64,000 nt of DNA from Anaerolineae bacterium. GTDB taxonomy: Bacteria; Chloroflexota; Anaerolineae; S140-20. The notes beneath the pieces are model-generated. The model was not told the DNA's origin, ran no database searches, and saw only the letters and a list, made by a program, of their open reading frames with translations. Made by a program: the position numbers and the translations under genes. Numbering within the stretch: the first letter of the stretch is position 1; every line of letters starts with the position of its first letter. The DNA lies in the NCBI GenBank assembly GCA_027021705.1, contig JALUTT010000056.1, positions 32,001-96,000 on the forward strand, in the 5' to 3' direction. Below are positions 1 to 64,000 of this stretch, in pieces.

Positions 1-975
1 GCTCAGCGCCGCCAGGGCCTGGGCCTCCCGGACCCGACCTGCCCGTTCCGCCTCCCGCCTCAGCGCCTCGAAGCGCTCCAGGTCCACGATGGCCGGCCGC
101 CGCACCTCCCGGCTCCCCCGCCGGTAGGGGGAGGTGTGCAGGCAGCGCACCGTCACATCCACCAGCTCGCCCAGCGTCAGGGAGCCCTCAGTGCCGGCGC
201 AGAGATGATAGGTCATCCCCGGCCCGAAGCGCCGGTGCACCAGGTAGTGCAGGGCATCGGCCAGCCAATCCACGGGAATCAGGTCCACAGGACCATCGGG
301 GTCCCCCGGCAGGGCCGGCACCAGGTTGCTGGCAAGGAGGCGCAAGGTTTGGTGCAGGAAGTTGAACTGGCGCACCTCGCCCGTCCGGGAGTCCCCGATG
401 AGGCTGCTGGAGCGGTAGACGGCGATGGGCAAGTCCCCCATCAGCCCCCGCAAGTAGACCTCCGCCTCGTACTTGGTCTGCTCGTAGGTGTTGACGAAGC
501 CGGCCTGGTGAACCAGCTCCTCTTCCAGGATGCGGCCCACCCGCCGGCCGGCGACGTGGGCTGTGCTGACGTGGGCGACGGCCTCCACCCGCCGCCAGCG
601 GCGCACCTGGTCCATCAGGTTCACCACCCCCAGCAGGTTGACCTGTCGGGACTCGGCCAGGGGCCGACCGAAGTGGATGTCGGTGGCGCAGTGGACCACG
701 TGGGTAACCCGCCGGCAGAGCTCCGCGCGGACCTCCGGCGACAGTCCCAGGTCGGGAGCCGTCACGTCGCCGCGCACCGGCGTGATCCGGTCAAGGCGCT
801 CCGCCGGGGAGAGCCCCAGCGAGGCCAGGAGGTTTCGGAACCGGCCTGCCAGGTCCGCGTCGGAAGGGGCGCGGATCAGGGCGTAGACGTGGGCGTCACC
901 GGCCCTCAGGTAGCGGCGCAACAGCTCGCTGCCCACCAGGCCGGTGGCTCCCGTGAGGAAGACGACGGGTTGCAT
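1..975 (-). CDS. SDR-family oxidoreductase, thioester-reductase / fatty acyl-CoA reductase (male-sterility domain) type; 3' end runs off the window
   Basis: Manual reverse translation from ATG 975 gives MQPVVFLTGATGLVGSELLRRYL (Rossmann TGxxGxxG), GFVNTYEQTKYEAE (YxxxK) and YRSSSLIGDSRTGEV. No stop seen before position 1. It is absent from the ORF track because it has no stop. Confidence 0.85.
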   Translation of the reverse strand, partial: MQPVVFLTGATGLVGSELLRRYLRAGDAHVYALIRAPSDADLAGRFRNLLASLGLSPAERLDRITPVRGDVTAPDLGLSPEVRAELCRRVTHVVHCATDIHFGRPLAESRQVNLLGVVNLMDQVRRWRRVEAVAHVSTAHVAGRRVGRILEEELVHQAGFVNTYEQTKYEAEVYLRGLMGDLPIAVYRSSSLIGDSRTGEVRQFNFLHQTLRLLASNLVPALPGDPDGPVDLIPVDWLADALHYLVHRRFGPGMTYHLCAGTEGSLTLGELVDVTVRCLHTSPYRRGSREVRRPAIVDLERFEALRREAERAGRVREAQALAALS

Positions 976-1063
976 AGGCCACACCTCTCTGGATGCCGGG
1001 CGCTTGCGATCGCGGATCGCTCGAAGGCGCGTCCGGCGGTTCGTCCTACCGCAATCCGCCGGG

Positions 1064-1092
1064 ATTATACCTGCAACAGGGACGAAGGACAA
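1064..1092 (-). promoter_or_regulatory. sigma70-type promoter for the SDR gene
   Basis: Minus strand TTGTCC(1092-1087)-17 nt-TATAAT(1069-1064). Confidence 0.55.
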
Positions 1093-1153
1093 CCCGCAGG
1101 GACCCTCCCGCGGGTTCTCCCCACGGCACCGCGTGACCTGTGGGAGGGCGAGT

Positions 1154-1182
1154 TTGACTTTCCCGCCAAACGGATGCATAAT
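1154..1182 (+). promoter_or_regulatory. sigma70-type promoter for the dikinase operon
   Basis: TTGACT-17 nt-CATAAT, 25 nt before ATG 1207. Confidence 0.55.
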
Positions 1183-1206
1183 TTGCCTGCAAGGGATCAC
1201 ACAGCT

Positions 1207-2097
1207 ATGGACCACATAACCCTCTCCCCCACAGACGACTATCGGCACAGCCTGGAACCCGGTCAGCACGAAGCCTTCTACTTCCTCTTCACCGCTCAGG
1301 ACGGAGCGGTGTACGGCTTCCTGAGAACCCTCTTCGACCAGAAGACAGTGTTGGAGATGGCCGTTCTCCATTCCGGCGAGCGGACCTGGGCCTACCAGCG
1401 CCGTATCCCGCTCTCCGATACCCCGCCATCTCCCGGCGATGCTTCCGGTGACGCTCTGACGTTGACCTGTCTGGAGCCCTGGCAGTCGTGGCGCTGCCGC
1501 TTCCAGGGAACGGTGCGGGACGTGGCAGGGGAAGGGACGATGCCCGTCACGGTGGACCTGACCTTCGCCGCCATCAACGACCCGGCCCTCTACTCGTTCG
1601 GCCCCTACCACCAGGTCCAGCAAGACGGCCACGTCAGGGGTCAGCTTCAGATCGGGAGCCAGATATGGACGGGTGAGATGGTCTGCTGCCGCGACCGCAG
1701 TTGGGGGGTACGACCGATGGGCGTGGCCCTGAGGTGGACCCTGGCCTCCGTCCCCGACCGCCTCTACGCCGTGGTCGTGGAGACGCGGCAGGGGCCGGCT
1801 GGCTTTGGGCGCTTCCGCACGCCCGATGGTCCGTTCCGCCCCGTGCATCTCCTTCAGGTCGCCGCCACGGACGGAGGGTGGCGTCTGGAGGACCCGACAG
1901 CCGGACTGGCCGCCTGGCACGTACAGCGTATCGTCCCACCCCTGGTGGGCTACTTGGGCCCGGCAGGCCAGGAGGAGATGCGCACCGAACCTCGACCGGG
2001 TGACCTGCTGCGCGATGAACTGGGACCGGCCCTCTTCACCTCTCCCGAAGGGAAACGTTTGATCGGCTTTCTCGAACAGGCAGAGGGGCTGACATGA
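1207..2097 (+). CDS. Hypothetical protein with a probable AttH/CrtC/tocopherol-cyclase-like double beta-barrel fold
   Basis: True start is ATG 1207 (MDHITLSPTDD), since the upstream part of the ORF is antisense to the SDR. Motifs HEAFYFLF, CLEPWQSWR, HQVQQDGHVRG and RDRSWGVR resemble the GxRDHSWGxR family. The stop overlaps the next start (ATGA). Confidence 0.6.
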   Translation: MDHITLSPTDDYRHSLEPGQHEAFYFLFTAQDGAVYGFLRTLFDQKTVLEMAVLHSGERTWAYQRRIPLSDTPPSPGDASGDALTLTCLEPWQSWRCRFQGTVRDVAGEGTMPVTVDLTFAAINDPALYSFGPYHQVQQDGHVRGQLQIGSQIWTGEMVCCRDRSWGVRPMGVALRWTLASVPDRLYAVVVETRQGPAGFGRFRTPDGPFRPVHLLQVAATDGGWRLEDPTAGLAAWHVQRIVPPLVGYLGPAGQEEMRTEPRPGDLLRDELGPALFTSPEGKRLIGFLEQAEGLT

Positions 2098-3746
2098 CCG
2101 AATGGCTGCTGAGCGGCCACAACACTCAGGAATCCTTTGACATCACCCGGCCCGCGATCCTGACGATGGGTGAGGCCACCCTGGACGACCAGATCACCTG
2201 GTTTGTGGAGCAGTTGGCCGGGGATACCTCAGACCTCGATCCCACGTTGAAGCCCTCGGCCTTCGTCCAAGGCCGCTGTTACTTGAACATCGGCTACTTC
2301 GTGCGCAACATGGGGGCCGTCCTTCCCTTCGCCCCCGAGTCGGTGGGGGTGCCGGCCGACCTGATCCCGGCCAACATGACGCCCCCCGACCCCCCGCTCC
2401 GCCGAAAATTGCTGCTGCCTTGGCGGTTCCGCCGCGCCTATCGCTGGGCGAGCCATTTCTACCGCCACCGTTTCCCCAGGCTGGAACGTCGGCTGCGGGA
2501 GACCTATTGGCAACTGCGAGAGGGGTCTGACGATCCCCTCCCCCTCATCTGGTCCCTCTTCGAGCCCGACTTCTACGCGGAGGCTGAGGATAACTCCCGA
2601 GCCCACATCATCGCCGCACTGACCATCGCCGCACTGGATGGGGTGCTGCGCCAACGGGCGCCCCAGCTGCTCGGCCTCTTCGCCGGCCAGGAGACGACCA
2701 CCTCGCTGCTAGGCCAGCGCATCTGGGAACTGCGTCAGACGGCCGAGACCTGCGGGCCGGAGGTGCACCGGCTGCTCCGAGAGGGCGTGACCGACCTGGC
2801 AGCCTACGAGGCCCTGCCTGCAGCGGCCCCTCTGGTCGAGGGCATCCGCGCCTTCCTCCGCCAGTACGGCCACCGAGGCTTCCGCTACGAGGCCGACTGG
2901 GCGACCGAACGGCTGGCGGACCGGCCCGAGCACGTGCTGCTGGCAATAGCGGGACAACTGAGGGAGGCAGAGCCCCCGGAGGTGCGGGCGGAGGCGGCCC
3001 GCCAGGCGGGGATGGAAGCCCTGCGCCGGATGAACCCCCTCCGGCGAGCCCTTTGGCAGCGGCTCCTCCGCTGGGGACAGCAACTCATCGCCTGGCGAGA
3101 GGCTTCCAAGAGCGTCGGCGCCCTCCGCCAGGCGGCCTACGGGCTGGCAGCCCGGCTGTTGGCCCGCCATTTCTACCCCGACCAGCCCGACGACACGATG
3201 ATGTTCTACACCCTGGAGGAGTTCCTGGCCTTCGTGCGCAGCCAGGGGCAGGAGCGGGTGGATCAAGCAACCCTGGACCGCCGCCGCGCCCAGTTCGAAC
3301 TCTATCGGAACCAACCCCCACCCCCGGAACTGATCTGGTACAACCCCCACACCCGCCACTGGCGACCGGCCCTGGAGGTCGAGGAAGAGACGGCGGCCAC
3401 ACCGGCAACGCGGCTGGAGGGAATTGCGGCAAGCGCGGGAAGCGGGCCGGCCGAGGGAATCGCGGTGGTGACCAACGACCCCCTCGACGCCGGCCGAAGG
3501 CTGCTGGAAATGGAAGAGCCGGTGGTGCTGGTCACCCGGCTGACCGACCCCGCCTGGTCGGGACTCTTCCGGCGACTCAGCGCCGTCGTGACCGAACTGG
3601 GCGGGGTCATCTCCCACGCCGCCATCGTGGCCCGGGAGAACGGCCTCCCCGCCGTCGTCGGCGTCCCTGAGGTCACACGGCTGGTGCGAGATGGACAACG
3701 TCTGCGTGTGGACGGCGCGGCTGGCGTCGTCGAAATCCTGGAATGA
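2094..3746 (+). CDS. PEP-utilising-enzyme mobile (phospho-His swivel) domain protein with N-terminal RPH-like substrate-binding domain, paralogue 1
   Basis: C-terminal LVTRLTDPAW...VTELGGVISHAAIVARENGLPAVVG swivel signature. YGHRG and RExxK motifs typical of the rifampin-phosphotransferase/PigC middle domain. No ATP-grasp domain. Confidence 0.85.
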   Translation: MTEWLLSGHNTQESFDITRPAILTMGEATLDDQITWFVEQLAGDTSDLDPTLKPSAFVQGRCYLNIGYFVRNMGAVLPFAPESVGVPADLIPANMTPPDPPLRRKLLLPWRFRRAYRWASHFYRHRFPRLERRLRETYWQLREGSDDPLPLIWSLFEPDFYAEAEDNSRAHIIAALTIAALDGVLRQRAPQLLGLFAGQETTTSLLGQRIWELRQTAETCGPEVHRLLREGVTDLAAYEALPAAAPLVEGIRAFLRQYGHRGFRYEADWATERLADRPEHVLLAIAGQLREAEPPEVRAEAARQAGMEALRRMNPLRRALWQRLLRWGQQLIAWREASKSVGALRQAAYGLAARLLARHFYPDQPDDTMMFYTLEEFLAFVRSQGQERVDQATLDRRRAQFELYRNQPPPPELIWYNPHTRHWRPALEVEEETAATPATRLEGIAASAGSGPAEGIAVVTNDPLDAGRRLLEMEEPVVLVTRLTDPAWSGLFRRLSAVVTELGGVISHAAIVARENGLPAVVGVPEVTRLVRDGQRLRVDGAAGVVEILE

Positions 3747-5430
3747 CGTCCCTTCGCCTTCACCCCTGACGACGCCGGAACGGCGTCGGATTCCAGACAG
3801 ACACGGAGGCCCCTATGACCGAGCAGTCACCAAGCGGATACCCCCCGGGATCGCCGGACCACCCGACGACCGAGTGGCTGCTGAGCGGACACAACACCCA
3901 GGAGTCAACCGGCGTCGCCCGGCCGGTGACCGTGACGATGACCGAGGCCGGGCTGAATGCCCAGATCCGCTGGTTCCTGGGCCAGTTGGCCGGCGATACC
4001 TCAGACTTCGACCCAACCCTGCCTCCCTCGGCCGTCGTCCAGGGCCGGCTCTACCTCAACATCAACTACTACACCCGCAACATGGCCCTGGTGCTTCCCT
4101 TCGACCCCGAATCGGTGGGGGTGCCGGCCGACCTGGTGCAGGATACCGCCCAGATTCCCCGAGGGCGGCTGCTGCGCCTACCCGGTCGCTTCCGCCGCAT
4201 CTACCGTTGGGCGGCCGACTTCTACCGCCGTCGGCTGCCGGAGCTGGACCGCCGGCTGCGCGAGACCTACTGGCAGTTGCGCGAGGAGCCCGACGACGCC
4301 CTCCCCCTCATCTGGTCCCTCTTCGAGCCCGACTTCTACGCCTTCTCCCGGGAGACCGACCGGGCTCACATCGTCATCGCGCTGACCATCACGGCGCTGG
4401 ATGGGGTGCTGCGCCAGCGAGCGCCCCAACTGCTCAGCCTCTTCGCCGGCCAGGAGACGGCAACCTCGCTGATGGGGCAGCGCATCTGGGAACTGCGCCA
4501 GACAGCAGAAGCGTGCGGGCCGGAGGTCCATCGGCTGCTGCAGGAGGGGGTGGCCGATCTGGCAGCCTACGAGGCCCTGCCCGTAGCGACCCCTCTGGTC
4601 GAGGGCATCCGCGCCTTCCTCCGCCAGTACGGTCACCGGGGCTTCCGCTATGAAGCCGATTTCGAGACCGAGCGGCTGGCGGACCGGCCCGAGCACGTGC
4701 TGCTGGCGGTGGCGGGGCAGATGCGGGAAGAAGAGCCCCCGGAGGTGCGGGCGGAGGCGGCCCGCCAGGCGGGGATGGACGCCCTGCGCCGGATGAACCC
4801 CCTCCGGCGAGCCCTTTGGCAGCGGCTCCTCCGCTGGGGACAGCAACTCATCGCCTGGCGCGAGGACTCCAAGAGCAACATCGCGTTGCGTCAGGCCACC
4901 TATGGGCTGGCAGCCCGGCTGTTGGCCCGCCATTTCTACCCCGACCAGCCCGACGACACGATGATGTTCTACACCCTGGAGGAGTTCCTGGCCTTCGTGC
5001 GCAGCCAGGGGCAGGAGCGGGTGGATCAAGCAACCCTGGACCGCCGCCGCGCCCAGTTCGAACTCTATCGGAACCAACCCCCACCCCCGGAACTGATCTG
5101 GTACAACCCCCACACCCGCCACTGGCGACCGGCCCTGGAGGTCGAGGAAGAGACGGCGGCCACACCGGCAACGCGGCTGGAGGGAATTGCGGCAAGCGCG
5201 GGAAGCGGGCCGGCCGAGGGAATCGCGGTGGTGACCAACGACCCCCTCGACGCCGGCCGAAGGCTGCTGGAAATGGAAGAGCCGGTGGTGCTGGTCACCC
5301 GGCTGACCGACCCCGCCTGGTCGGGACTCTTCCGGCGACTCAGCGCCGTCGTGACCGAACTGGGCGGGGTCATCTCCCACGCCGCCATCGTGGCCCGGGA
5401 GAACGGCCTCCCCGCCGTCGTCGGCGTCCC
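3141..5430 (+). repeat. Direct repeat, identical by eye over ~527 bp, between the paralogues (3141-3667 = 4904-5430)
   Basis: Both copies read the same from gggctggcagcccggctg to gtcgtcggcgtccc, offset 1763. Confidence 0.85.
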
Positions 5431-5509
5431 CGACGTGACCCGCCGGGTACGCGACGGGCAGCGCCTGCGTGTAGACGGTGCCACCGGCATCGTCGAGATC
5501 CTGGAGTAA
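3815..5509 (+). CDS. PEP-utilising-enzyme mobile domain protein, paralogue 2
   Basis: Same architecture as 2094..3746 and highly similar to it; GGAGG RBS before the ATG. Confidence 0.85.
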   Translation: MTEQSPSGYPPGSPDHPTTEWLLSGHNTQESTGVARPVTVTMTEAGLNAQIRWFLGQLAGDTSDFDPTLPPSAVVQGRLYLNINYYTRNMALVLPFDPESVGVPADLVQDTAQIPRGRLLRLPGRFRRIYRWAADFYRRRLPELDRRLRETYWQLREEPDDALPLIWSLFEPDFYAFSRETDRAHIVIALTITALDGVLRQRAPQLLSLFAGQETATSLMGQRIWELRQTAEACGPEVHRLLQEGVADLAAYEALPVATPLVEGIRAFLRQYGHRGFRYEADFETERLADRPEHVLLAVAGQMREEEPPEVRAEAARQAGMDALRRMNPLRRALWQRLLRWGQQLIAWREDSKSNIALRQATYGLAARLLARHFYPDQPDDTMMFYTLEEFLAFVRSQGQERVDQATLDRRRAQFELYRNQPPPPELIWYNPHTRHWRPALEVEEETAATPATRLEGIAASAGSGPAEGIAVVTNDPLDAGRRLLEMEEPVVLVTRLTDPAWSGLFRRLSAVVTELGGVISHAAIVARENGLPAVVGVPDVTRRVRDGQRLRVDGATGIVEILE

Positions 5510-5522
5510 GGGAGATAGACGG

Positions 5523-6476
5523 ATGAGCGAGATCCTCTTCACCCCCTGGGAAGGAGACGAGGAGCGCCCCCTCCCACCCTTGGAAGCGGTAGGTGGCAAA
5601 GGGCACGGTCTCTACTGGTTGGCCATTCACGGCTTTCCTGTGCCCCCCACCTGGGTGCTCAGCACGGCCGCCTTCGACCTGGCCCTCCAGCGAACCGGAC
5701 TGGGGGAGCAGGTTGCGGAGATCGAGCGAACCATCCTCAGCCTTGAGGACGATTGGGCCACATCCCAGGAAGCGTTGAAAACCCTGGAGCCGATACGCCA
5801 GAAAGTGTCCACGGCGCTGCAACGGGTCGCCCTGCCCGATCGGGTGGGCCGGGCGTTGGAAAAACTGGTGTTGATGCCCACCCAGTGGGCGGTCCGTTCC
5901 TCCGCCACGGCGGAGGACAGCCTCCAGCACAGTTTCGCCGGCCAATTCCTCTCGCTGCTCTCCGTGCCCTCAGGGGTAGCCCTTTGGAAGGCCGTGCGCC
6001 AGGTGTGGGCCTCGGCCTTCGGCCAGAAGGCGCTCACCTACTGTGCCCAAAACCGGATCCCACTCCCCAAGATGGCGGTGATCCTCCAGCCTATGTCCCC
6101 CATCACCGCTCGGGACCGATCGGGCGTGATCTTCAGCCACTCGCCGGTGCCCACGCTGCCCGGCGTGTTGATCCAGGTCGCCTTTGGGACAGGTGAAGTG
6201 GTTGTCGGAGGCTACGGCGGCGACCTTTACAGTGTGCAGGGGGACGAGGTCCAAATCCAGCCGATGCCGGCCGCCCACATCCGGGTGACCGATCCCAAGG
6301 GCTACACGACAAGGGCGGCAACCCCTCCCGGGACAGCCCTCACCGAAGCGGAGGCCCGGCACCTGGCCGCCCTGGCCCTGCAGGTCTCCGAGCAATGGGG
6401 AGGGCCGGTGAACATCGAGTTCGTGTGGCAGGCGGGTCAGGACCCCGTCTTGGTCCAGGTCCGTCCTGCCAAGTAG
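5523..6476 (+). CDS. Stand-alone PEP/pyruvate-binding (PPDK/PEP-synthase N-terminal ATP-grasp) domain protein
   Basis: VGGKG, GFPVP, AVRSSATAED, SFAGQF, MAVILQ, SGVIFS, NIEF and LVQVRP motifs; start ATG 5523 after GGAG. Confidence 0.9.
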   Translation: MSEILFTPWEGDEERPLPPLEAVGGKGHGLYWLAIHGFPVPPTWVLSTAAFDLALQRTGLGEQVAEIERTILSLEDDWATSQEALKTLEPIRQKVSTALQRVALPDRVGRALEKLVLMPTQWAVRSSATAEDSLQHSFAGQFLSLLSVPSGVALWKAVRQVWASAFGQKALTYCAQNRIPLPKMAVILQPMSPITARDRSGVIFSHSPVPTLPGVLIQVAFGTGEVVVGGYGGDLYSVQGDEVQIQPMPAAHIRVTDPKGYTTRAATPPGTALTEAEARHLAALALQVSEQWGGPVNIEFVWQAGQDPVLVQVRPAK

Positions 6477-6608
6477 CGTCGCGGGGAGAGCAGTGGTGTC
6501 TACCGTACGATTCAAATGATCAAGCAGGCTACAGGCCGGGAACCGGAGATCTACCTGGAAGGGAATGAACTGGTGGTCTCTCTGCCTCGAAGGGCCAGGG
6601 GGTAAGGG

Positions 6609-8348
6609 ATGAACCGTACACGGCTTGTCTTCTTCGTCATTCTCTTGGTGGCCTTTTTGATCGTAAGCATCGGGCTGCTGATGCGGGGTCTCCGGCAGAT
6701 CGCCGGTCCAGCAGGTGCCGGGGAGGTCGGTACCCCGCTGCCGCGCGACGCCATCGTCGTCTCCATCCAATCATCCAACACCAAGCAGGATTGGATGAAC
6801 CAGGTCGTGGAGTCCTTCAACGCAGCGGGCTATACCGTGGAAGGGCGGCCCATCGTCGTCACCGTGGAGCACGTGGGCTCCGGCAGTTCGATGCAGGCCA
6901 TCCTCGACGGGGAGGTGCAGCCCGTGGTCTGGAGCCCCGGCAGCAACCTCTGGGTGACCCGCATCAACCAGGCCTGGGAGGACCGGACGGGGCGGCGGCT
7001 GATCACCGGAGACTGCCCGGCTACGCTGCGCCTCCCTTTGGGCATCGCGATGTGGCGTCCGATGGCCGAGGCCCTGGGCTGGCCCGACAAGCCCATCGGC
7101 TGGAACGACATCGCCGCCCTGGCCAACGCTCCGGAGGGCTGGGCGGCCTACGGCCATCCCGAGTGGGGCCAGTTCAAGTTCGGCCACGCCCACCCGGAGC
7201 ACTCCAACTCCGGGATGCTCTCCATCGTCGCCGAGGTCTACGCGGCGGTGGGTACCACCGAGGGGCTCACCGCCGAGATGGTGAAGAGCGCCCCGGTGGT
7301 CGAGAGCATGCGGGCCGTTGAGCAACGGGTCTTTCATTACGGCAAGAAGGATACCGACATCCTGCTTCGGATGACCCAGCGGGGCCCCGAGTACCTCCAC
7401 GCCGTCACCAGCTACGAGGCCAACGTCATCAAGTGGAATCGGGACCACGCCGACGAACTGCGCTTTCCCCTGGTGACCATCTACCCCAGCGACGGCACCT
7501 TCTGGGTGGAGAACCCCTACTGCATCCTGGACAACGCCGACTGGGTGAGCGAGGAGCAGAAGGAGGCTGCGGCCATCTTCCGGGACTACCTCCTCTCACC
7601 GGAGCAGCAGGCGCGGGCGGTGGACTGGGGGCTGCGACCGGCAGATCCCAACGTTCCTCTACGCACTCCCATTGACCTGGAGCATGGGGCCATTCCTTCC
7701 ATCACAATGAACGACGTCCCCCACCTGGCCTACCCCTCCGATGCCATCGTAGGACACATCCTCGATGTCTGGCACCAGGTCAAGAAGAAAGCCACCGTCG
7801 TCCTCCTGCTGGACACCTCCGGGAGCATGCGAGGGGAGAAGATCAAGGGGGCGGTCGAAGGGGCGACGCTCTTCTTGGAGCAGATGTACCCCGACGACGA
7901 GGTCTACGTCATCACCTTTGCCACCGACGTGCTCGAACTGCCGACTTCCGGGCGGGTAGGGGTCGTAGGGGAGTCATTGCGCACCTCGCTTCAGGGCCTC
8001 TACGCCGAAGGGTCAACGGCCCTTTACCAGGCGGTCCTCCAGGCCCTGAGGCGCATCGAGGAGCTACGGGCCGAGGATGAAGCGGCGGGGGAGGCCCGTA
8101 TCTACGGCATCGTCTTGCTCTCCGATGGGAAGAACGAGATCGTGGGCGGTCCTTCGTGGAACGACGTCCTCAGCCGCCTCCCGTCGGGGATGGAGGCCAG
8201 CGGCGTCAAGATCTACACCGTCGCCTACGGGGAAGATGCCGACGAGGACGTGCTCCGCACCCTGGCCAACCGGACCAACGGGAAGTTCTTCACCGGTGAT
8301 GTAAAGAACATCGCCGATGTTTACTTCCTGATCTCGTCGGAGTTCTGA
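6609..8348 (+). CDS. Membrane-anchored extracellular solute-binding-like domain fused to a C-terminal VWA domain
   Basis: N-terminal TM; HPEHSNSG SBP-like region; VWA MIDAS LLDTSGSM, GSTALY, VLLSDG, YTVAYG. Confidence 0.85.
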   Translation: MNRTRLVFFVILLVAFLIVSIGLLMRGLRQIAGPAGAGEVGTPLPRDAIVVSIQSSNTKQDWMNQVVESFNAAGYTVEGRPIVVTVEHVGSGSSMQAILDGEVQPVVWSPGSNLWVTRINQAWEDRTGRRLITGDCPATLRLPLGIAMWRPMAEALGWPDKPIGWNDIAALANAPEGWAAYGHPEWGQFKFGHAHPEHSNSGMLSIVAEVYAAVGTTEGLTAEMVKSAPVVESMRAVEQRVFHYGKKDTDILLRMTQRGPEYLHAVTSYEANVIKWNRDHADELRFPLVTIYPSDGTFWVENPYCILDNADWVSEEQKEAAAIFRDYLLSPEQQARAVDWGLRPADPNVPLRTPIDLEHGAIPSITMNDVPHLAYPSDAIVGHILDVWHQVKKKATVVLLLDTSGSMRGEKIKGAVEGATLFLEQMYPDDEVYVITFATDVLELPTSGRVGVVGESLRTSLQGLYAEGSTALYQAVLQALRRIEELRAEDEAAGEARIYGIVLLSDGKNEIVGGPSWNDVLSRLPSGMEASGVKIYTVAYGEDADEDVLRTLANRTNGKFFTGDVKNIADVYFLISSEF

Positions 8349-8383
8349 CCTTCCCAGGACCATCGGCTGGGAGGTCTCCCTCC

Positions 8384-8532
8384 TAGGGCTTTTCAGCCAG
8401 CGCCCTAACCCTTGGGGGGAATCCTCCCGCAGGTCCTCCCCACGGCCTAAAGCGCGTCGTAGGCCGCTCCCGACAAGCTATGGTGATCGCCGGGTACCGC
8501 GGGGCCTGCGGGAGGGTGATTGAAAAGCCCTA
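8384..8532. repeat. Palindromic MITE-like element with 12-bp terminal inverted repeats
   Basis: tagggcttttca(8384-8395)/tgaaaagcccta(8521-8532); inner stems cctcccgcagg/cctgcgggagg and cggccta/taggccg. Confidence 0.55.
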
Positions 8533-8548
8533 TTCCCCCCAGACTCGT

Positions 8549-8577
8549 TTGCCCCTTCTCCCGGCCTGAGGTATAAT
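8549..8577 (+). promoter_or_regulatory. sigma70-type promoter
   Basis: TTGCCC-17 nt-TATAAT. Confidence 0.65.
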
Positions 8578-8583
8578 CTTCCT

Positions 8584-8715
8584 GAGTCCCCGCCAGCCCG
8601 TTCTGAGTGCCTGACCCACCCCTCCGATGCCTGCCTCTTCTCCGGCCCCTTCTGGCGCTGGAGGTGCAGGGAAACGCGCAAGTGCCGGTCGTTGCGCTCC
8701 TGGCGGGCTACGGAC
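8584..8715 (+). ncRNA. Candidate rod-shaped structured RNA (6S-like or a 5' leader)
   Basis: Begins at the expected TSS. Nested pairings gtcc/ggac, agcccgtt/ggcgggct, gagtgc/gcgctc, tgacc/ggtcg, then a central bubble, then apical cctgc/gcagg and ctccgg/ctggag. Confidence 0.3.
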
Positions 8716-8815
8716 CGGTCAGGAGTGATGTCCATCCACCAAGTCCAACCGTCCTTACCCCGACCGAAGCCATTGAGTTTCCACCGGTACAGTAGTTACG
8801 GATAGAGGGCAAGCG

Positions 8816-9550
8816 ATGGGGGAGCCAGAGTCCATTTTATTGGTACAGGGGTTTGCGAAGGATACATTGGAGCCCATCCTGGAGCAAGCAGGTCTCTCGG
8901 TCGTGCGGGCCAGGAATGGCAAACAGGCCGTCGAGCAGGTGCAGAAGCGATTACCGGCCATTATCGTCGTGGATGTGACATCGTTGCGGATCGGCCGGCA
9001 GCGTCTCCGGCAAAAGCTGCGTCGTCTGGCCGGTGACCTTCCCATCATCTGGATCACCGATATGAGCAACGGGGTTGAGGCAAGTGGGCCAGCTGACTTT
9101 TATCTCACCCGCCCCTTCTCACCCCAGGAGCTGGTCACCCAAATCCGATCCCTGACTGAGTTGCGAGCCGGGGACTTGGTCTTCCACGTCCTGGAACGCA
9201 CCGTTTATCGGGGCGGGCGAGCAGTCCGACTGACTCCCAAGCAGGCCCGCCTGCTGGAGACCTTTATGCGCCACCCAGGAGAGGTGCTGAGCCGCCGCTT
9301 CCTGATGAAGCACGTCTGGAACACCGATTACCTGGGGGATACCCGTACCCTGGATGTTCACATCCGATGGGTGCGGCAGGCCATCGAGGAAAATCCCAGC
9401 CGTCCGGTGCTCCTGCGGACGGTGCGGGGGGTTGGGTATCGCTTCGAGGTCCCCCCGACATCCGGGGAAGAGGCCCTTGAAGCCCCCTCGGCACTGGAAG
9501 AGATCGGCCCTCCGCCGACGATGATGGAGGGCCTGTTGCCGGAGTCCTGA
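8816..9550 (+). CDS. OmpR/PhoB-family response regulator (degenerate receiver plus winged helix)
   Basis: C-terminal LTPKQARLL...VLSR...VW...DTRTLDVHIRWVRQAIE...LRTVRGVGYRF. Confidence 0.9.
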   Translation: MGEPESILLVQGFAKDTLEPILEQAGLSVVRARNGKQAVEQVQKRLPAIIVVDVTSLRIGRQRLRQKLRRLAGDLPIIWITDMSNGVEASGPADFYLTRPFSPQELVTQIRSLTELRAGDLVFHVLERTVYRGGRAVRLTPKQARLLETFMRHPGEVLSRRFLMKHVWNTDYLGDTRTLDVHIRWVRQAIEENPSRPVLLRTVRGVGYRFEVPPTSGEEALEAPSALEEIGPPPTMMEGLLPES

Positions 9551-9556
9551 GCCACG

Positions 9557-11044
9557 TTGGACGATCGAACCCGAAGACCGCATAGTCGGGTGGAGAGGTT
9601 GAGAGCGAACGCTGTCGGCCTCTCCCTCGCTTTTGGAGCGCCCCTGGGGCTTTTCCTCGCCACGATGGCCCCAGGGCTCACCTGGGCCCACGCCGGGGCC
9701 GACGGTGGGGACCTGATCACCGCCGCCTACACCCTGGGCATCCCCCATCCTCCCGGCTACCCTACCTATACTCTCCTGGCCTGGCTCTTCACCCGGCTGC
9801 CCGTGGGGAGTGTGGCTTGGCGCGTCCACCTGCTCTCCGCCGGAGCCACGGCGGGGGCGGCAGCGTTGCTCTTCGAGACCGTGCAGATGTGGGTCGGGGG
9901 AAGGGCCTGGAAGCGGACGGTGGCCGGCCTGGGCGCGGCCTGGAGCCTCGCCTTTGCCCCTCTGGTCTGGTCCCAAGCGATCATCGCCGAGGTCTACGGC
10001 GTCGCTCTCCTCTGGACGGGGCTGGTCTTGCTTCTGGCCTCCCGCCTAGCCCGGGCACCGGTCCCCGGGACGGCACGCCGCTGGGCCTTCCTCCTGGGGC
10101 TCTCCTGGAGCCTGGGGTTGGGGGTCCACCTGACCCTCGTCTTCCTGATCCCCCTGGTGATCTGGGCCGTCCATCGGTCGGAACGGGTCGCCTGGGCCTC
10201 CCTGGCGGGAGGCGTCCTGCTGGGCCTTGCCGTCTGGCTCTACCTGCCCCTGCGGGCCGGACGGGGAAGCGTCACCTGGGGGGAACCGACGGACTGGGCC
10301 GGCTTCTGGTGGCTGGCCTCAGGAGCCCTCTACCGGGGATACCTCTTCGCCCTGCCCGCCCAGGCCCTGCCCGCCCGCCTCGCCTTCCTGCTCCGGCGGA
10401 TGAGCGGTGACCTGGGGTGGCTGGGGGTGATCTGGGCCGGCTGGGGGGTGGGGTGGTTGAAGTCCCACCGCCCCGGCCTGCTGGGGGCAACGGCCCTCAG
10501 CGCAGGGCTCTTCACCGTTTACGCGGTGGGCTACAACACCGCCGACTCCTACGCCTACCTCCTCCCCGTCTTGGCCATCCTCGCTCTGTGGGCAGGGATC
10601 GGGCTGGGAGAGGTGGTGGCACGGGCCGGACGGCGCTGGGGACCGGTCCTGGCCCTGGGAGTGCCGCTGGTCGTGCTGGGGCTGAACTACTCCGCCCTCG
10701 ACCTGAGCCGGGAGCGGGAGGCGCGGGACTTCGTCGCCGGCGTTGAGGCGGCTGCGCCGCCGGGGGCCATCGTGGTGACGGACGCCGACGGCCAGACCTT
10801 CGCCCTCTGGTACGCCCGATTCGTCGAGGGACGACGCCCCGACCTGATCGTGGTGGACCGAGCACTGTGGGGTTATCCCTGGTATCGGCGCTGGCTGGCC
10901 CGGCGCTGGCCTGATCTGGCGGTCCCTTCCGGCGGAGGGGTAGAGGCACTTCTGACCGCCAATCCGGAGCGCCCCTTCTGCGAGGTCCCCGTGGTATGGG
11001 AGGGGGCTTTGACCTGCGTAACTGTTCACCCTCCCGCAGGTTAG
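9557..11044 (+). CDS. DUF2723 / TMEM260-like GT-C membrane glycosyltransferase (start uncertain)
   Basis: DGGDL...GIPHPPGYPTY, WSQAIIAEVY, YLPLR and YLLP motifs; many TM helices. Confidence 0.85.
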   Translation: MDDRTRRPHSRVERLRANAVGLSLAFGAPLGLFLATMAPGLTWAHAGADGGDLITAAYTLGIPHPPGYPTYTLLAWLFTRLPVGSVAWRVHLLSAGATAGAAALLFETVQMWVGGRAWKRTVAGLGAAWSLAFAPLVWSQAIIAEVYGVALLWTGLVLLLASRLARAPVPGTARRWAFLLGLSWSLGLGVHLTLVFLIPLVIWAVHRSERVAWASLAGGVLLGLAVWLYLPLRAGRGSVTWGEPTDWAGFWWLASGALYRGYLFALPAQALPARLAFLLRRMSGDLGWLGVIWAGWGVGWLKSHRPGLLGATALSAGLFTVYAVGYNTADSYAYLLPVLAILALWAGIGLGEVVARAGRRWGPVLALGVPLVVLGLNYSALDLSREREARDFVAGVEAAAPPGAIVVTDADGQTFALWYARFVEGRRPDLIVVDRALWGYPWYRRWLARRWPDLAVPSGGGVEALLTANPERPFCEVPVVWEGALTCVTVHPPAG

Positions 11045-11200
11045 GCGCGTTTCCGACGCGAAACCGTGCTTCAAATAGCCCATCGGGGCTGAAAGCGCCC
11101 TCGACCGGTGACCTGCGGGGGGGTAAGCTGATCTGGCCTGCGGGGAGTAGGACGTATCAGCTTTCAAGGCAGGGCTTATCAACGCTTTAACCTGGCGCAG

Positions 11201-11229
11201 TTGACGGAAAGAGGGAGTTGGTTTACAAT
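11201..11229 (+). promoter_or_regulatory. sigma70-type promoter for the surface-protein/glycan locus
   Basis: TTGACG-17 nt-TACAAT. Confidence 0.65.
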
Positions 11230-11334
11230 TTGCCTTTAGTCTCCCCTACCACAACGTGTTGGGGGGCTCCGGCGTCTCGGAGGGGCGACGCAGAGCTGAA
11301 TCTGCCGGGCTAACACGTGTTTAGGAGGAAAACG

Positions 11335-11736
11335 ATGGCGCAAGGACGATGGTTTATTGGGCTCCTAGTCCTGGGGCTCCTGGTTGGCGTAGGCAGCCAG
11401 GCGCTTGGCGGACGTGTCGTGTGGGCCGTAGGTCCCCACAGCGCCTTCCGTCAGACGGTCCCGACGCCGACGCCGACACCTGTCCCCCCCACTCCCACGC
11501 CTCTGCCCCCACCTCCGACAGCGACACCGGTCCCCCCGCCTCCCCCTACGGCGACGGTCACGGCCCCGGAGCCGACGCCGACGGCTCTGGTGGGCGGGGT
11601 CTCCGTGCAGGCGGATCCATCCCTGCTACCGGAAGCGGGCAGCCGGCTTCCCCTGAGGGGTTGGATCGGCGGTGGGCTGATGCTGCTGGGTATGGTGGCC
11701 TGGACCCTTGCCCTCTGGCGCAGAGGGCTTCGATGA
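11335..11736 (+). CDS. Small secreted Pro/Thr-rich protein with an LPxTG-like sorting signal
   Basis: AGGAGG RBS; signal peptide; PT repeats; LPEAG followed by a hydrophobic helix and WRRGLR tail. Confidence 0.75.
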   Translation: MAQGRWFIGLLVLGLLVGVGSQALGGRVVWAVGPHSAFRQTVPTPTPTPVPPTPTPLPPPPTATPVPPPPPTATVTAPEPTPTALVGGVSVQADPSLLPEAGSRLPLRGWIGGGLMLLGMVAWTLALWRRGLR

Positions 11737-11751
11737 AAAGGGAGAAGAGCT

Positions 11752-13416
11752 TTGGATCGCAATCGGCTCCTAAACCTCACCCTCCTCGTTGTGGCCGGCC
11801 TGGCGGCAGTCTCACTGGCAGTGTCCGCCAGCCGTTCCGACTGGGCCACGGCCTCTCAACCTGCGGAACGGCTGACCATTCCTACCCCCACCCCCACCCT
11901 GGTGCCCTCGTCCTACGCCCCCGTCGTCGTCAAGAACTATCCCTCCCTCAGCCAGGCAGCAGCCACCACCTTTCCCAACTGCCGCTACGGTGTCGCCGCC
12001 TGGCAAAACCAGATGCAGAACTTCGACATCGTCTCCAATCTGGGGGTGGGTTGGTACCTGGACTTCACGACCCACGAGACCCCTCCGGGACCGGCCCAAG
12101 CCGAATACGTGCAGATGGTCCGGCTGTCGCAGGATCGGGGGGAGAGCGACACCTGTGGGCCTGACTACGGCTACTCGGTCTCGCCTCCTCTGACGGACGC
12201 CGGCCTGGGTGCGCTGGTGGACGCCAACCCGGGGGCGCTGTGGATCGTCGGCAACGAGCCAGACCGCCGAACGGTGCAGGATGACATCTGTCCGCAGCAG
12301 TACGCCGAAGCCTACCACGACGTCTACCAGTTCATCAAAAGTCGGGACCCAACGGCCCAGGTCGCCGTGGCCGGCCTGGTGGAGGTCTCCCCGGGCCGCC
12401 TGCAGTACCTGGACATCGTCTGGGAGACCTACCTGGAGAAGTACGGCACGCCAATGCCGGTGGACGTGTGGACCGTCCACGTCTACATCCTGTCGGAGTC
12501 GAACGAGGGCGACGCCCACATCGCCCTGGGCACCGATCCCGCCCTGGCCATCCCCCACAGCTCCGATTGTGCCGACCCCAACTCCTACTGCTACGCTGAG
12601 CACGACGACGTGAACCTCTTCGCCGAGCAGATCGTGAGGATGCGGGAGTGGATGAAACGCCGTGGTCAGCAGAACAAGCCCCTGCTGATCACCGAGTACG
12701 GTATCCTGCTCCCCTATAACTACTACGGCACCTGCACCCTCGAAACCTGCCCGCCGGAGGGAGCGCCGGGCTGCTTCTGTGACGAGAACAAGGAAACCTT
12801 CCACCCTCGGCGTGTCGCCGACTACATGACGGCCACCTTCGACTACCTGATGACGGCGACCGACCCAGACCTGGGCTATCCCGCCGATAACTACCGTCTG
12901 GTCCAACAGTGGCTCTGGTTCAGCCTGGCCTACGATCGGGAGGGTCACGCCAGCAACTTGATGGACTCCGACACCTACACCCTTACCCTGCCGGGATGGA
13001 CCTGGCGCAACTACGTGGCGACCATCTCCCCCACGATCAACCTGATCCCGGCTCAGGTGCCGGTGATCGTGGCGCGATCCGCCAACGGCACGGGTCCGGT
13101 AACGGTTACCCTGACCGCTGAGGTGAGGAACAACGGCAACGCCACCTCGGCAGGGACGGTGACCGTCACCTTTTACAGCGACGCAGGATTGACGACACCC
13201 ATCGGCTCGGCGACTTTCACCGACCTGGGAGGGTGTGCGCGACGCGCAGCCGTGGTGACGACCACGTGGGCCAATCTGGAGACGGGCTTGCATCCCTTCT
13301 GGGTGCGGGTGGATAGCACCGACGTGATCAACGAGAATGGGGAGGCAGACAACGTCGCGCAGGGAGCGGTTATGGTCAACCCCTTCGATCTCTTCCTCCC
13401 AGTACTTCTGCGATGA
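11752..13416 (+). CDS. Secreted clan GH-A-like glycoside hydrolase domain with C-terminal CARDB domain
   Basis: Signal peptide; WIVGNEPD (acid/base) and LLITEYG (nucleophile); CARDB-like VRNNG...VD...E.NE.DN; ends FLPVLLR. Confidence 0.7.
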   Translation: MDRNRLLNLTLLVVAGLAAVSLAVSASRSDWATASQPAERLTIPTPTPTLVPSSYAPVVVKNYPSLSQAAATTFPNCRYGVAAWQNQMQNFDIVSNLGVGWYLDFTTHETPPGPAQAEYVQMVRLSQDRGESDTCGPDYGYSVSPPLTDAGLGALVDANPGALWIVGNEPDRRTVQDDICPQQYAEAYHDVYQFIKSRDPTAQVAVAGLVEVSPGRLQYLDIVWETYLEKYGTPMPVDVWTVHVYILSESNEGDAHIALGTDPALAIPHSSDCADPNSYCYAEHDDVNLFAEQIVRMREWMKRRGQQNKPLLITEYGILLPYNYYGTCTLETCPPEGAPGCFCDENKETFHPRRVADYMTATFDYLMTATDPDLGYPADNYRLVQQWLWFSLAYDREGHASNLMDSDTYTLTLPGWTWRNYVATISPTINLIPAQVPVIVARSANGTGPVTVTLTAEVRNNGNATSAGTVTVTFYSDAGLTTPIGSATFTDLGGCARRAAVVTTTWANLETGLHPFWVRVDSTDVINENGEADNVAQGAVMVNPFDLFLPVLLR

Positions 13417-16001
13417 AGCGAGCCCGGAACCTGGTGGACGAAGGTCTATCGGCCCAAGGGCCTGATGAGCGTCCCCCCAGGGGGGACGCTCAAGGGCATC
13501 CGTTCACCTCGCTAGTGAGAAAGCGTTCTCTCGCCCTGGCCATCTCCCTGTTCGCTCTGAGCTTTGCCACCTATTACCGCACGCTGCAACCCTCCGTAGG
13601 CGATTTCGGGGACAGCGCCAAGTTCCAACTCGCTGCCTACACGCTGAGCGTTCCCCACGCAACGGGCTATCCCCTTTACATCGCCCTCGCCAAGCTCTTC
13701 ACCCTGCTTCCCATCCGTGACGTGGCTTTTCGGGTGAACCTCTTCTCCGCCCTATCGGCGGCGCTGGCCGTCGCATTCCTGGGGGCCGTGATCCGGCGGA
13801 AGACCGGCAGCCTGGTAGCTGCCGGCACTGCCGCGCTCCTCTTCGCCTGGTCCCCCACCTTCTGGTCCCAGGCCGTCATCGCCGAAGTCTATGCGCTCCA
13901 CGCTGCCCTGATGGCTCTGCTCCTCCTGTTCCTCTTCCGCTGGCAGGAGCGGGGGGAGCGCTCTCTGTACGCGGGCTTCCTCGCCGTCTACGCCCTCGGC
14001 CTCGGCAACCACGCCTCGATGGTCCTGCTCGCACCCGCCTTGCTCTGGCTCGTGGGGACGACGGACCGTCGGATGCTGACGCAGCCCCGCAACCTGGCCC
14101 TCGCTGCCGGCATCCTGGCGCTGGGAGCCAGTCAGTACGGCCTCCTATACCTCCGAGCCCGCCAGCATCCCCCCTTCTGCGAGTACTGCCCCGACACCCC
14201 CGCGAAGCTGCGATGGTACCTGTCGGGAGCCCAGTTCCGCTCCCACTTCTTCGCTTTCTCCTGGCAGGAAGTGGGAAAGCGTGTCGCCGGCTATGTCCAT
14301 CTGCTGTGGGCCGAGTACGGCTCACTCCCGTTGGGGGCGGGTCTCCTAGGGGTGCTCTCCTCGGCCCGGACCGGATGGCGAAGACAGATCTTCCTGTTGC
14401 TGGCTTTTCTGTCCACCGTGCTCTTCGCCACGAGCTACGACGTCCCCGACTACGCCAACTTCCTGATCCCCTCTTACCTCATCTTCGCCCTCTGGATCGG
14501 GGATGGCTTCGCAGCCCTCATCCGCCGGATGGCCTGGCTGGCCCGGCAGGTGGGCGGGAGCAGGCTCTATGTGCGCCTACCCGGAGGCTGGACAAACCTG
14601 GGTCGTGGAGCCCTGGTCTTGGCGATGCTGGGGCTGGCGGTCCGCCCCCTCTACGCCAACTACGCCGTGGTGGACGAGAGCCGCAACAACTCAGCACGGG
14701 AGGAGGCCACAACGCTGTTGGACATGCTGGAGGAAGAGGCCCTCCTCGTTTTGCCCCCCTGCTGTGACTTCTACAACCAAGCTATGGGGATCCGATACCT
14801 GCAACTGGTCGAAGGGGTACGGCCCGACGTGGCGGTCTACACCCTCCCCTACGTCCGAAAGGAGCCCGGTCGCGTCGTCCGCCCTTCCTTCACGCCCCAA
14901 GGGAAACCGGAGCGAATGGTGCTCCAGGCAGAGGGAGGACGCCTCCGGCCCGCCTACCTCCCTTGGCTGAGCGCTCCTCGCCGTGCCGTCGTAGAGGAGG
15001 AGTTCCTGCTGCGGCCCGTAGACTCTTCCCAGGTCCCCATCGCCGACCTGCTGGCAGCGGTGCCGACCGGCGCCATCGTGGTCCTGGTCGCCCGCCAGCC
15101 CCTCCCCTTTCCCCTCGCCGATGCCCAGACTCAAGGTGCCGTGGCCGCCGCCCTGCGCCGGCTGGGGTTTGACGGGGTCGTGTGGCGTGGGTGGGGGGCT
15201 CACGTCCTCATCGGTGTGGAGGGGGCCGAGCCGGGCACGGCCCTCAGTCGGTGGGATCCCCAGCGGGTTGAAGTCCGGCTGCGGCCAGGGGATCCCATCG
15301 GATCCACCGGCACCGTCGCCCCTGTAGCCCTCCGGCTCATCTCGGCGGGAGACGATGCCGACATCATCGTCAACGGCACCAACGTCTCCCCCCACCACTG
15401 GGGCTACAACCTGGCCATCCTCGACCCACGGTCAGGCGACCTGGTGGAGACCGCCTACTTCGACGTGACGAGTTTCCGGGTCAACAACGTGCGGGTGTAC
15501 CGCATCGCCGCCGTCCGCGATGGCGAGCGGATTGTGCGGATGGATCCTACCGTCTGGCGTCCACCGAGGGAGCAACTGGACTTCCGAGATCCGGCGGTCA
15601 CCTGGTTTCTGGAGGAGGGATGGTCCGCCCCCGAACCTTGGGGAACGTGGGCAACAGGCCGGGAGTCCCGGCTTCAGGTCAGCCTGCCTCCCGGCCCTCC
15701 CTACCGGTTGACGATGGAAGTGGTGCCCTACTGTCCCACCCCCAACGCCCGCCAGACCATCCGCGTGCTCTGGAATGGCACACCATTGCAAGATTTGGCC
15801 TTCGAGGGCTGCCGCTCCCAGACGTTTAGCCTTTCGCTGCCAGCCGGACTCGTCAGCGGCGATGTGGACCAACTGACCTTCCGGTATGGCTATGCCATCT
15901 CTCCCTTCGAGGCTTCGGGGGGGAGCGACGGGGACCGTCGCCAACTCGCGGTTGGCTTCACACGGCTGCGATTTGAGCCCTTGGCCGAGGAGGACCGGTG
16001 A
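13413..16001 (+). CDS. DUF2723 GT-C glycosyltransferase with ILEI/FAM3-like and C-terminal beta-sandwich domains
   Basis: GDSAKFQ...VPHATGYPLY, FWSQAVIAEVY; GYNLAILDP...FD ILEI-like; GWSAPEPWGTW...DRRQLAVG. Confidence 0.8.
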   Translation: MKRARNLVDEGLSAQGPDERPPRGDAQGHPFTSLVRKRSLALAISLFALSFATYYRTLQPSVGDFGDSAKFQLAAYTLSVPHATGYPLYIALAKLFTLLPIRDVAFRVNLFSALSAALAVAFLGAVIRRKTGSLVAAGTAALLFAWSPTFWSQAVIAEVYALHAALMALLLLFLFRWQERGERSLYAGFLAVYALGLGNHASMVLLAPALLWLVGTTDRRMLTQPRNLALAAGILALGASQYGLLYLRARQHPPFCEYCPDTPAKLRWYLSGAQFRSHFFAFSWQEVGKRVAGYVHLLWAEYGSLPLGAGLLGVLSSARTGWRRQIFLLLAFLSTVLFATSYDVPDYANFLIPSYLIFALWIGDGFAALIRRMAWLARQVGGSRLYVRLPGGWTNLGRGALVLAMLGLAVRPLYANYAVVDESRNNSAREEATTLLDMLEEEALLVLPPCCDFYNQAMGIRYLQLVEGVRPDVAVYTLPYVRKEPGRVVRPSFTPQGKPERMVLQAEGGRLRPAYLPWLSAPRRAVVEEEFLLRPVDSSQVPIADLLAAVPTGAIVVLVARQPLPFPLADAQTQGAVAAALRRLGFDGVVWRGWGAHVLIGVEGAEPGTALSRWDPQRVEVRLRPGDPIGSTGTVAPVALRLISAGDDADIIVNGTNVSPHHWGYNLAILDPRSGDLVETAYFDVTSFRVNNVRVYRIAAVRDGERIVRMDPTVWRPPREQLDFRDPAVTWFLEEGWSAPEPWGTWATGRESRLQVSLPPGPPYRLTMEVVPYCPTPNARQTIRVLWNGTPLQDLAFEGCRSQTFSLSLPAGLVSGDVDQLTFRYGYAISPFEASGGSDGDRRQLAVGFTRLRFEPLAEEDR

Positions 16002-16004
16002 CCT

Positions 16005-17270
16005 GTGACGCCCGTTCTGGAGTTTGAGCACGTCGCCAAGAAGTTTATCCTGCGCCCCACCAAGCCCCGCTCCCTGCAGGAGATGGTCATCGCCTGGCTC
16101 CGGCGGCAGAAGGCGGAGAGCAAGGAGTTCTGGGTCCTGCGGGACATCTCGCTGACGGTCCGGCGGGGGGAGGTCGTCGGCGTCGTCGGCGACAATGGTA
16201 CCGGCAAGAGCACGTTGCTGAAGCTGGCCGCCCGGATCATCGAGCCTACCCGGGGGAAGGTGGTGGTCAACGGGCGGGTGGGGGCCTTGCTGGAGCTGGG
16301 CGTCGGTTTTCACCCCGACCTAACGGGACGGGAGAACATCTACTTGAGCGCAGCCCTGGTGGGGCTGAGCCGGCGAGAGATCCTCCCCCTCGTGGAGGAG
16401 ATCATCGCCTTCTCCGGCATCGGGGAGTTCATTGATGTTCCCGTCCGCCACTACTCCTCCGGCATGCTGGTTCGGCTGGGCTTCTCCGTCGCCACCAGCA
16501 TCAAACCCGACATCCTGCTGGTGGACGAAGTGCTGGTCGTGGGCGATCAGACCTTCCGCCAGCAGTGCGTGCAGCGTATCGAAGAGATGCGGGCCGAGGG
16601 CACCGCCATCCTCTACGTCTCCCACAACCTGGACGAGATCCGCCGCCTCTGCGATCGGGCCCTCTGGCTCGACGAAGGGCTGATCCAAGTCGAGGGCCAT
16701 CCCGACGAGGTGGTGCAAGCTTACATGAACCACACCCTCCGAGAACGCCAGCTGAAGGTCCGGGCGCTGGGTGATCAACAGTGGCGGGGGTGGCACCTGG
16801 GCAGCGGCGAGGTGGAGATCACCGGTATCTTCACCCTGAACGGCGAAGGAGACCTGTGCGACACCTTCGTGAGTGGCTCCCCCTTCGTCGTGCGCATTGA
16901 CTACCGCTGCCGCCAACCTGTCGCGGCGATGGCCTTTGGGCTGAGCATCTACACCGAGGATGGCATCTGGGTCACCAGCCCCAACTCCATCGCCCAGGCC
17001 GACCGTCTCGCCCCCGGCCCTTCGGGGAGCGTCTACTACGTGGTGGACAGCCTGCCGCTGCGGGCGGGTACTTATGAACTCACCGCAGCCGTCTTCGATC
17101 CCACAGCACCGGAGTACAAGCCCTACGATCACCTCCACCGGGTGCATCAGTTCACCGTGCAGGAGGGGGCGATGCCCCAGGACGGCCTGGTGGAGCTCCC
17201 CCACCGCTGGCTGGACGAGGAGGGGTGGACCCGGCTGCACGACCATCGGGAGAAGGTGGGCTATGGATGA
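16005..17270 (+). CDS. wzt: Polysaccharide ABC transporter ATP-binding protein with C-terminal carbohydrate-binding domain
   Basis: GDNGTGKST, GFHPDLTGREN, YSSGMLVRLGF, LVDEVL; GSGEVEI Wzt_C start. Confidence 0.9.
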   Translation: MTPVLEFEHVAKKFILRPTKPRSLQEMVIAWLRRQKAESKEFWVLRDISLTVRRGEVVGVVGDNGTGKSTLLKLAARIIEPTRGKVVVNGRVGALLELGVGFHPDLTGRENIYLSAALVGLSRREILPLVEEIIAFSGIGEFIDVPVRHYSSGMLVRLGFSVATSIKPDILLVDEVLVVGDQTFRQQCVQRIEEMRAEGTAILYVSHNLDEIRRLCDRALWLDEGLIQVEGHPDEVVQAYMNHTLRERQLKVRALGDQQWRGWHLGSGEVEITGIFTLNGEGDLCDTFVSGSPFVVRIDYRCRQPVAAMAFGLSIYTEDGIWVTSPNSIAQADRLAPGPSGSVYYVVDSLPLRAGTYELTAAVFDPTAPEYKPYDHLHRVHQFTVQEGAMPQDGLVELPHRWLDEEGWTRLHDHREKVGYG

Positions 17271-17667
17271 GCGGAGGAAGCAGGAAGAAGCCTGGTGGGA
17301 AGTCCGAGAACAGCCTTTCCGTTCTGACAAGCCGTTCATCGGCCCCCTGATCGTCAGGGTGCGCAGCCTCTGGAACAGCGTGGCGACCAAGTGGTACGTT
17401 CGTCCCCTGATCCAGCAGCAGAACGCGATCAACCGCCGGCTGGTGGAGATCAACCGGCAGTTGCGTGAGGAAGTGGAACAACTGCGGGAGGAGTTGCAGG
17501 TTGCCCAGGAGACCATCGTCGCCCTGGACCGAGAGCTGACCGAAGTCCGACGGCTCCAGGCCCGGACCCTCTATCGGTCGTGGGAGGAGGCTGACCACCT
17601 GCATCCTCCCTCTGAGGCTCCGGGGGAGAGCCTGGCCGGGCCGGAGGAGGGTCGGGAGCAGGGATGA
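17263..17667 (+). CDS. Small coiled-coil hypothetical protein
   Basis: ATG 17263 overlaps the wzt end and the stop overlaps the next start; SDKPFIGPLI...WYVRPLIQQQNAIN followed by heptads. Confidence 0.7.
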   Translation: MDERRKQEEAWWEVREQPFRSDKPFIGPLIVRVRSLWNSVATKWYVRPLIQQQNAINRRLVEINRQLREEVEQLREELQVAQETIVALDRELTEVRRLQARTLYRSWEEADHLHPPSEAPGESLAGPEEGREQG

Positions 17668-18863
17668 ACTTGGCCTACGTCAGCCCGTTGCCCCCGCTTC
17701 CGTCGGGGGTGGCCGATTACAGTGCCGTCCTGCTCCCTCACCTGCGGCCCCACTTCTCTCGCATCGTCGCCGTGGTGGATGGGTACGCGCCGCACCTGCC
17801 CCTGGGCCTGGTGGACCAGGTGCACGACGCCTCCCAGGAGCCCGACTGGTGGCTCCGGGAGCAGGCGGTCCCCCTCTACCATATGGGCAACCACCCGGCT
17901 TACCATCGCTACATCTACCGATTGCTACAGCGTGTTCCCGGCGTCACCGTCCTCCACGACGGCAACCTGTTGCCCTTCGTCCACGAGCTGACGCTGGCGC
18001 GGGGGGAGCGCAGCGCCTTCGTCCGGGAGGCCGGTCTCGAGCGGGGTCGGGAGGGGGTGCGGGCTGCTTGGGACAGCCTGCGCCAGGCCCTCCCGCTGCC
18101 CCCTGATGACTACCCGATGCTCGGCCGGGTGTTGCGGGCCAGCCTGGGTGTGATCGTTCACAACCGATACCTGTACGAGCGGGGGAAGCAGGTCTACCCC
18201 CAGGCCCGGCTGACGGTGATTCCCCACCTGGACCTGATGCCCCCCGATCCCAATCCCCCGCCCCGCCGGGACCTGAAGGCGTCGCTGGGATTGGACCCCG
18301 ACGTGCTGCTCATCGGGGCCTTCGGCTTCATCGCGCCGTCGAAGCGGCTGGAGCCGGCGCTGCGGGCCTTCTCCCGACTGCGGGAGGAGTTCCCCCAGGC
18401 CCGCCTGGTCTGCGTGGGCCAGGTGGTCGAAGGCTACAACTTCCGGGCCTCGTTGAAGGAAATGGGCCTGGAGGACGTGGTCCGGGTGACCGGCTACGTC
18501 CCGATGGAGACCTTCCGGCGCTATCTGAGGGCGGTAGACGTGGGGGTGAACCTGCGCTACCCGACCTGGGGGGAGAGCTCCGGGCCGCTCCTGCGCCTGA
18601 TGGCCTGTGGCGTGCCCACGCTGGTGACCGATGCCGGAGGGTTCGCCGAACTGCCCGACGAAGCGGTGGTGAAGGTGCCGGCCGGGCCCGGCGAGGTAGA
18701 GGCCATCGAGACCGCCCTGCGCGCCCTCCTGAGCGATCCCCAGCGCCGGGCGACCATCGGAGAGGCAGCCCGCGCCTTCATCGCCGATGAGTGCGATCCC
18801 ACTCGGGTAGCAGAACGGTATGCGACCTTCATCCGGGCAACCGTATGCGGATCGTCCACGTAA
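17664..18863 (+). CDS. Glycosyltransferase family 4
   Basis: YVSPLPPLPSGVADYS, YHMGN, FGFIAPSKR, NLRYPTWGESSG. Confidence 0.9.
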   Translation: MNLAYVSPLPPLPSGVADYSAVLLPHLRPHFSRIVAVVDGYAPHLPLGLVDQVHDASQEPDWWLREQAVPLYHMGNHPAYHRYIYRLLQRVPGVTVLHDGNLLPFVHELTLARGERSAFVREAGLERGREGVRAAWDSLRQALPLPPDDYPMLGRVLRASLGVIVHNRYLYERGKQVYPQARLTVIPHLDLMPPDPNPPPRRDLKASLGLDPDVLLIGAFGFIAPSKRLEPALRAFSRLREEFPQARLVCVGQVVEGYNFRASLKEMGLEDVVRVTGYVPMETFRRYLRAVDVGVNLRYPTWGESSGPLLRLMACGVPTLVTDAGGFAELPDEAVVKVPAGPGEVEAIETALRALLSDPQRRATIGEAARAFIADECDPTRVAERYATFIRATVCGSST

Positions 18864-20080
18864 CCCATCGGGCTTGGCCGGTCGTCGGAGGATCGGAGCG
18901 ATACGTGCAGGAGATCGCCCGCCGGCAGGCGCTGGAAGGGCACCAAGTGACCATCCTCGCCACCGACGCCGAGGAACTGACGGCCCTCTGGGACCGCCGG
19001 GGGAAGCGGCTGGGGCCGGAAGTCCCGACGGTGCACCAGGGGGTGCGGATACGGCGGCTGCCGGTCCGTCCATTGCCCCTGGGGCGGGTCACCTTCCCCG
19101 CCCTGCGGTGGACCACCTGGCTGGTCGGCCACCTTTCGACCGGGGGAGCCCTGGCCCTCGCCCGCTTCAGCCCCCGGGTGCCAGCCCTGGCGGAGGCTCT
19201 GCGGGAGGCAGAAGCCGATCTCCTCTTTGCCTGGAACATCACGTTGGAGGGCTTGACGGCGGCGGTGGTCCGGGAGGCACGGCGACGGGGAGTCCCCTGG
19301 ATCGCTGTGCCCCTCCTGCACCTGGGCCGGCCCCGCTTCTACACGATGCGCCACCAACGGGCGTTGTTGAAGAGGGCCTCGGCGGTGCTGACCCCAACGC
19401 CCGGCGAGCGGGCTTTCCTGGTGGAACAGGGCCTTTCTCCCGGCCAGGTTCACGTCATCAGCCCGGGAGTGGATCCCGCTGAGGGGGCAGAGGCGGATGG
19501 GCAGCGCTTTCGACGGAAATATGGCCTCCACGGCCCCCTCGTCGTCACCCTGGGAGCGCTGGGCTACGACAAGGGGACGCTGCACCTGCTGGCCGCCGCC
19601 CAGCAGCTGTGGCGTCAGGGACGCACCTTGACCCTGGCCCTGCTGGGGCCGCAACAGGAGAGCGTGCGTCGTGCCCTGAACCGGCTGCCGGAGCCCCAAC
19701 GGGCCGCCTGTCTTGCCCCGGGGCTGGTGTCCGAGGAGGAGAAGTGGGATGCCCTGGAGGCCGCCGATGTGGTGGCCCTCCCCTCCCGGACCGAATCCTT
19801 CGGCCTGGTCTTCCTGGAAGCCTGGTTGCGGGGGAAGCCGGTGATCGGGGCCCGGGCCGGGGCCGTCGCCGACGTGATCCGCCACGGTGTGGATGGGCTT
19901 CTGGTGCCCTTCGGCGACGTGGAAGGATTGGCCGAGGCGCTGCGCACGCTCTTGGACGACCCCGTCCAGGCCAGGACGATGGGCCAGCGGGGACGGGAAA
20001 AGGTCCTGCAAACCTACACCTGGGCACACCAGTACGACCGCCTGCGGACCGTGATGGAGGCGGTGATGGAGGGACGATGA
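18845..20080 (+). CDS. Glycosyltransferase family 4
   Basis: MRIVHV...GGSERY; LPSRTESFGLVFLEAW (EX7E). Confidence 0.9.
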   Translation: MRIVHVTHRAWPVVGGSERYVQEIARRQALEGHQVTILATDAEELTALWDRRGKRLGPEVPTVHQGVRIRRLPVRPLPLGRVTFPALRWTTWLVGHLSTGGALALARFSPRVPALAEALREAEADLLFAWNITLEGLTAAVVREARRRGVPWIAVPLLHLGRPRFYTMRHQRALLKRASAVLTPTPGERAFLVEQGLSPGQVHVISPGVDPAEGAEADGQRFRRKYGLHGPLVVTLGALGYDKGTLHLLAAAQQLWRQGRTLTLALLGPQQESVRRALNRLPEPQRAACLAPGLVSEEEKWDALEAADVVALPSRTESFGLVFLEAWLRGKPVIGARAGAVADVIRHGVDGLLVPFGDVEGLAEALRTLLDDPVQARTMGQRGREKVLQTYTWAHQYDRLRTVMEAVMEGR

Positions 20081-20081
20081 G

Positions 20082-20540
20082 ATGTCCATCTTCAGCGTGC
20101 ATACGACCGACGACGATGTCGAAGCTGCGATGGTCGCCGTCGCCGACGCCCTGCGCCAATGGGAGGGGGGAGAAGCACTCCCACTGGACCTCTCCCTCCT
20201 CCAGAGTCAGGGGGAACGGTTGAGCCAGCAGGCCCATCAACTGCTCTTCCAGTGGAACGTGGACGGCAACGCCATCATCCATTCCACGCGCCCGAGGGTG
20301 GGGCCGTGGATCATCCGCTTCCAGGTGGTGGTGCGCCGGCTCACCTGGTGGTTCCTGGAGCCGATCCTGCACCAGATCCGCCTCTTCCAGCGCAACACAG
20401 CCCACGTGGTGCACAGCCTGACCCAGAACCAGGAGCAGCTTGCGGCCCACATCGCGGCCCTGGAAGCCCAGGTGGAAGCCCTCCAGCGGCGTCTGGAGGC
20501 CGAGCGCCAAGCTGGGGGAAGGCCCCGAGGCACCAAGTGA
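20082..20540 (+). CDS. Small coiled-coil hypothetical protein related to 17263..17667
   Basis: STRPRVGPWI...WWFLEPILHQIRLFQ followed by a coiled coil. Confidence 0.7.
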   Translation: MSIFSVHTTDDDVEAAMVAVADALRQWEGGEALPLDLSLLQSQGERLSQQAHQLLFQWNVDGNAIIHSTRPRVGPWIIRFQVVVRRLTWWFLEPILHQIRLFQRNTAHVVHSLTQNQEQLAAHIAALEAQVEALQRRLEAERQAGGRPRGTK

Positions 20541-20608
20541 CCATCCGACCATCCGACCACCTGACCACCTGACCAAACGACCAAGCGACCACTTGACCAA
20601 ACGACCAG
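20531..20608 (+). repeat. 8-bp tandem repeat (GACCANNN) x ~9-10
   Basis: caccaagt gaccatcc gaccatcc gaccacct gaccacct gaccaaac gaccaagc gaccactt gaccaaac gaccag. Confidence 0.9.
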
Positions 20609-22450
20609 ATGCCCCCAAAGGTGACCATCATCATCCTAACGTGGAACGGGCTGGAGTACACCCGGGCTTGCCTCGACTCCCTGCGGGCCCACACCCCCCT
20701 GGGGGAGGCGGTGCAGGTCCTCGTGGTGGACAACGGGAGCACCGACGGGACGCTGCCCTACCTGCGGAGCCTGGACTGGATCCGGCTGATCGAGAACGGG
20801 CGCAACCTGGGCTTCGTGCGGGGCAACAACGTTGGCATCCGCGCCACGCCGCCGGACCACGACGTACTGCTCCTCAACAACGACATCGTGATCCCCCAGG
20901 ACGGCTGGCTGGAGGAGATCCAGCGCGTGGCCTATTCCGCCGACGACATCGGCATTGTCGGCTGCCGGCTGATCCTGCCCGATGGCCGGCTCCTCCACGC
21001 CGGGACCTACATGCCCCTGGGGAGCTTCTGGGGCCAGCAGATCGGCAGCCTGGAGAAGGATGTCAACCAGTACAACGCCAATCGGGACGTGGAAGGGGTC
21101 GTGGGGGCCTGCATGTACATCAAGCGGGCGGTGCTGGAAGCCATCGGCCCCCTGGACGAGGCCTTCTTCTCCTACTTCGAGGACACCGACTACTGCCTGC
21201 GTGCGGCAGAGGCAGGATTTCGGACCGTCTGCGCGGGCGGGGTAACGCTGATCCACCACGAGAACGTCAGCACCCGCATCAACCGCGTGAATTTCTCCAA
21301 GATATTTCGGGAATCGCAGAAGACCTTTCGCAAACGATGGGAGCGTAAGTTGAAAGCACGATACGACACCAGCGTCCTCTGGCACTCCGAGGTGGGCTCG
21401 GCCTCGGGGTACGCGGTCTCTTCTCGGGAGTTGCTCCTCCAACTGGACGCCCTGGGCGTGGACGTGCGGCTGGTCTACATCTACGGCACCGATTGGATGG
21501 ACACCCAGCGCGACGACCACCGCCTGGCCGCGATGCGCCAGCGGCCCAAAGACCTGAACCTCCCCCAGGTCGTCTACGCCCCCGGCGAACTCTTCTCCAA
21601 GAACAGCGGGCGCTACCGGATCGGCTACACGATGCTGGAGGTGGACGGCATCCCCGAGGCGTGGGTCCGGCTCTGCAACGAGATGGACGAGGTCTGGGTG
21701 CCCAGCACCTTCAACGCCGAGACCTTTCGCGCCAGCGGCGTCACCCGCCCCATCCACGTGATGCCCCTGGGGGTCAACCCCGACTACTTCAACCCCCGCA
21801 TCCGGGGATACCGGCCCTCGTCCCGCTACACCTTCCTCTCCCTCTTTGAGTGGGGAGAGCGCAAAGCGCCCGAAATACTGCTGCGGGCTTACTTCCGGGC
21901 CTTCCGCCGGGATGACGATGTCCTGCTGCTTCTCAAGGTCATCAACCGGGACCCCGGTGTGGACGTAAAGGCCCAGATCGCTGCCCTGAACCTGCCCGAC
22001 GATGGACCGCCGGTGGCGATGCTCTACAACCAGGAACTCCCTACTTACCAGATGGGGAGCCTCTACCGCTCCGCCGACTGCTTCGTGTTTCCCACGCGGG
22101 GCGAGGGGTGGGGACTGCCCATCCTGGAGGCGATGGCCTGTGGGCTGCCCGTCATCGCCACCGCCTGGAGCGCCCACACCGACTTTATGCACGAGGGGAA
22201 TGCCTACCCCCTGCGGGTGGCCAAGCTGATCCCGGCGCGGGCCAAATGCCCTTACTACGAGGGATTCCGCTGGGCCCACCCCGATGAGGATCACCTGGTC
22301 CACCTGATGCGCCACGTCTACGAGCACCGGGAGGAAGCTGCGGCCAAGGGAGCGGCAGCCTCGGCGGAAGTGCTCTCCCGGTGGACGTGGCGGCACGCTG
22401 CCCAGAAGATCAAGGCACGCCTCCAGGAGATTCACGAGGCGCTGACGTAA
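20609..22450 (+). CDS. Bifunctional glycosyltransferase (GT2 fused to GT4)
   Basis: N-terminal VVDNGSTDGT, LLLNND, YFEDTD; C-terminal FPTRGEGWGLPILEAMACG. Confidence 0.9.
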   Translation: MPPKVTIIILTWNGLEYTRACLDSLRAHTPLGEAVQVLVVDNGSTDGTLPYLRSLDWIRLIENGRNLGFVRGNNVGIRATPPDHDVLLLNNDIVIPQDGWLEEIQRVAYSADDIGIVGCRLILPDGRLLHAGTYMPLGSFWGQQIGSLEKDVNQYNANRDVEGVVGACMYIKRAVLEAIGPLDEAFFSYFEDTDYCLRAAEAGFRTVCAGGVTLIHHENVSTRINRVNFSKIFRESQKTFRKRWERKLKARYDTSVLWHSEVGSASGYAVSSRELLLQLDALGVDVRLVYIYGTDWMDTQRDDHRLAAMRQRPKDLNLPQVVYAPGELFSKNSGRYRIGYTMLEVDGIPEAWVRLCNEMDEVWVPSTFNAETFRASGVTRPIHVMPLGVNPDYFNPRIRGYRPSSRYTFLSLFEWGERKAPEILLRAYFRAFRRDDDVLLLLKVINRDPGVDVKAQIAALNLPDDGPPVAMLYNQELPTYQMGSLYRSADCFVFPTRGEGWGLPILEAMACGLPVIATAWSAHTDFMHEGNAYPLRVAKLIPARAKCPYYEGFRWAHPDEDHLVHLMRHVYEHREEAAAKGAAASAEVLSRWTWRHAAQKIKARLQEIHEALT

Positions 22451-22460
22451 TGCTTTGCCG

Positions 22461-23693
22461 ATGAAGATCGCCATAGACATCACAATCCTCCACATCGCTC
22501 AGGCAGGCATCTTTTACTACCACTACAACCTGGTGCGGGCGCTGCTAGACCGGCCTTCGCCCCACCAGTTCCTGTTGCTGGACTACCACCCCATCCACGG
22601 TGGCTGGACCAATCCGCCGGAGATGACGAACCTGACGGCTCCCCACGCCGAGGTCCGGCAGGTGAAGGGGCTGCGCCATCGGAAGCTCTCCCGGCTCTGG
22701 TTTATGCAGAGGCCGCTCCTCTGGCCGCTGGCCAAGGGGGTGGACCAGGTTCTGCTCCACCCATGGAGCAAGCTGGCCGAGTGGGTGATGCAACACCAGT
22801 TGCACAAGCATTTGGACGGCGTAGCCCTCTTTCATGCCTCCAGCGTGGTCCCCTATGCGCTTCCCCACGCCAAAAACGTTACCACCATCTACGACCTGAC
22901 CCCGCTGCTCTTTCCCGAGCACCACACGATGCAGACGCGGGACCTCTACCGCCGCTTCTTCCGCTTCGCGCAGACCGAGGCCGATGCGGTGATCGTCATC
23001 TCCGAAGCCACCAAACGGGATGTCATCACCCACCTGGACTTGGAGCCGGAGCGGGTTCACGTCGTCCACGCCGGCGTGGATCCCCGCTTCCATCCCCTGG
23101 ACAGGACTACGGTCGCGCAGGCCCTTGCCTCGCTGGAACTGCAACCTCAGCGCTACATCCTTCACGTGGGGACCATCGAGCCCCGCAAGAACCTGGTGCG
23201 GCTGATCGAGGCCTATCATCGGCTGCGGCAAGAGGTATCCCCGCCGGTTCCCCAACTGGTATTGGCGGGGGCATTGGGATGGATGTCAGAGGAGGTGTTC
23301 AGGCGGGTCAAAGCCCTTGGCCTGGAGGACGACGTTCGCTTTGTCGGGCGAGTGGAGGGAGCAGTCCTACCGGCCCTCTACAACGGTGCCCGGCTCTTCG
23401 CCTATCCGTCCCTCTACGAGGGCTTCGGCATGCCCGTCCTGGAGGCCATGGCCTGTGGGACGCCCGTGGTCACCAGCAATGTCTCCTCCCTGCCGGAGGT
23501 CGCAGGGGATGCCTGCCTGCTGGTGGACCCCACAGATGTCCGCCAGGTCGCCCAAGCGATGGCGAGGCTGCTGGAAGACGACGCCCTGAGAGACCGGCTC
23601 CGGCAGAAAGGGCTCGCGAGGGCCGCCCAATTCCGGTGGGACAGGGCGGCGACAAAAGCGTTGCAGGTGTATGATGGCCTGTTGGCAGGTTAG
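22461..23693 (+). CDS. Glycosyltransferase family 4 (mannosyltransferase-like)
   Basis: VGTIEPRKN, YPSLYEGFGMPVLEAMACG, SSLPEVAGDA. Confidence 0.9.
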   Translation: MKIAIDITILHIAQAGIFYYHYNLVRALLDRPSPHQFLLLDYHPIHGGWTNPPEMTNLTAPHAEVRQVKGLRHRKLSRLWFMQRPLLWPLAKGVDQVLLHPWSKLAEWVMQHQLHKHLDGVALFHASSVVPYALPHAKNVTTIYDLTPLLFPEHHTMQTRDLYRRFFRFAQTEADAVIVISEATKRDVITHLDLEPERVHVVHAGVDPRFHPLDRTTVAQALASLELQPQRYILHVGTIEPRKNLVRLIEAYHRLRQEVSPPVPQLVLAGALGWMSEEVFRRVKALGLEDDVRFVGRVEGAVLPALYNGARLFAYPSLYEGFGMPVLEAMACGTPVVTSNVSSLPEVAGDACLLVDPTDVRQVAQAMARLLEDDALRDRLRQKGLARAAQFRWDRAATKALQVYDGLLAG

Positions 23694-23716
23694 CCCATGC
23701 GAATGGTGAGAATGCT

Positions 23717-25363
23717 ATGGCAGAAATGCCAAAAGCCCTTTACAAGGAGACCTTGGAGACCACCAACAGCCAGCCACCGTCGCAACATGCTACGAGGTTC
23801 TTGCGTTACGTGGTTATCACCGTGGGATTTCTCGTATCATTGATGGTGTATTATTCAAATCCTCTTTCAGGGCTCAAAGGCTTTATCTACAACTCCGATG
23901 CGCTCTATCTTCCCTCCCTGTACGCTGATTTCATTCGCGGAAATGACCTTTCGAAGTGGAACCTACCACCAACCCCCTACTTCTTCCCCGATATGCCCTT
24001 GTATTTTGCCATAAGAGTTATCACACCGAACATCCACATGGCAGCAGTCCTTTTTGGACTGATCCAACTTCTGATGTTTGCTCTAGGCCTAATGCTCCTC
24101 TCCAGGCACTCACTGCCTCATTGGTATGGCTCGACCCGCTACAGCCTAATTGCGTTGATGGGTGTACTTTTCCTCGTTTCACTCGAGAAGTTGGAGTATT
24201 ACAGCCAAACGATATTTGTAGGCACCTACCATTTTGGCATCGTCTTGATGATCCCCTTTGTACTGGCAATCACGTTGAGTTTAGTAAGGGGATCTCGGAC
24301 AAAAGCCCCTCTTGTCTGGACACTGTGCGCCTTATCGTTTCTCACCGCTGTGTCAGACGGATGGTATCTTATCCAGGTCACAATTCCGCTTATCGGCAGC
24401 TTGGCGGTGCTGTATCTGAGGGGAAGAGTGGATTCCAAGGGTGCTTTCACCGTAGTAAAAGCTGTCGTCCCGGCAAGCTTGATGGGCATAGGAGTGAGCC
24501 TGGTGTATGTGTGGAAAGAGCCCGCTTTGAGGACATATGTATTCAGACCCAATTCGATATACCTGTCCTTTTTACGACTCACTGACGCCCTGGCGACAAT
24601 ACCCGCTTATCACATTGTACTGGCGACGATCTTCATTAGTATGTGCGTATTCGCTTCCTTGAAATCCGTAGCTCGCCCTCTTCCCCACGAGACGTTCTCA
24701 ACAAGCGCAGACAGAGCATCTAGACTCCTGCCGTTGTATTTTCTTCTTTCCTTCGCCTTAAACGTCCTTACCGTGATAGGCCTGGGAGTGTTCGCCGACC
24801 GCAACGGGTTTCATTACTTCATCCCTCTCTTCATTTTCTCAGGGTTCTGGGGATTCCCTTTTGTGGCCACCGTACCAAAGATTATCAAACCGATGTTCCT
24901 CGAGCGAATCGTGTTGGGTGTCTTAGGTCTGATTGCCCTTCTTGCATTGAGAAGCATAGATCTTCAGCAGATCGTTGAGAATCTCACCGATACCTACTAT
25001 CCTCCCTCCGTAAGGTGTCTAGACGAAAAGACGGCCCAACTGGGAATAAAGTATGGTGTTGCTAACTATTGGCAAGCTAAACCCATTTCCCTGCTATCCC
25101 AGAACGATCTGATGGTGGTCCAAGTAAATCGGGATTTATCCCCGTTTTACTGGATTAACAATCCAGATTGGTATAAAATAAGGCCGGAGTTTGCTGTCAT
25201 TGATCTGAGCCTGCCGGAGAATCACCCTTGGCGTCTGGATGAAAATCTCATCAGAAACCGCTTTGGTGAGCCAGACGCCATCTTTCAATGTGAACATAGC
25301 CAGGTTCTCGTTTACAATCGTCCTACCAGTGAATTTCGGGATCTGTTCAACGATGCTCCTTAA
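23717..25363 (+). CDS. AT-rich multi-TM protein, probable GT-C glycosyltransferase
   Basis: YNSDALYLP...PYFFPD N-terminal loop; many TM helices; visibly lower GC than its neighbours. Confidence 0.65.
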   Translation: MAEMPKALYKETLETTNSQPPSQHATRFLRYVVITVGFLVSLMVYYSNPLSGLKGFIYNSDALYLPSLYADFIRGNDLSKWNLPPTPYFFPDMPLYFAIRVITPNIHMAAVLFGLIQLLMFALGLMLLSRHSLPHWYGSTRYSLIALMGVLFLVSLEKLEYYSQTIFVGTYHFGIVLMIPFVLAITLSLVRGSRTKAPLVWTLCALSFLTAVSDGWYLIQVTIPLIGSLAVLYLRGRVDSKGAFTVVKAVVPASLMGIGVSLVYVWKEPALRTYVFRPNSIYLSFLRLTDALATIPAYHIVLATIFISMCVFASLKSVARPLPHETFSTSADRASRLLPLYFLLSFALNVLTVIGLGVFADRNGFHYFIPLFIFSGFWGFPFVATVPKIIKPMFLERIVLGVLGLIALLALRSIDLQQIVENLTDTYYPPSVRCLDEKTAQLGIKYGVANYWQAKPISLLSQNDLMVVQVNRDLSPFYWINNPDWYKIRPEFAVIDLSLPENHPWRLDENLIRNRFGEPDAIFQCEHSQVLVYNRPTSEFRDLFNDAP

Positions 25364-25474
25364 ATGCAACAGGCCCGCATTCTGTTTTGATCCTATAGGT
25401 TCGCACACAGCTATGAGCAGTGTGAGATAGAAGATGGGTGATGAAAGGCAGTAAGTACGTATGAGAGGTGAAAG

Positions 25475-27388
25475 ATGAAAAAGGGAAATGGTGAACGTGA
25501 TTGGCTAGGCTCTGGGAACAAGCTTCCCATTGGGGTTGGTGGATTGCTGGTGGTCTTCATCCTTGCAGTGGTGGTGTTCCTGCCTGGTCCCTCCACGGCT
25601 GCTCCGGCTGCCTTCCCTCCCGTTCAGGCGAACTTTCCCATCGCTTTGAACGGGGCTCGGGTGCAGGGCTCCTCCATCGCTCTGGGTGACTTGACCAACG
25701 ACGGCGTCCCCGAAATCGTGGTCGGTGGCCTTGACGGCAAGGTCCACGCCTACCGAGGAAATGGGACGAGGCTGTGGGAGTACGATACCGGCGATATGGC
25801 CATCGAGAGCAAGGCGGCCATCGGCGACATAGATGGAGACGGCTGGAACGAGGTCGTCGTCGGGGCGGGAAGCACCTTCACGCCCGACAGTCACGGCGGA
25901 CTCTACGTCCTGGAGCCCACAGGCAGCCTGCGCTGCGCCTTCCAGACCGGCGACTTCGACAACGATGGCTGGCGCGACGGCGTCTTCTCCTCGCCGGCCC
26001 TGGCCGATATTGACCAGAACGATAACGGCAAGCTGGAGATCATCTTCGGCGGCTGGGATGGCTACGTGCGCGTCCTCAACGACGACTGCTCCGTCGTCTG
26101 GCAGACCTTTGTGCGGGATACCGTCTGGTCTTCCCCGGCCATCGGCGATGTGGACCGAGATGGTCGTCCTGAGATCGTCATCGGTGTGGACGCTCACTAC
26201 GAGCCGGGCTTCGGTACCGAGGACGGCGGCATCCTGCACGTCTACAACCACGACGGCAGCGAACTGTCGGGCTTTCCCATCCAGATTGACGAAGTGATCT
26301 ACTCCTCACCGGCCTTGGGGGACATCAACGGCGACGGCTGGCTGGAGATCGTCGTGGGTACCGGCTACTGCTGGGCCAACCCCGCCTGCGCGCCCAACGG
26401 TCAGGTTCACCCCGGCGTGGGGCAGTACCTGAACGCCTGGGACCACAACGGGAACTACCTACCGGGGTGGCCCAAGGCCCTGAACGACACCTACGCCTTC
26501 GCCTCGCCGGCCCTGGCCGACCTGGACAACGATGAGAAGCCCGAAGTGATCGTGAACACCGCCGACGGCTACGTCCACGCCCTCAACGAAGATGGCAGCT
26601 ATGTACCCGGCTGGCCCGTCCTCCCCACCACACCGTCGGGACCGGGGAGCGTCGTCCACGTGCCCACCAACGCCTCCCCCGTGGCCGCCGACCTCGACGG
26701 CGATGGGTCCATCGAGGTCGTGCTGCCCTCCAACTGGGAGTTGGTGGTGTGGGACTCGGCAGGGAACCAACTCACCCGGGACAGCTTCCCATCCGAATCG
26801 GGGGACTGGGAACTGGTGACCGATTACACGGTCAGTGGGTCGGCGGCCGTCGGCGACATTGATGGGGACGGCGATACCGAAGTCGTCGTAGGGGGAGCCA
26901 TCAGCGGTGGGGAAACCGGTGCTCTCTACGTCTGGGACCTCGATGGAGCTCCCCCTGCCGACACCTCCTGGCCCACCTTCCGTAGGGACCGCCTGAACCA
27001 GGCCCGCTATCCGTTACCCGCCATCCTCACCGTCCGGCCTAACTCCTTCTTCCTTTTCCATCCCTATGGGAGCCTCGCCGATCTTACCACCTCCCTGTTG
27101 ATCGAGAACAGCGGGGATGGAACCATCACCTGGGATGCGGTGGCCAGCGACGCCCGAGTCTCCCTCTCGCCGACCAACGGTCAGGTCTCGCAGGACACCA
27201 CGCTGGTGCAGGTGACCATCTCCCTGGGGAGCAGCGTGATCACGGGCACCCACGACCTGGGCACCATCACCGTCACCGGCATCGCCAATGCAGGCAATGT
27301 CCAGAACAGCCCGACCACGGTACCCATCACCGTCTACGTGGGAAAGGTCTACCGCGCTTTCCTCCCCGTAGCCATACGAGGCCGGTAG
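25475..27388 (+). CDS. Secreted FG-GAP/VCBS repeat beta-propeller protein with a C-terminal Ig-like domain
   Basis: Repeated SSPA[LI][GA]D[IL][DN]GDGxxE[IV]V; signal peptide; ends AFLPVAIRGR. Confidence 0.85.
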   Translation: MKKGNGERDWLGSGNKLPIGVGGLLVVFILAVVVFLPGPSTAAPAAFPPVQANFPIALNGARVQGSSIALGDLTNDGVPEIVVGGLDGKVHAYRGNGTRLWEYDTGDMAIESKAAIGDIDGDGWNEVVVGAGSTFTPDSHGGLYVLEPTGSLRCAFQTGDFDNDGWRDGVFSSPALADIDQNDNGKLEIIFGGWDGYVRVLNDDCSVVWQTFVRDTVWSSPAIGDVDRDGRPEIVIGVDAHYEPGFGTEDGGILHVYNHDGSELSGFPIQIDEVIYSSPALGDINGDGWLEIVVGTGYCWANPACAPNGQVHPGVGQYLNAWDHNGNYLPGWPKALNDTYAFASPALADLDNDEKPEVIVNTADGYVHALNEDGSYVPGWPVLPTTPSGPGSVVHVPTNASPVAADLDGDGSIEVVLPSNWELVVWDSAGNQLTRDSFPSESGDWELVTDYTVSGSAAVGDIDGDGDTEVVVGGAISGGETGALYVWDLDGAPPADTSWPTFRRDRLNQARYPLPAILTVRPNSFFLFHPYGSLADLTTSLLIENSGDGTITWDAVASDARVSLSPTNGQVSQDTTLVQVTISLGSSVITGTHDLGTITVTGIANAGNVQNSPTTVPITVYVGKVYRAFLPVAIRGR

Positions 27389-27453
27389 CCACCGCGTAAG
27401 GGGCAGCCACTGGTGCTGCCCTTACTTGTGGGGACTTACCACGAGGAAGGGAT

Positions 27454-30024
27454 ATGATCAGCCCCGACGCTCCGGGGGTGGTCGGCCTGTGGGCCACCCT
27501 CGCCCTGCTCACCGGCTACCCCACCTTCTGCCTGCTGCGAACCCTCGGCCGGCCTCCCTCAGCCGACGGGCTCGACGGACTCTTCACCAGCCTTCTGTTG
27601 GGCAGCCTCGTCGTCGGTTGGACGGCGCTGCTGCTGGCGGAGGCCGGGTGGTTCAGCCTGCCCTCCCTGACCATTGGCCTGCTGCTGGTCCTCGCCGGGG
27701 TCGGGATTGCACTACGGTTGCGTGGGGGCACCCTCCGCCCGCCCGCCCCTCCCCCCCTCCGGACCGCCGGAGCCTTCCTCTTGCTCCTGGGCCTGGCTTC
27801 CCTCGCCTTCTTCCACCCCGCCGAGTTCATCCTGGGGGGTGCGGATGCCGGCGTCTACGTCAACCTGGGGGCCAACATCGCTCGTACAGGCTCCCTCCTC
27901 ATCCACGAAGAGGGGATCGCCACCCTACCTCCCTCCCTCTGGCCGGGGCTCTTCCGGGCCACCTCACCCCAGGCCGTCGCCCCCTACACCCGCTTCCCCG
28001 GCTTCTACCTGACCGGTGGTGCCAGTGGGGAACAGCCGCCGGGATCGCTCCCCCTGGTCATCCCCCAGTTCTTCCCCCTCCATCCCGTCTGGCTGGCCAT
28101 CGTCAACGCAGCCTTCGGGGTGCGGGCCGGCCTCTACCTGACGCCGCTGTGGGCAGCCCTCGGTGTCGTGGCCCTGGCCCTGGCGCTCCGACGGGCCCTC
28201 GGCACCGGGACCGGCCTGCTGGCCGGCTTCCTCCTGCTCATCACCCCCCTCCAGGTCTACTTCGCCCGCTATCCCACCGCCGAGCCCCTGACCCAGTTCC
28301 TCCTCTGGGGAGGGGTGTACGGCCTCGTCGCCTTCGTCGGCGACGGACACCCCCTCTGGGGGGTGCTGAGCGGGCTGGCCCTGGGCCAGGTCTTCCTGAC
28401 CCGCATTGACGCGCTCCCCCTGCTGCTGCTGCCCCCAATCCTGCCCTACGCGCTGCGACAGCGGCCACGGCGCACCCTGGGCTGGTTCTTCGTGCCCTTC
28501 GGGCTCATGCTGCTCCACGCCGCCCTGCACACCTGGCGCTTCTCCTGGCCCTACGCATGGGACGTCTACGGCAGTATGGGCCGCCTGGGCCTGCACCTCC
28601 TCCGAAAGGTATGGTGGCTCCTCATCCCGTTGGTGGCGGGCCTCGCCGTCCTGGGATGGGCCTCACGGCGCTTCCCGGCGACGGAACACCATCGTCGCCT
28701 CTTGCGACGGAGCGGGGCAGCCACGCTGGTCGCCCTGGGGCTCTTCGCCTACCTCGTCTGGCCCAGGATCGGTCAGGTTCGGATGATCCCCTACTGGTAC
28801 GGGGAGACTTCCATCCCGGTGCAGAACCACCTGAACCTGGTGCGCTTGGGATGGTACCTCTCACCCCTGGGCATCGGGCTGGCCATCGCGGGGGCTGCCC
28901 TGATGGTCCTACGGGCAGAGATGGAACGGGCGTGGCCGGTTCTGGTCCCCGGCCTCAGCTTCTCCCTGCTCTACCTCTACAACATCCTGAACAATCCCTT
29001 CCACATCTACGCGATGCGGCGCTACGTCCCGGTGGTCGTTCCCTTCTTCGCCGCCGGCGCGGCCTACGCCCTCGCCGGGCTCTGGGGCCGGCGACGACGC
29101 TGGCGTCCGATGGCCCCTGCCACCGGGCTGCTGGGGCTGGTCTTGGTGGGCTGGCTGCTCTACAACGGACGCGCCGTGTGGACCCTGGTGGAGTATCGGG
29201 GGCTGATAGACCAGGTGGAGACCCTGGCAGCCCGCTTGGAGCCGGGTGCGGTGCTTCTTTTTGAGGACGACGCCCCCGTCGGAGCGGGCAGCACCCTGGG
29301 AACCCCTCTTCAGTACCTCTACGGGTTCACCGCCTTCGACCTCCAGGAGGACCGCCTCGATCTGTCGGCCCTGACCCAGGCCATCGGACGATGGCGGGCA
29401 ACGGGTCGCCCCGTCTACTGGGTCCGGGGGCCGCGCCTGACGACGATCCAGGTTCCCGACCACCCTGTGCCCGCGCTGGGAACCTGGCTCCTCGAACACC
29501 GCCTAGAGCAGAGCTACACCCACTTCCCGGTCCGTTGGGAGGTGCGGAAGGTCCCGCTGGAGTTCTACCGGCTAGACTTTGCCGAGGGGGAGAGCTGTAC
29601 CCTGCCTGTGGAGGTAGACGTGGGGACGCTGGACTCCCTCTACGTGCGCGAGGGCTTTCACAACAAGGAATGGTGGGGGGACCTGAGCGTGCGGTGGACG
29701 GCGGGCGAGGCCAAGCTGGCCTTTCCCTGCCTGCCCGAGGAGCTACCGGACCGGGTCTCCCTGGCAGTGCGGGTTGCGTCCGCCCGCCCCGCCGAGCTGC
29801 CTCCGGTCCATCTCACGCTGGCCCTCGACGGACAGCCCCTGGGCCGGTGGACGCTGGAGGGGGGCTTCCAGGTCATTGAGGTACAACTCCCCGGCGAGGT
29901 GCTGCGGGATCACGAGCCCGTTCTCACCCTGCGCAGCGACACGTGGGTACCTCAGCAGCAGGGGGCGAGAGCCGATGCTCGGCGACTGGGGGTGGTGGTG
30001 GATTGGATCCGGCTCTCTCCCTAG
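27454..30024 (+). CDS. GT-C (PMT/GT39-like) membrane glycosyltransferase
   Basis: DAGVY, PQFFPLHP, YFARYPTAEP, LTRID, RRYVP; C-terminal E...RW...D.RRLG domain. Confidence 0.75.
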   Translation: MISPDAPGVVGLWATLALLTGYPTFCLLRTLGRPPSADGLDGLFTSLLLGSLVVGWTALLLAEAGWFSLPSLTIGLLLVLAGVGIALRLRGGTLRPPAPPPLRTAGAFLLLLGLASLAFFHPAEFILGGADAGVYVNLGANIARTGSLLIHEEGIATLPPSLWPGLFRATSPQAVAPYTRFPGFYLTGGASGEQPPGSLPLVIPQFFPLHPVWLAIVNAAFGVRAGLYLTPLWAALGVVALALALRRALGTGTGLLAGFLLLITPLQVYFARYPTAEPLTQFLLWGGVYGLVAFVGDGHPLWGVLSGLALGQVFLTRIDALPLLLLPPILPYALRQRPRRTLGWFFVPFGLMLLHAALHTWRFSWPYAWDVYGSMGRLGLHLLRKVWWLLIPLVAGLAVLGWASRRFPATEHHRRLLRRSGAATLVALGLFAYLVWPRIGQVRMIPYWYGETSIPVQNHLNLVRLGWYLSPLGIGLAIAGAALMVLRAEMERAWPVLVPGLSFSLLYLYNILNNPFHIYAMRRYVPVVVPFFAAGAAYALAGLWGRRRRWRPMAPATGLLGLVLVGWLLYNGRAVWTLVEYRGLIDQVETLAARLEPGAVLLFEDDAPVGAGSTLGTPLQYLYGFTAFDLQEDRLDLSALTQAIGRWRATGRPVYWVRGPRLTTIQVPDHPVPALGTWLLEHRLEQSYTHFPVRWEVRKVPLEFYRLDFAEGESCTLPVEVDVGTLDSLYVREGFHNKEWWGDLSVRWTAGEAKLAFPCLPEELPDRVSLAVRVASARPAELPPVHLTLALDGQPLGRWTLEGGFQVIEVQLPGEVLRDHEPVLTLRSDTWVPQQQGARADARRLGVVVDWIRLSP

Positions 30025-30034
30025 GGGGGCACGC

Positions 30035-31171
30035 TCACGACAGCCGGCGGGCGGAGAGGAGTCCCGGCTGTTCGCCGTGCAAAAGCAGCTTCGTCACCCG
30101 CTCGGCGGCGACGAAACACCAGCCCAATCCGTGGCCGGTGAAGCCGACGGCGAAGTAGACCTGGGGAAGGTGGGGCAGGCTCCCAATGAGGGGCAGGCCA
30201 TCGGGGGAGAAGCCCATCACACCCGACCAGCGATGGGTGATCTTCCCTCGCACGTCGGGGAAGTAGCGGGCCAGAAAGTGCTCCAGTCCTTGCTGGACCT
30301 GATCGGTCACCTCGTCGGCGTACCCTTGTTCCTGGTCCCGGTAGTGCTGTCGCCACCCTCCCAGCAGGAACTCCCCCGTCTCCAGTTGGCGGAAGTACTC
30401 ATAGCCATAGTCGGCGTAGCAGGGGACCTCCAGCACCGCCTCGGAGAGGGGGGCCGTGCTCAGGACCTGCCCTCGGGTGGGGGTGATCTTGCCGACGAAG
30501 TAGCGATCCAACAGCGGCGCGTAGGCGTTGACGGCCAGCACCACAGCAGCAGCCCGCACCGTCCGCCGTCGAGCCCACACCCGCACGTCCGCGCCTTCCT
30601 TCTCCAATCGGTAGACCTCGGTGTTGGTGTGGCAGGGGACGCCGCTCTCCTCCAGCAGCCGCTCGGTCAGGGCCACCGGATCCACGACGGCATCGTCAGG
30701 CTGGTGGAGGCCGGCCAGGAAGCCCCGGCCCAGGGGATCGGTGGGCTCGAAGACGGCCTTGAAACCATCCTCCTGAAGCAGGGCGGCTGTGGCCTGGAGC
30801 GTCTCCACCTCCGGCCGGCGGACGGCGAGGAGGAGGCTACCGGTGCGTTTGGCGGGCACACCCAGTCGTTGGGCCGTCTCGATCAGCCGCTCTCGGTTCT
30901 CCGCCGTCAGCGCCCATGCCTCCCTGGCCCGTTCCCGTCCGTAGGCTTCGACAGCGCGGCTATAGTGCTCGGCCAGGCCGGTGAGCACCATCCCGGCATT
31001 GCGTCCGGTGGCCCCGCTGGCGACCGTCCGCGCCTCCAAGATGGCAACGTGAAGCCCCTCTTGGGCCAGCCGGGCTGCCGTGGCGACGCCCACAATGCCG
31101 GCCCCCACGACAACGACGTCACAGGCGTCTATGGCCCGCTCCCCCCGATCTTGCCAGATAGACACGGTCAT
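30035..31171 (-). CDS. FAD-dependent oxidoreductase (DAO/PuuB-like family)
   Basis: VVVGAGIVG, GATGRNAG, WSGVMGFSPDGLPLIG, GFTGHG. Confidence 0.9.
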   Translation of the reverse strand: MTVSIWQDRGERAIDACDVVVVGAGIVGVATAARLAQEGLHVAILEARTVASGATGRNAGMVLTGLAEHYSRAVEAYGRERAREAWALTAENRERLIETAQRLGVPAKRTGSLLLAVRRPEVETLQATAALLQEDGFKAVFEPTDPLGRGFLAGLHQPDDAVVDPVALTERLLEESGVPCHTNTEVYRLEKEGADVRVWARRRTVRAAAVVLAVNAYAPLLDRYFVGKITPTRGQVLSTAPLSEAVLEVPCYADYGYEYFRQLETGEFLLGGWRQHYRDQEQGYADEVTDQVQQGLEHFLARYFPDVRGKITHRWSGVMGFSPDGLPLIGSLPHLPQVYFAVGFTGHGLGWCFVAAERVTKLLLHGEQPGLLSARRLS

Positions 31172-31194
31172 CTCTCCCCTCAGCGATGCAATGT

Positions 31195-32313
31195 CTATTC
31201 CGTGCTGGCCGCCAGCCGCTCGACGGCCGCCACCGCCATCCTGTGGAGGGCCTGGACGTAGGACGCTTGTGGCTGCTCCAAGGCCAGGGGGACCCCTCGC
31301 GCCAGGGCGGTCCGATGGGCCGGCTCAAAGGGCAACACAGCGTCGGGTGGTCGCTTGAGCGCACGCTCGACGGCGGACATAGGCAGCGGGGGCTGTTCCT
31401 GGACTTGATTCAGCACCAAGAAGAGCCGGCTCCGCATCCCCTGTAGAGCGTGAAGGGCGGCCAAGGCGGCCTGAATGGCCCCGACTTCGGGGGATAGCAC
31501 CAGGAAGACCAGGTCGGAGGCGTTGAGGGCGGCCATAGCCCCGCTGCTTAGCAAAGGTGGGGCGTCCACCAGGACCGCCTCGAACCGGCCTCGCAGGAAG
31601 GCCAGGACCGCTTCGACCGTAGGGCCGGTCAGCCGGTCGGCGTAGAGGGGGGAGAAGGGCGCAGCCACCATGTGGATCCCCGAAGCGTGGCGGATGGTGA
31701 TCTGCTCCAAAAGGGCGGGATCGGGAGAGGCATCCCGCAGGCTGGCCCAGGTGCGCTCGGCCTTGACCCGTAAGTGGAGAGCCAGTTGCCCCGAGGCCGG
31801 GTTCATGTCGAACAGGGCGACGACGTCCGGCGTGCCGCCCGCCAGGACGACGGCCAGGTTGGCGACCAGCGTCGAGACTCCCACGCCTCCCCGCAGGCTG
31901 AGGAGAGTGAGGATACGCCCCGCCCGTTCCTCAGGAGCTCCTCTCCTACGCGCCAGGAGCTCATCCACCTTGGCCAACAGGTCTGCCGGCATCACCGGCT
32001 TGGCCATGTGCTCGTCGGCCCCCACCTGTAGGGCCGTCTCCCGGTCAATGGGCTGCCCTCGGGCCGTGAGGATCAGGATCGGCATCTCGGCGGTTTGGGG
32101 TTGCTCCCGAAGACGGCGCACGATGTCGTACCCCGTGATGCCCGGCATCATCACGTCAATGATTGCCAGATCGGGAGGATCGGCAAGCGCTTTGCTCAGC
32201 CCATCGGCGGGATCCGCCGACAGGACCACCTGGTGGCCACCGCGCTTGGCCAGAATCAACCGCATCATGTCCAACAGGTCTGCGCTGTCATCAATCACCA
32301 GGATTCTGGCCAT
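31195..32313 (-). CDS. Receiver domain fused to a CpaE/TadZ-like (MinD/ParA) domain
   Basis: ILVIDD...IIDVMMP...KP receiver; SLRGGVGVST deviant P-loop; VLVDAPP; VLNQ. Confidence 0.8.
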   Translation of the reverse strand: MARILVIDDSADLLDMMRLILAKRGGHQVVLSADPADGLSKALADPPDLAIIDVMMPGITGYDIVRRLREQPQTAEMPILILTARGQPIDRETALQVGADEHMAKPVMPADLLAKVDELLARRRGAPEERAGRILTLLSLRGGVGVSTLVANLAVVLAGGTPDVVALFDMNPASGQLALHLRVKAERTWASLRDASPDPALLEQITIRHASGIHMVAAPFSPLYADRLTGPTVEAVLAFLRGRFEAVLVDAPPLLSSGAMAALNASDLVFLVLSPEVGAIQAALAALHALQGMRSRLFLVLNQVQEQPPLPMSAVERALKRPPDAVLPFEPAHRTALARGVPLALEQPQASYVQALHRMAVAAVERLAASTE

Positions 32314-32321
32314 AGGTCCCC

Positions 32322-32861
32322 CTATCCTTCTTCTGGAATGCAGATCGCCCCGATGACATCCTTGTTGACCAAAATGATCCCCCCTGTGAACTGAATCTTG
32401 GGGTTCAGGGTGGCGAAGATCGTGCCATCCAGAATGGGGATGAAACGGTCTGTGCCAATGGCCAGGACTGCCCTCAGGTCCAGCTTGCCACTCATCTGGA
32501 GCAGTCCTCGCACTTCGAAGCCGGGGATCGTCAGGAAGACCTCCCGCAGGTAGGTGCCGAAGTAGCTGCCATAGGTCTGCTTCTTGGAGAGGCCGTCCTC
32601 CTGGCGGGCCAACACCACCATCGTGATGTTGTCCTTAAGCAGCGAGGAGATCGGATAGCTGGCCGTGATCTCTCCCGGCCGGTCTATGGGAGAGATGTAG
32701 ACCCCCTCGACATCCAGGTAGGATGTCGTGCGGTCGTTGAGCTGGTCTGCCAGGGGGCGATGGCGCACATCCACCTGACCCGAGATTCGATAGTCATGGG
32801 TGAAGAAATCGGCCGTCACCCACCCGCGCCGCCGGACAACCAGATCCTGCTCCTTGGCCAT
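32322..32861 (-). CDS. Conserved hypothetical protein (DUF6812-like, two repeated beta domains)
   Basis: GAGGTG RBS; YRISGQV...LADQLN...YL and VRGLL...FIP repeats; embedded in the operon. Confidence 0.65.
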   Translation of the reverse strand: MAKEQDLVVRRRGWVTADFFTHDYRISGQVDVRHRPLADQLNDRTTSYLDVEGVYISPIDRPGEITASYPISSLLKDNITMVVLARQEDGLSKKQTYGSYFGTYLREVFLTIPGFEVRGLLQMSGKLDLRAVLAIGTDRFIPILDGTIFATLNPKIQFTGGIILVNKDVIGAICIPEEG

Positions 32862-32901
32862 CAACACCTCACGACCGGATTGCAGATTGCAATTCGCAGA
32901 C

Positions 32902-33963
32902 CTATTTCCAGCCGAGCATCACGAAGGCCTCGACCAACTCCTTCCGATGGCGCACCCGGCGGAGCCCCAGAGGGCGCACCTTGACGAGCTCCTCGACTTG
33001 CACGTAGGTTTCCCGACTGAGGACGATCTCCCCGTCTCCGGCGATCTCCTCCAGCCGCTTGGCGATGTTCACGGTGTCGCCTACAGCGGTGTAGTTCATC
33101 AGCCAGGGTGCACCGATGTTGCCCACGACCGCCTCCCCCGTGTGGATGCCGATGCCGCAGACAAGCCGGTGCTCGGGTGGCAGAGCCTTGTGCAGCTGCT
33201 GCAGGCGGGTACGGATCAGCCAGGCCGCCCGGACCGCCCGTCGGGCGTGGTCGGGTTGGGGATGGGGCGCGTTGAAGATGGTCAACATCGCGTCGCCCAT
33301 AAACTTGTCCAACGTCCCCCGGTAGACGAGCACCGCCTCCGCTGCCGTCCCCAAATGGGCGTTGAGCAGTTCCAGCACCTTCTCGGGGGGAGTCCTCTCC
33401 GCCAAGGCCGTGAACCCATGCAGGTCCACGAAGAGGACCGTCACCTCCCGACGGGTCCCCCCCAGAGCGAGATCAGACCCGTTGAGGATCGTCTCGACGA
33501 CGGGCTGAGCCAGGTAGCGCTGGAGCACCTCCCGGGTCCGAGCCTGCTCCAGCCGCAATCGGTCGGCCTCTTGCTTCGCCCGCAGCCGAGCAGCGATGCG
33601 GGCCGCCAACTCTTCGAAATCGAAGGGCTTGATAATGTAGTCGTCGGCCCCCACCCCCAGCCCTTTCACCCGATCACGCAGGTCCCGCAGGCCCGTGACC
33701 ATCAACACAGGAATATCGGCGGTGAGCGGATCGGCCTTGAGCCGGCGGCAGACCTCGAACCCATCCATCCCCGGCATATGGATGTCCAGGAGCAAGAGGT
33801 CCGGGTGGAAGAGGCGGACCTTGGTCAAGGTCTCCAGGCCGTCGTGCGCAACCAGGACGTTGTAACCCAGGGCAGACAGGAAGTCGTGCAGGATGTCCGT
33901 CTCCTCTTGGGTGTCGTCAGCAGCCAGGATTGTCGCAGCCCCCGTCATTCTTTTATCTGCCAT
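32902..33963 (-). CDS. Response regulator fused to a class III adenylate/guanylate cyclase
   Basis: Receiver LLDIHMP...KPF; cyclase VLFVDLHGFT, DKFMGD, GIGIHTG, YTAVGDTVNIAKRLE. K in DKF and T in YTAVG suggest ATP specificity. Confidence 0.9.
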   Translation of the reverse strand: MADKRMTGAATILAADDTQEETDILHDFLSALGYNVLVAHDGLETLTKVRLFHPDLLLLDIHMPGMDGFEVCRRLKADPLTADIPVLMVTGLRDLRDRVKGLGVGADDYIIKPFDFEELAARIAARLRAKQEADRLRLEQARTREVLQRYLAQPVVETILNGSDLALGGTRREVTVLFVDLHGFTALAERTPPEKVLELLNAHLGTAAEAVLVYRGTLDKFMGDAMLTIFNAPHPQPDHARRAVRAAWLIRTRLQQLHKALPPEHRLVCGIGIHTGEAVVGNIGAPWLMNYTAVGDTVNIAKRLEEIAGDGEIVLSRETYVQVEELVKVRPLGLRRVRHRKELVEAFVMLGWK

Positions 33964-33968
33964 TGGTG

Positions 33969-34529
33969 TCAGGTTGTATGAATCACCTCGCCTGCCGGGG
34001 CCTCGCGGAACTTCACTTGGTAAAGACGGATGGCATGGCGGATGGCTTGACGGGCCGCAGCCGCCGGCTCCCATCCCAGCGGCTCCGTGTGCACACCCTC
34101 CAGGTCCTTGTAGACCGAGAAGAAATGGGCCATCTCAGCCAGAAAGTGCTGGGGGATGTCCGTGATGTCGTGGTAGTCGGCGAAGAAGGGATCGTGCTCG
34201 AGCACCGCCAGCACCTTGTCGTCGGGCAATCCCTTGTCCAGCATTCGAAAGAGGCCGATAGGGCGTGCCTCCAGCAGACATCCTGAGAAGGTCGGGGAGT
34301 TGGTCATCACCAAGATGTCCAATGGATCCCCATCGTCGTAATAGGTCTGTGGGATCAACCCATAGTCCCCCGGGTAGTGGAGGGAAGAGTAGAGGACCCG
34401 ATCAAGGCGCAAGAGGCCCAGGTCCTTGTCGTACTCGTACTTGTTACGGCTCCCCTTGGGAATCTCCACGATGACGTAGACGATGTCCGGCGCGTTGGGG
34501 CCGGGGGAAAGCTCATGCCACAGGTTCAT
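33969..34529 (-). CDS. ppa: Inorganic pyrophosphatase (family I)
   Basis: EIPKGSRNKYEYD, LDRVL, YPGDYG, DGDPLD. Confidence 0.95.
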   Translation of the reverse strand: MNLWHELSPGPNAPDIVYVIVEIPKGSRNKYEYDKDLGLLRLDRVLYSSLHYPGDYGLIPQTYYDDGDPLDILVMTNSPTFSGCLLEARPIGLFRMLDKGLPDDKVLAVLEHDPFFADYHDITDIPQHFLAEMAHFFSVYKDLEGVHTEPLGWEPAAAARQAIRHAIRLYQVKFREAPAGEVIHTT

Positions 34530-34804
34530 CACACCCTCCTGCGGTCCCGGTCCTCCAAGAAGTCACCGTAGCCACCTTGGTGCCGGTCTCGATAGAGAGC
34601 CGGCTCGTTCTCGCCGCTGTCCGGCGGCCCCAACAGGGCGATCAGCCGGGTCAGCGTGGTCTCGTCGTAGACCAGGTCGCCACAGTAGTCACACCGCCAG
34701 GCAGGCACTCCGGGCAGAAGGACGAACTGCCCACCGTGCCAGCGGGCGTAGGTGGCTCGGGTAGGGCGCATCGCGCCGATGCGACAGACGGGACAAAGTT
34801 CCAT
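34529..34804 (-). CDS. YgiT-type zinc finger protein
   Basis: CPVCRIG...VPAWRCDYCG; translationally coupled on both sides. Confidence 0.8.
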   Translation of the reverse strand: MELCPVCRIGAMRPTRATYARWHGGQFVLLPGVPAWRCDYCGDLVYDETTLTRLIALLGPPDSGENEPALYRDRHQGGYGDFLEDRDRRRV

Positions 34805-35493
34805 CAACCTGCTTCCTCCTCCTTCCTCGCCTCCCGGACGATCTGAACGCCGGCGCTGGCTCCCAGGCGGGTCGCCCCGGCCGCAATCATCGCCTGAGCT
34901 GTCGTGTAATCTCGGATCCCTCCGGCGGCCTTGACCCCCATCTGGGGCCCCACCGTCCGGCGCATCAACGCCACATCGTGGACGGTGGCCCCTCCAGGGC
35001 CGAAGCCGGTGGAGGTCTTCACGAAATCCGCACCGGCCGCCTGAGCCAGCCGACAGGCTCGGATCTTCTCCTCATCGGTGAGCAGGGCTGCCTCGATGAT
35101 CACCTTGCAGAGGGCGCGATGGGCGTGGCAGAGCTCCGCGATGGCCGCGATCTCGTCACGCACCATCTCGTCGTCGCCCGCCTTGAGGGCGCCTATTTGC
35201 AGCACCATATCCACCTCGGTCGCCCCCTCCTGGAGCACCTGCTCCGCCTCGTAGCGCTTCACCGAAGGCATCGTGGCCCCCAGTGGAAACCCGACCACGC
35301 TGCAGATGGCGATCTCCGTGTCCTCCAGCATGCGCACGGCCAGCCGCACGTAGACGGGGTTCACGCAGACGGCGGCGAAGCGGTAGGTCCGGGCCTCCTC
35401 GCAGAGCCGAATGACCTGCTTCGGCGTCGCCTCGGGCTTCAGCAGCGTGTGGTCTATCATCCGCGCCAGCGCTTCCGCGTCCATTCTGGGCAT
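34804..35493 (-). CDS. deoC: Deoxyribose-phosphate aldolase
   Basis: [49 protein letters not shown] before ATG 35493. Confidence 0.95.
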
Positions 35494-35498
35494 CGCTC

Positions 35499-36191
35499 CT
35501 ATTCTGTCGTCCCCTCGGACGCCACCGGGCTCTGAACATCCGCAGGGAACCGGTAGTGGGCCACCAGCCCCCAGCGGGAGGGTGGCCAGTAGGAGAGCCA
35601 GGCCTTGCCTACGATCTGGTCCCGGGGCAGCAGCCAGCCGTTGTGGGAATCGCTGGAGTTGCGCCGGTTGTCCCCCAGGACGAAGTACTCGTCGGGACCC
35701 AGGGTCCAGCTCCCCGAATAGGTGGCCGGGCTGGTGATGTAGGGTTCGTAGAGGGGCTGCCCATTGATGAAGACCCGTCCGGCGCGGATCTCCACCCGCT
35801 CCCCCGGCAGTCCGATCACCCGCTTGATGAAATCCCGGCTGGGGTCCTTGGGAAAGTGGAAGACCACCACATCGCCTCGCTGGGGTGGGTGGAACTTGTA
35901 GGTCAACTTGTTGATGATCAGGTACTGACCATCGTGGAGGTTGGGCTCCATACTTTGTCCTTCGATGCGGAACCGCCCCGTCACCGTGTTGACGACGAGG
36001 AAGATGATCGCCGTCAGCAGGATGGTCTCCAGGACCTCCCGGACCAGTTTCCATCCTTGCCCCGAGGATTCCTCCCGCAGGCCGGTCGGAGGAGCGGGTT
36101 GCGCGTAGGGTTGAGGTGCCTCCTGGGGCGAGGGTGGGCCGACAAGCTCGCGTTGTTCTGCCGTCCAGGGTTCGTCTCCGATCTTCTCCAT
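35499..36191 (-). CDS. lepB: Signal peptidase I (start uncertain; alternative ATG near 36269)
   Basis: [31 protein letters not shown]. Confidence 0.9.
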
Positions 36192-36327
36192 AGGTCTCAC
36201 ACCAGAACGAGATGGTTTGGAGACGGGAGGTGCCCTCTGGCATCTCTCCACGTCCACCATTTCTCGCATTGTACTCCAATCGGCCACTTTATGCAAGCGA
36301 CCTGGTGCAAAAGCCCCCGCGAACGGT

Positions 36328-36356
36328 TTGACACCATCCTAGAGTTATGGTATTAT
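36328..36356 (+). promoter_or_regulatory. sigma70 promoter with extended -10
   Basis: TTGACA-17 nt-TGgTATTAT. Confidence 0.7.
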
Positions 36357-36430
36357 GTTGGTGTTCGTCCTATGGACATATCGTCAGCGAGCCGTCAAAA
36401 TCCCCAGCTTCTGTGAAAGGAGCCCCTTCC

Positions 36431-36802
36431 ATGACCAAGTCGCGCACGGAGTTGATGGTCGAACGTCTTCGAGATCTACAGGCTGGCACACCCGACATCG
36501 AGGCCTCAGCCGTGGTCAGCGTAGACGGATTGATCATGGCCTCTTCACTGCCCGCCGGTGTGGAGGAAGATCGAGTCTCCGCAATGTCGGCAGCAATGCT
36601 CTCGCTGGGTGAGCGGATCGCCAGCGAACTGGGGCGCGGTACCTTGAACCAGGTCTTCATCCGGGGTGATAACGGGTTCGTCATCCTGCGGGCTGTAGGC
36701 GAAGAAGCCGTTCTCACCGTCTTGGCCCGTCGAGATGCCAAGCTGGGGCTGATCTTTCTGGACATGGATCGTGCTGCTACCGACCTAGAACGGTTGGTCT
36801 GA
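36431..36802 (+). CDS. Roadblock/LC7 (MglB-like) domain protein
   Basis: SAVVSVDGLIMAS...SAMSAAMLSLGERI...KLGLIFLDM; AAGGAG RBS. Confidence 0.9.
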   Translation: MTKSRTELMVERLRDLQAGTPDIEASAVVSVDGLIMASSLPAGVEEDRVSAMSAAMLSLGERIASELGRGTLNQVFIRGDNGFVILRAVGEEAVLTVLARRDAKLGLIFLDMDRAATDLERLV

Positions 36803-36916
36803 GCCAGGACGATGGCTCGCTTTCGAGAGTAGACACGGAAGCCCTTTCCCTCCTCTCCGTCGCTCAGACTGAGCCCTGTAGGAAGAGGCGGCGACCGAGA
36901 GATATTGCCGCCGGCG

Positions 36917-36943
36917 GCCCGGCATTGAGGTGCCGGGCTTTTC
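36917..36943 (+). terminator. Intrinsic terminator
   Basis: gcccggca-ttgagg-tgccgggc followed by TTTTC. Confidence 0.65.
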
Positions 36944-37109
36944 TGTGACGCTGACGGCCCTCGGGTCGCCTGCCACAGGATGGATGGGCAGCGCTCCGGC
37001 CCGGTGAGCTGGAGCATCCAGTGGATCTCCTGCCCCTCCCCGGGGTCAGGAGACCCGAGACCGCGACGGCCGGGTACGCGCCCGGTCTACGACTTGAGGA
37101 GTCGTCTAG

Positions 37110-38811
<1,702 letters not shown>

Positions 38812-38848
38812 TCCCCTGTTGCCATCCCACATTAAGGAGAAGTTGCCC

Positions 38849-39793
38849 GTGAGCGAACAGAAGAACACCCAACCTACGAGCATCCGCGACCTGCAACCCA
38901 AGATGCGCCTGGAAGGGCGGGTGACCAAAGTGGAACTTTTCGGAGCGCTGGTAGACATTGGCCTGGAGCGGGAGGGGCTCCTCCACATCTCTCAACTGCC
39001 GGAGCGCGTCAACCGGGTCACCGACATCCTTCACGAGGGAGACCAGATCACGGTCTGGGTCAAGGAGGTCAACAAAAAGCGGGGGCTGGTCACGCTAACG
39101 ATGATCGAGCCCCCGCGCCTTGAATGGCGCGACCTCCAGCCCAAGCAGAAATACGTCGGCAAGGTGACCCGCATCGAGTCCTTCGGGGCCTTCGTGGACA
39201 TCGGCGCCCCCCGCGAGGGGCTGGTGCACATCTCCCGGCTGAGCCCCCAGCGGGTGGAGTCGGTCTCCGACGTGGTCCAAGTCGGCGACGAGGTGACCGT
39301 CTGGGTCCACGAGGTGAACAAGAAGGCCGGTCGGATCAGCCTGACGATGGTAGAACCTCCAGCCGTGGATTGGGATGATCTCCGGATCGGCGACATCTAC
39401 CGGGGCAAGGTGACCCGTCTGGAGTCCTTCGGAGCCTTCGTGGACATCGGTGCTCCCCGCGAGGGACTGCTCCACGTTCGGGATATGGGCGTGGGCTACC
39501 TGGACCACCCCAGCGAGTTCCTCGAGGTCGGTGAGGAGGTCGAAGTCCAGGTCCTCAAGGTGGATCGCCGCCGGGGGCGGATCGAGCTGGGGATGAAGGG
39601 GGCTGGCCTGGAACTCACCGAGGAGGAGATGGAAGAACCGCCCACGGTGATGGAACTGGCCCTCCGACAGGCCCTGGCGGAGAAGGCCCGTCAGCGCCAG
39701 CGCCAGCGAGAAGAGGAAGACGAGACGCGGGCGCGGGCCCGCCGGGAGCAGGAGGAGATCCTGGCCCGCACCCTGGAGCAGTTAAGCCGCTAG
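38849..39793 (+). CDS. S1 RNA-binding domain protein (three S1 repeats, ribosomal protein S1-like)
   Basis: Three G[RK]VT...FGA[FL]VDIG...EGL[LV]H repeats; GTG start after AAGGAG. Confidence 0.9.
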   Translation: MSEQKNTQPTSIRDLQPKMRLEGRVTKVELFGALVDIGLEREGLLHISQLPERVNRVTDILHEGDQITVWVKEVNKKRGLVTLTMIEPPRLEWRDLQPKQKYVGKVTRIESFGAFVDIGAPREGLVHISRLSPQRVESVSDVVQVGDEVTVWVHEVNKKAGRISLTMVEPPAVDWDDLRIGDIYRGKVTRLESFGAFVDIGAPREGLLHVRDMGVGYLDHPSEFLEVGEEVEVQVLKVDRRRGRIELGMKGAGLELTEEEMEEPPTVMELALRQALAEKARQRQRQREEEDETRARARREQEEILARTLEQLSR

Positions 39794-39828
39794 CCACCCC
39801 GCTCCGCCCATCCGCGATGGGGAGATCG

Positions 39829-39869
39829 AAAAATGGCCCGGCTTCCTGGCCGGAAGCTGGGCCTCCTCT
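39829..39869. terminator. Hairpin terminator between convergent S1 and VKOR genes
   Basis: ggcccggcttcc-tggcc-ggaagctgggcc; the A-run on the left gives a U-tract on the minus strand. Confidence 0.6.
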
Positions 39870-39892
39870 TGTCCTTTGTCCCGCCCTACCTC

Positions 39893-40348
39893 TCACACCT
39901 CCCACGCTGCCCGCAGGTCCCGCAGCGTCAGGGCGAAGATGGCCGTGATCACCAGCGCCGAGGTGACACACCAGAAACACCAGGCCCGGATGACGAAAGC
40001 TTCCAGGTAGGTCAGATAGAGGGAGTAGAGAAAGCCGACGAGGGCCGTTCCGAAGAGGGCTGCGGACAGGTGGAAAGCTGTCTCCCCCTGCACCCGGTCC
40101 CGCAACAACGAGAGGCCCAGCAGGACTATGTAGCCCAGGAGGCCGATGGAGGCCACAGGGATCCCTCTGATCTCGGCGTAGGGGCTGTTTTGGACCGTTG
40201 CGCAGCCGTGGTAGCCGCCGCAGTAGGGGCTCTGGCCGGCCAGGTGACTCCAAGTCAGATAGCCGGAGACACCGATGCCGATCAAGGAGAGCAAAGGAAT
40301 CTCCCAGCGGGGGATAACCTCCACCCACCCGACCACCTGTTGCTTCAT
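39893..40348 (-). CDS. Vitamin K epoxide reductase (VKOR) family protein
   Basis: C...GCATVQNSPYA...GIPVA, CFWC, four TM helices. Confidence 0.92.
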   Translation of the reverse strand: MKQQVVGWVEVIPRWEIPLLSLIGIGVSGYLTWSHLAGQSPYCGGYHGCATVQNSPYAEIRGIPVASIGLLGYIVLLGLSLLRDRVQGETAFHLSAALFGTALVGFLYSLYLTYLEAFVIRAWCFWCVTSALVITAIFALTLRDLRAAWEV

Positions 40349-41061
40349 GTCCCCGCTCCTGCCAACACCTGCTCGATGACCTGCTGGAAGACCTCGAAAG
40401 GATAGGCCCCCCGTAGCAACTGACCGTTGACCAGGAAGGTCGGAGTAGCATCAACCCCCAGTTGCTGAGCCGACCGGATGGCCGCCTCAATCGCCTGCCG
40501 GTGCTTCTGGGAGTCCAGACACTGGGTAAAGGTATCCACGTCCAGGCCCAGATCACGGGCATAGCCTATCAAGTCGGCCCGCTGGACCCGCCCTTGATTG
40601 ACGAAGAGGGTGTGGTGGTACTCCCAGAATTTATCCTGGTCGGCGGCACAGTAGGCCGCCTCGACGATGGGGATCCGATCCGGTCCCAGGGCGAAGTAGT
40701 GGTTGATGTACTGGACCTTCCCCGTCGCCACAAAGGCTTCGTCAATGCGGGGAGCCGTCTCCAAGTTGAAGTCCCGGCAGTGAGGGCAGAGGTAATCGGA
40801 GAACTCGACGATCTTCACGGGGGCGTCGGGAGAGCCCCGATAGGGGAACCCTTCGTCGGTGAAGCCGGTAGGCACGTTGGGGTTCAGGCCGACCGTCTCC
40901 TCGCCTCCGCCTCTCTCTCCTCGGCCCGTTCCCAGCAGGATCAGGCCGCCGGTGATCAGGAGGGCGGTGACGACGATGATGCCGACCAGGATGATCCGTT
41001 GTCGTCGGCGGCGGGCCCGCGCCCTGGCTGCGGCCCGGGCGCGTTTCGTCTGACTGCTCAC
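40345..41061 (-). CDS. Membrane-anchored DsbA/BdbD-type thiol-disulfide oxidoreductase
   Basis: GSPDAPVKIVEFSDYLCPHC, GVDATPTFLVNG. Confidence 0.92.
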   Translation of the reverse strand: MSSQTKRARAAARARARRRRQRIILVGIIVVTALLITGGLILLGTGRGERGGGEETVGLNPNVPTGFTDEGFPYRGSPDAPVKIVEFSDYLCPHCRDFNLETAPRIDEAFVATGKVQYINHYFALGPDRIPIVEAAYCAADQDKFWEYHHTLFVNQGRVQRADLIGYARDLGLDVDTFTQCLDSQKHRQAIEAAIRSAQQLGVDATPTFLVNGQLLRGAYPFEVFQQVIEQVLAGAGT

Positions 41062-41173
41062 GATGACCTCCTCGGTTTCCAGGAGACAGCGTGCTGTGGG
41101 AGAATTCGGGAGAACAGATTCGACGCCATCCTGGCCTCCGCCCCGGCGCGGTGAGGCCGAGATGACGGGAGGA

Positions 41174-41201
41174 AGTATACCACAAGATAGGGCATCGTCA
41201 A
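41174..41201 (-). promoter_or_regulatory. sigma70-type promoter for dsbA-VKOR
   Basis: TTGACG-16 nt-TATACT, with TG extension. Confidence 0.55.
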
Positions 41202-41275
41202 AAACCCCTCTAGACCTCGGGAATCTCCAGATAAAGCGTTGATAGGCCCTGGGTAGGCGACAGAGAGGAGTTGCT

Positions 41276-42166
41276 ATGCTGAGACCTTACGGGATCTTGC
41301 CGGCGATGGTCACCCCGCTGGACGCCCAGGAGAGGGTGAACGAGGCTGCGCTGCGCCGGTTGGTCCGCCATCTATTGGCGGGTGGGGTGCACGGCCTCTT
41401 CGTCCTGGGCAGTCAGGGGGAGTTCTACGCCTTCACCCCCGACGAGAAGCGGCGGGTGCTGGAGGTGGTGCTGGACGAGGTGAACGGGCGGGTGCCCGTC
41501 TACGCCCACGCCGCCGCCATCGCCACCCGCCAGGCGGTCGCCCTGGCCCGGATGATGGAGGAGACAGGGGCCGACGCCCTCGCCCTGCTCACCCCCTTCT
41601 TCGTCACCCCCAGCCAACAGGAACTCTACGACCATTACCGGGCGGTGGCCGAGGCGACGGCGCTGCCCCTCATCCTCTACGATAACCCCGGACGCACCCA
41701 CGTGCGCCTGGCCCCGGAGACGGTGGGCCGGCTGGCCGAACTCCCCAACATCGTGGGGATCAAGGATTCCGGCGGGGACCTGGGGATGACGCTGGCCTAC
41801 ATCCAGGCGACGCCCGACGACTTCGCCGTCCTGACGGGGCCGGACGCCCTCATCCTGGCCGGCCTCGTCTACGGCACTCGGGGGGCCGTCTCGGCTGTAG
41901 CCAACATCGCACCCCACCTGGCCGTGGCCGTCTACGAGCGGTTCCAGGCCGGCGATCTGGAGGGCGCCCGCCAGGCCCAGGCGCGGCTGGCCGCCCTGCG
42001 CCGGGCCTTCCGCTGGGGCACCTACCCCGGCGTCACCAAAGAGGCGCTGAACCTGCTGGGGATCGAGGTGGGGCCACCCCGCCGTCCCGTAGGCCCCCTC
42101 TCCGAAGAGGCCCGCCGTCGTCTGGCAAGCCTCCTGGAGGAGGTGGGGGTGCTCCCCACGGCCTGA
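41276..42166 (+). CDS. DapA/NanA-family class I aldolase (dihydrodipicolinate synthase family)
   Basis: GSQGEF (GTTGE in canonical DapA), LYDNP, GIKDSGG. Confidence 0.9.
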   Translation: MLRPYGILPAMVTPLDAQERVNEAALRRLVRHLLAGGVHGLFVLGSQGEFYAFTPDEKRRVLEVVLDEVNGRVPVYAHAAAIATRQAVALARMMEETGADALALLTPFFVTPSQQELYDHYRAVAEATALPLILYDNPGRTHVRLAPETVGRLAELPNIVGIKDSGGDLGMTLAYIQATPDDFAVLTGPDALILAGLVYGTRGAVSAVANIAPHLAVAVYERFQAGDLEGARQAQARLAALRRAFRWGTYPGVTKEALNLLGIEVGPPRRPVGPLSEEARRRLASLLEEVGVLPTA

Positions 42167-42170
42167 CGGG

Positions 42171-42192
42171 TTGGCCCTGGAAGGGCCTCCTA
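42171..42192 (-). repeat. Single REP-like copy of the 58.7-59.0 kb family
   Basis: Reverse complement taggaggcccttccagggccaa matches the array unit at 21/22. Confidence 0.75.
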
Positions 42193-42228
42193 TCAGACTT
42201 TGATAAACCGCTTGCGGGGCCGTCGTCT

Positions 42229-42779
42229 CCCATCCGCTCAATCCGTTCTCCAATCCGTTGACAGCTTGTCCGTTCCGGCCACGGCAAGGGACACGAAGGG
42301 CACCAAGAGCTCAAAGGGCACAAAGCGGTGCGAAAGTCTGGACAACCCCTCTTGGGAGCCCCCCCCCATCCGTTCCAAATCCGTTCAATCCGTTCCCAAT
42401 CCGTTGACAGCTATCCGCTTCCCCAATCCGTCGCCAGCTCGTCCGTTCCGGCCACGGCAAGGGACACGAAGGGCACCAAGAGCTCAAAGGGCACAAAGCG
42501 GTGCGAAAGTCTGGACAACCCCTCTTGGGAGCACCAACCCCCCATCCGTTCAATCCGTTCCCAATCCGTTGACAGCTATCCGCTTCCCCAATCCGTCGCC
42601 AGTTCGTCCGCTCCGGCCACGGCAAGGGACACGAAGGGCACCAAGAGCTCAAAGGGCACAAAGCGGTACGAAAGTCTGGACAACCCCTCTTGGGAGCACC
42701 AACCCCCCATCCGTTCCAAATCCGTTCAATCCGTTCCCAATCCGTTGACAGCTATCCGCTTCCCCAATCCGTCGCCAGC
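42229..42779. repeat. Tandem array of three ~165-174 bp units plus a partial unit
   Basis: Units start at 42268, 42441 and 42606; internal aatccgtt and cacgaag/caccaag/cacaaag sub-repeats. Confidence 0.92.
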
Positions 42780-43663
42780 ACCTCCTTTGTCACCCGGGGC
42801 AGGTCGGCGAAGGACTCGACGACGTGGGCACCCGCCTCCCGTAACCGGGCCACCTTGCCCTCGTAGGTCCCGCGCCCCCCTTCGATGATGGCGCCGGCGT
42901 GGGAGAAACGGGTGCCGCTGCGGGCTGCCCGCCCCCCAATGTAGGCGACGACCGGCTTCGTCACCTCCCCCGCCTCCATCAGGTCGGCCACCTGCTCCTC
43001 CTGGGAGGTGCCGATCTCCCCGAAGATCACCACCGCCTTCGTCTCCGGGTCCCGCTGGAAGCGCAGGACGATCTCGGGTAGGGGCAGGCCAACGACGGGG
43101 TCGCCTCCCACGTGGACCATCGTCGTCGCCCCGATCCCCTCCCGGGCCAGGTAATAGGCGGTGGCCGAGGTCATCCCTCCACTGCGAGAAGCGATGCCCA
43201 CCGGCCCCGGCATGAACCAGGCCCGGGCGCTGGCCGCCCGCCCACCCATCATCCCCAGCACCGCCTTGCCGGGGCTGAGCACCCCCAGCGTGTTGGGGCC
43301 GACGAAGTGGGCACCGGCCTCCCGCGCCGCCTTGTGGATCTCCAGCACGTCGTAGAGGGGAACCCGGTCGGGCACGATGACCAGCAGCTTGACGCCGGCC
43401 TCGATGGCCTCCAGCGCCGCGCTCCTCACCAATGGAGCCGGGATGAAGAGGACGCTGACATCAATGGGGCCGACCTCCTCCCAAGCCTCCTCCACCGTGT
43501 CGAAGACGGGCACCCCTTCCACCTCTTGCCCTCGCCGCCCCGGCGTCACACCGCCGACGATCTGGGTGCCGTAAGCCTTCATCAGGCGGGTGCGGGTCCG
43601 CCCTTCCCGCCCGGTGATCCCTTGGACGATAACCCGTTTGGTGCGGTCAATGAGGATAGACAT
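42752..43663 (-). CDS. ADP-forming acyl-CoA ligase alpha subunit (SucD-like, CoA-binding)
   Basis: VQGITGREG, VGPNTLG, SRSGG, VGGDP, FGEIG, RFSHAGA (phospho-His). Confidence 0.88.
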   Translation of the reverse strand: MSILIDRTKRVIVQGITGREGRTRTRLMKAYGTQIVGGVTPGRRGQEVEGVPVFDTVEEAWEEVGPIDVSVLFIPAPLVRSAALEAIEAGVKLLVIVPDRVPLYDVLEIHKAAREAGAHFVGPNTLGVLSPGKAVLGMMGGRAASARAWFMPGPVGIASRSGGMTSATAYYLAREGIGATTMVHVGGDPVVGLPLPEIVLRFQRDPETKAVVIFGEIGTSQEEQVADLMEAGEVTKPVVAYIGGRAARSGTRFSHAGAIIEGGRGTYEGKVARLREAGAHVVESFADLPRVTKEVLATDWGSG

Positions 43664-43669
43664 CGTGGC

Positions 43670-45229
43670 TCACTCCTCCATGCCAATGCGCTGACGGTAG
43701 GCCTCCAGCCCCGGGATGGGGAGACGGACGTAGCCCCCACCGGCCCCCAGGAAGTGGCACTCGATCTGACAGGCCAGGCATTCGGTGCAGCCTCCCCGCT
43801 TCGCCTCCTCTTCGCTGATGTTGAGGACCGGCAGCCCCTCCTCGTTAAGGGTCAGGATCTGGGGAACGCAGGTCTCGACGCAGACCTTGCTCTCGCAGGT
43901 AGCGCAGACGGCGTGGTCCAGGATCACCGTCCCCCCCGTCACCGTCTCGAAGCGGTAGGGCTTCCGGGGCTCCGGTGGGCGGAAGCCCTGGGGTTTCTCG
44001 GCCGGTGGCCGATAGCTCTTGATGAGCGCCTCCAGCCGCTCAGCACAGAAATCGGCGGAGTCATCCTTGCCGTAGGCCTCCAGGGGGGCCGGGAGTTCCG
44101 GCGCGGCTCGCTGAAGGATCTCGATGGCCTTCTCCTCGGCGTTCCCCCCCAGCCGGATGACGGCCGGCACGGTCAGGGGCTCCTCCAGGAAGGCCTTGAC
44201 CAGCCCTCGGGCCGAGTGGAACTGCTCCTGAGAGGCGACACCGGAGCCGGAGGCGAAGTAGCCGTCAATCCCCGGCTGGCTGAGGATGATCTTGGCCGCC
44301 CGATAGACCTTGCTGGCCGGCGGGTTGCCGCTGGTGTCCACGAAGTTGGCCAGCTTGTAGCCTCGGCGCAGCAGGGCATCCATGCTCATCATCGAGCCGC
44401 CGCCACCCGCGCCGTGGAAGCCGATGTAACCCTCCCCCTTGGCGAAGCCTTGGGCCATCTGGATGAAGTAGAAGGTGCCCCGATAGTCGCCCTCCTCGAC
44501 CTTGTAAGCGATCCGCTCCAGCTCCGTGGGGGGGCGGTCCAGCTCCCGGGCGAAGTCAATCCCCAACTCCGGGTGGCGGAAGACGGCGTAGTCGTCCACG
44601 GTAATGCGGCAGTCGGCGGCCACCAGCTTGCCCTCCTTCGTCAGGACGAGGGGGTTGATCTCGGCGGCGCGGGCCTCGTAGGTGCGGGCCACCTCGTAGA
44701 GGCGGGCGAGCACATTGCCCACCTGCAACTGCAGCTTGCCGTGGATACCCGTTCGGCGGACCAGGTTGCGGGCCTGATAGTCCCGCAGGCCGTGCTCAAT
44801 GTCCACGACGAAGCGGGCCACCCGGTCGGGATGGGCCTGGGCGATCTCCTCGATGCCCGTCCCGCCGACGCTGGAGAAGATGACGACGGGGGCAGCGTTT
44901 CGGTCGTCCACGATGAGGCCGGCGTAGAACTCCTGGGCGATCTCCAGCCGCTCCTCAACGAGCACCTGTTCCACGGTGAAGTTGCCGATCTGCATCCCCA
45001 GGATGGCCTTGGCCGCCTGGGCAGCCTCGTCGGGGCTCTCGGCGAAGCGGATCGCCCCCCGGTCGGCCCGGCCCGTCACCCAGACCTGGGCCTTGACGAC
45101 CACCGGCCCTCCGATCTCCTCGGCGACCTGGCGGGCCTCCTCCGGCGTCGTCGCCACCCGTCCCCGAGGGATGGGGATCCGGTGCTGGCTCAACAACGCT
45201 TTGCCTTGGTGTTCGTGGATGCGGGTCAT
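43670..45229 (-). CDS. ADP-forming acyl-CoA ligase beta subunit (SucC-like ATP-grasp) with a C-terminal 4Fe-4S ferredoxin-like domain
   Basis: RIHEHQGK, VVKAQV, EINPL; atypical HGAGGGGSMMSMD and DTSGNP; CATCESKVCVETCVP and CTECLACQIEC. Confidence 0.85.
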   Translation of the reverse strand: MTRIHEHQGKALLSQHRIPIPRGRVATTPEEARQVAEEIGGPVVVKAQVWVTGRADRGAIRFAESPDEAAQAAKAILGMQIGNFTVEQVLVEERLEIAQEFYAGLIVDDRNAAPVVIFSSVGGTGIEEIAQAHPDRVARFVVDIEHGLRDYQARNLVRRTGIHGKLQLQVGNVLARLYEVARTYEARAAEINPLVLTKEGKLVAADCRITVDDYAVFRHPELGIDFARELDRPPTELERIAYKVEEGDYRGTFYFIQMAQGFAKGEGYIGFHGAGGGGSMMSMDALLRRGYKLANFVDTSGNPPASKVYRAAKIILSQPGIDGYFASGSGVASQEQFHSARGLVKAFLEEPLTVPAVIRLGGNAEEKAIEILQRAAPELPAPLEAYGKDDSADFCAERLEALIKSYRPPAEKPQGFRPPEPRKPYRFETVTGGTVILDHAVCATCESKVCVETCVPQILTLNEEGLPVLNISEEEAKRGGCTECLACQIECHFLGAGGGYVRLPIPGLEAYRQRIGMEE

Positions 45230-45246
45230 AGCGCCTCCTGACACGT

Positions 45247-45275
45247 TTGCAAATTGTGAGGTTTGTTGATATACT
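45247..45275 (+). promoter_or_regulatory. sigma70-type promoter
   Basis: TTGCAA-17 nt-TATACT. Confidence 0.6.
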
Positions 45276-45326
45276 ACCGTTCCTCAAGATCATCGCGATT
45301 CACGAAACACGAAGAGGATCCCTCCT

Positions 45327-46157
45327 ATGACCGTTATCTCCCGTCCCCCTGAACTCTCCGTTGCCCTGGCAGCGGCCCGAGAGGCCGGCCAGGCCATCCG
45401 TCGCTACTACCGCAATGCCTACGAGGTCGAGGACAAGAGCCCTGACAACCCTATCACCGATGCGGACCGGGAGGCGGACCGAATCCTGCGGGAGCGGATC
45501 ACAGCGGCTTTTCCCGGGGATGGCTGGCTCTCCGAGGAGACGCGGGATAACCCAGCCCGCCTCTCGAAGGAGCGGGTCTGGATCGTGGACCCGCTGGATG
45601 GGACGAAGGATTTCATCGGTGGCATCCCCGAATTCGCCCTCTCCATCGCCCTGTGGGCAGCGGGGGAGATCGTCCTGGGTGTCACCCACAACCCGGCCAC
45701 CGGCGAACTCTTCTACGCACTGCGAGGTGAAGGAGCCTGGCAGGTGGGGGGTGGGGCCGACGGTCAGCGCCGTCTCCAGGTGACCTCCCGAGGTCGGCTG
45801 GAAGGGTGCCGGGTGCTGGCCAGCCGTTCCGAATATGGCCGGGGGGAGTTTGAGGGCTTCATCGTGCCTCTGGAGATCGTCCCGACCGGGAGCATCGCCT
45901 ACAAGCTGGCGCTGGTGGCGGCCGGTCGGGCCGACGCCACCTGGAGCCAGGGTCCCAAGAGCGAGTGGGACATCGCTGCCGGCGTCCTGTTGGTCACCGA
46001 GGCCGGCGGACAGGTGACCGACCTGGACGGAGCACCCCACCGCTTCAACCAGCTCCAACCGGCGGTCAACGGCATCGTCGCTACCAATGGGCACCTCCAC
46101 GCAGCGGTAATGGCCCTGCTGGAGACCCACCCTGTCGAGCGGGAGGGCTGGCGTTAA
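45327..46157 (+). CDS. cysQ: Inositol monophosphatase / CysQ-family phosphatase
   Basis: ITDAD, LSEE, WIVDPLDGTKDF, SRS, GSIAYK, EWDIAAG. Confidence 0.8.
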   Translation: MTVISRPPELSVALAAAREAGQAIRRYYRNAYEVEDKSPDNPITDADREADRILRERITAAFPGDGWLSEETRDNPARLSKERVWIVDPLDGTKDFIGGIPEFALSIALWAAGEIVLGVTHNPATGELFYALRGEGAWQVGGGADGQRRLQVTSRGRLEGCRVLASRSEYGRGEFEGFIVPLEIVPTGSIAYKLALVAAGRADATWSQGPKSEWDIAAGVLLVTEAGGQVTDLDGAPHRFNQLQPAVNGIVATNGHLHAAVMALLETHPVEREGWR

Positions 46158-46158
46158 G

Positions 46159-47316
46159 CTACCCTGTGGGAAGGGGCTCCAGCACCCTGAAGGTGCCACC
46201 ACCCAGGTAGGCATCATCCACGTAGAGGGCCCACTCCCACTGACCGGAAGGGATGCCGTCCTCGTACTGAAGGTAGATGTAGGTGCGTCCGGCTGGGGTC
46301 GGCTCGTTCCAACCGACCACCCCGGAGACCTCAGGCTCCCCGTCCAGCAGCCAGACCGAGTAGACCTCGCGGACCTCTTCAAAACCGCTGTAGTCGAAAG
46401 AAGCGTAGATCCCTGTGGTGCCGGCCGGGAAGGTGGTGGCCGGTTCGATGGGCTGGGAATCGGACGTCACATCGCGGGAGAAGGCCACGTTGGCGATGGC
46501 TGGACCAGCCGTTGCCTCAGTCGGGGGCCGACGCACCACCAGGTTGTCGAAGCGAATCCGCGTACCCTCAGGCTGATAGGCCGAGACGATCAGTCCGACC
46601 TCCCCCTCGGACGGCCCATCGCCGGCGACATCGGCGACCAACGTGTCGTCCACGTAGAGCCGAAACCGATTCCCCACGCAGTCGGCCCGCAGATGGTGCT
46701 GGGTAGGCACCGGATCCCAATCCACCGCCTCGGCCCAGTCCGCCAGGGGGATGCTCTCCCCTGCCTTCTGCTGCTCAACCAGCGAGTAGCCGTCGGAGCT
46801 GATCACCAGCCGGACGAAGTTGTCAATATCCTGGTAGCGACAGACAATGCCGAAAGCGTTGTCGGCGCTGCCGCCCAGCCATCGGGCGTCCACCTCCACC
46901 ACCACATCGTCAAAGGTGGCCTCGTAGGAACTGACCTGCACCCACCCTTCGGCATCCTCGGGCAGTTCCAAGATCTCGATGATGTACCCCCCGTCCTCGT
47001 ACCCCCGCCGACTGATCTCGTCGCCGTCGTCAGGCCAGCCGCTGGTCGGATCCGAGAAGTCGTCCTGAAGGAGGACCTCGGACCCCATCTCAAGAGGTGG
47101 GGAGGGGGAGGGCTGAGGGGAAGGCGGCGAGGATTCCAGGGTGGCCGGCGGTGGGGTGGGTAGGATCACCCTGGCCCGCGTCGGCGTTGGGAAGAGGGTG
47201 GGCGCAGCCGTTGGTGTAGGCGTTGCCCGTCCAAAGGAGAGGCTACAGGCCAGCGTCGCCAGCGCCATCATGGCAACCGCCAGCGAGATGGCGGGAGAAC
47301 CTTGCTTCGCTTGCAT
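46159..47316 (-). CDS. Lipoprotein with Pro/Thr linker, ConA/DUF1080-like beta-sandwich and C-terminal Ig-like domain
   Basis: Lipobox LATLAC; LLQDDFSDPTSGW...GIVCR...RFDNLVV. Confidence 0.75.
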   Translation of the reverse strand: MQAKQGSPAISLAVAMMALATLACSLSFGRATPTPTAAPTLFPTPTRARVILPTPPPATLESSPPSPQPSPSPPLEMGSEVLLQDDFSDPTSGWPDDGDEISRRGYEDGGYIIEILELPEDAEGWVQVSSYEATFDDVVVEVDARWLGGSADNAFGIVCRYQDIDNFVRLVISSDGYSLVEQQKAGESIPLADWAEAVDWDPVPTQHHLRADCVGNRFRLYVDDTLVADVAGDGPSEGEVGLIVSAYQPEGTRIRFDNLVVRRPPTEATAGPAIANVAFSRDVTSDSQPIEPATTFPAGTTGIYASFDYSGFEEVREVYSVWLLDGEPEVSGVVGWNEPTPAGRTYIYLQYEDGIPSGQWEWALYVDDAYLGGGTFRVLEPLPTG

Positions 47317-47380
47317 ATCGGTCTCTCCGTGGCGCACAACATGCAGTCCGTGACGGATGGCCCAGGACAGGTCCGCCGGG

Positions 47381-47409
47381 ATTCTAACACAACCCTCCCT
47401 CCCGGTCAA
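47381..47409 (-). promoter_or_regulatory. sigma70-type promoter for the lipoprotein gene
   Basis: TTGACC-17 nt-TAGAAT. Confidence 0.65.
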
Positions 47410-47420
47410 CGCAGGGGGTC

Positions 47421-47531
47421 GGTGATTACCCCATCGCCCTGCCAATCCATTGACAGCAGTCCGCTATGGGACTCAACGTGCCCTCTTCCCGGACGGCCAA
47501 TCCCCCTATCCCCGAGGTCCGGGTAATCACC
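47421..47531. mobile_element. Diverged MITE with GGTGATTACC terminal inverted repeats
   Basis: ggtgattaccc...gggtaatcacc; its right end (ggacggcc...cctatc) resembles the copies at 52.5 and 61.0 kb. Confidence 0.65.
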
Positions 47532-47543
47532 TGGCTATTCTGC

Positions 47544-47677
47544 GGAGATAGGGAGACCAGCCGTCCACGAAGGGGGCACGAATACACGAATTAAGGACCG
47601 CCTCATTCGTGCATTGGTGAGAAATTCGTGGACGGCCTGCTACAGACCACTCTCTCGCTCACTTATGGGTAATCACC
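47544..47677 (-). mobile_element. MITE copy, inverted, missing one TIR
   Basis: Near-identical to the reverse complement of 52462-52595. Confidence 0.85.
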
Positions 47678-47690
47678 ATGCTGTTCTTCC

Positions 47691-47719
47691 TTGCCGGGAT
47701 GGGGATAGGCGGGTATAAT
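47691..47719 (+). promoter_or_regulatory. sigma70-type promoter for the M50 protease operon
   Basis: TTGCCG-17 nt-TATAAT. Confidence 0.65.
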
Positions 47720-47937
47720 GAGGCTTAACTGCTAGCGCCTCCCGGCGGCTGGAAGCCGCCGCTATGAGTAGCGAAGCCGCCCCTCGGCAGCTCCTGACCC
47801 TGCCGGATCAGGAGTCTGACGAAGGCCCGGCCTTGCCTCCTGAAGCCCGCGGCTTCCGTCGCAGGGGACAGAAGCGGAAAGTGTCGGAGGATCAAGGGAG
47901 AGGCCAGCAAGCTGTCAGGTACTCGGAAGGAGAGAGC

Positions 47938-49062
47938 ATGGAACTGGACGTAGGAATGTGGCACGCTGGTGGACCGGCCTGGCCGGTGGGAGAGCCGCTC
48001 ATTCTGCTCCAATTGCGCGAGACAGTGGCCGACCTGATGACCATCGAGCGAGTCGAAGTGTTGCACCCCCCGGCCCAGGTCGTCCGCTTCCGGGGTCGCT
48101 TGATGGGAGACCCGGAGAGGATCTTTCAGCGCTTACTCCAGCGTTTCGAGGCGTTAGGATACACGCCGACGCTGGCCCGCGAGGGGACCCAGGACCTGAT
48201 CACGGCCCACCAAGGGGTGGTCCGTCCCCGCCCCGCCAGGACCTGGATCAACGCCCTTCTCTTCGTGGCGACCATCCTGACCACCCTCTACGCCGGCGCC
48301 GCCCAGCAGGGCGTTGACCTGCTGCGGGAGCCAGGCCAGTGGACAACGGGCCTCCCCTTTGCCCTCACCCTGCTGGTCATCCTGGGCACCCACGAGTTCG
48401 GCCACTACTTTGCGGCCCGCTACCACCGAGCCGCCGTCACCCTGCCCTACTTCATCCCAATGCCCTTCAACTTCCTGGGGACGATGGGAGCCTTCATCCA
48501 GCTCCGCTCGCCCATTAAGGACCGCAAGTCTCTCTTCGACATTGGCGTGGCCGGGCCACTGGCCGGTCTGGCCGTCGCCATCCCGCTGCTCCTCTACGGC
48601 CTGAGCATCTCCCCCGTGGGTCCCATTGGGCCGGGCCTGCTGGAGGGCAATTCCCTGCTCTACCTGGCCCTGAAGTACCTGGTCCACGGGCGAATCCTGC
48701 CCGGCAACGGCCTGGACGTCTGGCTCGATCCCATCGCCTTCGCCGCCTGGTTTGGGCTGTTGGTCACCTGCTTCAACCTGCTCCCCATCGGCCAACTCGA
48801 CGGCGGTCACATCGCCTACGCCCTCTGGGGACGCCGAGCCTGGACCATCGCCTCCCTCTCCATCATCATGCTCTTCGCCCTCTCCTTCTTGTGGATGGGC
48901 TGGCTGACCTGGGCGCTCCTGGTCTTCTTCCTAGGGCTGCGCCATCCGCCCCCGCTGAACGACCTAACCCCCTTAGATGGGAAGCGGCGGGCCGTGGGCA
49001 TCGCCACGGTGATCCTCTTCTTCCTGGTCTTCACCCCGGTGCCTCTCCAGGCCATCCCGTGA
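47938..49062 (+). CDS. Site-2 protease (peptidase M50); start uncertain, ORF open from 47764
   Basis: HEFGH, GTMGAFI, IGVAGPLAG, NLLPIGQLDGGH; AAGGAG before ATG 47938. Confidence 0.9.
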   Translation: MELDVGMWHAGGPAWPVGEPLILLQLRETVADLMTIERVEVLHPPAQVVRFRGRLMGDPERIFQRLLQRFEALGYTPTLAREGTQDLITAHQGVVRPRPARTWINALLFVATILTTLYAGAAQQGVDLLREPGQWTTGLPFALTLLVILGTHEFGHYFAARYHRAAVTLPYFIPMPFNFLGTMGAFIQLRSPIKDRKSLFDIGVAGPLAGLAVAIPLLLYGLSISPVGPIGPGLLEGNSLLYLALKYLVHGRILPGNGLDVWLDPIAFAAWFGLLVTCFNLLPIGQLDGGHIAYALWGRRAWTIASLSIIMLFALSFLWMGWLTWALLVFFLGLRHPPPLNDLTPLDGKRRAVGIATVILFFLVFTPVPLQAIP

Positions 49063-49064
49063 GC

Positions 49065-51491
49065 ATGCCAATGGGACGAGTTGTGCGCTTCACCCGGCTG
49101 TGGGCTCCTCTGCTGTTCGCTTTGCTCTCCCTGAGCCTGGTCCACCGGCTCCTAGATGGCACATCCTCGGCGATGGAGGAGGCCAAACCGGTCCTCTCCG
49201 CTTCCCCATCACTGCAGGGAGGAAAGGTCCAGCCGGCGTCCGTCAAGACCCTCGGCTCCGGTCAGGCCCTCTTCCCGCCCTACGGCAACGACCGGGACCG
49301 CTTTGGCTTCGATGCTGGCGCCAACCTGAGCCGCTTCGATGTGAGCCTGCTCAAGGCCGGCTGGTACAGCAATTGGTGGTACAACCTCGATCCACGCCAT
49401 CCTGACCGTCTCACCTACGTCCAGATGATCCGTCTCCGCGCCGGTGCGGATCCCTATGACCCGACCCAGGTCGCCATCACGCCGGACCTGGCGACCATTG
49501 CCCAGATCGCTCAAACCCACCCCGGCTCCCTCTGGCTGTTGGGCAACGAGCCCGATTCCCTCTACCAGGGCGAGCCCATCTACCCCGAGGTCTACGCCGT
49601 CGTCTACCACAATCTCTACTACTACATCAAGGGGGCAGACCCCACCGCCATCATCGCCAATGGAGGCATCGTTCAGCCGACCCCCTGCCGGATGGAGTAC
49701 CTGGACATCGTCTGGGAGACCTACCAGCAGACCTACGAGGAGCCGATGCCTGTGGATGTCTGGAACATCCACGCCTTCATCCTGCGGGAGGTCTACGGAA
49801 GCTGGGGGGCGAGCACTCCGCCCGGTGTGGACCCCAGTTGTGGCATAGACTACAAGATCCGGGAAGGAGATGACATCAACATCTTCCGTGCCAACCTCAT
49901 CGCCTTCCGCCAGTGGATGAAGGACAAAGGCCAGCAGAACAAGCCCCTCATCATCAGCGAGTACGGCATCCTTTGGCCCGACTGGCTGAAGGACGAGGAT
50001 GGGCGGGGATGGCCCCCGGAGCGGGTCAGCCGCTTTATGACCCGGACCTTCGACCTCTTCCTGAACGAGACCTACCCCGACGTAGGCTATCCGGCGGACG
50101 GCTACCGGTTGGTGCAGGCCTGGGCCTGGTATAGCCTCTCCGACGACCAGCAGTACAACGGCTATCTCTTCCGCAGCGACAGCTATGAGATCTCGCCGAT
50201 GGGGCAGACCTACGCCACCTACACCGCCGCTCTGTCCGACACCCCTCAGGCCGACCTGACGGTGCGGCTCTCGGTGCTGCGGGAGGGAGCGCTACGCCAC
50301 TGGGCAGCCCAGCAGCCCTCAAACACGCTGACGGTAACGCTGGAGCTGACGGGAGAAGTGGCGAACTTGGGGAAGCTGACCGCCACCAACATGAGCCTCT
50401 ACTTCGCGCCCGTCCGTTACGAGGCAACGGGAACGGTGGCGCTACCTTTCTCCACCACGCCGGTCACCGTGCCGCCCCGCTACGACGGCGTACTGGCCTG
50501 GCCCCTCTCCCTCACCTTGCAACCCCGCTACCGCTACGACCTGACCTTCCAGGCCGACCCCACCGATCAGGTAGAGGAACCACGCGAGTGGAACAACGCC
50601 GTCACCGTCACGCTGGACCTCCGGGCGGACCTGTGGCTGCGCCAGATGAGCTATGCACTGAGGGATCCCATTGGCGGACCGGGCGCTCTGACGGCCACAC
50701 TGGTGCTGACCAATGGGGGGGATTGGTGGGCAGAGCCAACCCACCTGGGCCTCGTCCTACGGGGCGAGACGGGCACGCTGCTGACCGGCCAACTAGTCTC
50801 CCAGCCCTGGTTGGCCCCCGCTCAGGGCGTAACGCTGACGGGGGTCATCAGCCGGCCGGCTCCCGGCGGTGACTTCTACCTCCTCTCCGCCGAGGTAGAT
50901 ACCTCCGATACCATCCCTGAGCAAGATGAAGGGAACAACCTCATCACGATCCCCATCCCCGTCGTCCTGACGACCACCCTCTTCCCCACCCAGACGGTCG
51001 TCCTCACGTCGGCGAGCGGCGATCTGGCCTTCGTCCTCCCGGCGGGCCTGGTGTCGCAAACATCCGTCGTGACCTACACCCCCTACTGGCTGAGCGACCT
51101 GGAGGCCACACCCTTCCACGCCGCCACAGCCTTCTCGCTGACGCTGGACAGGCCCTTGATGCCGGGGCAGGTCATCTCGTTGACCTGGCGCTACCGCGAC
51201 GAGGACCTGGCAGGCTACCCCGAGGAGCGGTTGACCCTGTACAGGCGGGCAGGAGGAACCTGGCAGCAGGCCGCCTGTGCCCCCTACCAGCGCCAGCCGG
51301 GGGTCAATCGCCTGACCGTGGGACTCTGTCAGACCGGCTTCTTCGCGCTGGGACCCGGTTACACCATCCTTGTGCCCATCGTGGCCCGAGAAGGGGTGGG
51401 GAGCACAGCGTCAGGAGCACTCCTTGGGGAGTCCGTGGGGAGAGCAGAGCGAGGGCAGCGCATCGGCCCCCTGCTGTTGCCCGATCGGTGA
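49065..51491 (+). CDS. Secreted GH-A-like protein with CARDB domains, paralogue of 11752..13416
   Basis: WLLGNEPD, LIISEYG, YLDIVWETY, GYPADGYRLVQ; two CARDB-like E..E.NN motifs; YTILVPIVAR near the C-terminus. Confidence 0.72.
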   Translation: MPMGRVVRFTRLWAPLLFALLSLSLVHRLLDGTSSAMEEAKPVLSASPSLQGGKVQPASVKTLGSGQALFPPYGNDRDRFGFDAGANLSRFDVSLLKAGWYSNWWYNLDPRHPDRLTYVQMIRLRAGADPYDPTQVAITPDLATIAQIAQTHPGSLWLLGNEPDSLYQGEPIYPEVYAVVYHNLYYYIKGADPTAIIANGGIVQPTPCRMEYLDIVWETYQQTYEEPMPVDVWNIHAFILREVYGSWGASTPPGVDPSCGIDYKIREGDDINIFRANLIAFRQWMKDKGQQNKPLIISEYGILWPDWLKDEDGRGWPPERVSRFMTRTFDLFLNETYPDVGYPADGYRLVQAWAWYSLSDDQQYNGYLFRSDSYEISPMGQTYATYTAALSDTPQADLTVRLSVLREGALRHWAAQQPSNTLTVTLELTGEVANLGKLTATNMSLYFAPVRYEATGTVALPFSTTPVTVPPRYDGVLAWPLSLTLQPRYRYDLTFQADPTDQVEEPREWNNAVTVTLDLRADLWLRQMSYALRDPIGGPGALTATLVLTNGGDWWAEPTHLGLVLRGETGTLLTGQLVSQPWLAPAQGVTLTGVISRPAPGGDFYLLSAEVDTSDTIPEQDEGNNLITIPIPVVLTTTLFPTQTVVLTSASGDLAFVLPAGLVSQTSVVTYTPYWLSDLEATPFHAATAFSLTLDRPLMPGQVISLTWRYRDEDLAGYPEERLTLYRRAGGTWQQAACAPYQRQPGVNRLTVGLCQTGFFALGPGYTILVPIVAREGVGSTASGALLGESVGRAERGQRIGPLLLPDR

Positions 51492-51520
51492 GTCGGTGAG
51501 GAGGCATCAGGAGGAAAAGG

Positions 51521-51985
51521 ATGAGCACGATTCAAGGGGTCGAGTTCAAAGAACTGGTCACCCACACCGATGAGCGCGGCTTTTTCCGCGAGGTCCTCCG
51601 GGCTTCGGATCCCATCCTGCGCGAGGGGTTCGCCCAGTGGAGCCACACGATGTCTTATACCGGCGTGGCCAAGGCATGGCACATCCACCGGAAGCAGACC
51701 GATTGGTGGTACGTGCCGGTGGGAACGATCAAAGTGGCCCTCTACGATGCCCGGCCCGACTCTCCGACGCGGGGACAGTTGATGGAGTTCCTAATGGGGG
51801 AGCGCCACGGGGCAAAAGTTCTGAAGATCCCACCCGGCGTCGCCCACGGTTACCGGGTGCTGGAGGGGCCGGCTCACGTCTTCTACTTCGTCTCCCACGA
51901 GTACGACGGGACCGACGAAGGGCGTATCCCTCACGACGACCCGGAGATCGGTTACGACTGGACTGCCGGCCCTCCGATCCGCTGA
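51521..51985 (+). CDS. rfbC: dTDP-4-dehydrorhamnose 3,5-epimerase family (RmlC cupin)
   Basis: DERGFFRE, KAWHIH, DARPDSPT, IPPGVAHGY; AGGAGG RBS. Confidence 0.85.
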   Translation: MSTIQGVEFKELVTHTDERGFFREVLRASDPILREGFAQWSHTMSYTGVAKAWHIHRKQTDWWYVPVGTIKVALYDARPDSPTRGQLMEFLMGERHGAKVLKIPPGVAHGYRVLEGPAHVFYFVSHEYDGTDEGRIPHDDPEIGYDWTAGPPIR

Positions 51986-52036
51986 GGCGATCCGCAGGTC
52001 TTCCAAAAGGTGGCTTCGGGGGAGATGAGGCTGCTC

Positions 52037-52288
52037 TCAATGCCTCGTCGCCCGGCTGGACCGGAGCTGGACCTGATACCGGTCCAGCAGGGTCCCTAGG
52101 AGGCGACGGACCTGGCGCTCATCCAGGTGGGTCTGGAAGATGAACTGCCAGTAGGGGGGCGACCAGCGCGTGTATCCGCACAGTCCGTACTCCTGGAGCA
52201 CCGCCTGAACGGCGATACAGCCGTTCTGGTCACCAACTCCCTTGACTTCGTAAGCATGGGTAGCCTCAATCCAGGAAATGCTGTTCAT
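52037..52288 (-). CDS. Small hypothetical protein
   Basis: 83 aa; GGGAG RBS; own promoter upstream. Confidence 0.6.
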   Translation of the reverse strand: MNSISWIEATHAYEVKGVGDQNGCIAVQAVLQEYGLCGYTRWSPPYWQFIFQTHLDERQVRRLLGTLLDRYQVQLRSSRATRH

Positions 52289-52419
52289 GTTCACTCCCGG
52301 CATTGCAAGAGAACCCGCTGCGTACCCTGGCAGACAACCCCCACAGCCGGCAAGGCTATCGGCCTGCCTCCGGAGGAGATAGAGCGGGGCTCTGAAGAGA
52401 TCCCGCGCCTTTACAGGAT

Positions 52420-52448
52420 ATGATAGCGCAAACCATCCACTACGTCAA
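52420..52448 (-). promoter_or_regulatory. sigma70-type promoter
   Basis: TTGACG-17 nt-TATCAT. Confidence 0.65.
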
Positions 52449-52461
52449 GGGCGGTGCACGC

Positions 52462-52614
52462 GGTGATTACCCACAAGTGAGCGAGAGCGTGGTCCGTAGC
52501 AGGCCGTCCACGAATTTCTCACCAATGCACGAATGAGGCGGTCCTTAATTCGTGTATTCGTGCCCCCTTCGTGGACGGCCAGCCTCCCTATCTCCAAAGA
52601 TATGGGTAATCACC
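52462..52614 (+). mobile_element. 153-bp MITE with GGTGATTACCCA TIRs and ~12-bp flanking direct repeats
   Basis: ggtgattaccca...tgggtaatcacc; flanks ggcggtgcacgc / gccggtgcacgc; internal gccgtccacgaa/ttcgtggacggc stem. Confidence 0.9.
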
Positions 52615-52652
52615 GCCGGTGCACGCCGTTTTTTGCTTCGTCTGTTCGCGGA

Positions 52653-55600
52653 CTATTGGGCCTCGATCCGCACCGGCAGGGGGAGGGCGTCGGCGCCGTC
52701 GGGGGCGACCAGCCGTTGGCCGCTCTCCGGGTCGTAGAGCCCCGCGCTCAGCGTGTAAACGCCCGCCGGCAATGCCCCCGGCAGTTTCAGCACCCGCTCG
52801 TCCACCACCACCTCCCCCGGCAACCACCCCGTCGTCGGGCGCCTCCACCCCGCCGGCACCCCATCCGACTGGGCCACCATCTCCCCCCCAGGCCCCCGCA
52901 GGTGCAGGAAGACGTGATAGCTCCGCTCCATCTCCGCCTCCGCCCGCCAGACCAGCGTCACCGTCAGCACCCCGCCGGGCTCCAACGCCACCACCGGCCC
53001 CTCCATCGGCGTCAAGTTCGCCCCCAGCAGCGTCGCCCGCCCTCCCAGCGTCACCCCCACAGGCAGGGCCGGCGGCGGGGCCTCCCACACCCGCGCCGGC
53101 GCGTGCAGGGTCAGCTTCCCCCAGGAGAGGGCGGCCCCGTCGGGAAGGACGAGCCGCCAGGTGTAGGCGCCGTCGGCGAGGCCGGCGGGGAGGCGGAGCA
53201 GGCGCTGGGCGCGCCAGAGACCGGCGGGGAGAACGGGCAGGGTGATGGGCCAGGAGGCGGCGACCTCCCCCGCGTCGTCCACCAACCGGAGGGGCACCGC
53301 CTGCTGCGCTCCTGCCTGCGCCCCCTCGGGCGGAGACCAGAAGAGGGTGACGAGGGCGGGGTCGCCGGGGGCGGCCTCGGCGCGGTCCACGGCGGCTCCC
53401 CAGAAGCAGGGGCGGTCGGGGGGTGGCGGGGTGCACGCCTCCAGCCGGTAGGGCATCGCCACCGCTGTCGGGTCCCAGGGCCGGCGGGGGGGCGTCACCC
53501 GCACCCGGCCCAGCTCCACCCAGGGGCCCAGGCTTCGACCGGATGGGTCGTAGATGGTGAGGGGCGTCAGCGTCTCCCGCTCGAAGAGGCTCAGCCGCAG
53601 CGTGTAATCCCCCGGCGGTGTCCCCGGCAGAGGGTCCACCAGGAAGGCGGTAAGGGCGTAGCCCTCGGCGGGCCACTCGTAGGTGGGCGGGGGGTTGCGA
53701 TACCAGCGGGAGTCCCGCAGGCCCGCCGCCGACCAGCGCAGGCCGGCCTCGTCCACCAGCGTCAGCCCCACCCGGTAGTCGCCCCTCCCCACGACCAGGG
53801 GACGCCAGTAGAGGACGACCTCCAGGGGGCCGTCGGCGGGTAGGGCCTCCGGGAGCCGCCGGTGGCCCAGCAGGGCCAGCCGCGCCTGGGCCGGATCGGG
53901 GCTGCCGAAGGTGAGCGGGAGAGGGCGATCCAAGCCCGCCAGCCCCCCCGTCGGCCCCAGCCGTGAGCGGCGCAACGGTGTGGCTCCTTGGTCCACCAGC
54001 AGGAGCTTCAGGGCGAGGAGCAGCAGGCCGAGGAGGACGTAGGGCCACAGGGCCACGGTCTCTCGGTCGAGAGGATGGGATCTCGGGCGGGCAGTCCCCA
54101 GGGCAGCGAGCAGCAGGATCAGGCTGAGCAGCGAGAGCCCGTCGGCCAGGAGCCGCAGAGGGGTCTCCTCGAAGCGGAGGACGACGGTGTGGCGACCGGC
54201 CGGCAGGTCGAGAGCGATCAGCCCTTCGGGGTCCGTGGGAACGATGGGCACCGGCTCGCCGTCCAGCCAGGCCCGCCAGCCGGGGAAGTAGAAGGCCCGG
54301 AGACGGGCCTGGAAGGCCACCGGCGTCTCCACCTCGACCCGAAGGTCGAGGGGGCCGTAGTCGGCCTGGAGGAGCCGACCGCCCTCGGGCAGATCGGCGA
54401 GGGGGAACCGCGCCTCCCAGGGCGGTCGGTCCCCCTCGTCCTGAGGCATCCGCCGGACCCAGATGGGCAGCAGTTCCCCTTTGGCCGTGGTGCCCAGGGT
54501 GTGGGTAGTCCGCTCCCAGGCGACCATTCCCTGGAGAGTCGTGTCGGCCGGCGGCGGGCAGCGGCGGGGGTAGAACCAGCCCCAGTGGCCCATCCCCAGC
54601 AGGAGGAGGAAGACCGGAGGGAGCAACAGAGGAACCCAGCGGGCGAGAGCGGTCCGGCTCCCGACGGCGGCATCGGACCGGTGGGTGCGCGGAACCGATC
54701 TGCCCTCCACGGGAGCCCCGGTCAGGAGAGCAGCGATCAGGGTGGCCGGGGCCAGGAAGCGCCACGGGAACTGGAAGGCGGCCAGGGGAGGCAGGGCGTC
54801 CCACAGGGGCCGGGAGAGGGGCAAGGCCAGCAGGAGGTAGCCGGCCAGGGCCAGGAGGAGCAGTCCCGTGAGGATGCGTCGTTCGCGGTCCCGTCGGAGG
54901 CCGACCAGCCCTCCCCCCAGGGCCAGGACCAGGAGGAGCCCTCCCAGCCCCCGGGGGGGCCAGTCGTTGATGAGGGTGGGATCGGCATTGCGGGGCAGGG
55001 CCAACATCTGGTCCAAGGGGAGGAAGTTGTAGGCGTACTGGAAGGGCCAGGCGCTCTGGGCCCGCTGAAACTGGATGGTGCCTCGTTCCAAGAGAGCCGG
55101 CAGCCAGAAGAGGGCACTTCCCCCCAGCCCCAGGGCCAGGGCCAGCCCTCCTCGCCCTAGGGAACCCAAGAGCGGCCCGTGGCTGTGGGTCCCTGCGGGG
55201 CGGGGAGGCCGGGGTGCCCGGTCGGACTCTCCCAGGGCGACGGCCAGCATCCATCCTAGGAAGAGGGGGAGGAAAGCGTAGGCCGAGACATCGTGGGTCA
55301 ACATCAAGGCGACCAGCCCCAGGACGGCGGCGGCCAGCCCTCGGCGCTCCCTCCATCGCTGCCAACGACGAAGCCCCCACAGGACGAGAGGGGGAAAGCT
55401 CCAGGCCAACGTCTCCGAGAGGCTGGCCCGGTAGAAGGCGACGTAAGCGTGGAAGGGGGCGTAGAGGAAGGCGATGGCCGCAGCCCAACCGCCGGACTCT
55501 CCCCACAGGTCCCGGGCCAGCAGCCAGAGGGTCAAGCCGGAGAGGAGCAGTCCCAGCCCATAGGTGGCGTTGAGGGCCAGAGACCACGGGAGCCCCACCA

Positions 55601-55853
55601 GGTTCAAGCCGGCCGCCAGGAGGGCGGAGAGGGGGGCCTGAAACAGGAAGAGGGGATAGCCATAACCGTGGGCCATATGGGGAGCCCAACGAGAGAAGAG
55701 GACCCCCTGGCGCAGCAGCGCCCCCACCTCTACGGCGCGCCAGAGATGGAAGACGTTGTCATAGCCACAGGTGAGGTCCTGACTCAGAAGGGGCTGGAGG
55801 GCCGGCAGGGCCAACAGCAGCAGCAGCAATGGGATGGCGAAGGCTCTTCGCAT
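52653..55853 (-). CDS. PTPS-related/YfhO-like GT-C membrane protein with two C-terminal Ig-like domains
   Basis: D...HLWR...RWAP...GYGYPLF, FWLPALLE, FQFPWRFL, FYFPGWRA; C-terminal VFLHL...QSD..P...PTTGW.PGE. Confidence 0.8.
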   Translation of the reverse strand: MRRAFAIPLLLLLLALPALQPLLSQDLTCGYDNVFHLWRAVEVGALLRQGVLFSRWAPHMAHGYGYPLFLFQAPLSALLAAGLNLVGLPWSLALNATYGLGLLLSGLTLWLLARDLWGESGGWAAAIAFLYAPFHAYVAFYRASLSETLAWSFPPLVLWGLRRWQRWRERRGLAAAVLGLVALMLTHDVSAYAFLPLFLGWMLAVALGESDRAPRPPRPAGTHSHGPLLGSLGRGGLALALGLGGSALFWLPALLERGTIQFQRAQSAWPFQYAYNFLPLDQMLALPRNADPTLINDWPPRGLGGLLLVLALGGGLVGLRRDRERRILTGLLLLALAGYLLLALPLSRPLWDALPPLAAFQFPWRFLAPATLIAALLTGAPVEGRSVPRTHRSDAAVGSRTALARWVPLLLPPVFLLLLGMGHWGWFYPRRCPPPADTTLQGMVAWERTTHTLGTTAKGELLPIWVRRMPQDEGDRPPWEARFPLADLPEGGRLLQADYGPLDLRVEVETPVAFQARLRAFYFPGWRAWLDGEPVPIVPTDPEGLIALDLPAGRHTVVLRFEETPLRLLADGLSLLSLILLLAALGTARPRSHPLDRETVALWPYVLLGLLLLALKLLLVDQGATPLRRSRLGPTGGLAGLDRPLPLTFGSPDPAQARLALLGHRRLPEALPADGPLEVVLYWRPLVVGRGDYRVGLTLVDEAGLRWSAAGLRDSRWYRNPPPTYEWPAEGYALTAFLVDPLPGTPPGDYTLRLSLFERETLTPLTIYDPSGRSLGPWVELGRVRVTPPRRPWDPTAVAMPYRLEACTPPPPDRPCFWGAAVDRAEAAPGDPALVTLFWSPPEGAQAGAQQAVPLRLVDDAGEVAASWPITLPVLPAGLWRAQRLLRLPAGLADGAYTWRLVLPDGAALSWGKLTLHAPARVWEAPPPALPVGVTLGGRATLLGANLTPMEGPVVALEPGGVLTVTLVWRAEAEMERSYHVFLHLRGPGGEMVAQSDGVPAGWRRPTTGWLPGEVVVDERVLKLPGALPAGVYTLSAGLYDPESGQRLVAPDGADALPLPVRIEAQ

Positions 55854-55896
55854 CCGTGGGTCTCGCATTCCTTGGGAGCGCAGGCAAGTAGTCCCA

Positions 55897-55973
55897 ATGA
55901 TACCACACCGGCTGGCAAAGGACAACAGGCGGGAGAGGGGGGAAATTGACAGGGCAGGCAACAACGGTATAAT
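55897..55973. promoter_or_regulatory. Back-to-back divergent sigma70 promoters
   Basis: Minus: TTGTCC(55925-20)-17 nt-TATCAT(55902-897). Plus: TTGACA(55946)-16 nt-TATAAT(55968). Confidence 0.65.
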
Positions 55974-55996
55974 TCGGGGGACTCTTGGAGCAGACG

Positions 55997-56839
55997 ATGA
56001 CCCCTCTCAAAGCCTTGGCCGAGCCGACGGGAGTGGATCTCCTCAAGCCTCAGCGGGTCTGGGGGCCCTGGCGGCTGGTGACCCTCATCCTGCTCCTGGT
56101 GGGGCTGCTTCCGGCCTGCCGCCGGACCGACGGCGATGGACCGCAGCGCCCCGTCACGCTGACCGTCTCGGCGGCGTCCGACCTCACCCTCGCCTTCCGG
56201 GAGATCGGCCGGGAGTTCGAGGAGGAAACAGGCATCCGGGTGCGCTTCAACTTCGGTTCCAGCGGCCAACTGGCCCAGCAGATCGAGCAGGGTGCGCCCG
56301 TGGACCTCTTCGCCTCGGCCAACGTGGCCTACATCGAAGAGCTGGAGGAGCGGGGGTTGATCCTCCCCGACACGAAGCAGGTCTACGCCCGAGGCCGGAT
56401 CATCCTCTGGACCCGGGCCGACAGCCCGCTGCAGATCGAAGGGATCGAGGAGCTGGCCCGCCCCCAGGTGGAGCGGATCGCCATCGCCAACCCAGACCAC
56501 GCCCCCTACGGCGTCGCCGCCCGACAGGCCCTCCAGACAGCCGGCCTCTGGGAGGCGATCCAGCCCAAGCTGGTGCTGGGTGAGAACGTGCGCCAGACCC
56601 TTCAGTACGCCGAGACGGGCAACGTGGATGTGGCCATCGTCGCCCTCTCACTGGGTGTGGGGGGAGAAGGGCGCTGGGTGCTGATCCCTGAGGCACTCCA
56701 CCGGCCCATAGACCAAGCGATGGCCGTCGTCCGGGGCACGCCCCACGAAGAGGAGGCCCGTCGGTTCGCCGCCTTCGTCAGCGGTCCCCAGGGACGGCCG
56801 ATCTTGCGCCGGTACGGCTTTACCCTGCCCGGCGAGTGA
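55997..56839 (+). CDS. modA: Molybdate ABC transporter substrate-binding lipoprotein
   Basis: LPAC lipobox, VSAASDL, FGSSGQL, IANPDHAPYG, GENVRQ. Confidence 0.93.
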   Translation: MTPLKALAEPTGVDLLKPQRVWGPWRLVTLILLLVGLLPACRRTDGDGPQRPVTLTVSAASDLTLAFREIGREFEEETGIRVRFNFGSSGQLAQQIEQGAPVDLFASANVAYIEELEERGLILPDTKQVYARGRIILWTRADSPLQIEGIEELARPQVERIAIANPDHAPYGVAARQALQTAGLWEAIQPKLVLGENVRQTLQYAETGNVDVAIVALSLGVGGEGRWVLIPEALHRPIDQAMAVVRGTPHEEEARRFAAFVSGPQGRPILRRYGFTLPGE

Positions 56840-56906
56840 GTGTCCATCCTGGCCCTCTCGCCGATCGGAGCGCTGTAGCGGCCTTTCTTCAGAGGGAGCA
56901 ACGGTT

Positions 56907-57548
56907 ATGGACTGGCAGCCCCTTCTCCTGTCGCTCCGGGTGACGGCGGTCGCCGTCGTCCTCATCTTCGGGGTGGGATTGGCTCTGGCCGTCCTCCTGG
57001 CCCGGAGCCGTTTTCCCGGCCAGACCCTGCTGGAGACGGTGATCAACCTGCCCCTGGTGTTGCCCCCCAGCGTGGTGGGCTACTACCTGCTGCTGGCCTT
57101 GGGGCGGGGGAGTCCGCTGGCCGAGGGGTTGGGGGTGCGCCTGCTCTTCACCTGGCCGGCCGCTGCCCTCGCCTCGGCCAGCGTCGGGCTGCCGCTGATG
57201 GTCCAGGCCGCCCGGGCGGCCATCGCCAGCGTGGACCCGGCCCTGGAGAACGCCGCCCGCACCCTGGGCTCCTCGGAGCCGGAGGTCTTCTGGCGGGTCA
57301 CCTTCCCTCTGGCCCGGCGGGGGATCTTGGCCGGCCTGGTGCTGAGCGCCGCTCGCGCCCTGGGGGAGTTTGGGGCTACCCTGATGGTGGCCGGCAACAT
57401 CCCCGGACGCACCCAGACGCTCCCTCTGGCCATCTACGATGCGGTCCAGAACCGCCAGTACGCTATGGCCAACCAGATGGTCCTGCTGATGACGGTCCTC
57501 GCCTTCCTCAGCCTGATTCTGGTGCGCCGGCTGGAGCAGACCGGCTGA
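56907..57548 (+). CDS. modB: Molybdate ABC transporter permease
   Basis: LPLVLPPSVVGYYLL, ARALGEFGAT...GNIPGRTQT. Confidence 0.95.
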   Translation: MDWQPLLLSLRVTAVAVVLIFGVGLALAVLLARSRFPGQTLLETVINLPLVLPPSVVGYYLLLALGRGSPLAEGLGVRLLFTWPAAALASASVGLPLMVQAARAAIASVDPALENAARTLGSSEPEVFWRVTFPLARRGILAGLVLSAARALGEFGATLMVAGNIPGRTQTLPLAIYDAVQNRQYAMANQMVLLMTVLAFLSLILVRRLEQTG

Positions 57549-57567
57549 GGCAGGAGTTCTGACAACG

Positions 57568-58731
57568 ATGCCCTCAACCCGCTTGGTGGCCGACATCGAG
57601 AAGCAACTGGAGCACTTCCGCCTGGCCCTTCGGCTGGAGGTGGGGACCGAGGTCCTGGTCCTCTTCGGTCCCTCCGGCGCGGGCAAGACGACGGTCCTGA
57701 ACGCCATCGCCGGGCTGATGACCCCCGATGCCGGGGAGATCACGCTGGACGGGCGGCCCTTCTTCCGACGTCACCGCCCCGGGCCGGCGGTGAACCTGCC
57801 GGCCCGCAAGCGGCGGATCGGCTACGTCTTCCAGCAGTACGCCCTCTTCCCCCATCTGACGGCGCTGGAGAACGTGGCCTACCCCCTGCGACGCCGGCGG
57901 GACGGGCCTCAGCAGGCGATGGCCCTCCTGAAGAAGATGGGCATCGCCCACCTGGCCCATCGTTACCCCCACGAGATGTCCGGCGGCCAGCAACAGCGGG
58001 TCGCCATCGCCCGGGCCCTGGCCGCCGACCCCCAGGTCCTCCTCCTGGACGAGCCCTTCTCGGCGCTGGACACCACCTTGCGCGAACGGCTCCAGCGGGA
58101 GCTGCGCGACCTGCAGCGGGAGCTGGAGCTGGTGGTGCTCTACGTAACCCACAGCTTGGAAGATGCCTTCGCCGTGGGCCATCGGCTGGCGGTCATCCGT
58201 CAAGGGCAGGTCGAGCAGATGGGGCCGGTGGAGGCCGTCTTCCGCCGCCCGACGAACCGCCAGGTGGCGGAGATCATGGGCATCCGTAACCTCTTCCACG
58301 CCCGCGTGGTGGAACGGAGGGCGACAGGCTTGGTGCTGGATTGGGACGGGCTGCGGCTGGAAGCGCCCCCCCAGCCGGCCGGGGTGGGGGAGGTGGTGAC
58401 CGCCTACATCCGCCCCGAGGACATCAAGGTGCTCTACCCCGACCGACCCTTGCGGCCCATCCTCCGGCCCAACCAGGTGGTCGGTCGGATCGTGCAACGG
58501 CAGCCCAACTCCAGCTTCCAGACCCTGCGGGTCGCCCTGGCCAACGGCCACCAGGTGGAGATCCGGTTCCCCGTCTACGCCTACGCGCCCCTTTCGCTGA
58601 GGCCGGGGGAGGAGGTCCACCTCTCCCTCCGCAAAGATGGGTTGGTGATCCTCCACCCGCCCCCCTCGCGCCGGTCGGGCTCGGAGCCGTCGGGCTTGGA
58701 AAGCCCTCCTACGGCAGCAGACCGGATGTAG
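57568..58731 (+). CDS. modC: Molybdate ABC transporter ATP-binding protein with TOBE domain
   Basis: GPSGAGKT, MSGGQQQR, LLDEPF; the stop lies inside the first REP unit. Confidence 0.9.
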   Translation: MPSTRLVADIEKQLEHFRLALRLEVGTEVLVLFGPSGAGKTTVLNAIAGLMTPDAGEITLDGRPFFRRHRPGPAVNLPARKRRIGYVFQQYALFPHLTALENVAYPLRRRRDGPQQAMALLKKMGIAHLAHRYPHEMSGGQQQRVAIARALAADPQVLLLDEPFSALDTTLRERLQRELRDLQRELELVVLYVTHSLEDAFAVGHRLAVIRQGQVEQMGPVEAVFRRPTNRQVAEIMGIRNLFHARVVERRATGLVLDWDGLRLEAPPQPAGVGEVVTAYIRPEDIKVLYPDRPLRPILRPNQVVGRIVQRQPNSSFQTLRVALANGHQVEIRFPVYAYAPLSLRPGEEVHLSLRKDGLVILHPPPSRRSGSEPSGLESPPTAADRM

Positions 58732-59010
58732 GAGGCCCTTCCAGGGCCGAGCTTCCGGGCCGAACGCACGTCGAGCTTGGAAAGCTCTCCTACAGCAGCA
58801 GACCGGATGTAGGAGGCCCTTCCAGGGCCGAGCTTCCGGGCCGAACGCACGTCGAGCTTGGAAAGCTCTCCTACAGCAGCAGACCGGGCGTAGGAGGCCC
58901 TTCCAGGGCCGAGCTTCCGGGCCGAACGCACGTCGAGCTTGGAAAGCTCTCCTACAGCAGCAGACCGGGCGTAGGAGGCCCTTCCAGGGCCGAGCTTCCG
59001 GGCCGAACGC
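58690..59010. repeat. Four 81-bp tandem units of inverted GTAG-type REP doublets (BIME/REPIN-like)
   Basis: Units at 58690, 58771, 58852 and 58933: tcgagcttggaaagctctcctac-15 nt-gtaggaggcccttccagggccga-20 nt. Confidence 0.92.
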
Positions 59011-59834
59011 TAGCCGCTCCGGTGGAGCTTGCCGGCCCGCTTGGCGTACCGCTCCGCCAGGCCGAAGACCCACAGCCCAACGGGAACGGCTATCAGGCCC
59101 ATCACCAGCACCGGCCAGACGTAGGGCCAGAGGCGCAGGGTAGGCAGCCCCTCCAGCAGCGCCCGACGGGTCCCCTCCAGTACGTAGGTGGCCGGGCTGA
59201 GGATGGCCAACCGCTGCAGGAAGGCGGGCAGCACCTCCACCGGGTAGTAGACGCCCGAGACCAGCAGCAGCATAGCGATGACGACGTGGGTCATCTGGGA
59301 GCCCCGCTCCGGGAACAGGAGGGGCAGGATCGAGGCCATAATCCCCACGCCGATGAAGGAGAGGCTGCCGGCCATCAGCATCAGTGTGCCGCCGAAGAGG
59401 TTGGCCCCCTTTAGGCTGATGTCGAAGAGCAACACCGTCACCAACAGGATGACGGCGGTGAAGGCCAGGCTGTAGAGGACGGCGAAGAGGGTCTGGCCGG
59501 CCATGTGGGTGATGCGCCGGATGGGGGCCATCAGGGTGTACTCGATGGTCCCCTCCCAGCGCTCCATCCCGATCACGTCGGTGATCCAGTAGAAGATCAT
59601 CGAGAGATAGCGCCAAACCAGCGTCCCGATCACCAGGTAGAGCACCAAGAAGCGGGCATCCATCTCTTGACCGCTGATCCGCTCCATTCCCAGGCCAATG
59701 TAGCTGACGGAGAGGCTGTTGGCGATGGAGTAGACCAGCCAGACCATCTCCCAGGACCAGTACCGTTTAACCAGGTTGGCGTTGCGCTCCACAAAGGCGT
59801 AAGAGGCACGCAGTTGGTGTAGGGCCATTGACAT
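59010..59834 (-). CDS. ABC-2 type exporter permease
   Basis: ERWEGTIEYTLMAP, SGVYYPVEVLP, SPATY; six TM helices. Confidence 0.9.
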   Translation of the reverse strand: MSMALHQLRASYAFVERNANLVKRYWSWEMVWLVYSIANSLSVSYIGLGMERISGQEMDARFLVLYLVIGTLVWRYLSMIFYWITDVIGMERWEGTIEYTLMAPIRRITHMAGQTLFAVLYSLAFTAVILLVTVLLFDISLKGANLFGGTLMLMAGSLSFIGVGIMASILPLLFPERGSQMTHVVIAMLLLVSGVYYPVEVLPAFLQRLAILSPATYVLEGTRRALLEGLPTLRLWPYVWPVLVMGLIAVPVGLWVFGLAERYAKRAGKLHRSG

Positions 59835-59835
59835 C

Positions 59836-60675
59836 TCAGCCTCCCGATTCTGGTTCTTCTTCGGTAAGCGGTCGCCCCGTCAACGCCAGGAAGACGTCCT
59901 CCAGAGTAGGCAGGTCCCCGTTTTGCTGGGGCACCAGGGCTTTCAGGTTGCCGGGGGTGTCAAGGGCCACGATGCGCCCCCGGTCCATAATGGCGATGCG
60001 GTCGCAGAGGACCTCGGCTTCCGCCATATCGTGGGTGGTGAGCAGGATGGTCGTCCCGTGCACCTCCCGCAGCTCCCGCACCACCGCCTGCACCTCCCGC
60101 TTGGAGCGGGGGTCTAGGCCGGTGGTCGGCTCGTCCAGCAGCAATAGGCGGGGGCGGGAGAGGAGGGCGCGGGCGATGGCGACCTTCTGCTGCATGCCGC
60201 GCGACATCTCCTCCATCGGGCGGTAGATGACCCGCTCTTCCAGCCCCAGCCGGGTGAGGATTTCGACCACCTGGCGGCGGATCTCGCGCCCGCCCATTCC
60301 GTAAAGGCGGGCCCCGTACTGCAGGTTCTCCATCGGCGAGAGCTTCTTGAAGAAACTGGCCTCGACCGAGACGCGGTTGATCAGCCGCTGGACCTGCATA
60401 GCCTGTCGGACCACGTCGTAGCCGAAGACCAGGATCTCCCCGCCGTCGGGGAGGAGCAGGGTGGCGATCAGCCGGATCAGGGTGGACTTGCCGGAACCGT
60501 TAGGCCCCAGCACTCCGAAGATCTCCCCCTCCCGCACAGTGAAGGAGACGTGGTCCACAGCGACCACACGGGGTTGTCCATTGCCGCTCCCCCTTTGGCG
60601 CAGGCGCTGCCAGAGGGGGACCCCACGCTTGCCAAAGTGTTTGTACGCCTCACGGACGATGACAGCCTCTGACAT
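59836..60675 (-). CDS. ABC exporter ATP-binding protein (DrrA/NodI-like)
   Basis: GPNGSGKST, MSRGMQQK, LDEPTTGLDP, TTHDM, TLEDVF. Confidence 0.92.
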   Translation of the reverse strand: MSEAVIVREAYKHFGKRGVPLWQRLRQRGSGNGQPRVVAVDHVSFTVREGEIFGVLGPNGSGKSTLIRLIATLLLPDGGEILVFGYDVVRQAMQVQRLINRVSVEASFFKKLSPMENLQYGARLYGMGGREIRRQVVEILTRLGLEERVIYRPMEEMSRGMQQKVAIARALLSRPRLLLLDEPTTGLDPRSKREVQAVVRELREVHGTTILLTTHDMAEAEVLCDRIAIMDRGRIVALDTPGNLKALVPQQNGDLPTLEDVFLALTGRPLTEEEPESGG

Positions 60676-60693
60676 CGTTTCACCTCGCTCGTA

Positions 60694-60738
60694 AGGAAAA
60701 GAAAAAGGCCACGGAGAGGGTCAGGGAACCCCGTGGCC
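60694..60738 (-). terminator. Proximal leader terminator hairpin
   Basis: ggccacgg/ccgtggcc stem followed on the minus strand by TTTTTCTTTTCCTT. Confidence 0.65.
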
Positions 60739-60757
60739 AGGGAAGGGCGAAGACAGG

Positions 60758-60800
60758 CCAAAAGGAAGCGGCCACGGGGCTGGAGTGCGCCCGTGGCCGC
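60758..60800 (-). terminator. Attenuator terminator hairpin
   Basis: 11-bp stem gcggccacggg/cccgtggccgc followed on the minus strand by TTCCTTTT. Confidence 0.7.
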
Positions 60801-60822
60801 AATAAGGACCGAAAAAGATTAC

Positions 60823-60915
60823 CTACTTTTCAGGGGGCGCACTCCAGAAGTGGAAAGAAACACTGCTGCTAGGAACGGTGCGCAGGCGGATGATGGGGCG
60901 AAAGCCGCCGAACAT
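60823..60915 (-). CDS. Putative 30-aa leader peptide MFGGFRPIIRLRTVPSSSVSFHFWSAPPEK
   Basis: Perfect AAGGAGG SD (60930-60924); lies downstream of the promoter; overlaps the antiterminator. Confidence 0.65.
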   Translation of the reverse strand: MFGGFRPIIRLRTVPSSSVSFHFWSAPPEK

Positions 60916-60970
60916 TGGGTGCGCCTCCTTTCTTGCATCTCTTGCACTGAAGATCGGAAGAAGTGCCAAA

Positions 60971-60999
60971 AGTGTACCACAATTCGGGCAGGGCGTCAA
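60971..60999 (-). promoter_or_regulatory. sigma70 promoter of the leader/ABC exporter operon
   Basis: TTGACG-17 nt-TACACT, with TG extension. Confidence 0.7.
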
Positions 61000-61011
61000 G
61001 GTCATTTCCGC

Positions 61012-61164
61012 GGTGATTACCCACAAGTGAGCGAGAGCGTGGTCCGTAGCAGGCCGTCCACGAATTTCTCACCAATGCACGATTGAGGCGGTCCTTCATT
61101 CGTGTATTCGTGCCCCCTTCGTGGACGGCTAGCCTCCCTATCTCCAAAGATATGGGTAATCACC
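61012..61164 (+). mobile_element. 153-bp MITE copy
   Basis: Near-identical to 52462-52614; flanks ggtcatttccgc / ggtcctttccgt. Confidence 0.9.
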
Positions 61165-63166
61165 GGTCCTTTCCGTCCACGGTGATCATGCCCACGACGA
61201 CCTCATCCCCCACCCGGCTGCGGGCATCGGTGAAAGCGGCGAAGGGGGAGCCGCTGTCGTACCAGCCCACCAAGAGAGGGTAGCGCCCTGGAGCTACCTC
61301 ATCCGGCAGGAGGACCTCGAAGCGCTCCCGTACCCCTTGGCCCGGCTGCCACGCCGTCGTGGGGTACAGCGCCAGGGTGGGGAGGTGGACGATGCGGGCA
61401 TCGTCCACGCCCCCCAGCCGGCTCACCGCCAGCAGGGGAGGGCGATCGGCCAGAGAGCCTAGAGCGATCCAGTCGTAGCGCAGGCGGAACCGCCGCCCGC
61501 CCAGGGGCTCCACCTCTGCCCCCACCAACCCGATGGCCTCCCCAAAGCGGGCCTGAAGGGGGGAAGGATCGGCGGCAAACCACTCGACCTGCTGCCCCAG
61601 CGCCCGGCCGGCCGGTGGGTGGCGCTGGAAGAGGAGTAAGCCATCCCGGGCAGCCACCAGCCCGAAGGCCGGATCGCGCAGCAGCAGCGTGATGGCAGGC
61701 ACGTCGTACATCACGCCGCCGGCGATGTAGGCCCCCTTGACGGGAACGGCGTAGTCGAAGAGGGCATCGGGCAGCGCGTAGGCCACCTCATCCAGACGAC
61801 GGGCCAGACGCAGGGAGGCCGGGCTGGGGGGCTCGTCCCCATAGCGCACCAGGTAGAGGGTCGGGCGGTTGGTCAGGCGTGGGGCCAGAAAGGTGGAGAC
61901 CGCCAAGGGGAGGTCGGGAGGGACTTGGGCCGGCAGCCAGCGATCCTTAAGGGCATCGCGGGAGGTACGGCCATAGGCCCAGGGGTCAAGGCCCCGCCCG
62001 GGCACCCCCGTCCAGAAGAGGGGGCTGAGAGGGGTGTCCACGAGCCCCGCGTTGAAGAGGGCAACGATGGCCAGGGTCAGGAAGACCTGCCCCCGCCAGG
62101 GCGGGCGGGTTCTCCGCCGATCGGAGGCCTGAAGTGCCGGCCCCCTGACCAGGGCAGCGGCACCGTAGACAATGGCGGCCACCAGGAAGGGGACGGCCAG
62201 GGCGTAGTGGTGGTAGCGGTAGTCATAGACGGGGCCGGGGCCGGTGCTGAGGAGCACGGGGAGGGCGATGATGGCGGCCGGGAGGAACCAAGAGGGGGCG
62301 TGGCGTCCCAGCAGCAGGGCCGGGCCGAAGACTACGATGCCGTTCAGGAGCCGGTCGCCCACCGTGGCAGGCACCAACCGGTTCAGCGCCCCGAAGTAGA
62401 AGGTCAGCAGGTAGTCCAGGCCGGTGGGAGAGGGAGGAGGCATCTGGGCCGGGGCAAAGAGGGGCTGCACGACCAGGAGGGCCATCCCTGTCCAGGCCAG
62501 ACCGGCCAGGATGGTGATCCGGCCCATCCGGCGCTCGCCCCGCCATCCGATGACCACCCCCAGGGTGGTGACGACGATGCCCACGTAGAGCTTGCAGCTG
62601 AGGGCCAGGGCCAGCCAGAGGGCGTAGGGCCGCCAGGCCCGACGGTCGAGAGCCTCGATGGTCAGGAGCAGCAAGGGCATCGCCAGGGTGTCGCCGTGAA
62701 AATCGAAGAGCACAGCGGTCTGGGCAACAGGGTAGAGCAGGTAGCTCAGCATCAGCGCCCGAGCAGCGTTCCGGCTGCCGGTGTGGCGCAGGACCAGCCG
62801 GTAGACAGGCAACGCCCCCAACGTGAAGAGGGCCGCCTGGACCACCAGCAGGAGGCGGGGATCGGGCCAGAGCCGGTAGGGGAGGGCGAGGAGGAAGTAG
62901 ATCACCTCGACGTGGAGGGCAAGACGGCTGAGGTTACCTTCCGTAAAGGTGAACTCCAGGGGCCGCCCGTGACCGGCACTCCAGATCGCCTGAGCCATAT
63001 TGCCCAGATCGAACATCCCAACGTTGTAAGCCCCGTAGCGCATCAAGCTGAGGGTGGTCAGCATCCCCCCCACGACCAGTGCCATCACCAACGCCCACCC
63101 ATCCATTGGAGGCGGATGATGGCCCCTAACCCTCGCCGCCGGTCGGTCAACGGCCTGGCTCATCAT
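61160..63166 (-). CDS. DUF2079 GT-C-like membrane protein with a C-terminal Ig-like domain
   Basis: FDLGNMAQAIWS...LALH, LFDFH, YHY; ARFGEAIGLVG...YPTTAWQPG...GRYPLLVGWY. Confidence 0.85.
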   Translation of the reverse strand: MMSQAVDRPAARVRGHHPPPMDGWALVMALVVGGMLTTLSLMRYGAYNVGMFDLGNMAQAIWSAGHGRPLEFTFTEGNLSRLALHVEVIYFLLALPYRLWPDPRLLLVVQAALFTLGALPVYRLVLRHTGSRNAARALMLSYLLYPVAQTAVLFDFHGDTLAMPLLLLTIEALDRRAWRPYALWLALALSCKLYVGIVVTTLGVVIGWRGERRMGRITILAGLAWTGMALLVVQPLFAPAQMPPPSPTGLDYLLTFYFGALNRLVPATVGDRLLNGIVVFGPALLLGRHAPSWFLPAAIIALPVLLSTGPGPVYDYRYHHYALAVPFLVAAIVYGAAALVRGPALQASDRRRTRPPWRGQVFLTLAIVALFNAGLVDTPLSPLFWTGVPGRGLDPWAYGRTSRDALKDRWLPAQVPPDLPLAVSTFLAPRLTNRPTLYLVRYGDEPPSPASLRLARRLDEVAYALPDALFDYAVPVKGAYIAGGVMYDVPAITLLLRDPAFGLVAARDGLLLFQRHPPAGRALGQQVEWFAADPSPLQARFGEAIGLVGAEVEPLGGRRFRLRYDWIALGSLADRPPLLAVSRLGGVDDARIVHLPTLALYPTTAWQPGQGVRERFEVLLPDEVAPGRYPLLVGWYDSGSPFAAFTDARSRVGDEVVVGMITVDGKDR

Positions 63167-64000
63167 CCTCTTCGATCACCACTGACTCCTCCTCGAAGAG
63201 AAGCCCACAGGTCGGACAGATGACGTCGTCGGGTAGGAGCTCAGCACCGCACTGGGGGCAGACCAGGACCAGGTCCGCTCCGCAGAGGGCGCAGCGGGTC
63301 TCCGCCTCCTGCACCGGGGCACCGCAGAGCGGGCAGAGGGGCTGACCGCAAGCCTCACATTCCGGGGATTCCGGAGGGACGGGGACGCTGCAGCGGGGGC
63401 AGTGCTGTCCCAAGGCACCGCCACAGCGGGGGCAGGCCGTCTCCTCAGGGAACACCTGCAGGTAGCAGTGAGGGCAGAGGGGATCACCGCAGCGCGGGCA
63501 TCGTCCCTGCTGGGGGAAGAAGCTGGTCCCGCAGCCCGGGCAGATGACCCAGGAGACAGCGGTACCGTCCACCTCCTGGGTGACCTGGGCGGCCACAGGA
63601 CGGCGCAGGAGGGGGATCGGTGTTCCGCACTCCGGGCAGCGCTCCGGGCTGCCAAAGAGGAGGGTTCCACAGGCGGGGCAGTGGCGGACGAAGAGTAGCC
63701 CACACTCCGGGCAGGCTTCGGCGGTGGCGAGGAGCTCAAAGTCGCAATCGGGGCAGGGGAAGGTGAGGGTCAGGCCGCAGTTGAAGCAGCGCCGCTCCTC
63801 TTCCCGCACGGCTGCGCCGCAGCCGGGGCAGAGGAGCTGACCGCAGGCCAAACAGTGCCCATCGCTGAGGGTGACGGCCGAGCCGCAGTGGGGGCAGACC
63901 GGCCCTTCCTCCCCCTCTGCCTCTTCCTCTTCGTCGGTACCCACCTCCAGGGGGTGGCATCGGGGGCAGGCGGGCAGGCCGGCGGGGATAGGCTGCTCGC
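63147..64000 (-). CDS. Poly double-zinc-ribbon protein; 5' end lies outside the window
   Basis: At least 19 CxxC motifs; the frame stays open to the window edge (EQPIPAGLPACPRC). Confidence 0.8.
   Translation of the reverse strand, partial: EQPIPAGLPACPRCHPLEVGTDEEEEAEGEEGPVCPHCGSAVTLSDGHCLACGQLLCPGCGAAVREEERRCFNCGLTLTFPCPDCDFELLATAEACPECGLLFVRHCPACGTLLFGSPERCPECGTPIPLLRRPVAAQVTQEVDGTAVSWVICPGCGTSFFPQQGRCPRCGDPLCPHCYLQVFPEETACPRCGGALGQHCPRCSVPVPPESPECEACGQPLCPLCGAPVQEAETRCALCGADLVLVCPQCGAELLPDDVICPTCGLLFEEESVVIEEDDEPGR

Follow-up and report, generated by a model that had tools for sequence, protein, structure and literature searches.

To our knowledge, ATP-dependent dehydration by a kinase and a lyase has so far come from one pathway, the anaerobic oxidation of the cholesterol side chain, in which the kinase step is freely reversible. 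The enzymes of this pathway, 25-HSK and 25-PSL of Sterolibacterium denitrificans (9fzn, 9g2i and 9g4c), dehydrate a tertiary steroid alcohol in two steps, phosphorylation of the unreactive alcohol and elimination of the phosphate; 25-HSK, a 40-kDa kinase of the APH type that makes ADP, is fully reversible when it acts alone, and no lyase candidate is located near its gene (PMC8449060). A different type of kinase is represented by the rifampin phosphotransferase RPH (5fbs/5fbt/5fbu and 5hv1), in which a single chain carries the ATP-grasp, RIF-binding and swivel domains; it serves to inactivate an antibiotic and works without a lyase. A two-component dikinase subfamily, HpeHI, CreHI and PpsAB, has also been described, with a separate ATP-grasp protein, a partner that combines a substrate domain with the swivel His, the latter in a T/SxxGGxxxH motif, and RPH-like folds (PMC12167813). 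These enzymes act on phenols, their products feed carboxylases, and they are not known to be accompanied by a barrel lyase. The class III/IV lanthipeptide synthetases, which combine a kinase domain with a phospho-lyase domain (PMC10604976), follow a like idea, Ser/Thr phosphorylation and then beta-elimination, but have unrelated folds and a peptide substrate. A literature search outside subscription journals found no paper on a dikinase-barrel pair or on the 25-PSL structure.

The locus studied here lies in the window, that is, the whole stretch of 64,000 nucleotides analysed from an uncultured Anaerolineae bacterium (Chloroflexota). The following features were located.

<1-975, minus strand: divergent SDR gene (NAD_binding_4/thioester-reductase type, E 1e-52; 375 aa in its full length on L012)
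1092-1064, minus strand: second promoter-like site, facing the SDR gene
1154-1182, plus strand: sigma-70-like promoter site upstream of gene A (TTGACT, 17 nt, CATAAT; 10 of 12 consensus positions)
1207-2097, plus strand: gene A, 296 aa, AttH-fold double barrel
1690-1713, plus strand: codons of the RDxSWGxR motif of A (R162-D163-R-S165-W166-G167-V-R169)
2094-3746, plus strand: gene B1, 550 aa, helical substrate-binding domain and then phospho-His swivel domain (His508)
3153-3602, plus strand: B1 copy (codons 354-503) of a 450-nt tract with 100% nucleotide identity between the paralogues
3815-5509, plus strand: gene B2, 564 aa, paralogue of B1 with swivel His522
4916-5365, plus strand: B2 copy of the same tract
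5523-6476, plus strand: gene C, 317 aa, stand-alone ATP-grasp protein (PPDK_N)

The sequence-only reading of this DNA had claimed an operon of a barrel gene, two paralogues without ATP-grasp and a separate ATP-grasp gene, and all four genes were indeed found on the plus strand within 1207-6476. The TGA of A and the ATG of B1 overlap by 4 nt, B1 and B2 are separated by 68 nt, and the ATG of C lies 13 nt past the B2 stop with GGGAGA in front of it; the GTG at 5478 given by the ORF finder is a less likely start of C. Two promoter-like sites were observed in 950-6700, where 0.2 were expected.

The products of B1, B2 and C were compared with known dikinases. B1 and B2 matched the Pfam PEP-utilizers swivel domain (E 3e-22 and 9e-23), and no PPDK_N domain was found in either of them with Pfam or NCBIfam. 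Both also matched the rifamycin phosphotransferase model of 864 residues, over model positions of about 520-864 (E 8e-38 for B1 and 2e-38 for B2). C consists of PPDK_N alone (Pfam E 1e-44, profile positions 2-309 of 328) and matched the RPH ATP-grasp domain 5hv6 with E 1e-20. The scores of B1, B2 and C (130, 132 and 114 bits) did not reach the NF041857 equivalog cut-off of 999. RPH was the best solved match for B and C: a B profile matched 5fbs with E 2e-33, and a model of B1 (pLDDT 88.5) was aligned by Foldseek over about 600 columns to RPH structures with TMq of 0.68-0.70 (RPH-Lm 5fbu, E 7e-19; 5hv1, TMq 0.70). The motif described for two-component dikinases is present in B1 as T500-E-L-G-G-V-I-S-H508; T500, G503 and H508 are invariant across 44 B sequences, and G504 is nearly so (90% or more). 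These matches support the assignment of B and C as a split RPH-type dikinase, for which phenylphosphate synthase had aptly been chosen as the split-form comparison; the system would use the three-domain swivel mechanism of RPH, with its domains distributed over two proteins. B1 (550 aa) is shorter than HpeH (71 kDa). In the precomputed Pfam annotation, PF27448 is assigned to B homologues.

Exactly one C orthologue was found in each of the 14 searched genome handles (5/5 and 9/9), which correspond to 12 distinct genomes, G004/G677 and G005/G587 being the same genomes. The genomes contained 1-5 B genes each, arranged as [A-B(-B)]n-C. As had been proposed earlier, one ATP-grasp subunit therefore probably serves several specificity subunits, unlike in HpeHI, CreHI and PpsAB. 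No barrel gene of its own accompanies B2 here, one B of the G001 array, at least one B of G002 (at a contig end) or the lone B of G602. B1 and B2 are 85% identical (469/549), and in the tree B2 is the sister of a group formed by B1 and the single B of L013 (support 99). The tract of complete identity between them spans three consecutive 50-codon windows, while the synonymous difference is 0.18-0.55 in all other windows; it is due either to gene conversion or to an assembly effect.

The AlphaFold model of A (pLDDT 94.5) had 25-PSL as its best Foldseek match (9fzn, E 1e-11). In structural alignment it was equally close to AttH (2ich; Z 25.3, rmsd 3.0, 267 residues) and to 25-PSL (9g2i; Z 25.3, rmsd 2.8, 258 residues, 16% identity), and the next folds were the pericyclases CghA, Phm7 and Fsa2 (Z 22-23) and kievitone hydratase (Z 22). 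The earlier description of A as AttH/CrtC-like is thus correct at the level of fold; it does not extend to family models, since A matched no Pfam family at E <= 0.01, and the CrtC, AttH and kievitone hydratase Pfam models were matched by none of the 34 A-family members at E <= 1. Because the Z score is the same for AttH, whose function is unknown, as for 25-PSL, and hydratases and Diels-Alderases follow at 22-23, the fold alone does not choose the lyase reaction.

When an A-family profile was run against the PDB sequences, the 25-PSL chains were the sole match (E 0.008), across RDRSWGVRP, which is identical between A and 25-PSL. In hhalign, the A family matched Rv3169/25-PSL-like proteins with a probability of 96.7% (E 4e-10), and a Mycolicibacterium protein of the Rv3169 family matched 25-PSL with E 2e-74. 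The NCBIfam model Rv3169_fam (NF053593) matched A with E 2e-7, limited to residues 83-173 and at 30.2 bits, against a cut-off of 150. Judged from these profiles, A represents a strongly diverged subfamily, distantly related to the Rv3169/25-PSL one and outside its curated membership. R162, D163, S165, W166, G167 and R169 are invariant across the 34 A-family members; the exact RDxSWGxR is absent from 3 of 17 full-length core representatives, and two A copies in relatives are interrupted by stop codons. In 9g4c, the 25-PSL entry with phosphate and product, the Asp corresponding to D163 is replaced by Asn, a change in the deposited sequence that probably marks a catalytic residue. A is accordingly proposed to be a phosphoester (C-O) lyase, with a candidate active site in this motif.

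Relatives of A were also found beside other kinases or fused to them. Rv3169-family genes stand beside APH-type kinase genes in 4 of 6 inspected loci. In G002, the gene behind each of two further B genes encodes a DUF7065/DUF7064 barrel that has RDHSWG, and the 1178-aa protein P0225 is a fusion of PPDK_N, swivel, DUF7065 and DUF7064 with the motif RDHSWGVR; its cluster includes a member named as coming from a Thermoplasmata archaeon. These barrels share the motif with A, in the form RDHSWGxR, and are likewise paired with or fused to RPH-type dikinases. The A family matched a DUF7065/DUF7064 protein in hhalign with a probability of 96.6%, and 5 of its 34 members matched DUF7065 weakly (best E 7e-4); A itself matched neither the DUF7065 nor the DUF7064 Pfam model at E <= 0.01. 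These arrangements suggest that the lyase family has taken on kinase partners of two or more unrelated folds.

The conservation of the gene set was studied in relatives. A adjoined B in all 14 related loci, which supports the inclusion of A in the unit. Among 400 genomes sampled from the class, 8 contained A and 9 contained B; both were present in 8 and adjacent in all 8. Each of the nine genomes holding B had one C orthologue, which adjoined B in eight of them. The unit was found in none of 400 genomes in a phylum sample and in none of 3 from its own order. The A and B trees agreed in all three testable paralogue/orthologue pairs: the A and B1 studied here both grouped with L013, A_214 and B_1261 of G001 with L019, and A_4635 and B_5513 of G001 with L020. 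On these pairs, A and B diversified together. A evolved faster than B (median end branch 0.35 vs 0.19). Complex prediction for A and B1, with both supplied as alignments and without controls, gave scores of 0.00, 0.43 and 0.12, the mark being 0.32; these scores weigh neither for nor against a complex.

When the ORFs of 15 loci were clustered, A, B and C, with their shadow frames, were the sole widely shared families. The substrate is therefore not indicated by any further gene conserved beside the unit. The SDR, which had been taken for a pathway member, had no homologue at E < 1e-5 in any of the 14 related loci and was rejected as such on this basis. No small conserved ORF and hence no conserved precursor peptide gene was found beside the unit in the 15 loci, so a lanthipeptide-like peptide substrate is unlikely. 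There were no steroid genes near the unit. The downstream SBP-VWA gene was not conserved, a single weak VWA match being found 6 kb off in L024. The upstream DUF11 proteins and NERD-UvrD helicase, and the response regulator, glycosyltransferases and ABC exporter 8.8-22.5 kb downstream, appear unrelated. Identity as an anti-phage defence system was rejected, the PADLOC models giving no match for A, B2 or C and one chance-level match (16 bits) for B1.

We consider it moderately likely that the four gene products work together as one enzyme system that uses ATP to take a hydroxyl group off its substrate: B and C would phosphorylate an alcohol by way of phospho-His, and A would eliminate the phosphate. 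For its chemical steps, its AMP and Pi stoichiometry and its substrate class we infer the following course. C would bind ATP and phosphorylate His508 of B1 or His522 of B2; the swivel domain would bring the phosphate to the helical substrate domain within that B chain, where the hydroxyl of a small, probably hydrophobic molecule would receive it. A would then take up the phosphoester and, with its RDxSWGxR motif, expel phosphate to form a C=C bond, so that the net reaction would be alcohol + ATP -> alkene + AMP + 2 Pi. Specificity would come from B, usually with an A of its own for each, and C would be the common power unit. The logic would be that of 25-HSK and 25-PSL, with a lyase of the same fold (Z 25) and motif; here the kinase is a phospho-His dikinase unrelated to 25-HSK and all components are encoded in a single operon. 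As the 25-HSK step is reversible, a dikinase would add driving force.

A is placed after the kinase because its sole sequence relatives are phosphate-eliminating lyases. The same relatives speak against the order given in the sequence-only reading, cyclisation or hydration before phosphorylation, and its initial reduction is left without support by the non-conserved SDR. In that order, A would be a hydratase or cyclase that makes the alcohol, and the phosphoester formed by B and C would be the product or, as happens in the HpeHI and PpsAB pathways, be passed to enzymes whose genes lie elsewhere. CrtC-type and kievitone hydratases do share the fold, A precedes B in gene order, and the known two-component dikinases yield stable phosphoesters for later enzymes (PMC12167813). 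However, the hydratase-type Pfam models are unmatched throughout the A family, the motif of A is that of 25-PSL, including the Asp altered in 9g4c, and no downstream enzyme is conserved; this order is quite unlikely. Elimination might also be replaced by another fate of the phosphate: the relay would be the same, and departure of the phosphate would let A cyclise, rearrange or substitute its substrate by carbocation-type chemistry, much as terpene cyclases do, though from a monophosphate, or in the manner of PigC-type enzymes, in which phosphorylation precedes condensation. The pericyclases and kievitone hydratase next in fold, the matches of B to PigC/RedH ligase models (E 2e-23 to 8e-28) and the faster evolution of A, which might fit a varying product outcome, speak for this possibility, whereas the sole sequence relatives and the motif of A are those of an eliminating lyase and the neighbourhood shows no conserved carrier or enzyme for a second substrate. 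It is regarded as unlikely.

B and C might instead be an RPH-like kinase inactivating antibiotics or xenobiotics and A a non-catalytic barrel that binds or sequesters the ligand. The unit is self-contained and patchy in occurrence, the solved structure nearest to B and C is that of RPH, and multiple specificity paralogues per genome would fit detoxification. Against this stand the invariant polar motif that A has in common with an enzyme, the existence of a dikinase-barrel fusion and the scores of the four proteins, none of which reaches the RPH equivalog cut-off; an antibiotic target would in itself be compatible with the kinase-lyase mechanism. Such a function is improbable. That A is functionally unlinked to B and C, its position being due to chance or a leftover, is extremely improbable given the invariable adjacency, near-perfect co-occurrence, congruent trees and fusions in relatives.

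Taken together, the gene set most likely phosphorylates a stubborn hydroxyl and then expels the phosphate, as a system not yet described in this form. Since a phospho-His dikinase spends two anhydride bonds, it would render the dehydration irreversible. The arrays of one ATP-grasp gene with up to five specificity subunits indicate how a split dikinase can be multiplexed. It is also conceivable, though doubtful, that the [A-B]n-C arrays work as a set of exchangeable modules: a single ATP-grasp engine would charge interchangeable carrier/specificity subunits, and each of them would pass a monophosphate ester to a barrel of its own for ionisation, perhaps followed by cyclisation, rearrangement or alkylation via a carbocation. 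If this were true and the barrels did more than eliminate, they would constitute a new phosphate-leaving-group enzyme class paralleling terpene cyclases, with activated substrates self-made from plain alcohols in anaerobic Chloroflexota and, via related barrels, in archaea. Knowledge of the substrates could show by what route uncultured anaerobes activate unreactive, perhaps tertiary, hydroxyls of isoprenoids, steroids or xenobiotics, or remove them, and could bring new biocatalysts for mild, regioselective dehydration; it would also provide the DUF7064/DUF7065 and Rv3169 families with a testable function.

The unit was found on contig C56 of a genome of 5.19 Mb in 183 contigs, in a region of GC ~0.66-0.70. 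It consisted of an AttH-fold barrel gene (A), two genes for proteins with substrate and swivel parts like those of rifampin phosphotransferase, RPH (B1 and B2), and a stand-alone ATP-grasp gene (C).

Genes of the unit and its flanks (window coordinates)
<1-975, minus strand: SDR, NAD_binding_4/thioester-reductase type, divergent from A; the full 375 aa lie on the wider own locus, L012
1207-2097, plus strand: A, 296 aa
2094-3746, plus strand: B1, 550 aa; its start overlaps the stop of A in ATGA
3815-5509, plus strand: B2, 564 aa; preceded by a 68-nt spacer
5523-6476, plus strand: C, 317 aa; starts 13 nt past the B2 stop, with GGGAGA ahead
6609-8348, plus strand: protein of 579 aa, anchored in the membrane at its N-terminus, with an SBP_bac_11 solute-binding domain and, at the C-terminus, a VWA domain
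9557-22450, plus strand: genes for a TMEM260-like/PMT mannosyltransferase, a Wzt-type ABC exporter and GT1/GT2/GT4 glycosyltransferases, after an OmpR-type response regulator gene

The 231-nt gap between SDR and A contained two promoter-like sites facing apart; these were the two observed in 950-6700, versus 0.2 expected. The run at 9557-22450 resembles a cell-surface glycan locus. On the upstream side, outside the window, L012 10506-12539 (G000:C56) encoded a UvrD-type helicase with a fused NERD nuclease domain, flanked on both sides by genes for DUF11 surface-repeat proteins, one of 1667 aa.

The sequence-only reading had described a split RPH-type dikinase, and this was borne out by domain models, a PDB profile search and a structure model of B1: B is the substrate and swivel part, and C is PPDK_N only. 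Both B1 and B2 had a C-terminal PEP-utilizers swivel domain and matched the rifamycin phosphotransferase, PigC and RedH models over the last ~two-fifths of these models only; domain model search found no ATP-grasp domain in either protein. C consisted of the ATP-grasp (PPDK_N) domain alone. The best PDB match of a 44-homologue B profile was Listeria RPH (E 2e-33), and the B1 model (pLDDT 88.5) aligned with RPH over ~600 columns (E 7e-19, TMq 0.68-0.70), so that the whole of B corresponds to the rifampin-binding and swivel domains of RPH. In the 44 sequences, T500, G503 and H508 of the B motif T500-E-L-G-G-V-I-S-H508 were invariant and G504 nearly so. This motif fits the T/SxxGGxxxH of HpeHI-type dikinases, which surrounds the carrier His according to the HpeHI paper (PMC12167813). 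Since a two-component RPH-like subfamily comprising HpeHI, CreHI and PpsAB is already established there, the split as such is of a known kind. The genome also encoded three RPH-like dikinase paralogues that are fused and full-length (33-36% identity, open frames of 816-1191 aa).

Fused RPH-like paralogues on other contigs
G000:C171:12961-15618
G000:C105:22968-25568
G000:C50:28123-30264

No Pfam match was found for A, and its match to NCBIfam Rv3169_fam was sub-threshold (E 2e-7, 30 bits; cut-off 150). Its family comprised 68 proteins, mostly unnamed, the few named ones being Anaerolineae/Thermoflexales hypothetical proteins. When a 34-member family profile was compared with PDB sequences, 25-phosphosteroid lyase (25-PSL) of Sterolibacterium denitrificans was the only match; it spanned 'RDRSWGVRP', identical letter by letter in A, and R162, D163, S165, W166, G167 and R169 were invariant across the A family. 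The PDB holds two 25-PSL sequences: in 9g4c (lyase with phosphate and product), Asn replaces the motif Asp of 9fzn, so 9g4c would be a deliberately inactivated variant. A literature search outside subscription journals found no paper on the 25-PSL structure. A Mycolicibacterium Rv3169-family protein matched 25-PSL at E 2e-74, and hhalign of the A family against six Rv3169/25-PSL-like proteins gave a probability of 96.7% (E 4e-10) and placed the motif, as well as a conserved Gln, at matching positions.

The A model (pLDDT 94.5, pTM 0.92) retrieved 25-PSL (9fzn, 9g4c, 9g2i) on top in Foldseek (E 1e-11), followed by AttH (2ich), fungal Diels-Alderases and kievitone hydratase; in VIA-align, 2ich equalled 9g2i at Z 25.3, and the rest stood at ~Z 22. 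The earlier label 'AttH/CrtC-like' therefore holds for the fold, whereas the sequence evidence points to the lyase branch in particular, with A as a distant relative of 25-PSL. An exhaustive A-profile search of 1.84 billion representatives returned 155 matches at E <= 1e-3, of which 24 reached E <= 1e-30; therefore, the A family proper is small. R[DEN]x[ST]WGxR was present in 76 of 121 distant matches.

The conservation of the neighbourhood in Chloroflexota, which had been proposed as a check, held for A, B and C but not for the SDR. A scan with the A family, one genome per species, returned 26 loci, of which 14 held clear A relatives (31-64% identity, all Chloroflexota MAGs) and 12 weak matches (Proteobacteria and Actinobacteria). 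B adjoined A in 14/14 clear-relative loci: in 13 it was the next gene downstream in the same orientation, and in L024 it was convergent. C followed B in six of the 14, and in five others the contig ended in or at B; L021 ended inside an array, and no C was found nearby at L020 and L024, from one MAG. Neither B nor C was found at the 12 weak loci. The SDR, which had been drawn into the suggested pathway, had a homologue in 0/14 clear-relative loci and was dropped as a member. The adjacency of the SBP_bac_11-VWA gene was not kept elsewhere, and clustering of all ORFs of 15 loci revealed no further widely shared gene.

Five genomes without C at the locus each had exactly one C orthologue genome-wide (52-58% identity), every other C match being E 8e-26 or weaker; in 4/5 of these genomes, this C formed the 3' terminus of an A/B array. 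Samples by taxon were also searched; the class-sample genomes overlap those behind L014, L015, L019 and L025 (several identical).

Genomes with A and B in the samples
Class sample, 400 genomes: A in 8; B (E <= 1e-60) in 9
Phylum sample, 400 genomes: A in 0; B not covered
Own order, 3 other genomes: A in 0; B not covered

In the class sample, A and B occurred together in eight genomes and were adjacent in 8/8, and one C orthologue was present in 9/9 B-holding genomes, adjoining B in 8/9. In the ninth, G602 (88% complete), the 5 kb around B contained no A, nor did a search of the genome find one, and C was on another contig. This lone B orthologue lay at L064 (G602:C125) 5026-6669, with molybdopterin-dehydrogenase FAD/2Fe-2S subunit genes on one side and an aminotransferase gene on the other. 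Overall, the unit was found in ~18 other genomes; by the sampling by taxon, it is therefore rare and patchy in distribution. No second A-like gene besides A in the window was found in the own genome.

Copies per genome
Own genome: A 1, B 2, C 1
G001: A 4 (one stop-broken), B 5, C 1
G002: A 2, B 5, C 1
G003: A 1, B 3-4 (pieces at contig ends), C 1
G004: A 2 (one with TAA), B 2-3, C 1
G005: A 1, B 1, C 1

These gene counts, a single C versus one to five B per genome, agree with the earlier proposal that one ATP-grasp subunit would serve several specificity subunits. In G001, ten genes in the order A-B-B-A-B-A*-B-A-B-C made up one array, all on the same contig (L049, G001:C15, 214-13636; A* stop-broken). 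Trees were built from 27 B and 20 A rows, after removal of three duplicates and of copies with internal stops or <90% coverage. The five G001 B genes fell into separate old clades, with orthologues elsewhere for each. The A and B trees agreed in all three testable pairings: own A with L013 A, matching own B1 with L013 B; G001 A_214 with L019, matching B_1261 with L019; and G001 A_4635 with L020, matching B_5513 with L020. B2 was sister to B1 plus L013 B; therefore, the B1/B2 duplication predates the split from the L013 relative. Codons 354-503 of B1 and B2 were identical at every nucleotide (450 nt; window 3153-3602 versus 4916-5365), whereas outside this tract the synonymous difference was 0.18-0.55 and 10-31% of nucleotides differed, divergence being highest in the first 150 codons (pN 0.15-0.28). 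The tract probably reflects gene conversion across the linker and swivel, the part of B that has to dock on the common C, or it may be an effect of MAG assembly.

Barrels were also found beside kinases of other types. Six of the 12 weak loci were inspected for neighbours. At four (L027, L030, L037, L038), a barrel gene above the Rv3169_fam cut-off (320-495 bits) was directly beside an APH-family kinase gene; at L033, a P450 gene adjoined the barrel gene, and at L031 nothing telling was found beside it.

Rv3169-family and APH-kinase gene pairs
L037: 7595-9852
L038: 7370-9678
L030: 7883-10113
L027: 8950-11053

These pairs, from Mycolicibacterium, Nocardia and Panacagrimonas, were followed by a luciferase-like monooxygenase gene at L037 and a Zn-ADH gene at L038. 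The adjacency suggests that kinase-lyase pairs are widespread in these three genera. 25-Hydroxysteroid kinase (25-HSK), of 40 kDa, is also assigned to the 'phosphotransferase' family (PMC8449060). In G002, two A-less B genes were each followed by a gene for a 315-317-aa DUF7065+DUF7064 protein with 'RDHSWG', which aligned with the A family at a probability of 96.6%; the order at L065 (G002:C40) 4802-10176 was B, DUF7065/DUF7064 barrel, B, DUF7065/DUF7064 barrel and a PAS-STAS protein. By its domain content, P0225 (1178 aa; PPDK_N, swivel, DUF7065 and DUF7064, with RDHSWGVR) is a natural fusion of a whole RPH-like dikinase and a barrel. Its cluster included P0336, and one cluster member was named as from a Thermoplasmata archaeon. 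Another distant match, P0329, had a partial DUF7065 and an EcKL kinase-like stretch.

Neither split RPH-like dikinases nor kinase-lyase dehydration is new in itself. The literature search found no paper on their combination, on the small A subfamily or on [A-B]n-C arrays sharing one ATP-grasp gene. The precedent for phosphorylation followed by elimination is 25-HSK with 25-PSL. By analogy, C would charge His508 of B from ATP, the swivel domain would bring the phosphate to the helical domain of B, where a substrate hydroxyl would be phosphorylated, and A would then eliminate the phosphate. A small, hydrophobic substrate is suggested by the barrel fold and by the helical domain, which is like that of RPH; none of the neighbouring genes helps to identify it.

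Four other readings are less probable. Rather than eliminating the phosphate, the barrel may exploit it in a cyclisation or a substitution, or it may be a hydratase that works ahead of the kinase. B and C may form a resistance kinase beside which the barrel is passive, or the A, B and C genes may be unlinked.

RPH shares the dikinase stoichiometry of PpsAB. For PpsAB, ATP -> AMP + Pi is stated in PMC12167813. 25-HSK is described in PMC8449060 as fully reversible because the group-transfer potential of the tertiary phosphoester is as high as that of ATP. A dikinase, by splitting ATP to AMP and Pi, would be expected to pull such a phosphorylation forward, and this extra driving force may be why a 25-PSL-like lyase branch recruited a dikinase.

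Follow-up and report, generated by a model that had tools for sequence, protein, structure and literature searches.

The window analyzed here, a stretch of 64,000 nucleotides from an Anaerolineae bacterium, contains four short repeats with GGTGATTACC and GGTAATCACC ends, at 47421-47531 (element A), 47544-47677 (copy B, with a single end only), 52462-52614 (copy C) and 61012-61164 (copy D). Reading of the sequence bears out the arrangement described in an earlier note on this DNA, in which each repeat lies next to a promoter-like site (Table 1). The -35 hexamers TTGACC, TTGCCG, TTGACG, and TTGACG are found 11, 13, 13, and 12 nt from the ends of A, B, C, and D, and the corresponding -10 hexamers, TAGAAT, TATAAT, TATCAT, and TACACT, follow exactly 17 nt past each -35 box. 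A repeat search pairs 52459-52615 with 61009-61165 (157 nt, 98% identity) and identifies 47539-47677 as an inverted copy that matches copies C and D at 94% over 139 nt.

Table 1. Repeats, target duplications, and predicted promoters in the window
Feature	Position	Strand	Details
Element A, 111-bp variant	47419..47533	.	11-nt terminal core GGTGATTACCC as in MITE, interior different
Element A promoter (predicted)	47381..47409	-	-35 TTGACC 47404-47409, 17-nt spacer, -10 TAGAAT 47381-47386, reads leftwards
MITE copy B, reverse	47539..47679	-	promoter-side end kept (47677 + 2 nt); 19 nt of the distal inverted repeat missing
Copy B promoter (predicted)	47691..47719	+	-35 TTGCCG, 17-nt spacer, -10 TATAAT
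MITE copy C, full, 157 bp	52460..52616	+	2-nt outer repeat extension + GGTGATTACC core ... GGTAATCACC + 2 nt
Copy C target duplication, promoter side, CGGTGCAC	52452..52459	.	distal copy 52617-52624, 8/8 identical
Copy C promoter (predicted)	52420..52448	-	-35 TTGACG 52443-52448, 17-nt spacer, -10 TATCAT 52420-52425, reads leftwards
MITE copy D, full	61010..61166	+	98% identity to copy C
Copy D target duplication, promoter side, TCATTTCC	61002..61009	.	distal TCCTTTCC 61167-61174, 7/8
Copy D promoter (predicted)	60971..60999	-	-35 TTGACG 60994-60999, 17-nt spacer, -10 TACACT 60971-60976

The predicted promoter of element A reads into an open reading frame (ORF) on the reverse strand (46159..47445, -), and that of copy B into a Peptidase_M50 gene (47764-49062). 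The copy C and copy D promoters score 10/12 and 9, at offsets of 13 and 12, respectively; beyond the latter, the next Pfam-supported gene on the same strand encodes an ABC ATPase (59836-60675). The right end of copy D also supplies the stop codon of an ORF for a DUF2079 protein (61160..63166, -). Judging from reads, three of the window loci are occupied in strains that are ~2% diverged as well, and no empty allele of these three was found among the reads.

The four repeats are copies of a nonautonomous element (MITE) of 157 bp, with terminal repeats of ~18 nt (NN-GGTGATTACCCAYA...) and an 8-bp target duplication. The element is short and without coding capacity, and it occurs genome-wide as 92 full-length copies and 69 unpaired ends, with the 11-nt core unchanged in all 15 ends aligned. 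The recurrence of ~12 nt of flank on the other side of the complete copies, which had been likened to a target-site duplication, is real, but its length resolves into an inverted repeat that runs 2 nt further and a target duplication of 8 bp rather than ~12 bp. The same register, 8 bp after a 2-nt skip on each side, applies throughout the genome, where the duplication is perfect in 27/90 copies and mean identity is 0.64. At copy B the duplication is GCTATTCT (47534-47541) versus GCTGTTCT (47680-47687), with 7/8 matches. The flanks of element A, when read, show no target duplication, and the genome yielded only one paired element of its type. Incomplete copies, tandem pile-ups, and the loss of ends in some copies give the family the distribution of a selfish element; one tandem array, on contig C156, holds three copies of one target.

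Copy C was the reference for matching across the genome, a 5.19-Mb Chloroflexota metagenome-assembled genome (MAG) that is 94.9% complete. Two full-length copies at contig ends were dropped, leaving 90, and a site was scored as promoter-like if it had at least 8/12 matches and a spacer of 16 to 18, started 11 to 15 nt from the GGTGATTACC core, and faced outward. The spacing proposed from four copies holds on this scale, as 77 of the 90 have a sigma70-type promoter at exactly one end, compared to 0.26% of 20,000 random flanks. Among these 77, the offset from the core is most often 13 (44 copies), followed by 12 (15 copies) and 14 (14 copies), with two copies each at 11 and 15; the spacer is 17 in 67, 16 in six, and 18 in four. 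The simple score detects no promoter at the other 13 copies. An ORF starts less than 300 nt downstream of the predicted promoter in only 48/77 cases, and on the distal side in 22/75.

With 2 extra terminal nucleotides and an 8-bp duplication, 3 bp remain before the -35 box, and an insertion point 3 bp upstream of that hexamer sets the target at about -46 to -39. The family integrates at sigma70/sigmaA-type promoters, in either orientation, with 3 bp left before the -35 hexamer. Insertion leaves the core promoter and one target copy intact and displaces all upstream DNA by the length of the element. Comparison to related genomes, which the earlier note had recommended, yielded an empty site: in G327, a genome of the same genus as G189 (below), the orthologous promoter, the 3 nt, and a single target copy are present without the element, so that at this one site the promoter preexisted.

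The claim that insertion occurs just upstream of promoters and leaves them intact is upheld, with placement by targeted transposition that is precise to ~1 nt. Targeted transposition of the MITE family to positions just upstream of intact predicted promoters is supported over random insertion, in which the survivors would be those in harmless intergenic spots, near promoters in a compact genome. MITEs do generally accumulate between genes (PMC10969869), as such an account would have it, but selection cannot give 1-nt precision, and 73/77 copies lie at offsets 12 to 14. Moreover, no copy among the 90 has a promoter on both flanks, and none has an inward-facing site scoring 9/12 or more at offsets 11 to 15. 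We consider random insertion refuted, with practically no chance of being correct.

An autonomous insertion sequence with the same ends, which the earlier note had suggested looking for, is found in related genomes. The 14-mer GGTGATTACCCAYA is present in 88/401 genomes of the class, with 0 occurrences of a reversed control pattern in all of them, and pairs of it ~1.43 kb apart enclose a single ORF of ~442 to 466 amino acids. Over 18 nt, the left end of the MITE is the same as the element ends in G189, and over 17 nt its right end is the same as an element end in G279. These ~1.43-kb insertion sequences of the MITE's family are widespread in Chloroflexota, with at least 2,256 transposase homologues at an E value of ≤0.001 among 8,000 candidates scored; among the 120 matches listed, nearly all are unnamed or "hypothetical protein." The autonomous copies have duplications of 7 to 8 bp by eye and also lie next to promoters. 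In the genome collection, a promoter adjoins one end at 16 of the 28 loci where an end was located, lying 5' of the gene in 10 and 3' of it in 6. Of 40 metagenome copies that retain both flanks, 20 have such a promoter and 20 have none by the simple score, and high scores in the metagenome copies are almost confined to offsets 12 to 14 (31/33).

On profile comparison and modeled fold, the transposase of these elements is a Tn5/IS4-like DDE enzyme. The family profile matches Tn5 transposase with an E value of 7e-15, and an AlphaFold model (pLDDT 84.8) has Tn5 transposase as all of its top five Foldseek hits, the best with an E value of 5e-17 and a TM score of 0.63 (range, 5e-17 to 7e-16 and 0.59 to 0.65). 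D141, D234, and E364 are unchanged in 22 sequences and align with the Tn5 catalytic core, and their spacings of 93 and 130 fit the IS4 pattern D(60-110)D(100-150)E. In the motif Y/W-(2)-R-(3)-E-(6)-K/Q, conservation holds for R360 and E364, whereas the first position can be W, F, or Y and the last Q or K; canonical Y and K are confined to distant members of the alignment, and the P0001 clade has W and Q. NCBIfam IS4 models match 21/22 members, all below the cutoff (best curated match, NF033590, 47.8 bits versus a cutoff of 160), and the Pfam DDE_Tnp_1 match is weak (E value, 0.016).

The likeness to Tn5/IS50 and the IS4 family, in particular the ISPepr1 and IS50 subgroups, extends from the Tn5-like fold over the whole length, the 93/130 DDE spacing, and a partly conserved YREK-like motif to a single ORF, a length of ~1.4 kb, and short duplications, which are 7 to 8 bp in ISPepr1 and 8 to 9 bp in IS50 (De Palmenaer et al. 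2008, PMC2266710). The elements differ from the IS4 family in scoring below NCBIfam cutoffs, in the replacement of Y and K by W and Q in the P0001 clade, and in termini that are NN-GGTG, not CA or CT (PMC2266710). Promoter targeting is not described in that review, in which the word "promoter" has 0 occurrences (PMC2266710). In the assembly studied here, searches by protein, profile, tblastn, and hmmsearch did not find a transposase of this family, although one may lie outside a MAG that is 94.9% complete; we infer that the MITE would be moved in trans by the Tn5/IS4-type transposase of the 1.43-kb elements.

The window suggested that the same end of the element always faces the promoter, and this part of the earlier note does not survive the genome-wide count, in which 45 left ends and 32 right ends are on the promoter side. 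Four of four alike would be expected ~14% of the time by simple arithmetic. The promoter side of autonomous copies is likewise split, 10:6 in the genome collection and 9:7 in the metagenome, and fixed orientation is not supported. A related proposal is that insertion is oriented, one end always to the promoter, and that the element has been recruited as a promoter insulator or tuning module. As a single strand, copy C folds into a long and very stable hairpin (-78.9 kcal/mol; z, -8.7), insertion moves all upstream DNA away from the core promoter, and the equivalent end at the promoter in 4/4 window copies and the occupancy of three window loci in ~2% diverged strains would also suit such a role. 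Against it, besides the split in orientation, are the absence of a T run after the hairpin on reading of the sequence, the lack of a match between copy C and any Rfam family, and the partial copies, tandem pile-ups, and lost ends of a selfish family. An oriented insulator is very improbable in our view.

How the site is found is a separate question, for which the -10 box is informative. Among all 7,956 genomic TTGAC sites, 4.3% have a -10 box with at least 5/6 matches, compared to 37/51 of the TTGAC sites that flank a MITE, and the element is present at 37 of the 341 genomic TTGAC sites whose -10 box is near consensus. The TG of an extended -10 (at -15/-14) is present in 36/77. Outside a coding mask, TTGACR sites are occupied in 39/208 cases (19%) with a good -10 box and in 6/1,220 (0.5%) with a poor one. 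The mask in this comparison is a rough one, covering 73% of the genome, so that some of the "noncoding" sites with a poor -10 box are in fact intragenic, and insertions there would be selected against. A weak -35 box, such as TACCCC or TGGTCT, is paired with a consensus -10 box at six or more sites, which are used at the same offset. The -35 box alone does not explain the targeting.

This dependence on the -10 box favors guidance by RNA polymerase. The enzyme would be led to its site by holoenzyme already bound at the promoter, not by reading of the -35 hexamer alone; it could, for example, dock where a class II activator sits, next to sigma region 4 or the C-terminal domain of alpha. That the repeats are the MITE of a Tn5/IS4-type family, inserted upstream of the -35 box at sites found via the holoenzyme, is a reading for which we judge the chances to be evenly balanced.

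The same element and Tn5/IS4-like enzyme could instead read DNA directly, recognizing the -35 sequence in one target arm and an AT-richer 8-bp target, with the -10 enrichment arising as insertions by nonpromoter TTGACA sites are lost or otherwise rarer. Strong target-arm sequence specificity in IS4-subgroup elements makes this a live alternative (PMC2266710). Conservation in the flank is highest at TTG, TTGACA, TTGACG, or TTGACC accounts for 44/77 of the -35 hexamers, and target AT content is ~0.5 versus 0.34 for the genome. The -35 box, 3 bp from the cut, is within reach of the transpososome, and a few copies adjoin TTGACA without a -10 box (e.g., C144:41553). Direct read-out is nonetheless disfavored by a ~38-fold dependence of TTGACR occupancy on a -10 box 23 bp away, outside coding-like DNA too, by the enrichment of the extended -10 TG, and by the use of poor -35 boxes at the same offset when the -10 box is consensus, and the distal arm has no mirror-image preference. 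We view direct read-out as rather unlikely, if well worth keeping in mind.

The promoter-targeting habit itself is not new, having been published for the Mutator-like TnGBS, ISLre2 (p-MULT 3), and ISKra4 group (p-MULT 4) elements (Guerillot et al. 2014, PMC3942029). The published distance upstream of the -35 box is 15 to 17 nt for TnGBS and related insertion sequences, with a p-MULT 3 peak at 16 bp and a similar but weaker signal for p-MULT 4, and the mechanism is a proposed, unproven contact with the RNA polymerase initiation complex (PMC3942029). The MITE family is like these elements in inserting upstream of sigmaA/sigma70 promoters at a constant distance from the -35 box, with the promoter left intact, in the use of both orientations, which they show when their terminal repeats are near-symmetrical, and in its direct repeats, mostly 8 bp compared to 8 to 9 bp (PMC3942029). 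It differs in transposase superfamily, Tn5/IS4-like versus Mutator-like; in its ends, NN-GGTGATTACC versus GGGYG... in three ISKra4-group rows; and in geometry, at 11 nt from the true end of the element (13 from the core), the duplication and the -35 box being separated by 3 nt, versus 15 to 17 nt for TnGBS and related insertion sequences and a 16-bp peak for p-MULT 3 (PMC3942029). That study makes no mention of a MITE derivative with ~90 full copies, and "MITE" and "miniature" have 0 occurrences in it (PMC3942029).

These likenesses in distance, orientation, and duplication length (PMC3942029) raise the possibility that an ISKra4-group (Mutator-like, p-MULT 4) insertion sequence gave rise to the MITE, and the genome does hold one fragment of an ISKra4-family transposase, on contig C168 (247 bits, above the cutoff). 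However, neither this fragment nor its continuation on contig C41 has a GGTGATTACC end, and it is unlike the transposase of the GGTGATTACC-ended elements (best E value, 1.4), of which 0/22 members match ISKra4, ISLre2, or IS256 models and the predicted fold is Tn5-like. Neither GGTGATTACC nor GGTAATCACC occurs in the four supplementary files of the published account that were searched, the three ISKra4-group rows have GGGCG or GGGTG ends and 9-bp repeats, and the -35 box is 11 nt away here, versus the 15 to 17 nt published for TnGBS and relatives (PMC3942029). An ISKra4 origin is largely refuted, and we give it very little credence.

Parallels to other mobile elements are looser. Ty3 of yeast is a eukaryotic LTR retroelement found at RNA polymerase III genes, and its mechanism has been shown experimentally. 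The placement of the MITE resembles that of Ty3 in being precise to a few bases and next to a transcription start, which Ty3 achieves by contact with the initiation machinery (PMC3942029). The Ty3 integrase is unrelated, however, and for the Tn5/IS4-type family we only infer a contact with RNA polymerase. Correia, ERIC, and RUP elements are, like this MITE, short, noncoding, intergenic, and hairpin forming, with inverted repeats and a target duplication, and are mobilized by a transposase in trans; they are noted for promoters or terminators of their own, whereas the MITE has no recognized signal and sits at one exact site by a resident promoter (PMC10969869).

Promoter-targeted transposition in bacteria has been documented for one superfamily, the Mutator-like elements, with a mechanism that is still a proposal. 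No IS4-type example was found in the literature searched, and the family may already be named in ISfinder. An unrelated second type of enzyme that shares the habit but differs in geometry, in this case with 3 bp to the -35 box and a stagger of 8 bp centered near -42.5, would show convergence, and comparison of the two enzyme types may help find a common RNA polymerase contact. Tentatively, and with somewhat more doubt than confidence, we propose that a large and almost unannotated Tn5/IS4-type family of Chloroflexota may have evolved promoter homing independently of Mutator-like elements, docking on promoter-bound RNA polymerase and integrating where a class II activator would sit (-46 to -39), so that its MITEs would naturally tag the strong housekeeping promoters of uncultured bacteria with base accuracy. 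Here, 77 MITE copies pinpoint predicted promoters at single-base resolution in a genome that is known solely from metagenomes. Such enzymes could interest those who want insertions without gene disruption, and, as Tn5 is structurally the best-understood transposase, the family would, if the proposal is true, offer a tractable system for how a transposase reads the initiation complex.

Throughout the source genome, copies of the MITE, a 157-bp non-coding element represented in the window by copies B, C and D, lie just upstream of predicted promoters. A blastn search of the whole 5.19-Mb assembly (183 contigs, with the window at C56:32001-96000) with copy C as the query returned 92 full-length copies, and 90 were analysed after exclusion of two that touch contig ends. 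Flanks were scored for agreement with TTGACA and TATAAT at spacers of 16 to 18 nt, a promoter being called at a score of at least 8/12 with the -35 box at an offset (its distance from the terminal core GGTGATTACC) of 11 to 15 nt. By this score 77 of the 90 copies pass, as against 0.26% of 20,000 random flanks, which strongly confirms the earlier note's claim of a family sitting 11-13 nt upstream of sigma70 -35 boxes. Offsets center on 13 nt (11 nt, 2 copies; 12 nt, 15; 13 nt, 44; 14 nt, 14; 15 nt, 2) and spacers on 17 nt (16 nt, 6; 17 nt, 67; 18 nt, 4), with a similar spread in the distances to the -35 box (standard deviation, 0.76) and the -10 box (0.86). As the 77 are picked by the score itself, the unbiased evidence resides in the offset profiles of TTGAC and of the promoter score. 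The exact pentamer TTGAC reads outward at 11-15 nt from the left end of 29 copies and the right end of 22, while on the opposite strand it occurs at these distances on one left flank and no right flank (n = 90). Inward-facing sites scoring at least 9/12 at the same offsets are absent from the flanks of the 90 copies. The promoter is on the left in 45 copies, on the right in 32, on neither side in 13 and on both in none; with 45 against 32 (two-sided p of about 0.14, normal approximation), the companion claim that the same end always faces the promoter does not hold.

Other properties of these flanks are indirect evidence of promoters. Among the 77 predicted promoters, the mean match is 4.82/6 for the -35 box and 5.13/6 for the -10 box, and 36 have the extended -10 motif TG at -15/-14. 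When ORFs of 120 aa or more with high GC3 are counted, 48 of 77 promoter-side flanks have an ORF start in the first 300 nt downstream, versus 22 of 75 on the distal side.

On rereading of the sequence, the four window elements agree with the earlier note in end sequences, coordinates, -35 distances and 17-nt spacers. Copies C and D are 98% identical across 157 nt; copy B is an inverted copy, 94% identical across 139 nt, without the far end; and element A, a 111-bp variant with a different interior, shares no more with the others than its terminal 11 nt and a portion of one arm. The putative promoter of copy B reads into a Peptidase_M50 gene, and that of copy D points to an ABC ATPase gene at a distance of about 290 nt. 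Contigs from four public runs break at the elements, with no joint skipping an element, and at all three window loci the contigs from X3 and X4, runs with about 2% divergence, stop within elements.

Elements of the window and head-to-tail elements elsewhere in the assembly (C, contig)
Feature	Position	Ends	-35 box and its distance	Spacer	-10 box	Between elements
Element A	window 47421-47531	GGTGATTACC/GGTAATCACC	TTGACC, 11 nt	17 nt	TAGAAT	
Copy B	window 47544-47677		TTGCCG, 13 nt	17 nt	TATAAT	
Copy C	window 52462-52614	GGTGATTACC/GGTAATCACC	TTGACG, 13 nt	17 nt	TATCAT	
Copy D	window 61012-61164	GGTGATTACC/GGTAATCACC	TTGACG, 12 nt	17 nt	TACACT	
Head-to-tail	C156:16617-16945					11-13 nt, repeating outer target duplication
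Head-to-tail	C47:4346-4520					11-13 nt, repeating outer target duplication
Head-to-tail	C107:31849-32022					11-13 nt, repeating outer target duplication
Head-to-tail	C125:11698-11871					11-13 nt, repeating outer target duplication

Several local details accompany these elements. Copy B has lost exactly the 19 nt of its distal terminal repeat (window 47532-47544), between two GG dinucleotides, but the distal duplication and the outer GC are still in place. Element A, which has no duplication of its own, abuts that distal duplication, and the site is a divergent pair of predicted promoters. A DUF2079 ORF (668 aa, 61160..63166, minus strand) has its stop codon within the right terminal repeat of copy D (window 61160-61166), so that the insertion either took the place of the gene's final codons or provides its stop. 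The window also holds repeats of other kinds. At 58607-59091 is a tandem array of about five 81-nt units, with central copies 97% identical, and a 128-nt stretch of it (58880 to 59009) is missing from contigs of two other runs; strains therefore vary in the number of units. Four tandem units of about 165-173 nt each occupy 42206-42884, the central two being 98% identical. A tandem duplication of about 0.8 kb or more (2096-2887 and 3868-4650; spacing, 1763-1772 nt; 77-86% identity) probably represents two adjacent paralogous genes.

Insertion leaves a target duplication, as the earlier note proposed, of 8 bp rather than about 12 nt. When all registers were compared over the 90 copies, the best flank match was an 8-bp duplication starting 2 nt outside the GGTGATTACC core (27/90 pairs perfect, mean identity 0.64, with neighboring registers at about 0.3-0.45), and the element is thus 157 bp long. 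Next to the 10-nt core is a G conserved on both outward-read flanks, followed by a weakly conserved nucleotide. In the window, the duplication matches at 8/8 positions for copy C and 7/8 each for copies D and B, and element A has none. A gap of 3 bp separates the duplication from the -35 hexamer, which, given a 17-bp spacer, places the target at about -46 to -39; one target copy remains beside the promoter after insertion. The target is enriched in AT (about 0.5, versus 0.34 for the genome) and has no consensus. In the head-to-tail C156 array, CTGCTGAC occurs three times, as flank, spacer and flank. One complete tandem array is resolved, nine more junctions lack one or both outer ends, and at several junctions other than that of C156 the spacer repeats an outer flank. 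Such arrays are consistent with repeated insertion at one promoter-defined site.

As a single strand, the MITE is predicted to form one long hairpin (-78.9 kcal/mol, z of -8.7), and it matches no Rfam family. A DNA search of 40 relatives gave no full copy of the whole element. Only its internal hairpin (positions ~44-130; GCCGTCCACGAA...TTCGTGGACGGC) found counterparts, which are short repeats at loci L002, L003, L006 and L009 of three genomes from other families (G016, G018 and G019), and these genomes do not carry the ends of the MITE. Possibly a palindromic repeat of separate origin was captured between the transposon ends and now forms the core.

The ends themselves lead to an autonomous family. 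The 14-mer GGTGATTACCCAYA is present in 88 of 401 genomes of the class, the source genome included (86 of 399 when two unpublished genomes are excluded), and its reversed control pattern is present in none. At seven loci in related genomes (three in G189 and one each in G279, G305, G107 and G365), facing end pairs lie about 1.43 kb apart. Five of the seven intervals are largely taken up by a single ORF of 419-468 aa without interruption; the remaining two, one G189 copy and the G305 locus, contain ORFs of at most 255-320 aa. The left end of the MITE equals the G189 element ends across 18 nt, and its right end equals a G279 element end across 17 nt. These ORFs have no match to ISKra4, ISLre2 or IS256 models, and their sole matches are IS4-family models below the cut-off and Pfam DDE_Tnp_1 (E of 0.016). 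In an alignment of 22 transposases, D141, D234 and E364 are invariant (spacings of 93 and 130), with the motif (W/F/Y)-2-R-3-E-6-(Q/K), whose canonical YREK form is found in the more distant members. The alignment profile matches Tn5 transposase at an E value of 7e-15 (Tn5 residues 55-373), and 21 of the 22 members match NF033590 (IS4 family). An AlphaFold model (pLDDT, 84.8) returned Tn5 transposase as the top five Foldseek matches (E of 5e-17 to 7e-16; TM, 0.59-0.65).

An origin of the MITE from ISKra4, a Mutator-like family, was rejected. The single ISKra4-family match in the source genome is a fragment (247 bits) on C168 (1-1123) that continues on the end of C41 (~14100-14248); the GGTGATTACC end is absent from both pieces, and the fragment has no similarity to the transposase of the end-carrying elements (best E, 1.4). 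Its 3' side apparently ends ...GAGTCACCC. Mutator-like models match 0 of the 22 transposases. In the four supplementary files searched from Guerillot et al. 2014 (PMC3942029), one further file being outside the search, neither MITE end sequence occurs, and three ISKra4-group rows in that supplement start with GGGCG or GGGTG and have 9-bp repeats. We conclude that the MITE belongs with Tn5/IS4-like elements rather than with ISKra4. An autonomous insertion sequence with its ends, for which the earlier note proposed a search, thus exists in related genomes; direct searches of the source assembly (a 94.9% complete MAG) found no transposase of this family, and it is therefore only by inference that we regard the MITE as mobilized in trans.

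Promoter-adjacent insertion is a property of the family. In a genome collection of 29 loci, 28 with a locatable end, 16 of the 28 have a promoter (at least 8/12) at one end, 5' of the gene in 10 and 3' in 6; the copies come from MAGs labeled Anaerolineae, Chloroflexia, Herpetosiphonaceae and others, with identity to the query down to about 51%. Among 73 distinct metagenome loci, 40 have both flanks, and 20 of these have a promoter (5' side, 9; 3' side, 7; both, 4), with none in the other 20; of the 33 scores that reach 9 or more, 31 are at offsets 12-14. With one locus taken per genome bearing the 14-mer, a promoter occurs at 10 of 35 ends, again with a peak at 13, the 35 including two ends from an unpublished genome, neither with a promoter. 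The simple score is thus positive for about half of the autonomous copies versus 86% of MITE copies. An empty site is available in part. G327, from the genus of G189 and without the end motif, can be aligned with the flank on the promoter side of a G189 copy as far as the element boundary and reads ...TGTCAAGGGGTTTTTTCGG..., made up of the -35 box, 3 nt and one copy of the target; its far flank aligns only from 69 nt past the element, making this a between-species comparison rather than a clean allele. In G327 (L083, C3:15930-16230), the promoter that corresponds by orthology to a G189 insertion site has three tandem units, each about 100 nt long, on its upstream side.

Site choice can be approached through the -10 box, which in part separates two readings. 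The transposase would find its site by contacting promoter-bound RNA polymerase, or it might read the -35 hexamer directly in DNA, and the position of the insertions fits both. Only 4.3% of 7,956 genomic TTGAC sites have a -10 box of at least 5/6 at the right spacing, versus 37 of the 51 that flank the MITE. Outside a coding mask (ORFs of 100 aa or more counted from their first start codon, in open frames of 120 codons or more, at a GC3 of 0.78 or above) that covers 73% of the genome and hence under-masks, TTGACR is occupied at 39 of 208 sites (19%) when the -10 match is at least 5/6, at 10 of 97 (10%) when it is 4/6 and at 6 of 1,220 (0.5%) when it is 3/6 or less, a dependence that runs against direct read-out. 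Selection accounts poorly for this contrast in occupancy, since insertion at an intergenic, nonpromoter TTGACA should be harmless. In several copies, moreover, the -10 box is a consensus one at the usual offset and the -35 box is poor (TACCCC, TGGTCT or TCGCCT, for example), which also counts against reading of the hexamer itself. Given the -10 dependence and these sites, we favor recognition through RNA polymerase, which we put at roughly twice the likelihood of direct read-out. The target is centered near -42.5, which is the position of class II activators. Class II activators touch sigma region 4.

Promoter targeting has been reported by Guerillot et al. 2014 (PMC3942029) for TnGBS and related insertion sequences, whose insertions into sigmaA promoters lie 15-17 bases upstream of the -35 region, and the behavior itself is therefore already published. 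According to that paper, the p-MULT 3 family (TnGBS/ISLre2) has its peak 16 bp away from the right inverted repeat; the signal of thirteen elements in the ISKra4 group is similar but weaker, occurs on both sides and is tied to the near symmetry of their repeats; the duplications measure 8 or 9 bp; and contact with the RNA polymerase initiation complex was proposed, with Ty3 as an analogy. A search of the open literature, with ISfinder outside its scope, found no promoter targeting beyond Mutator-like elements. In the available text of each source, the word "promoter" has no occurrence in a review of the IS4 family (PMC2266710), a 2022 survey (PMC9208149) singles out ISLre2 and ISKra4 alone for distance to genes, and a 2024 MITE review (PMC10969869) gives no promoter-targeting case. 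The MITE behaves like the Mutator-like promoter targeters but differs from them in its unrelated transposase superfamily, its geometry and its high-copy MITE form.
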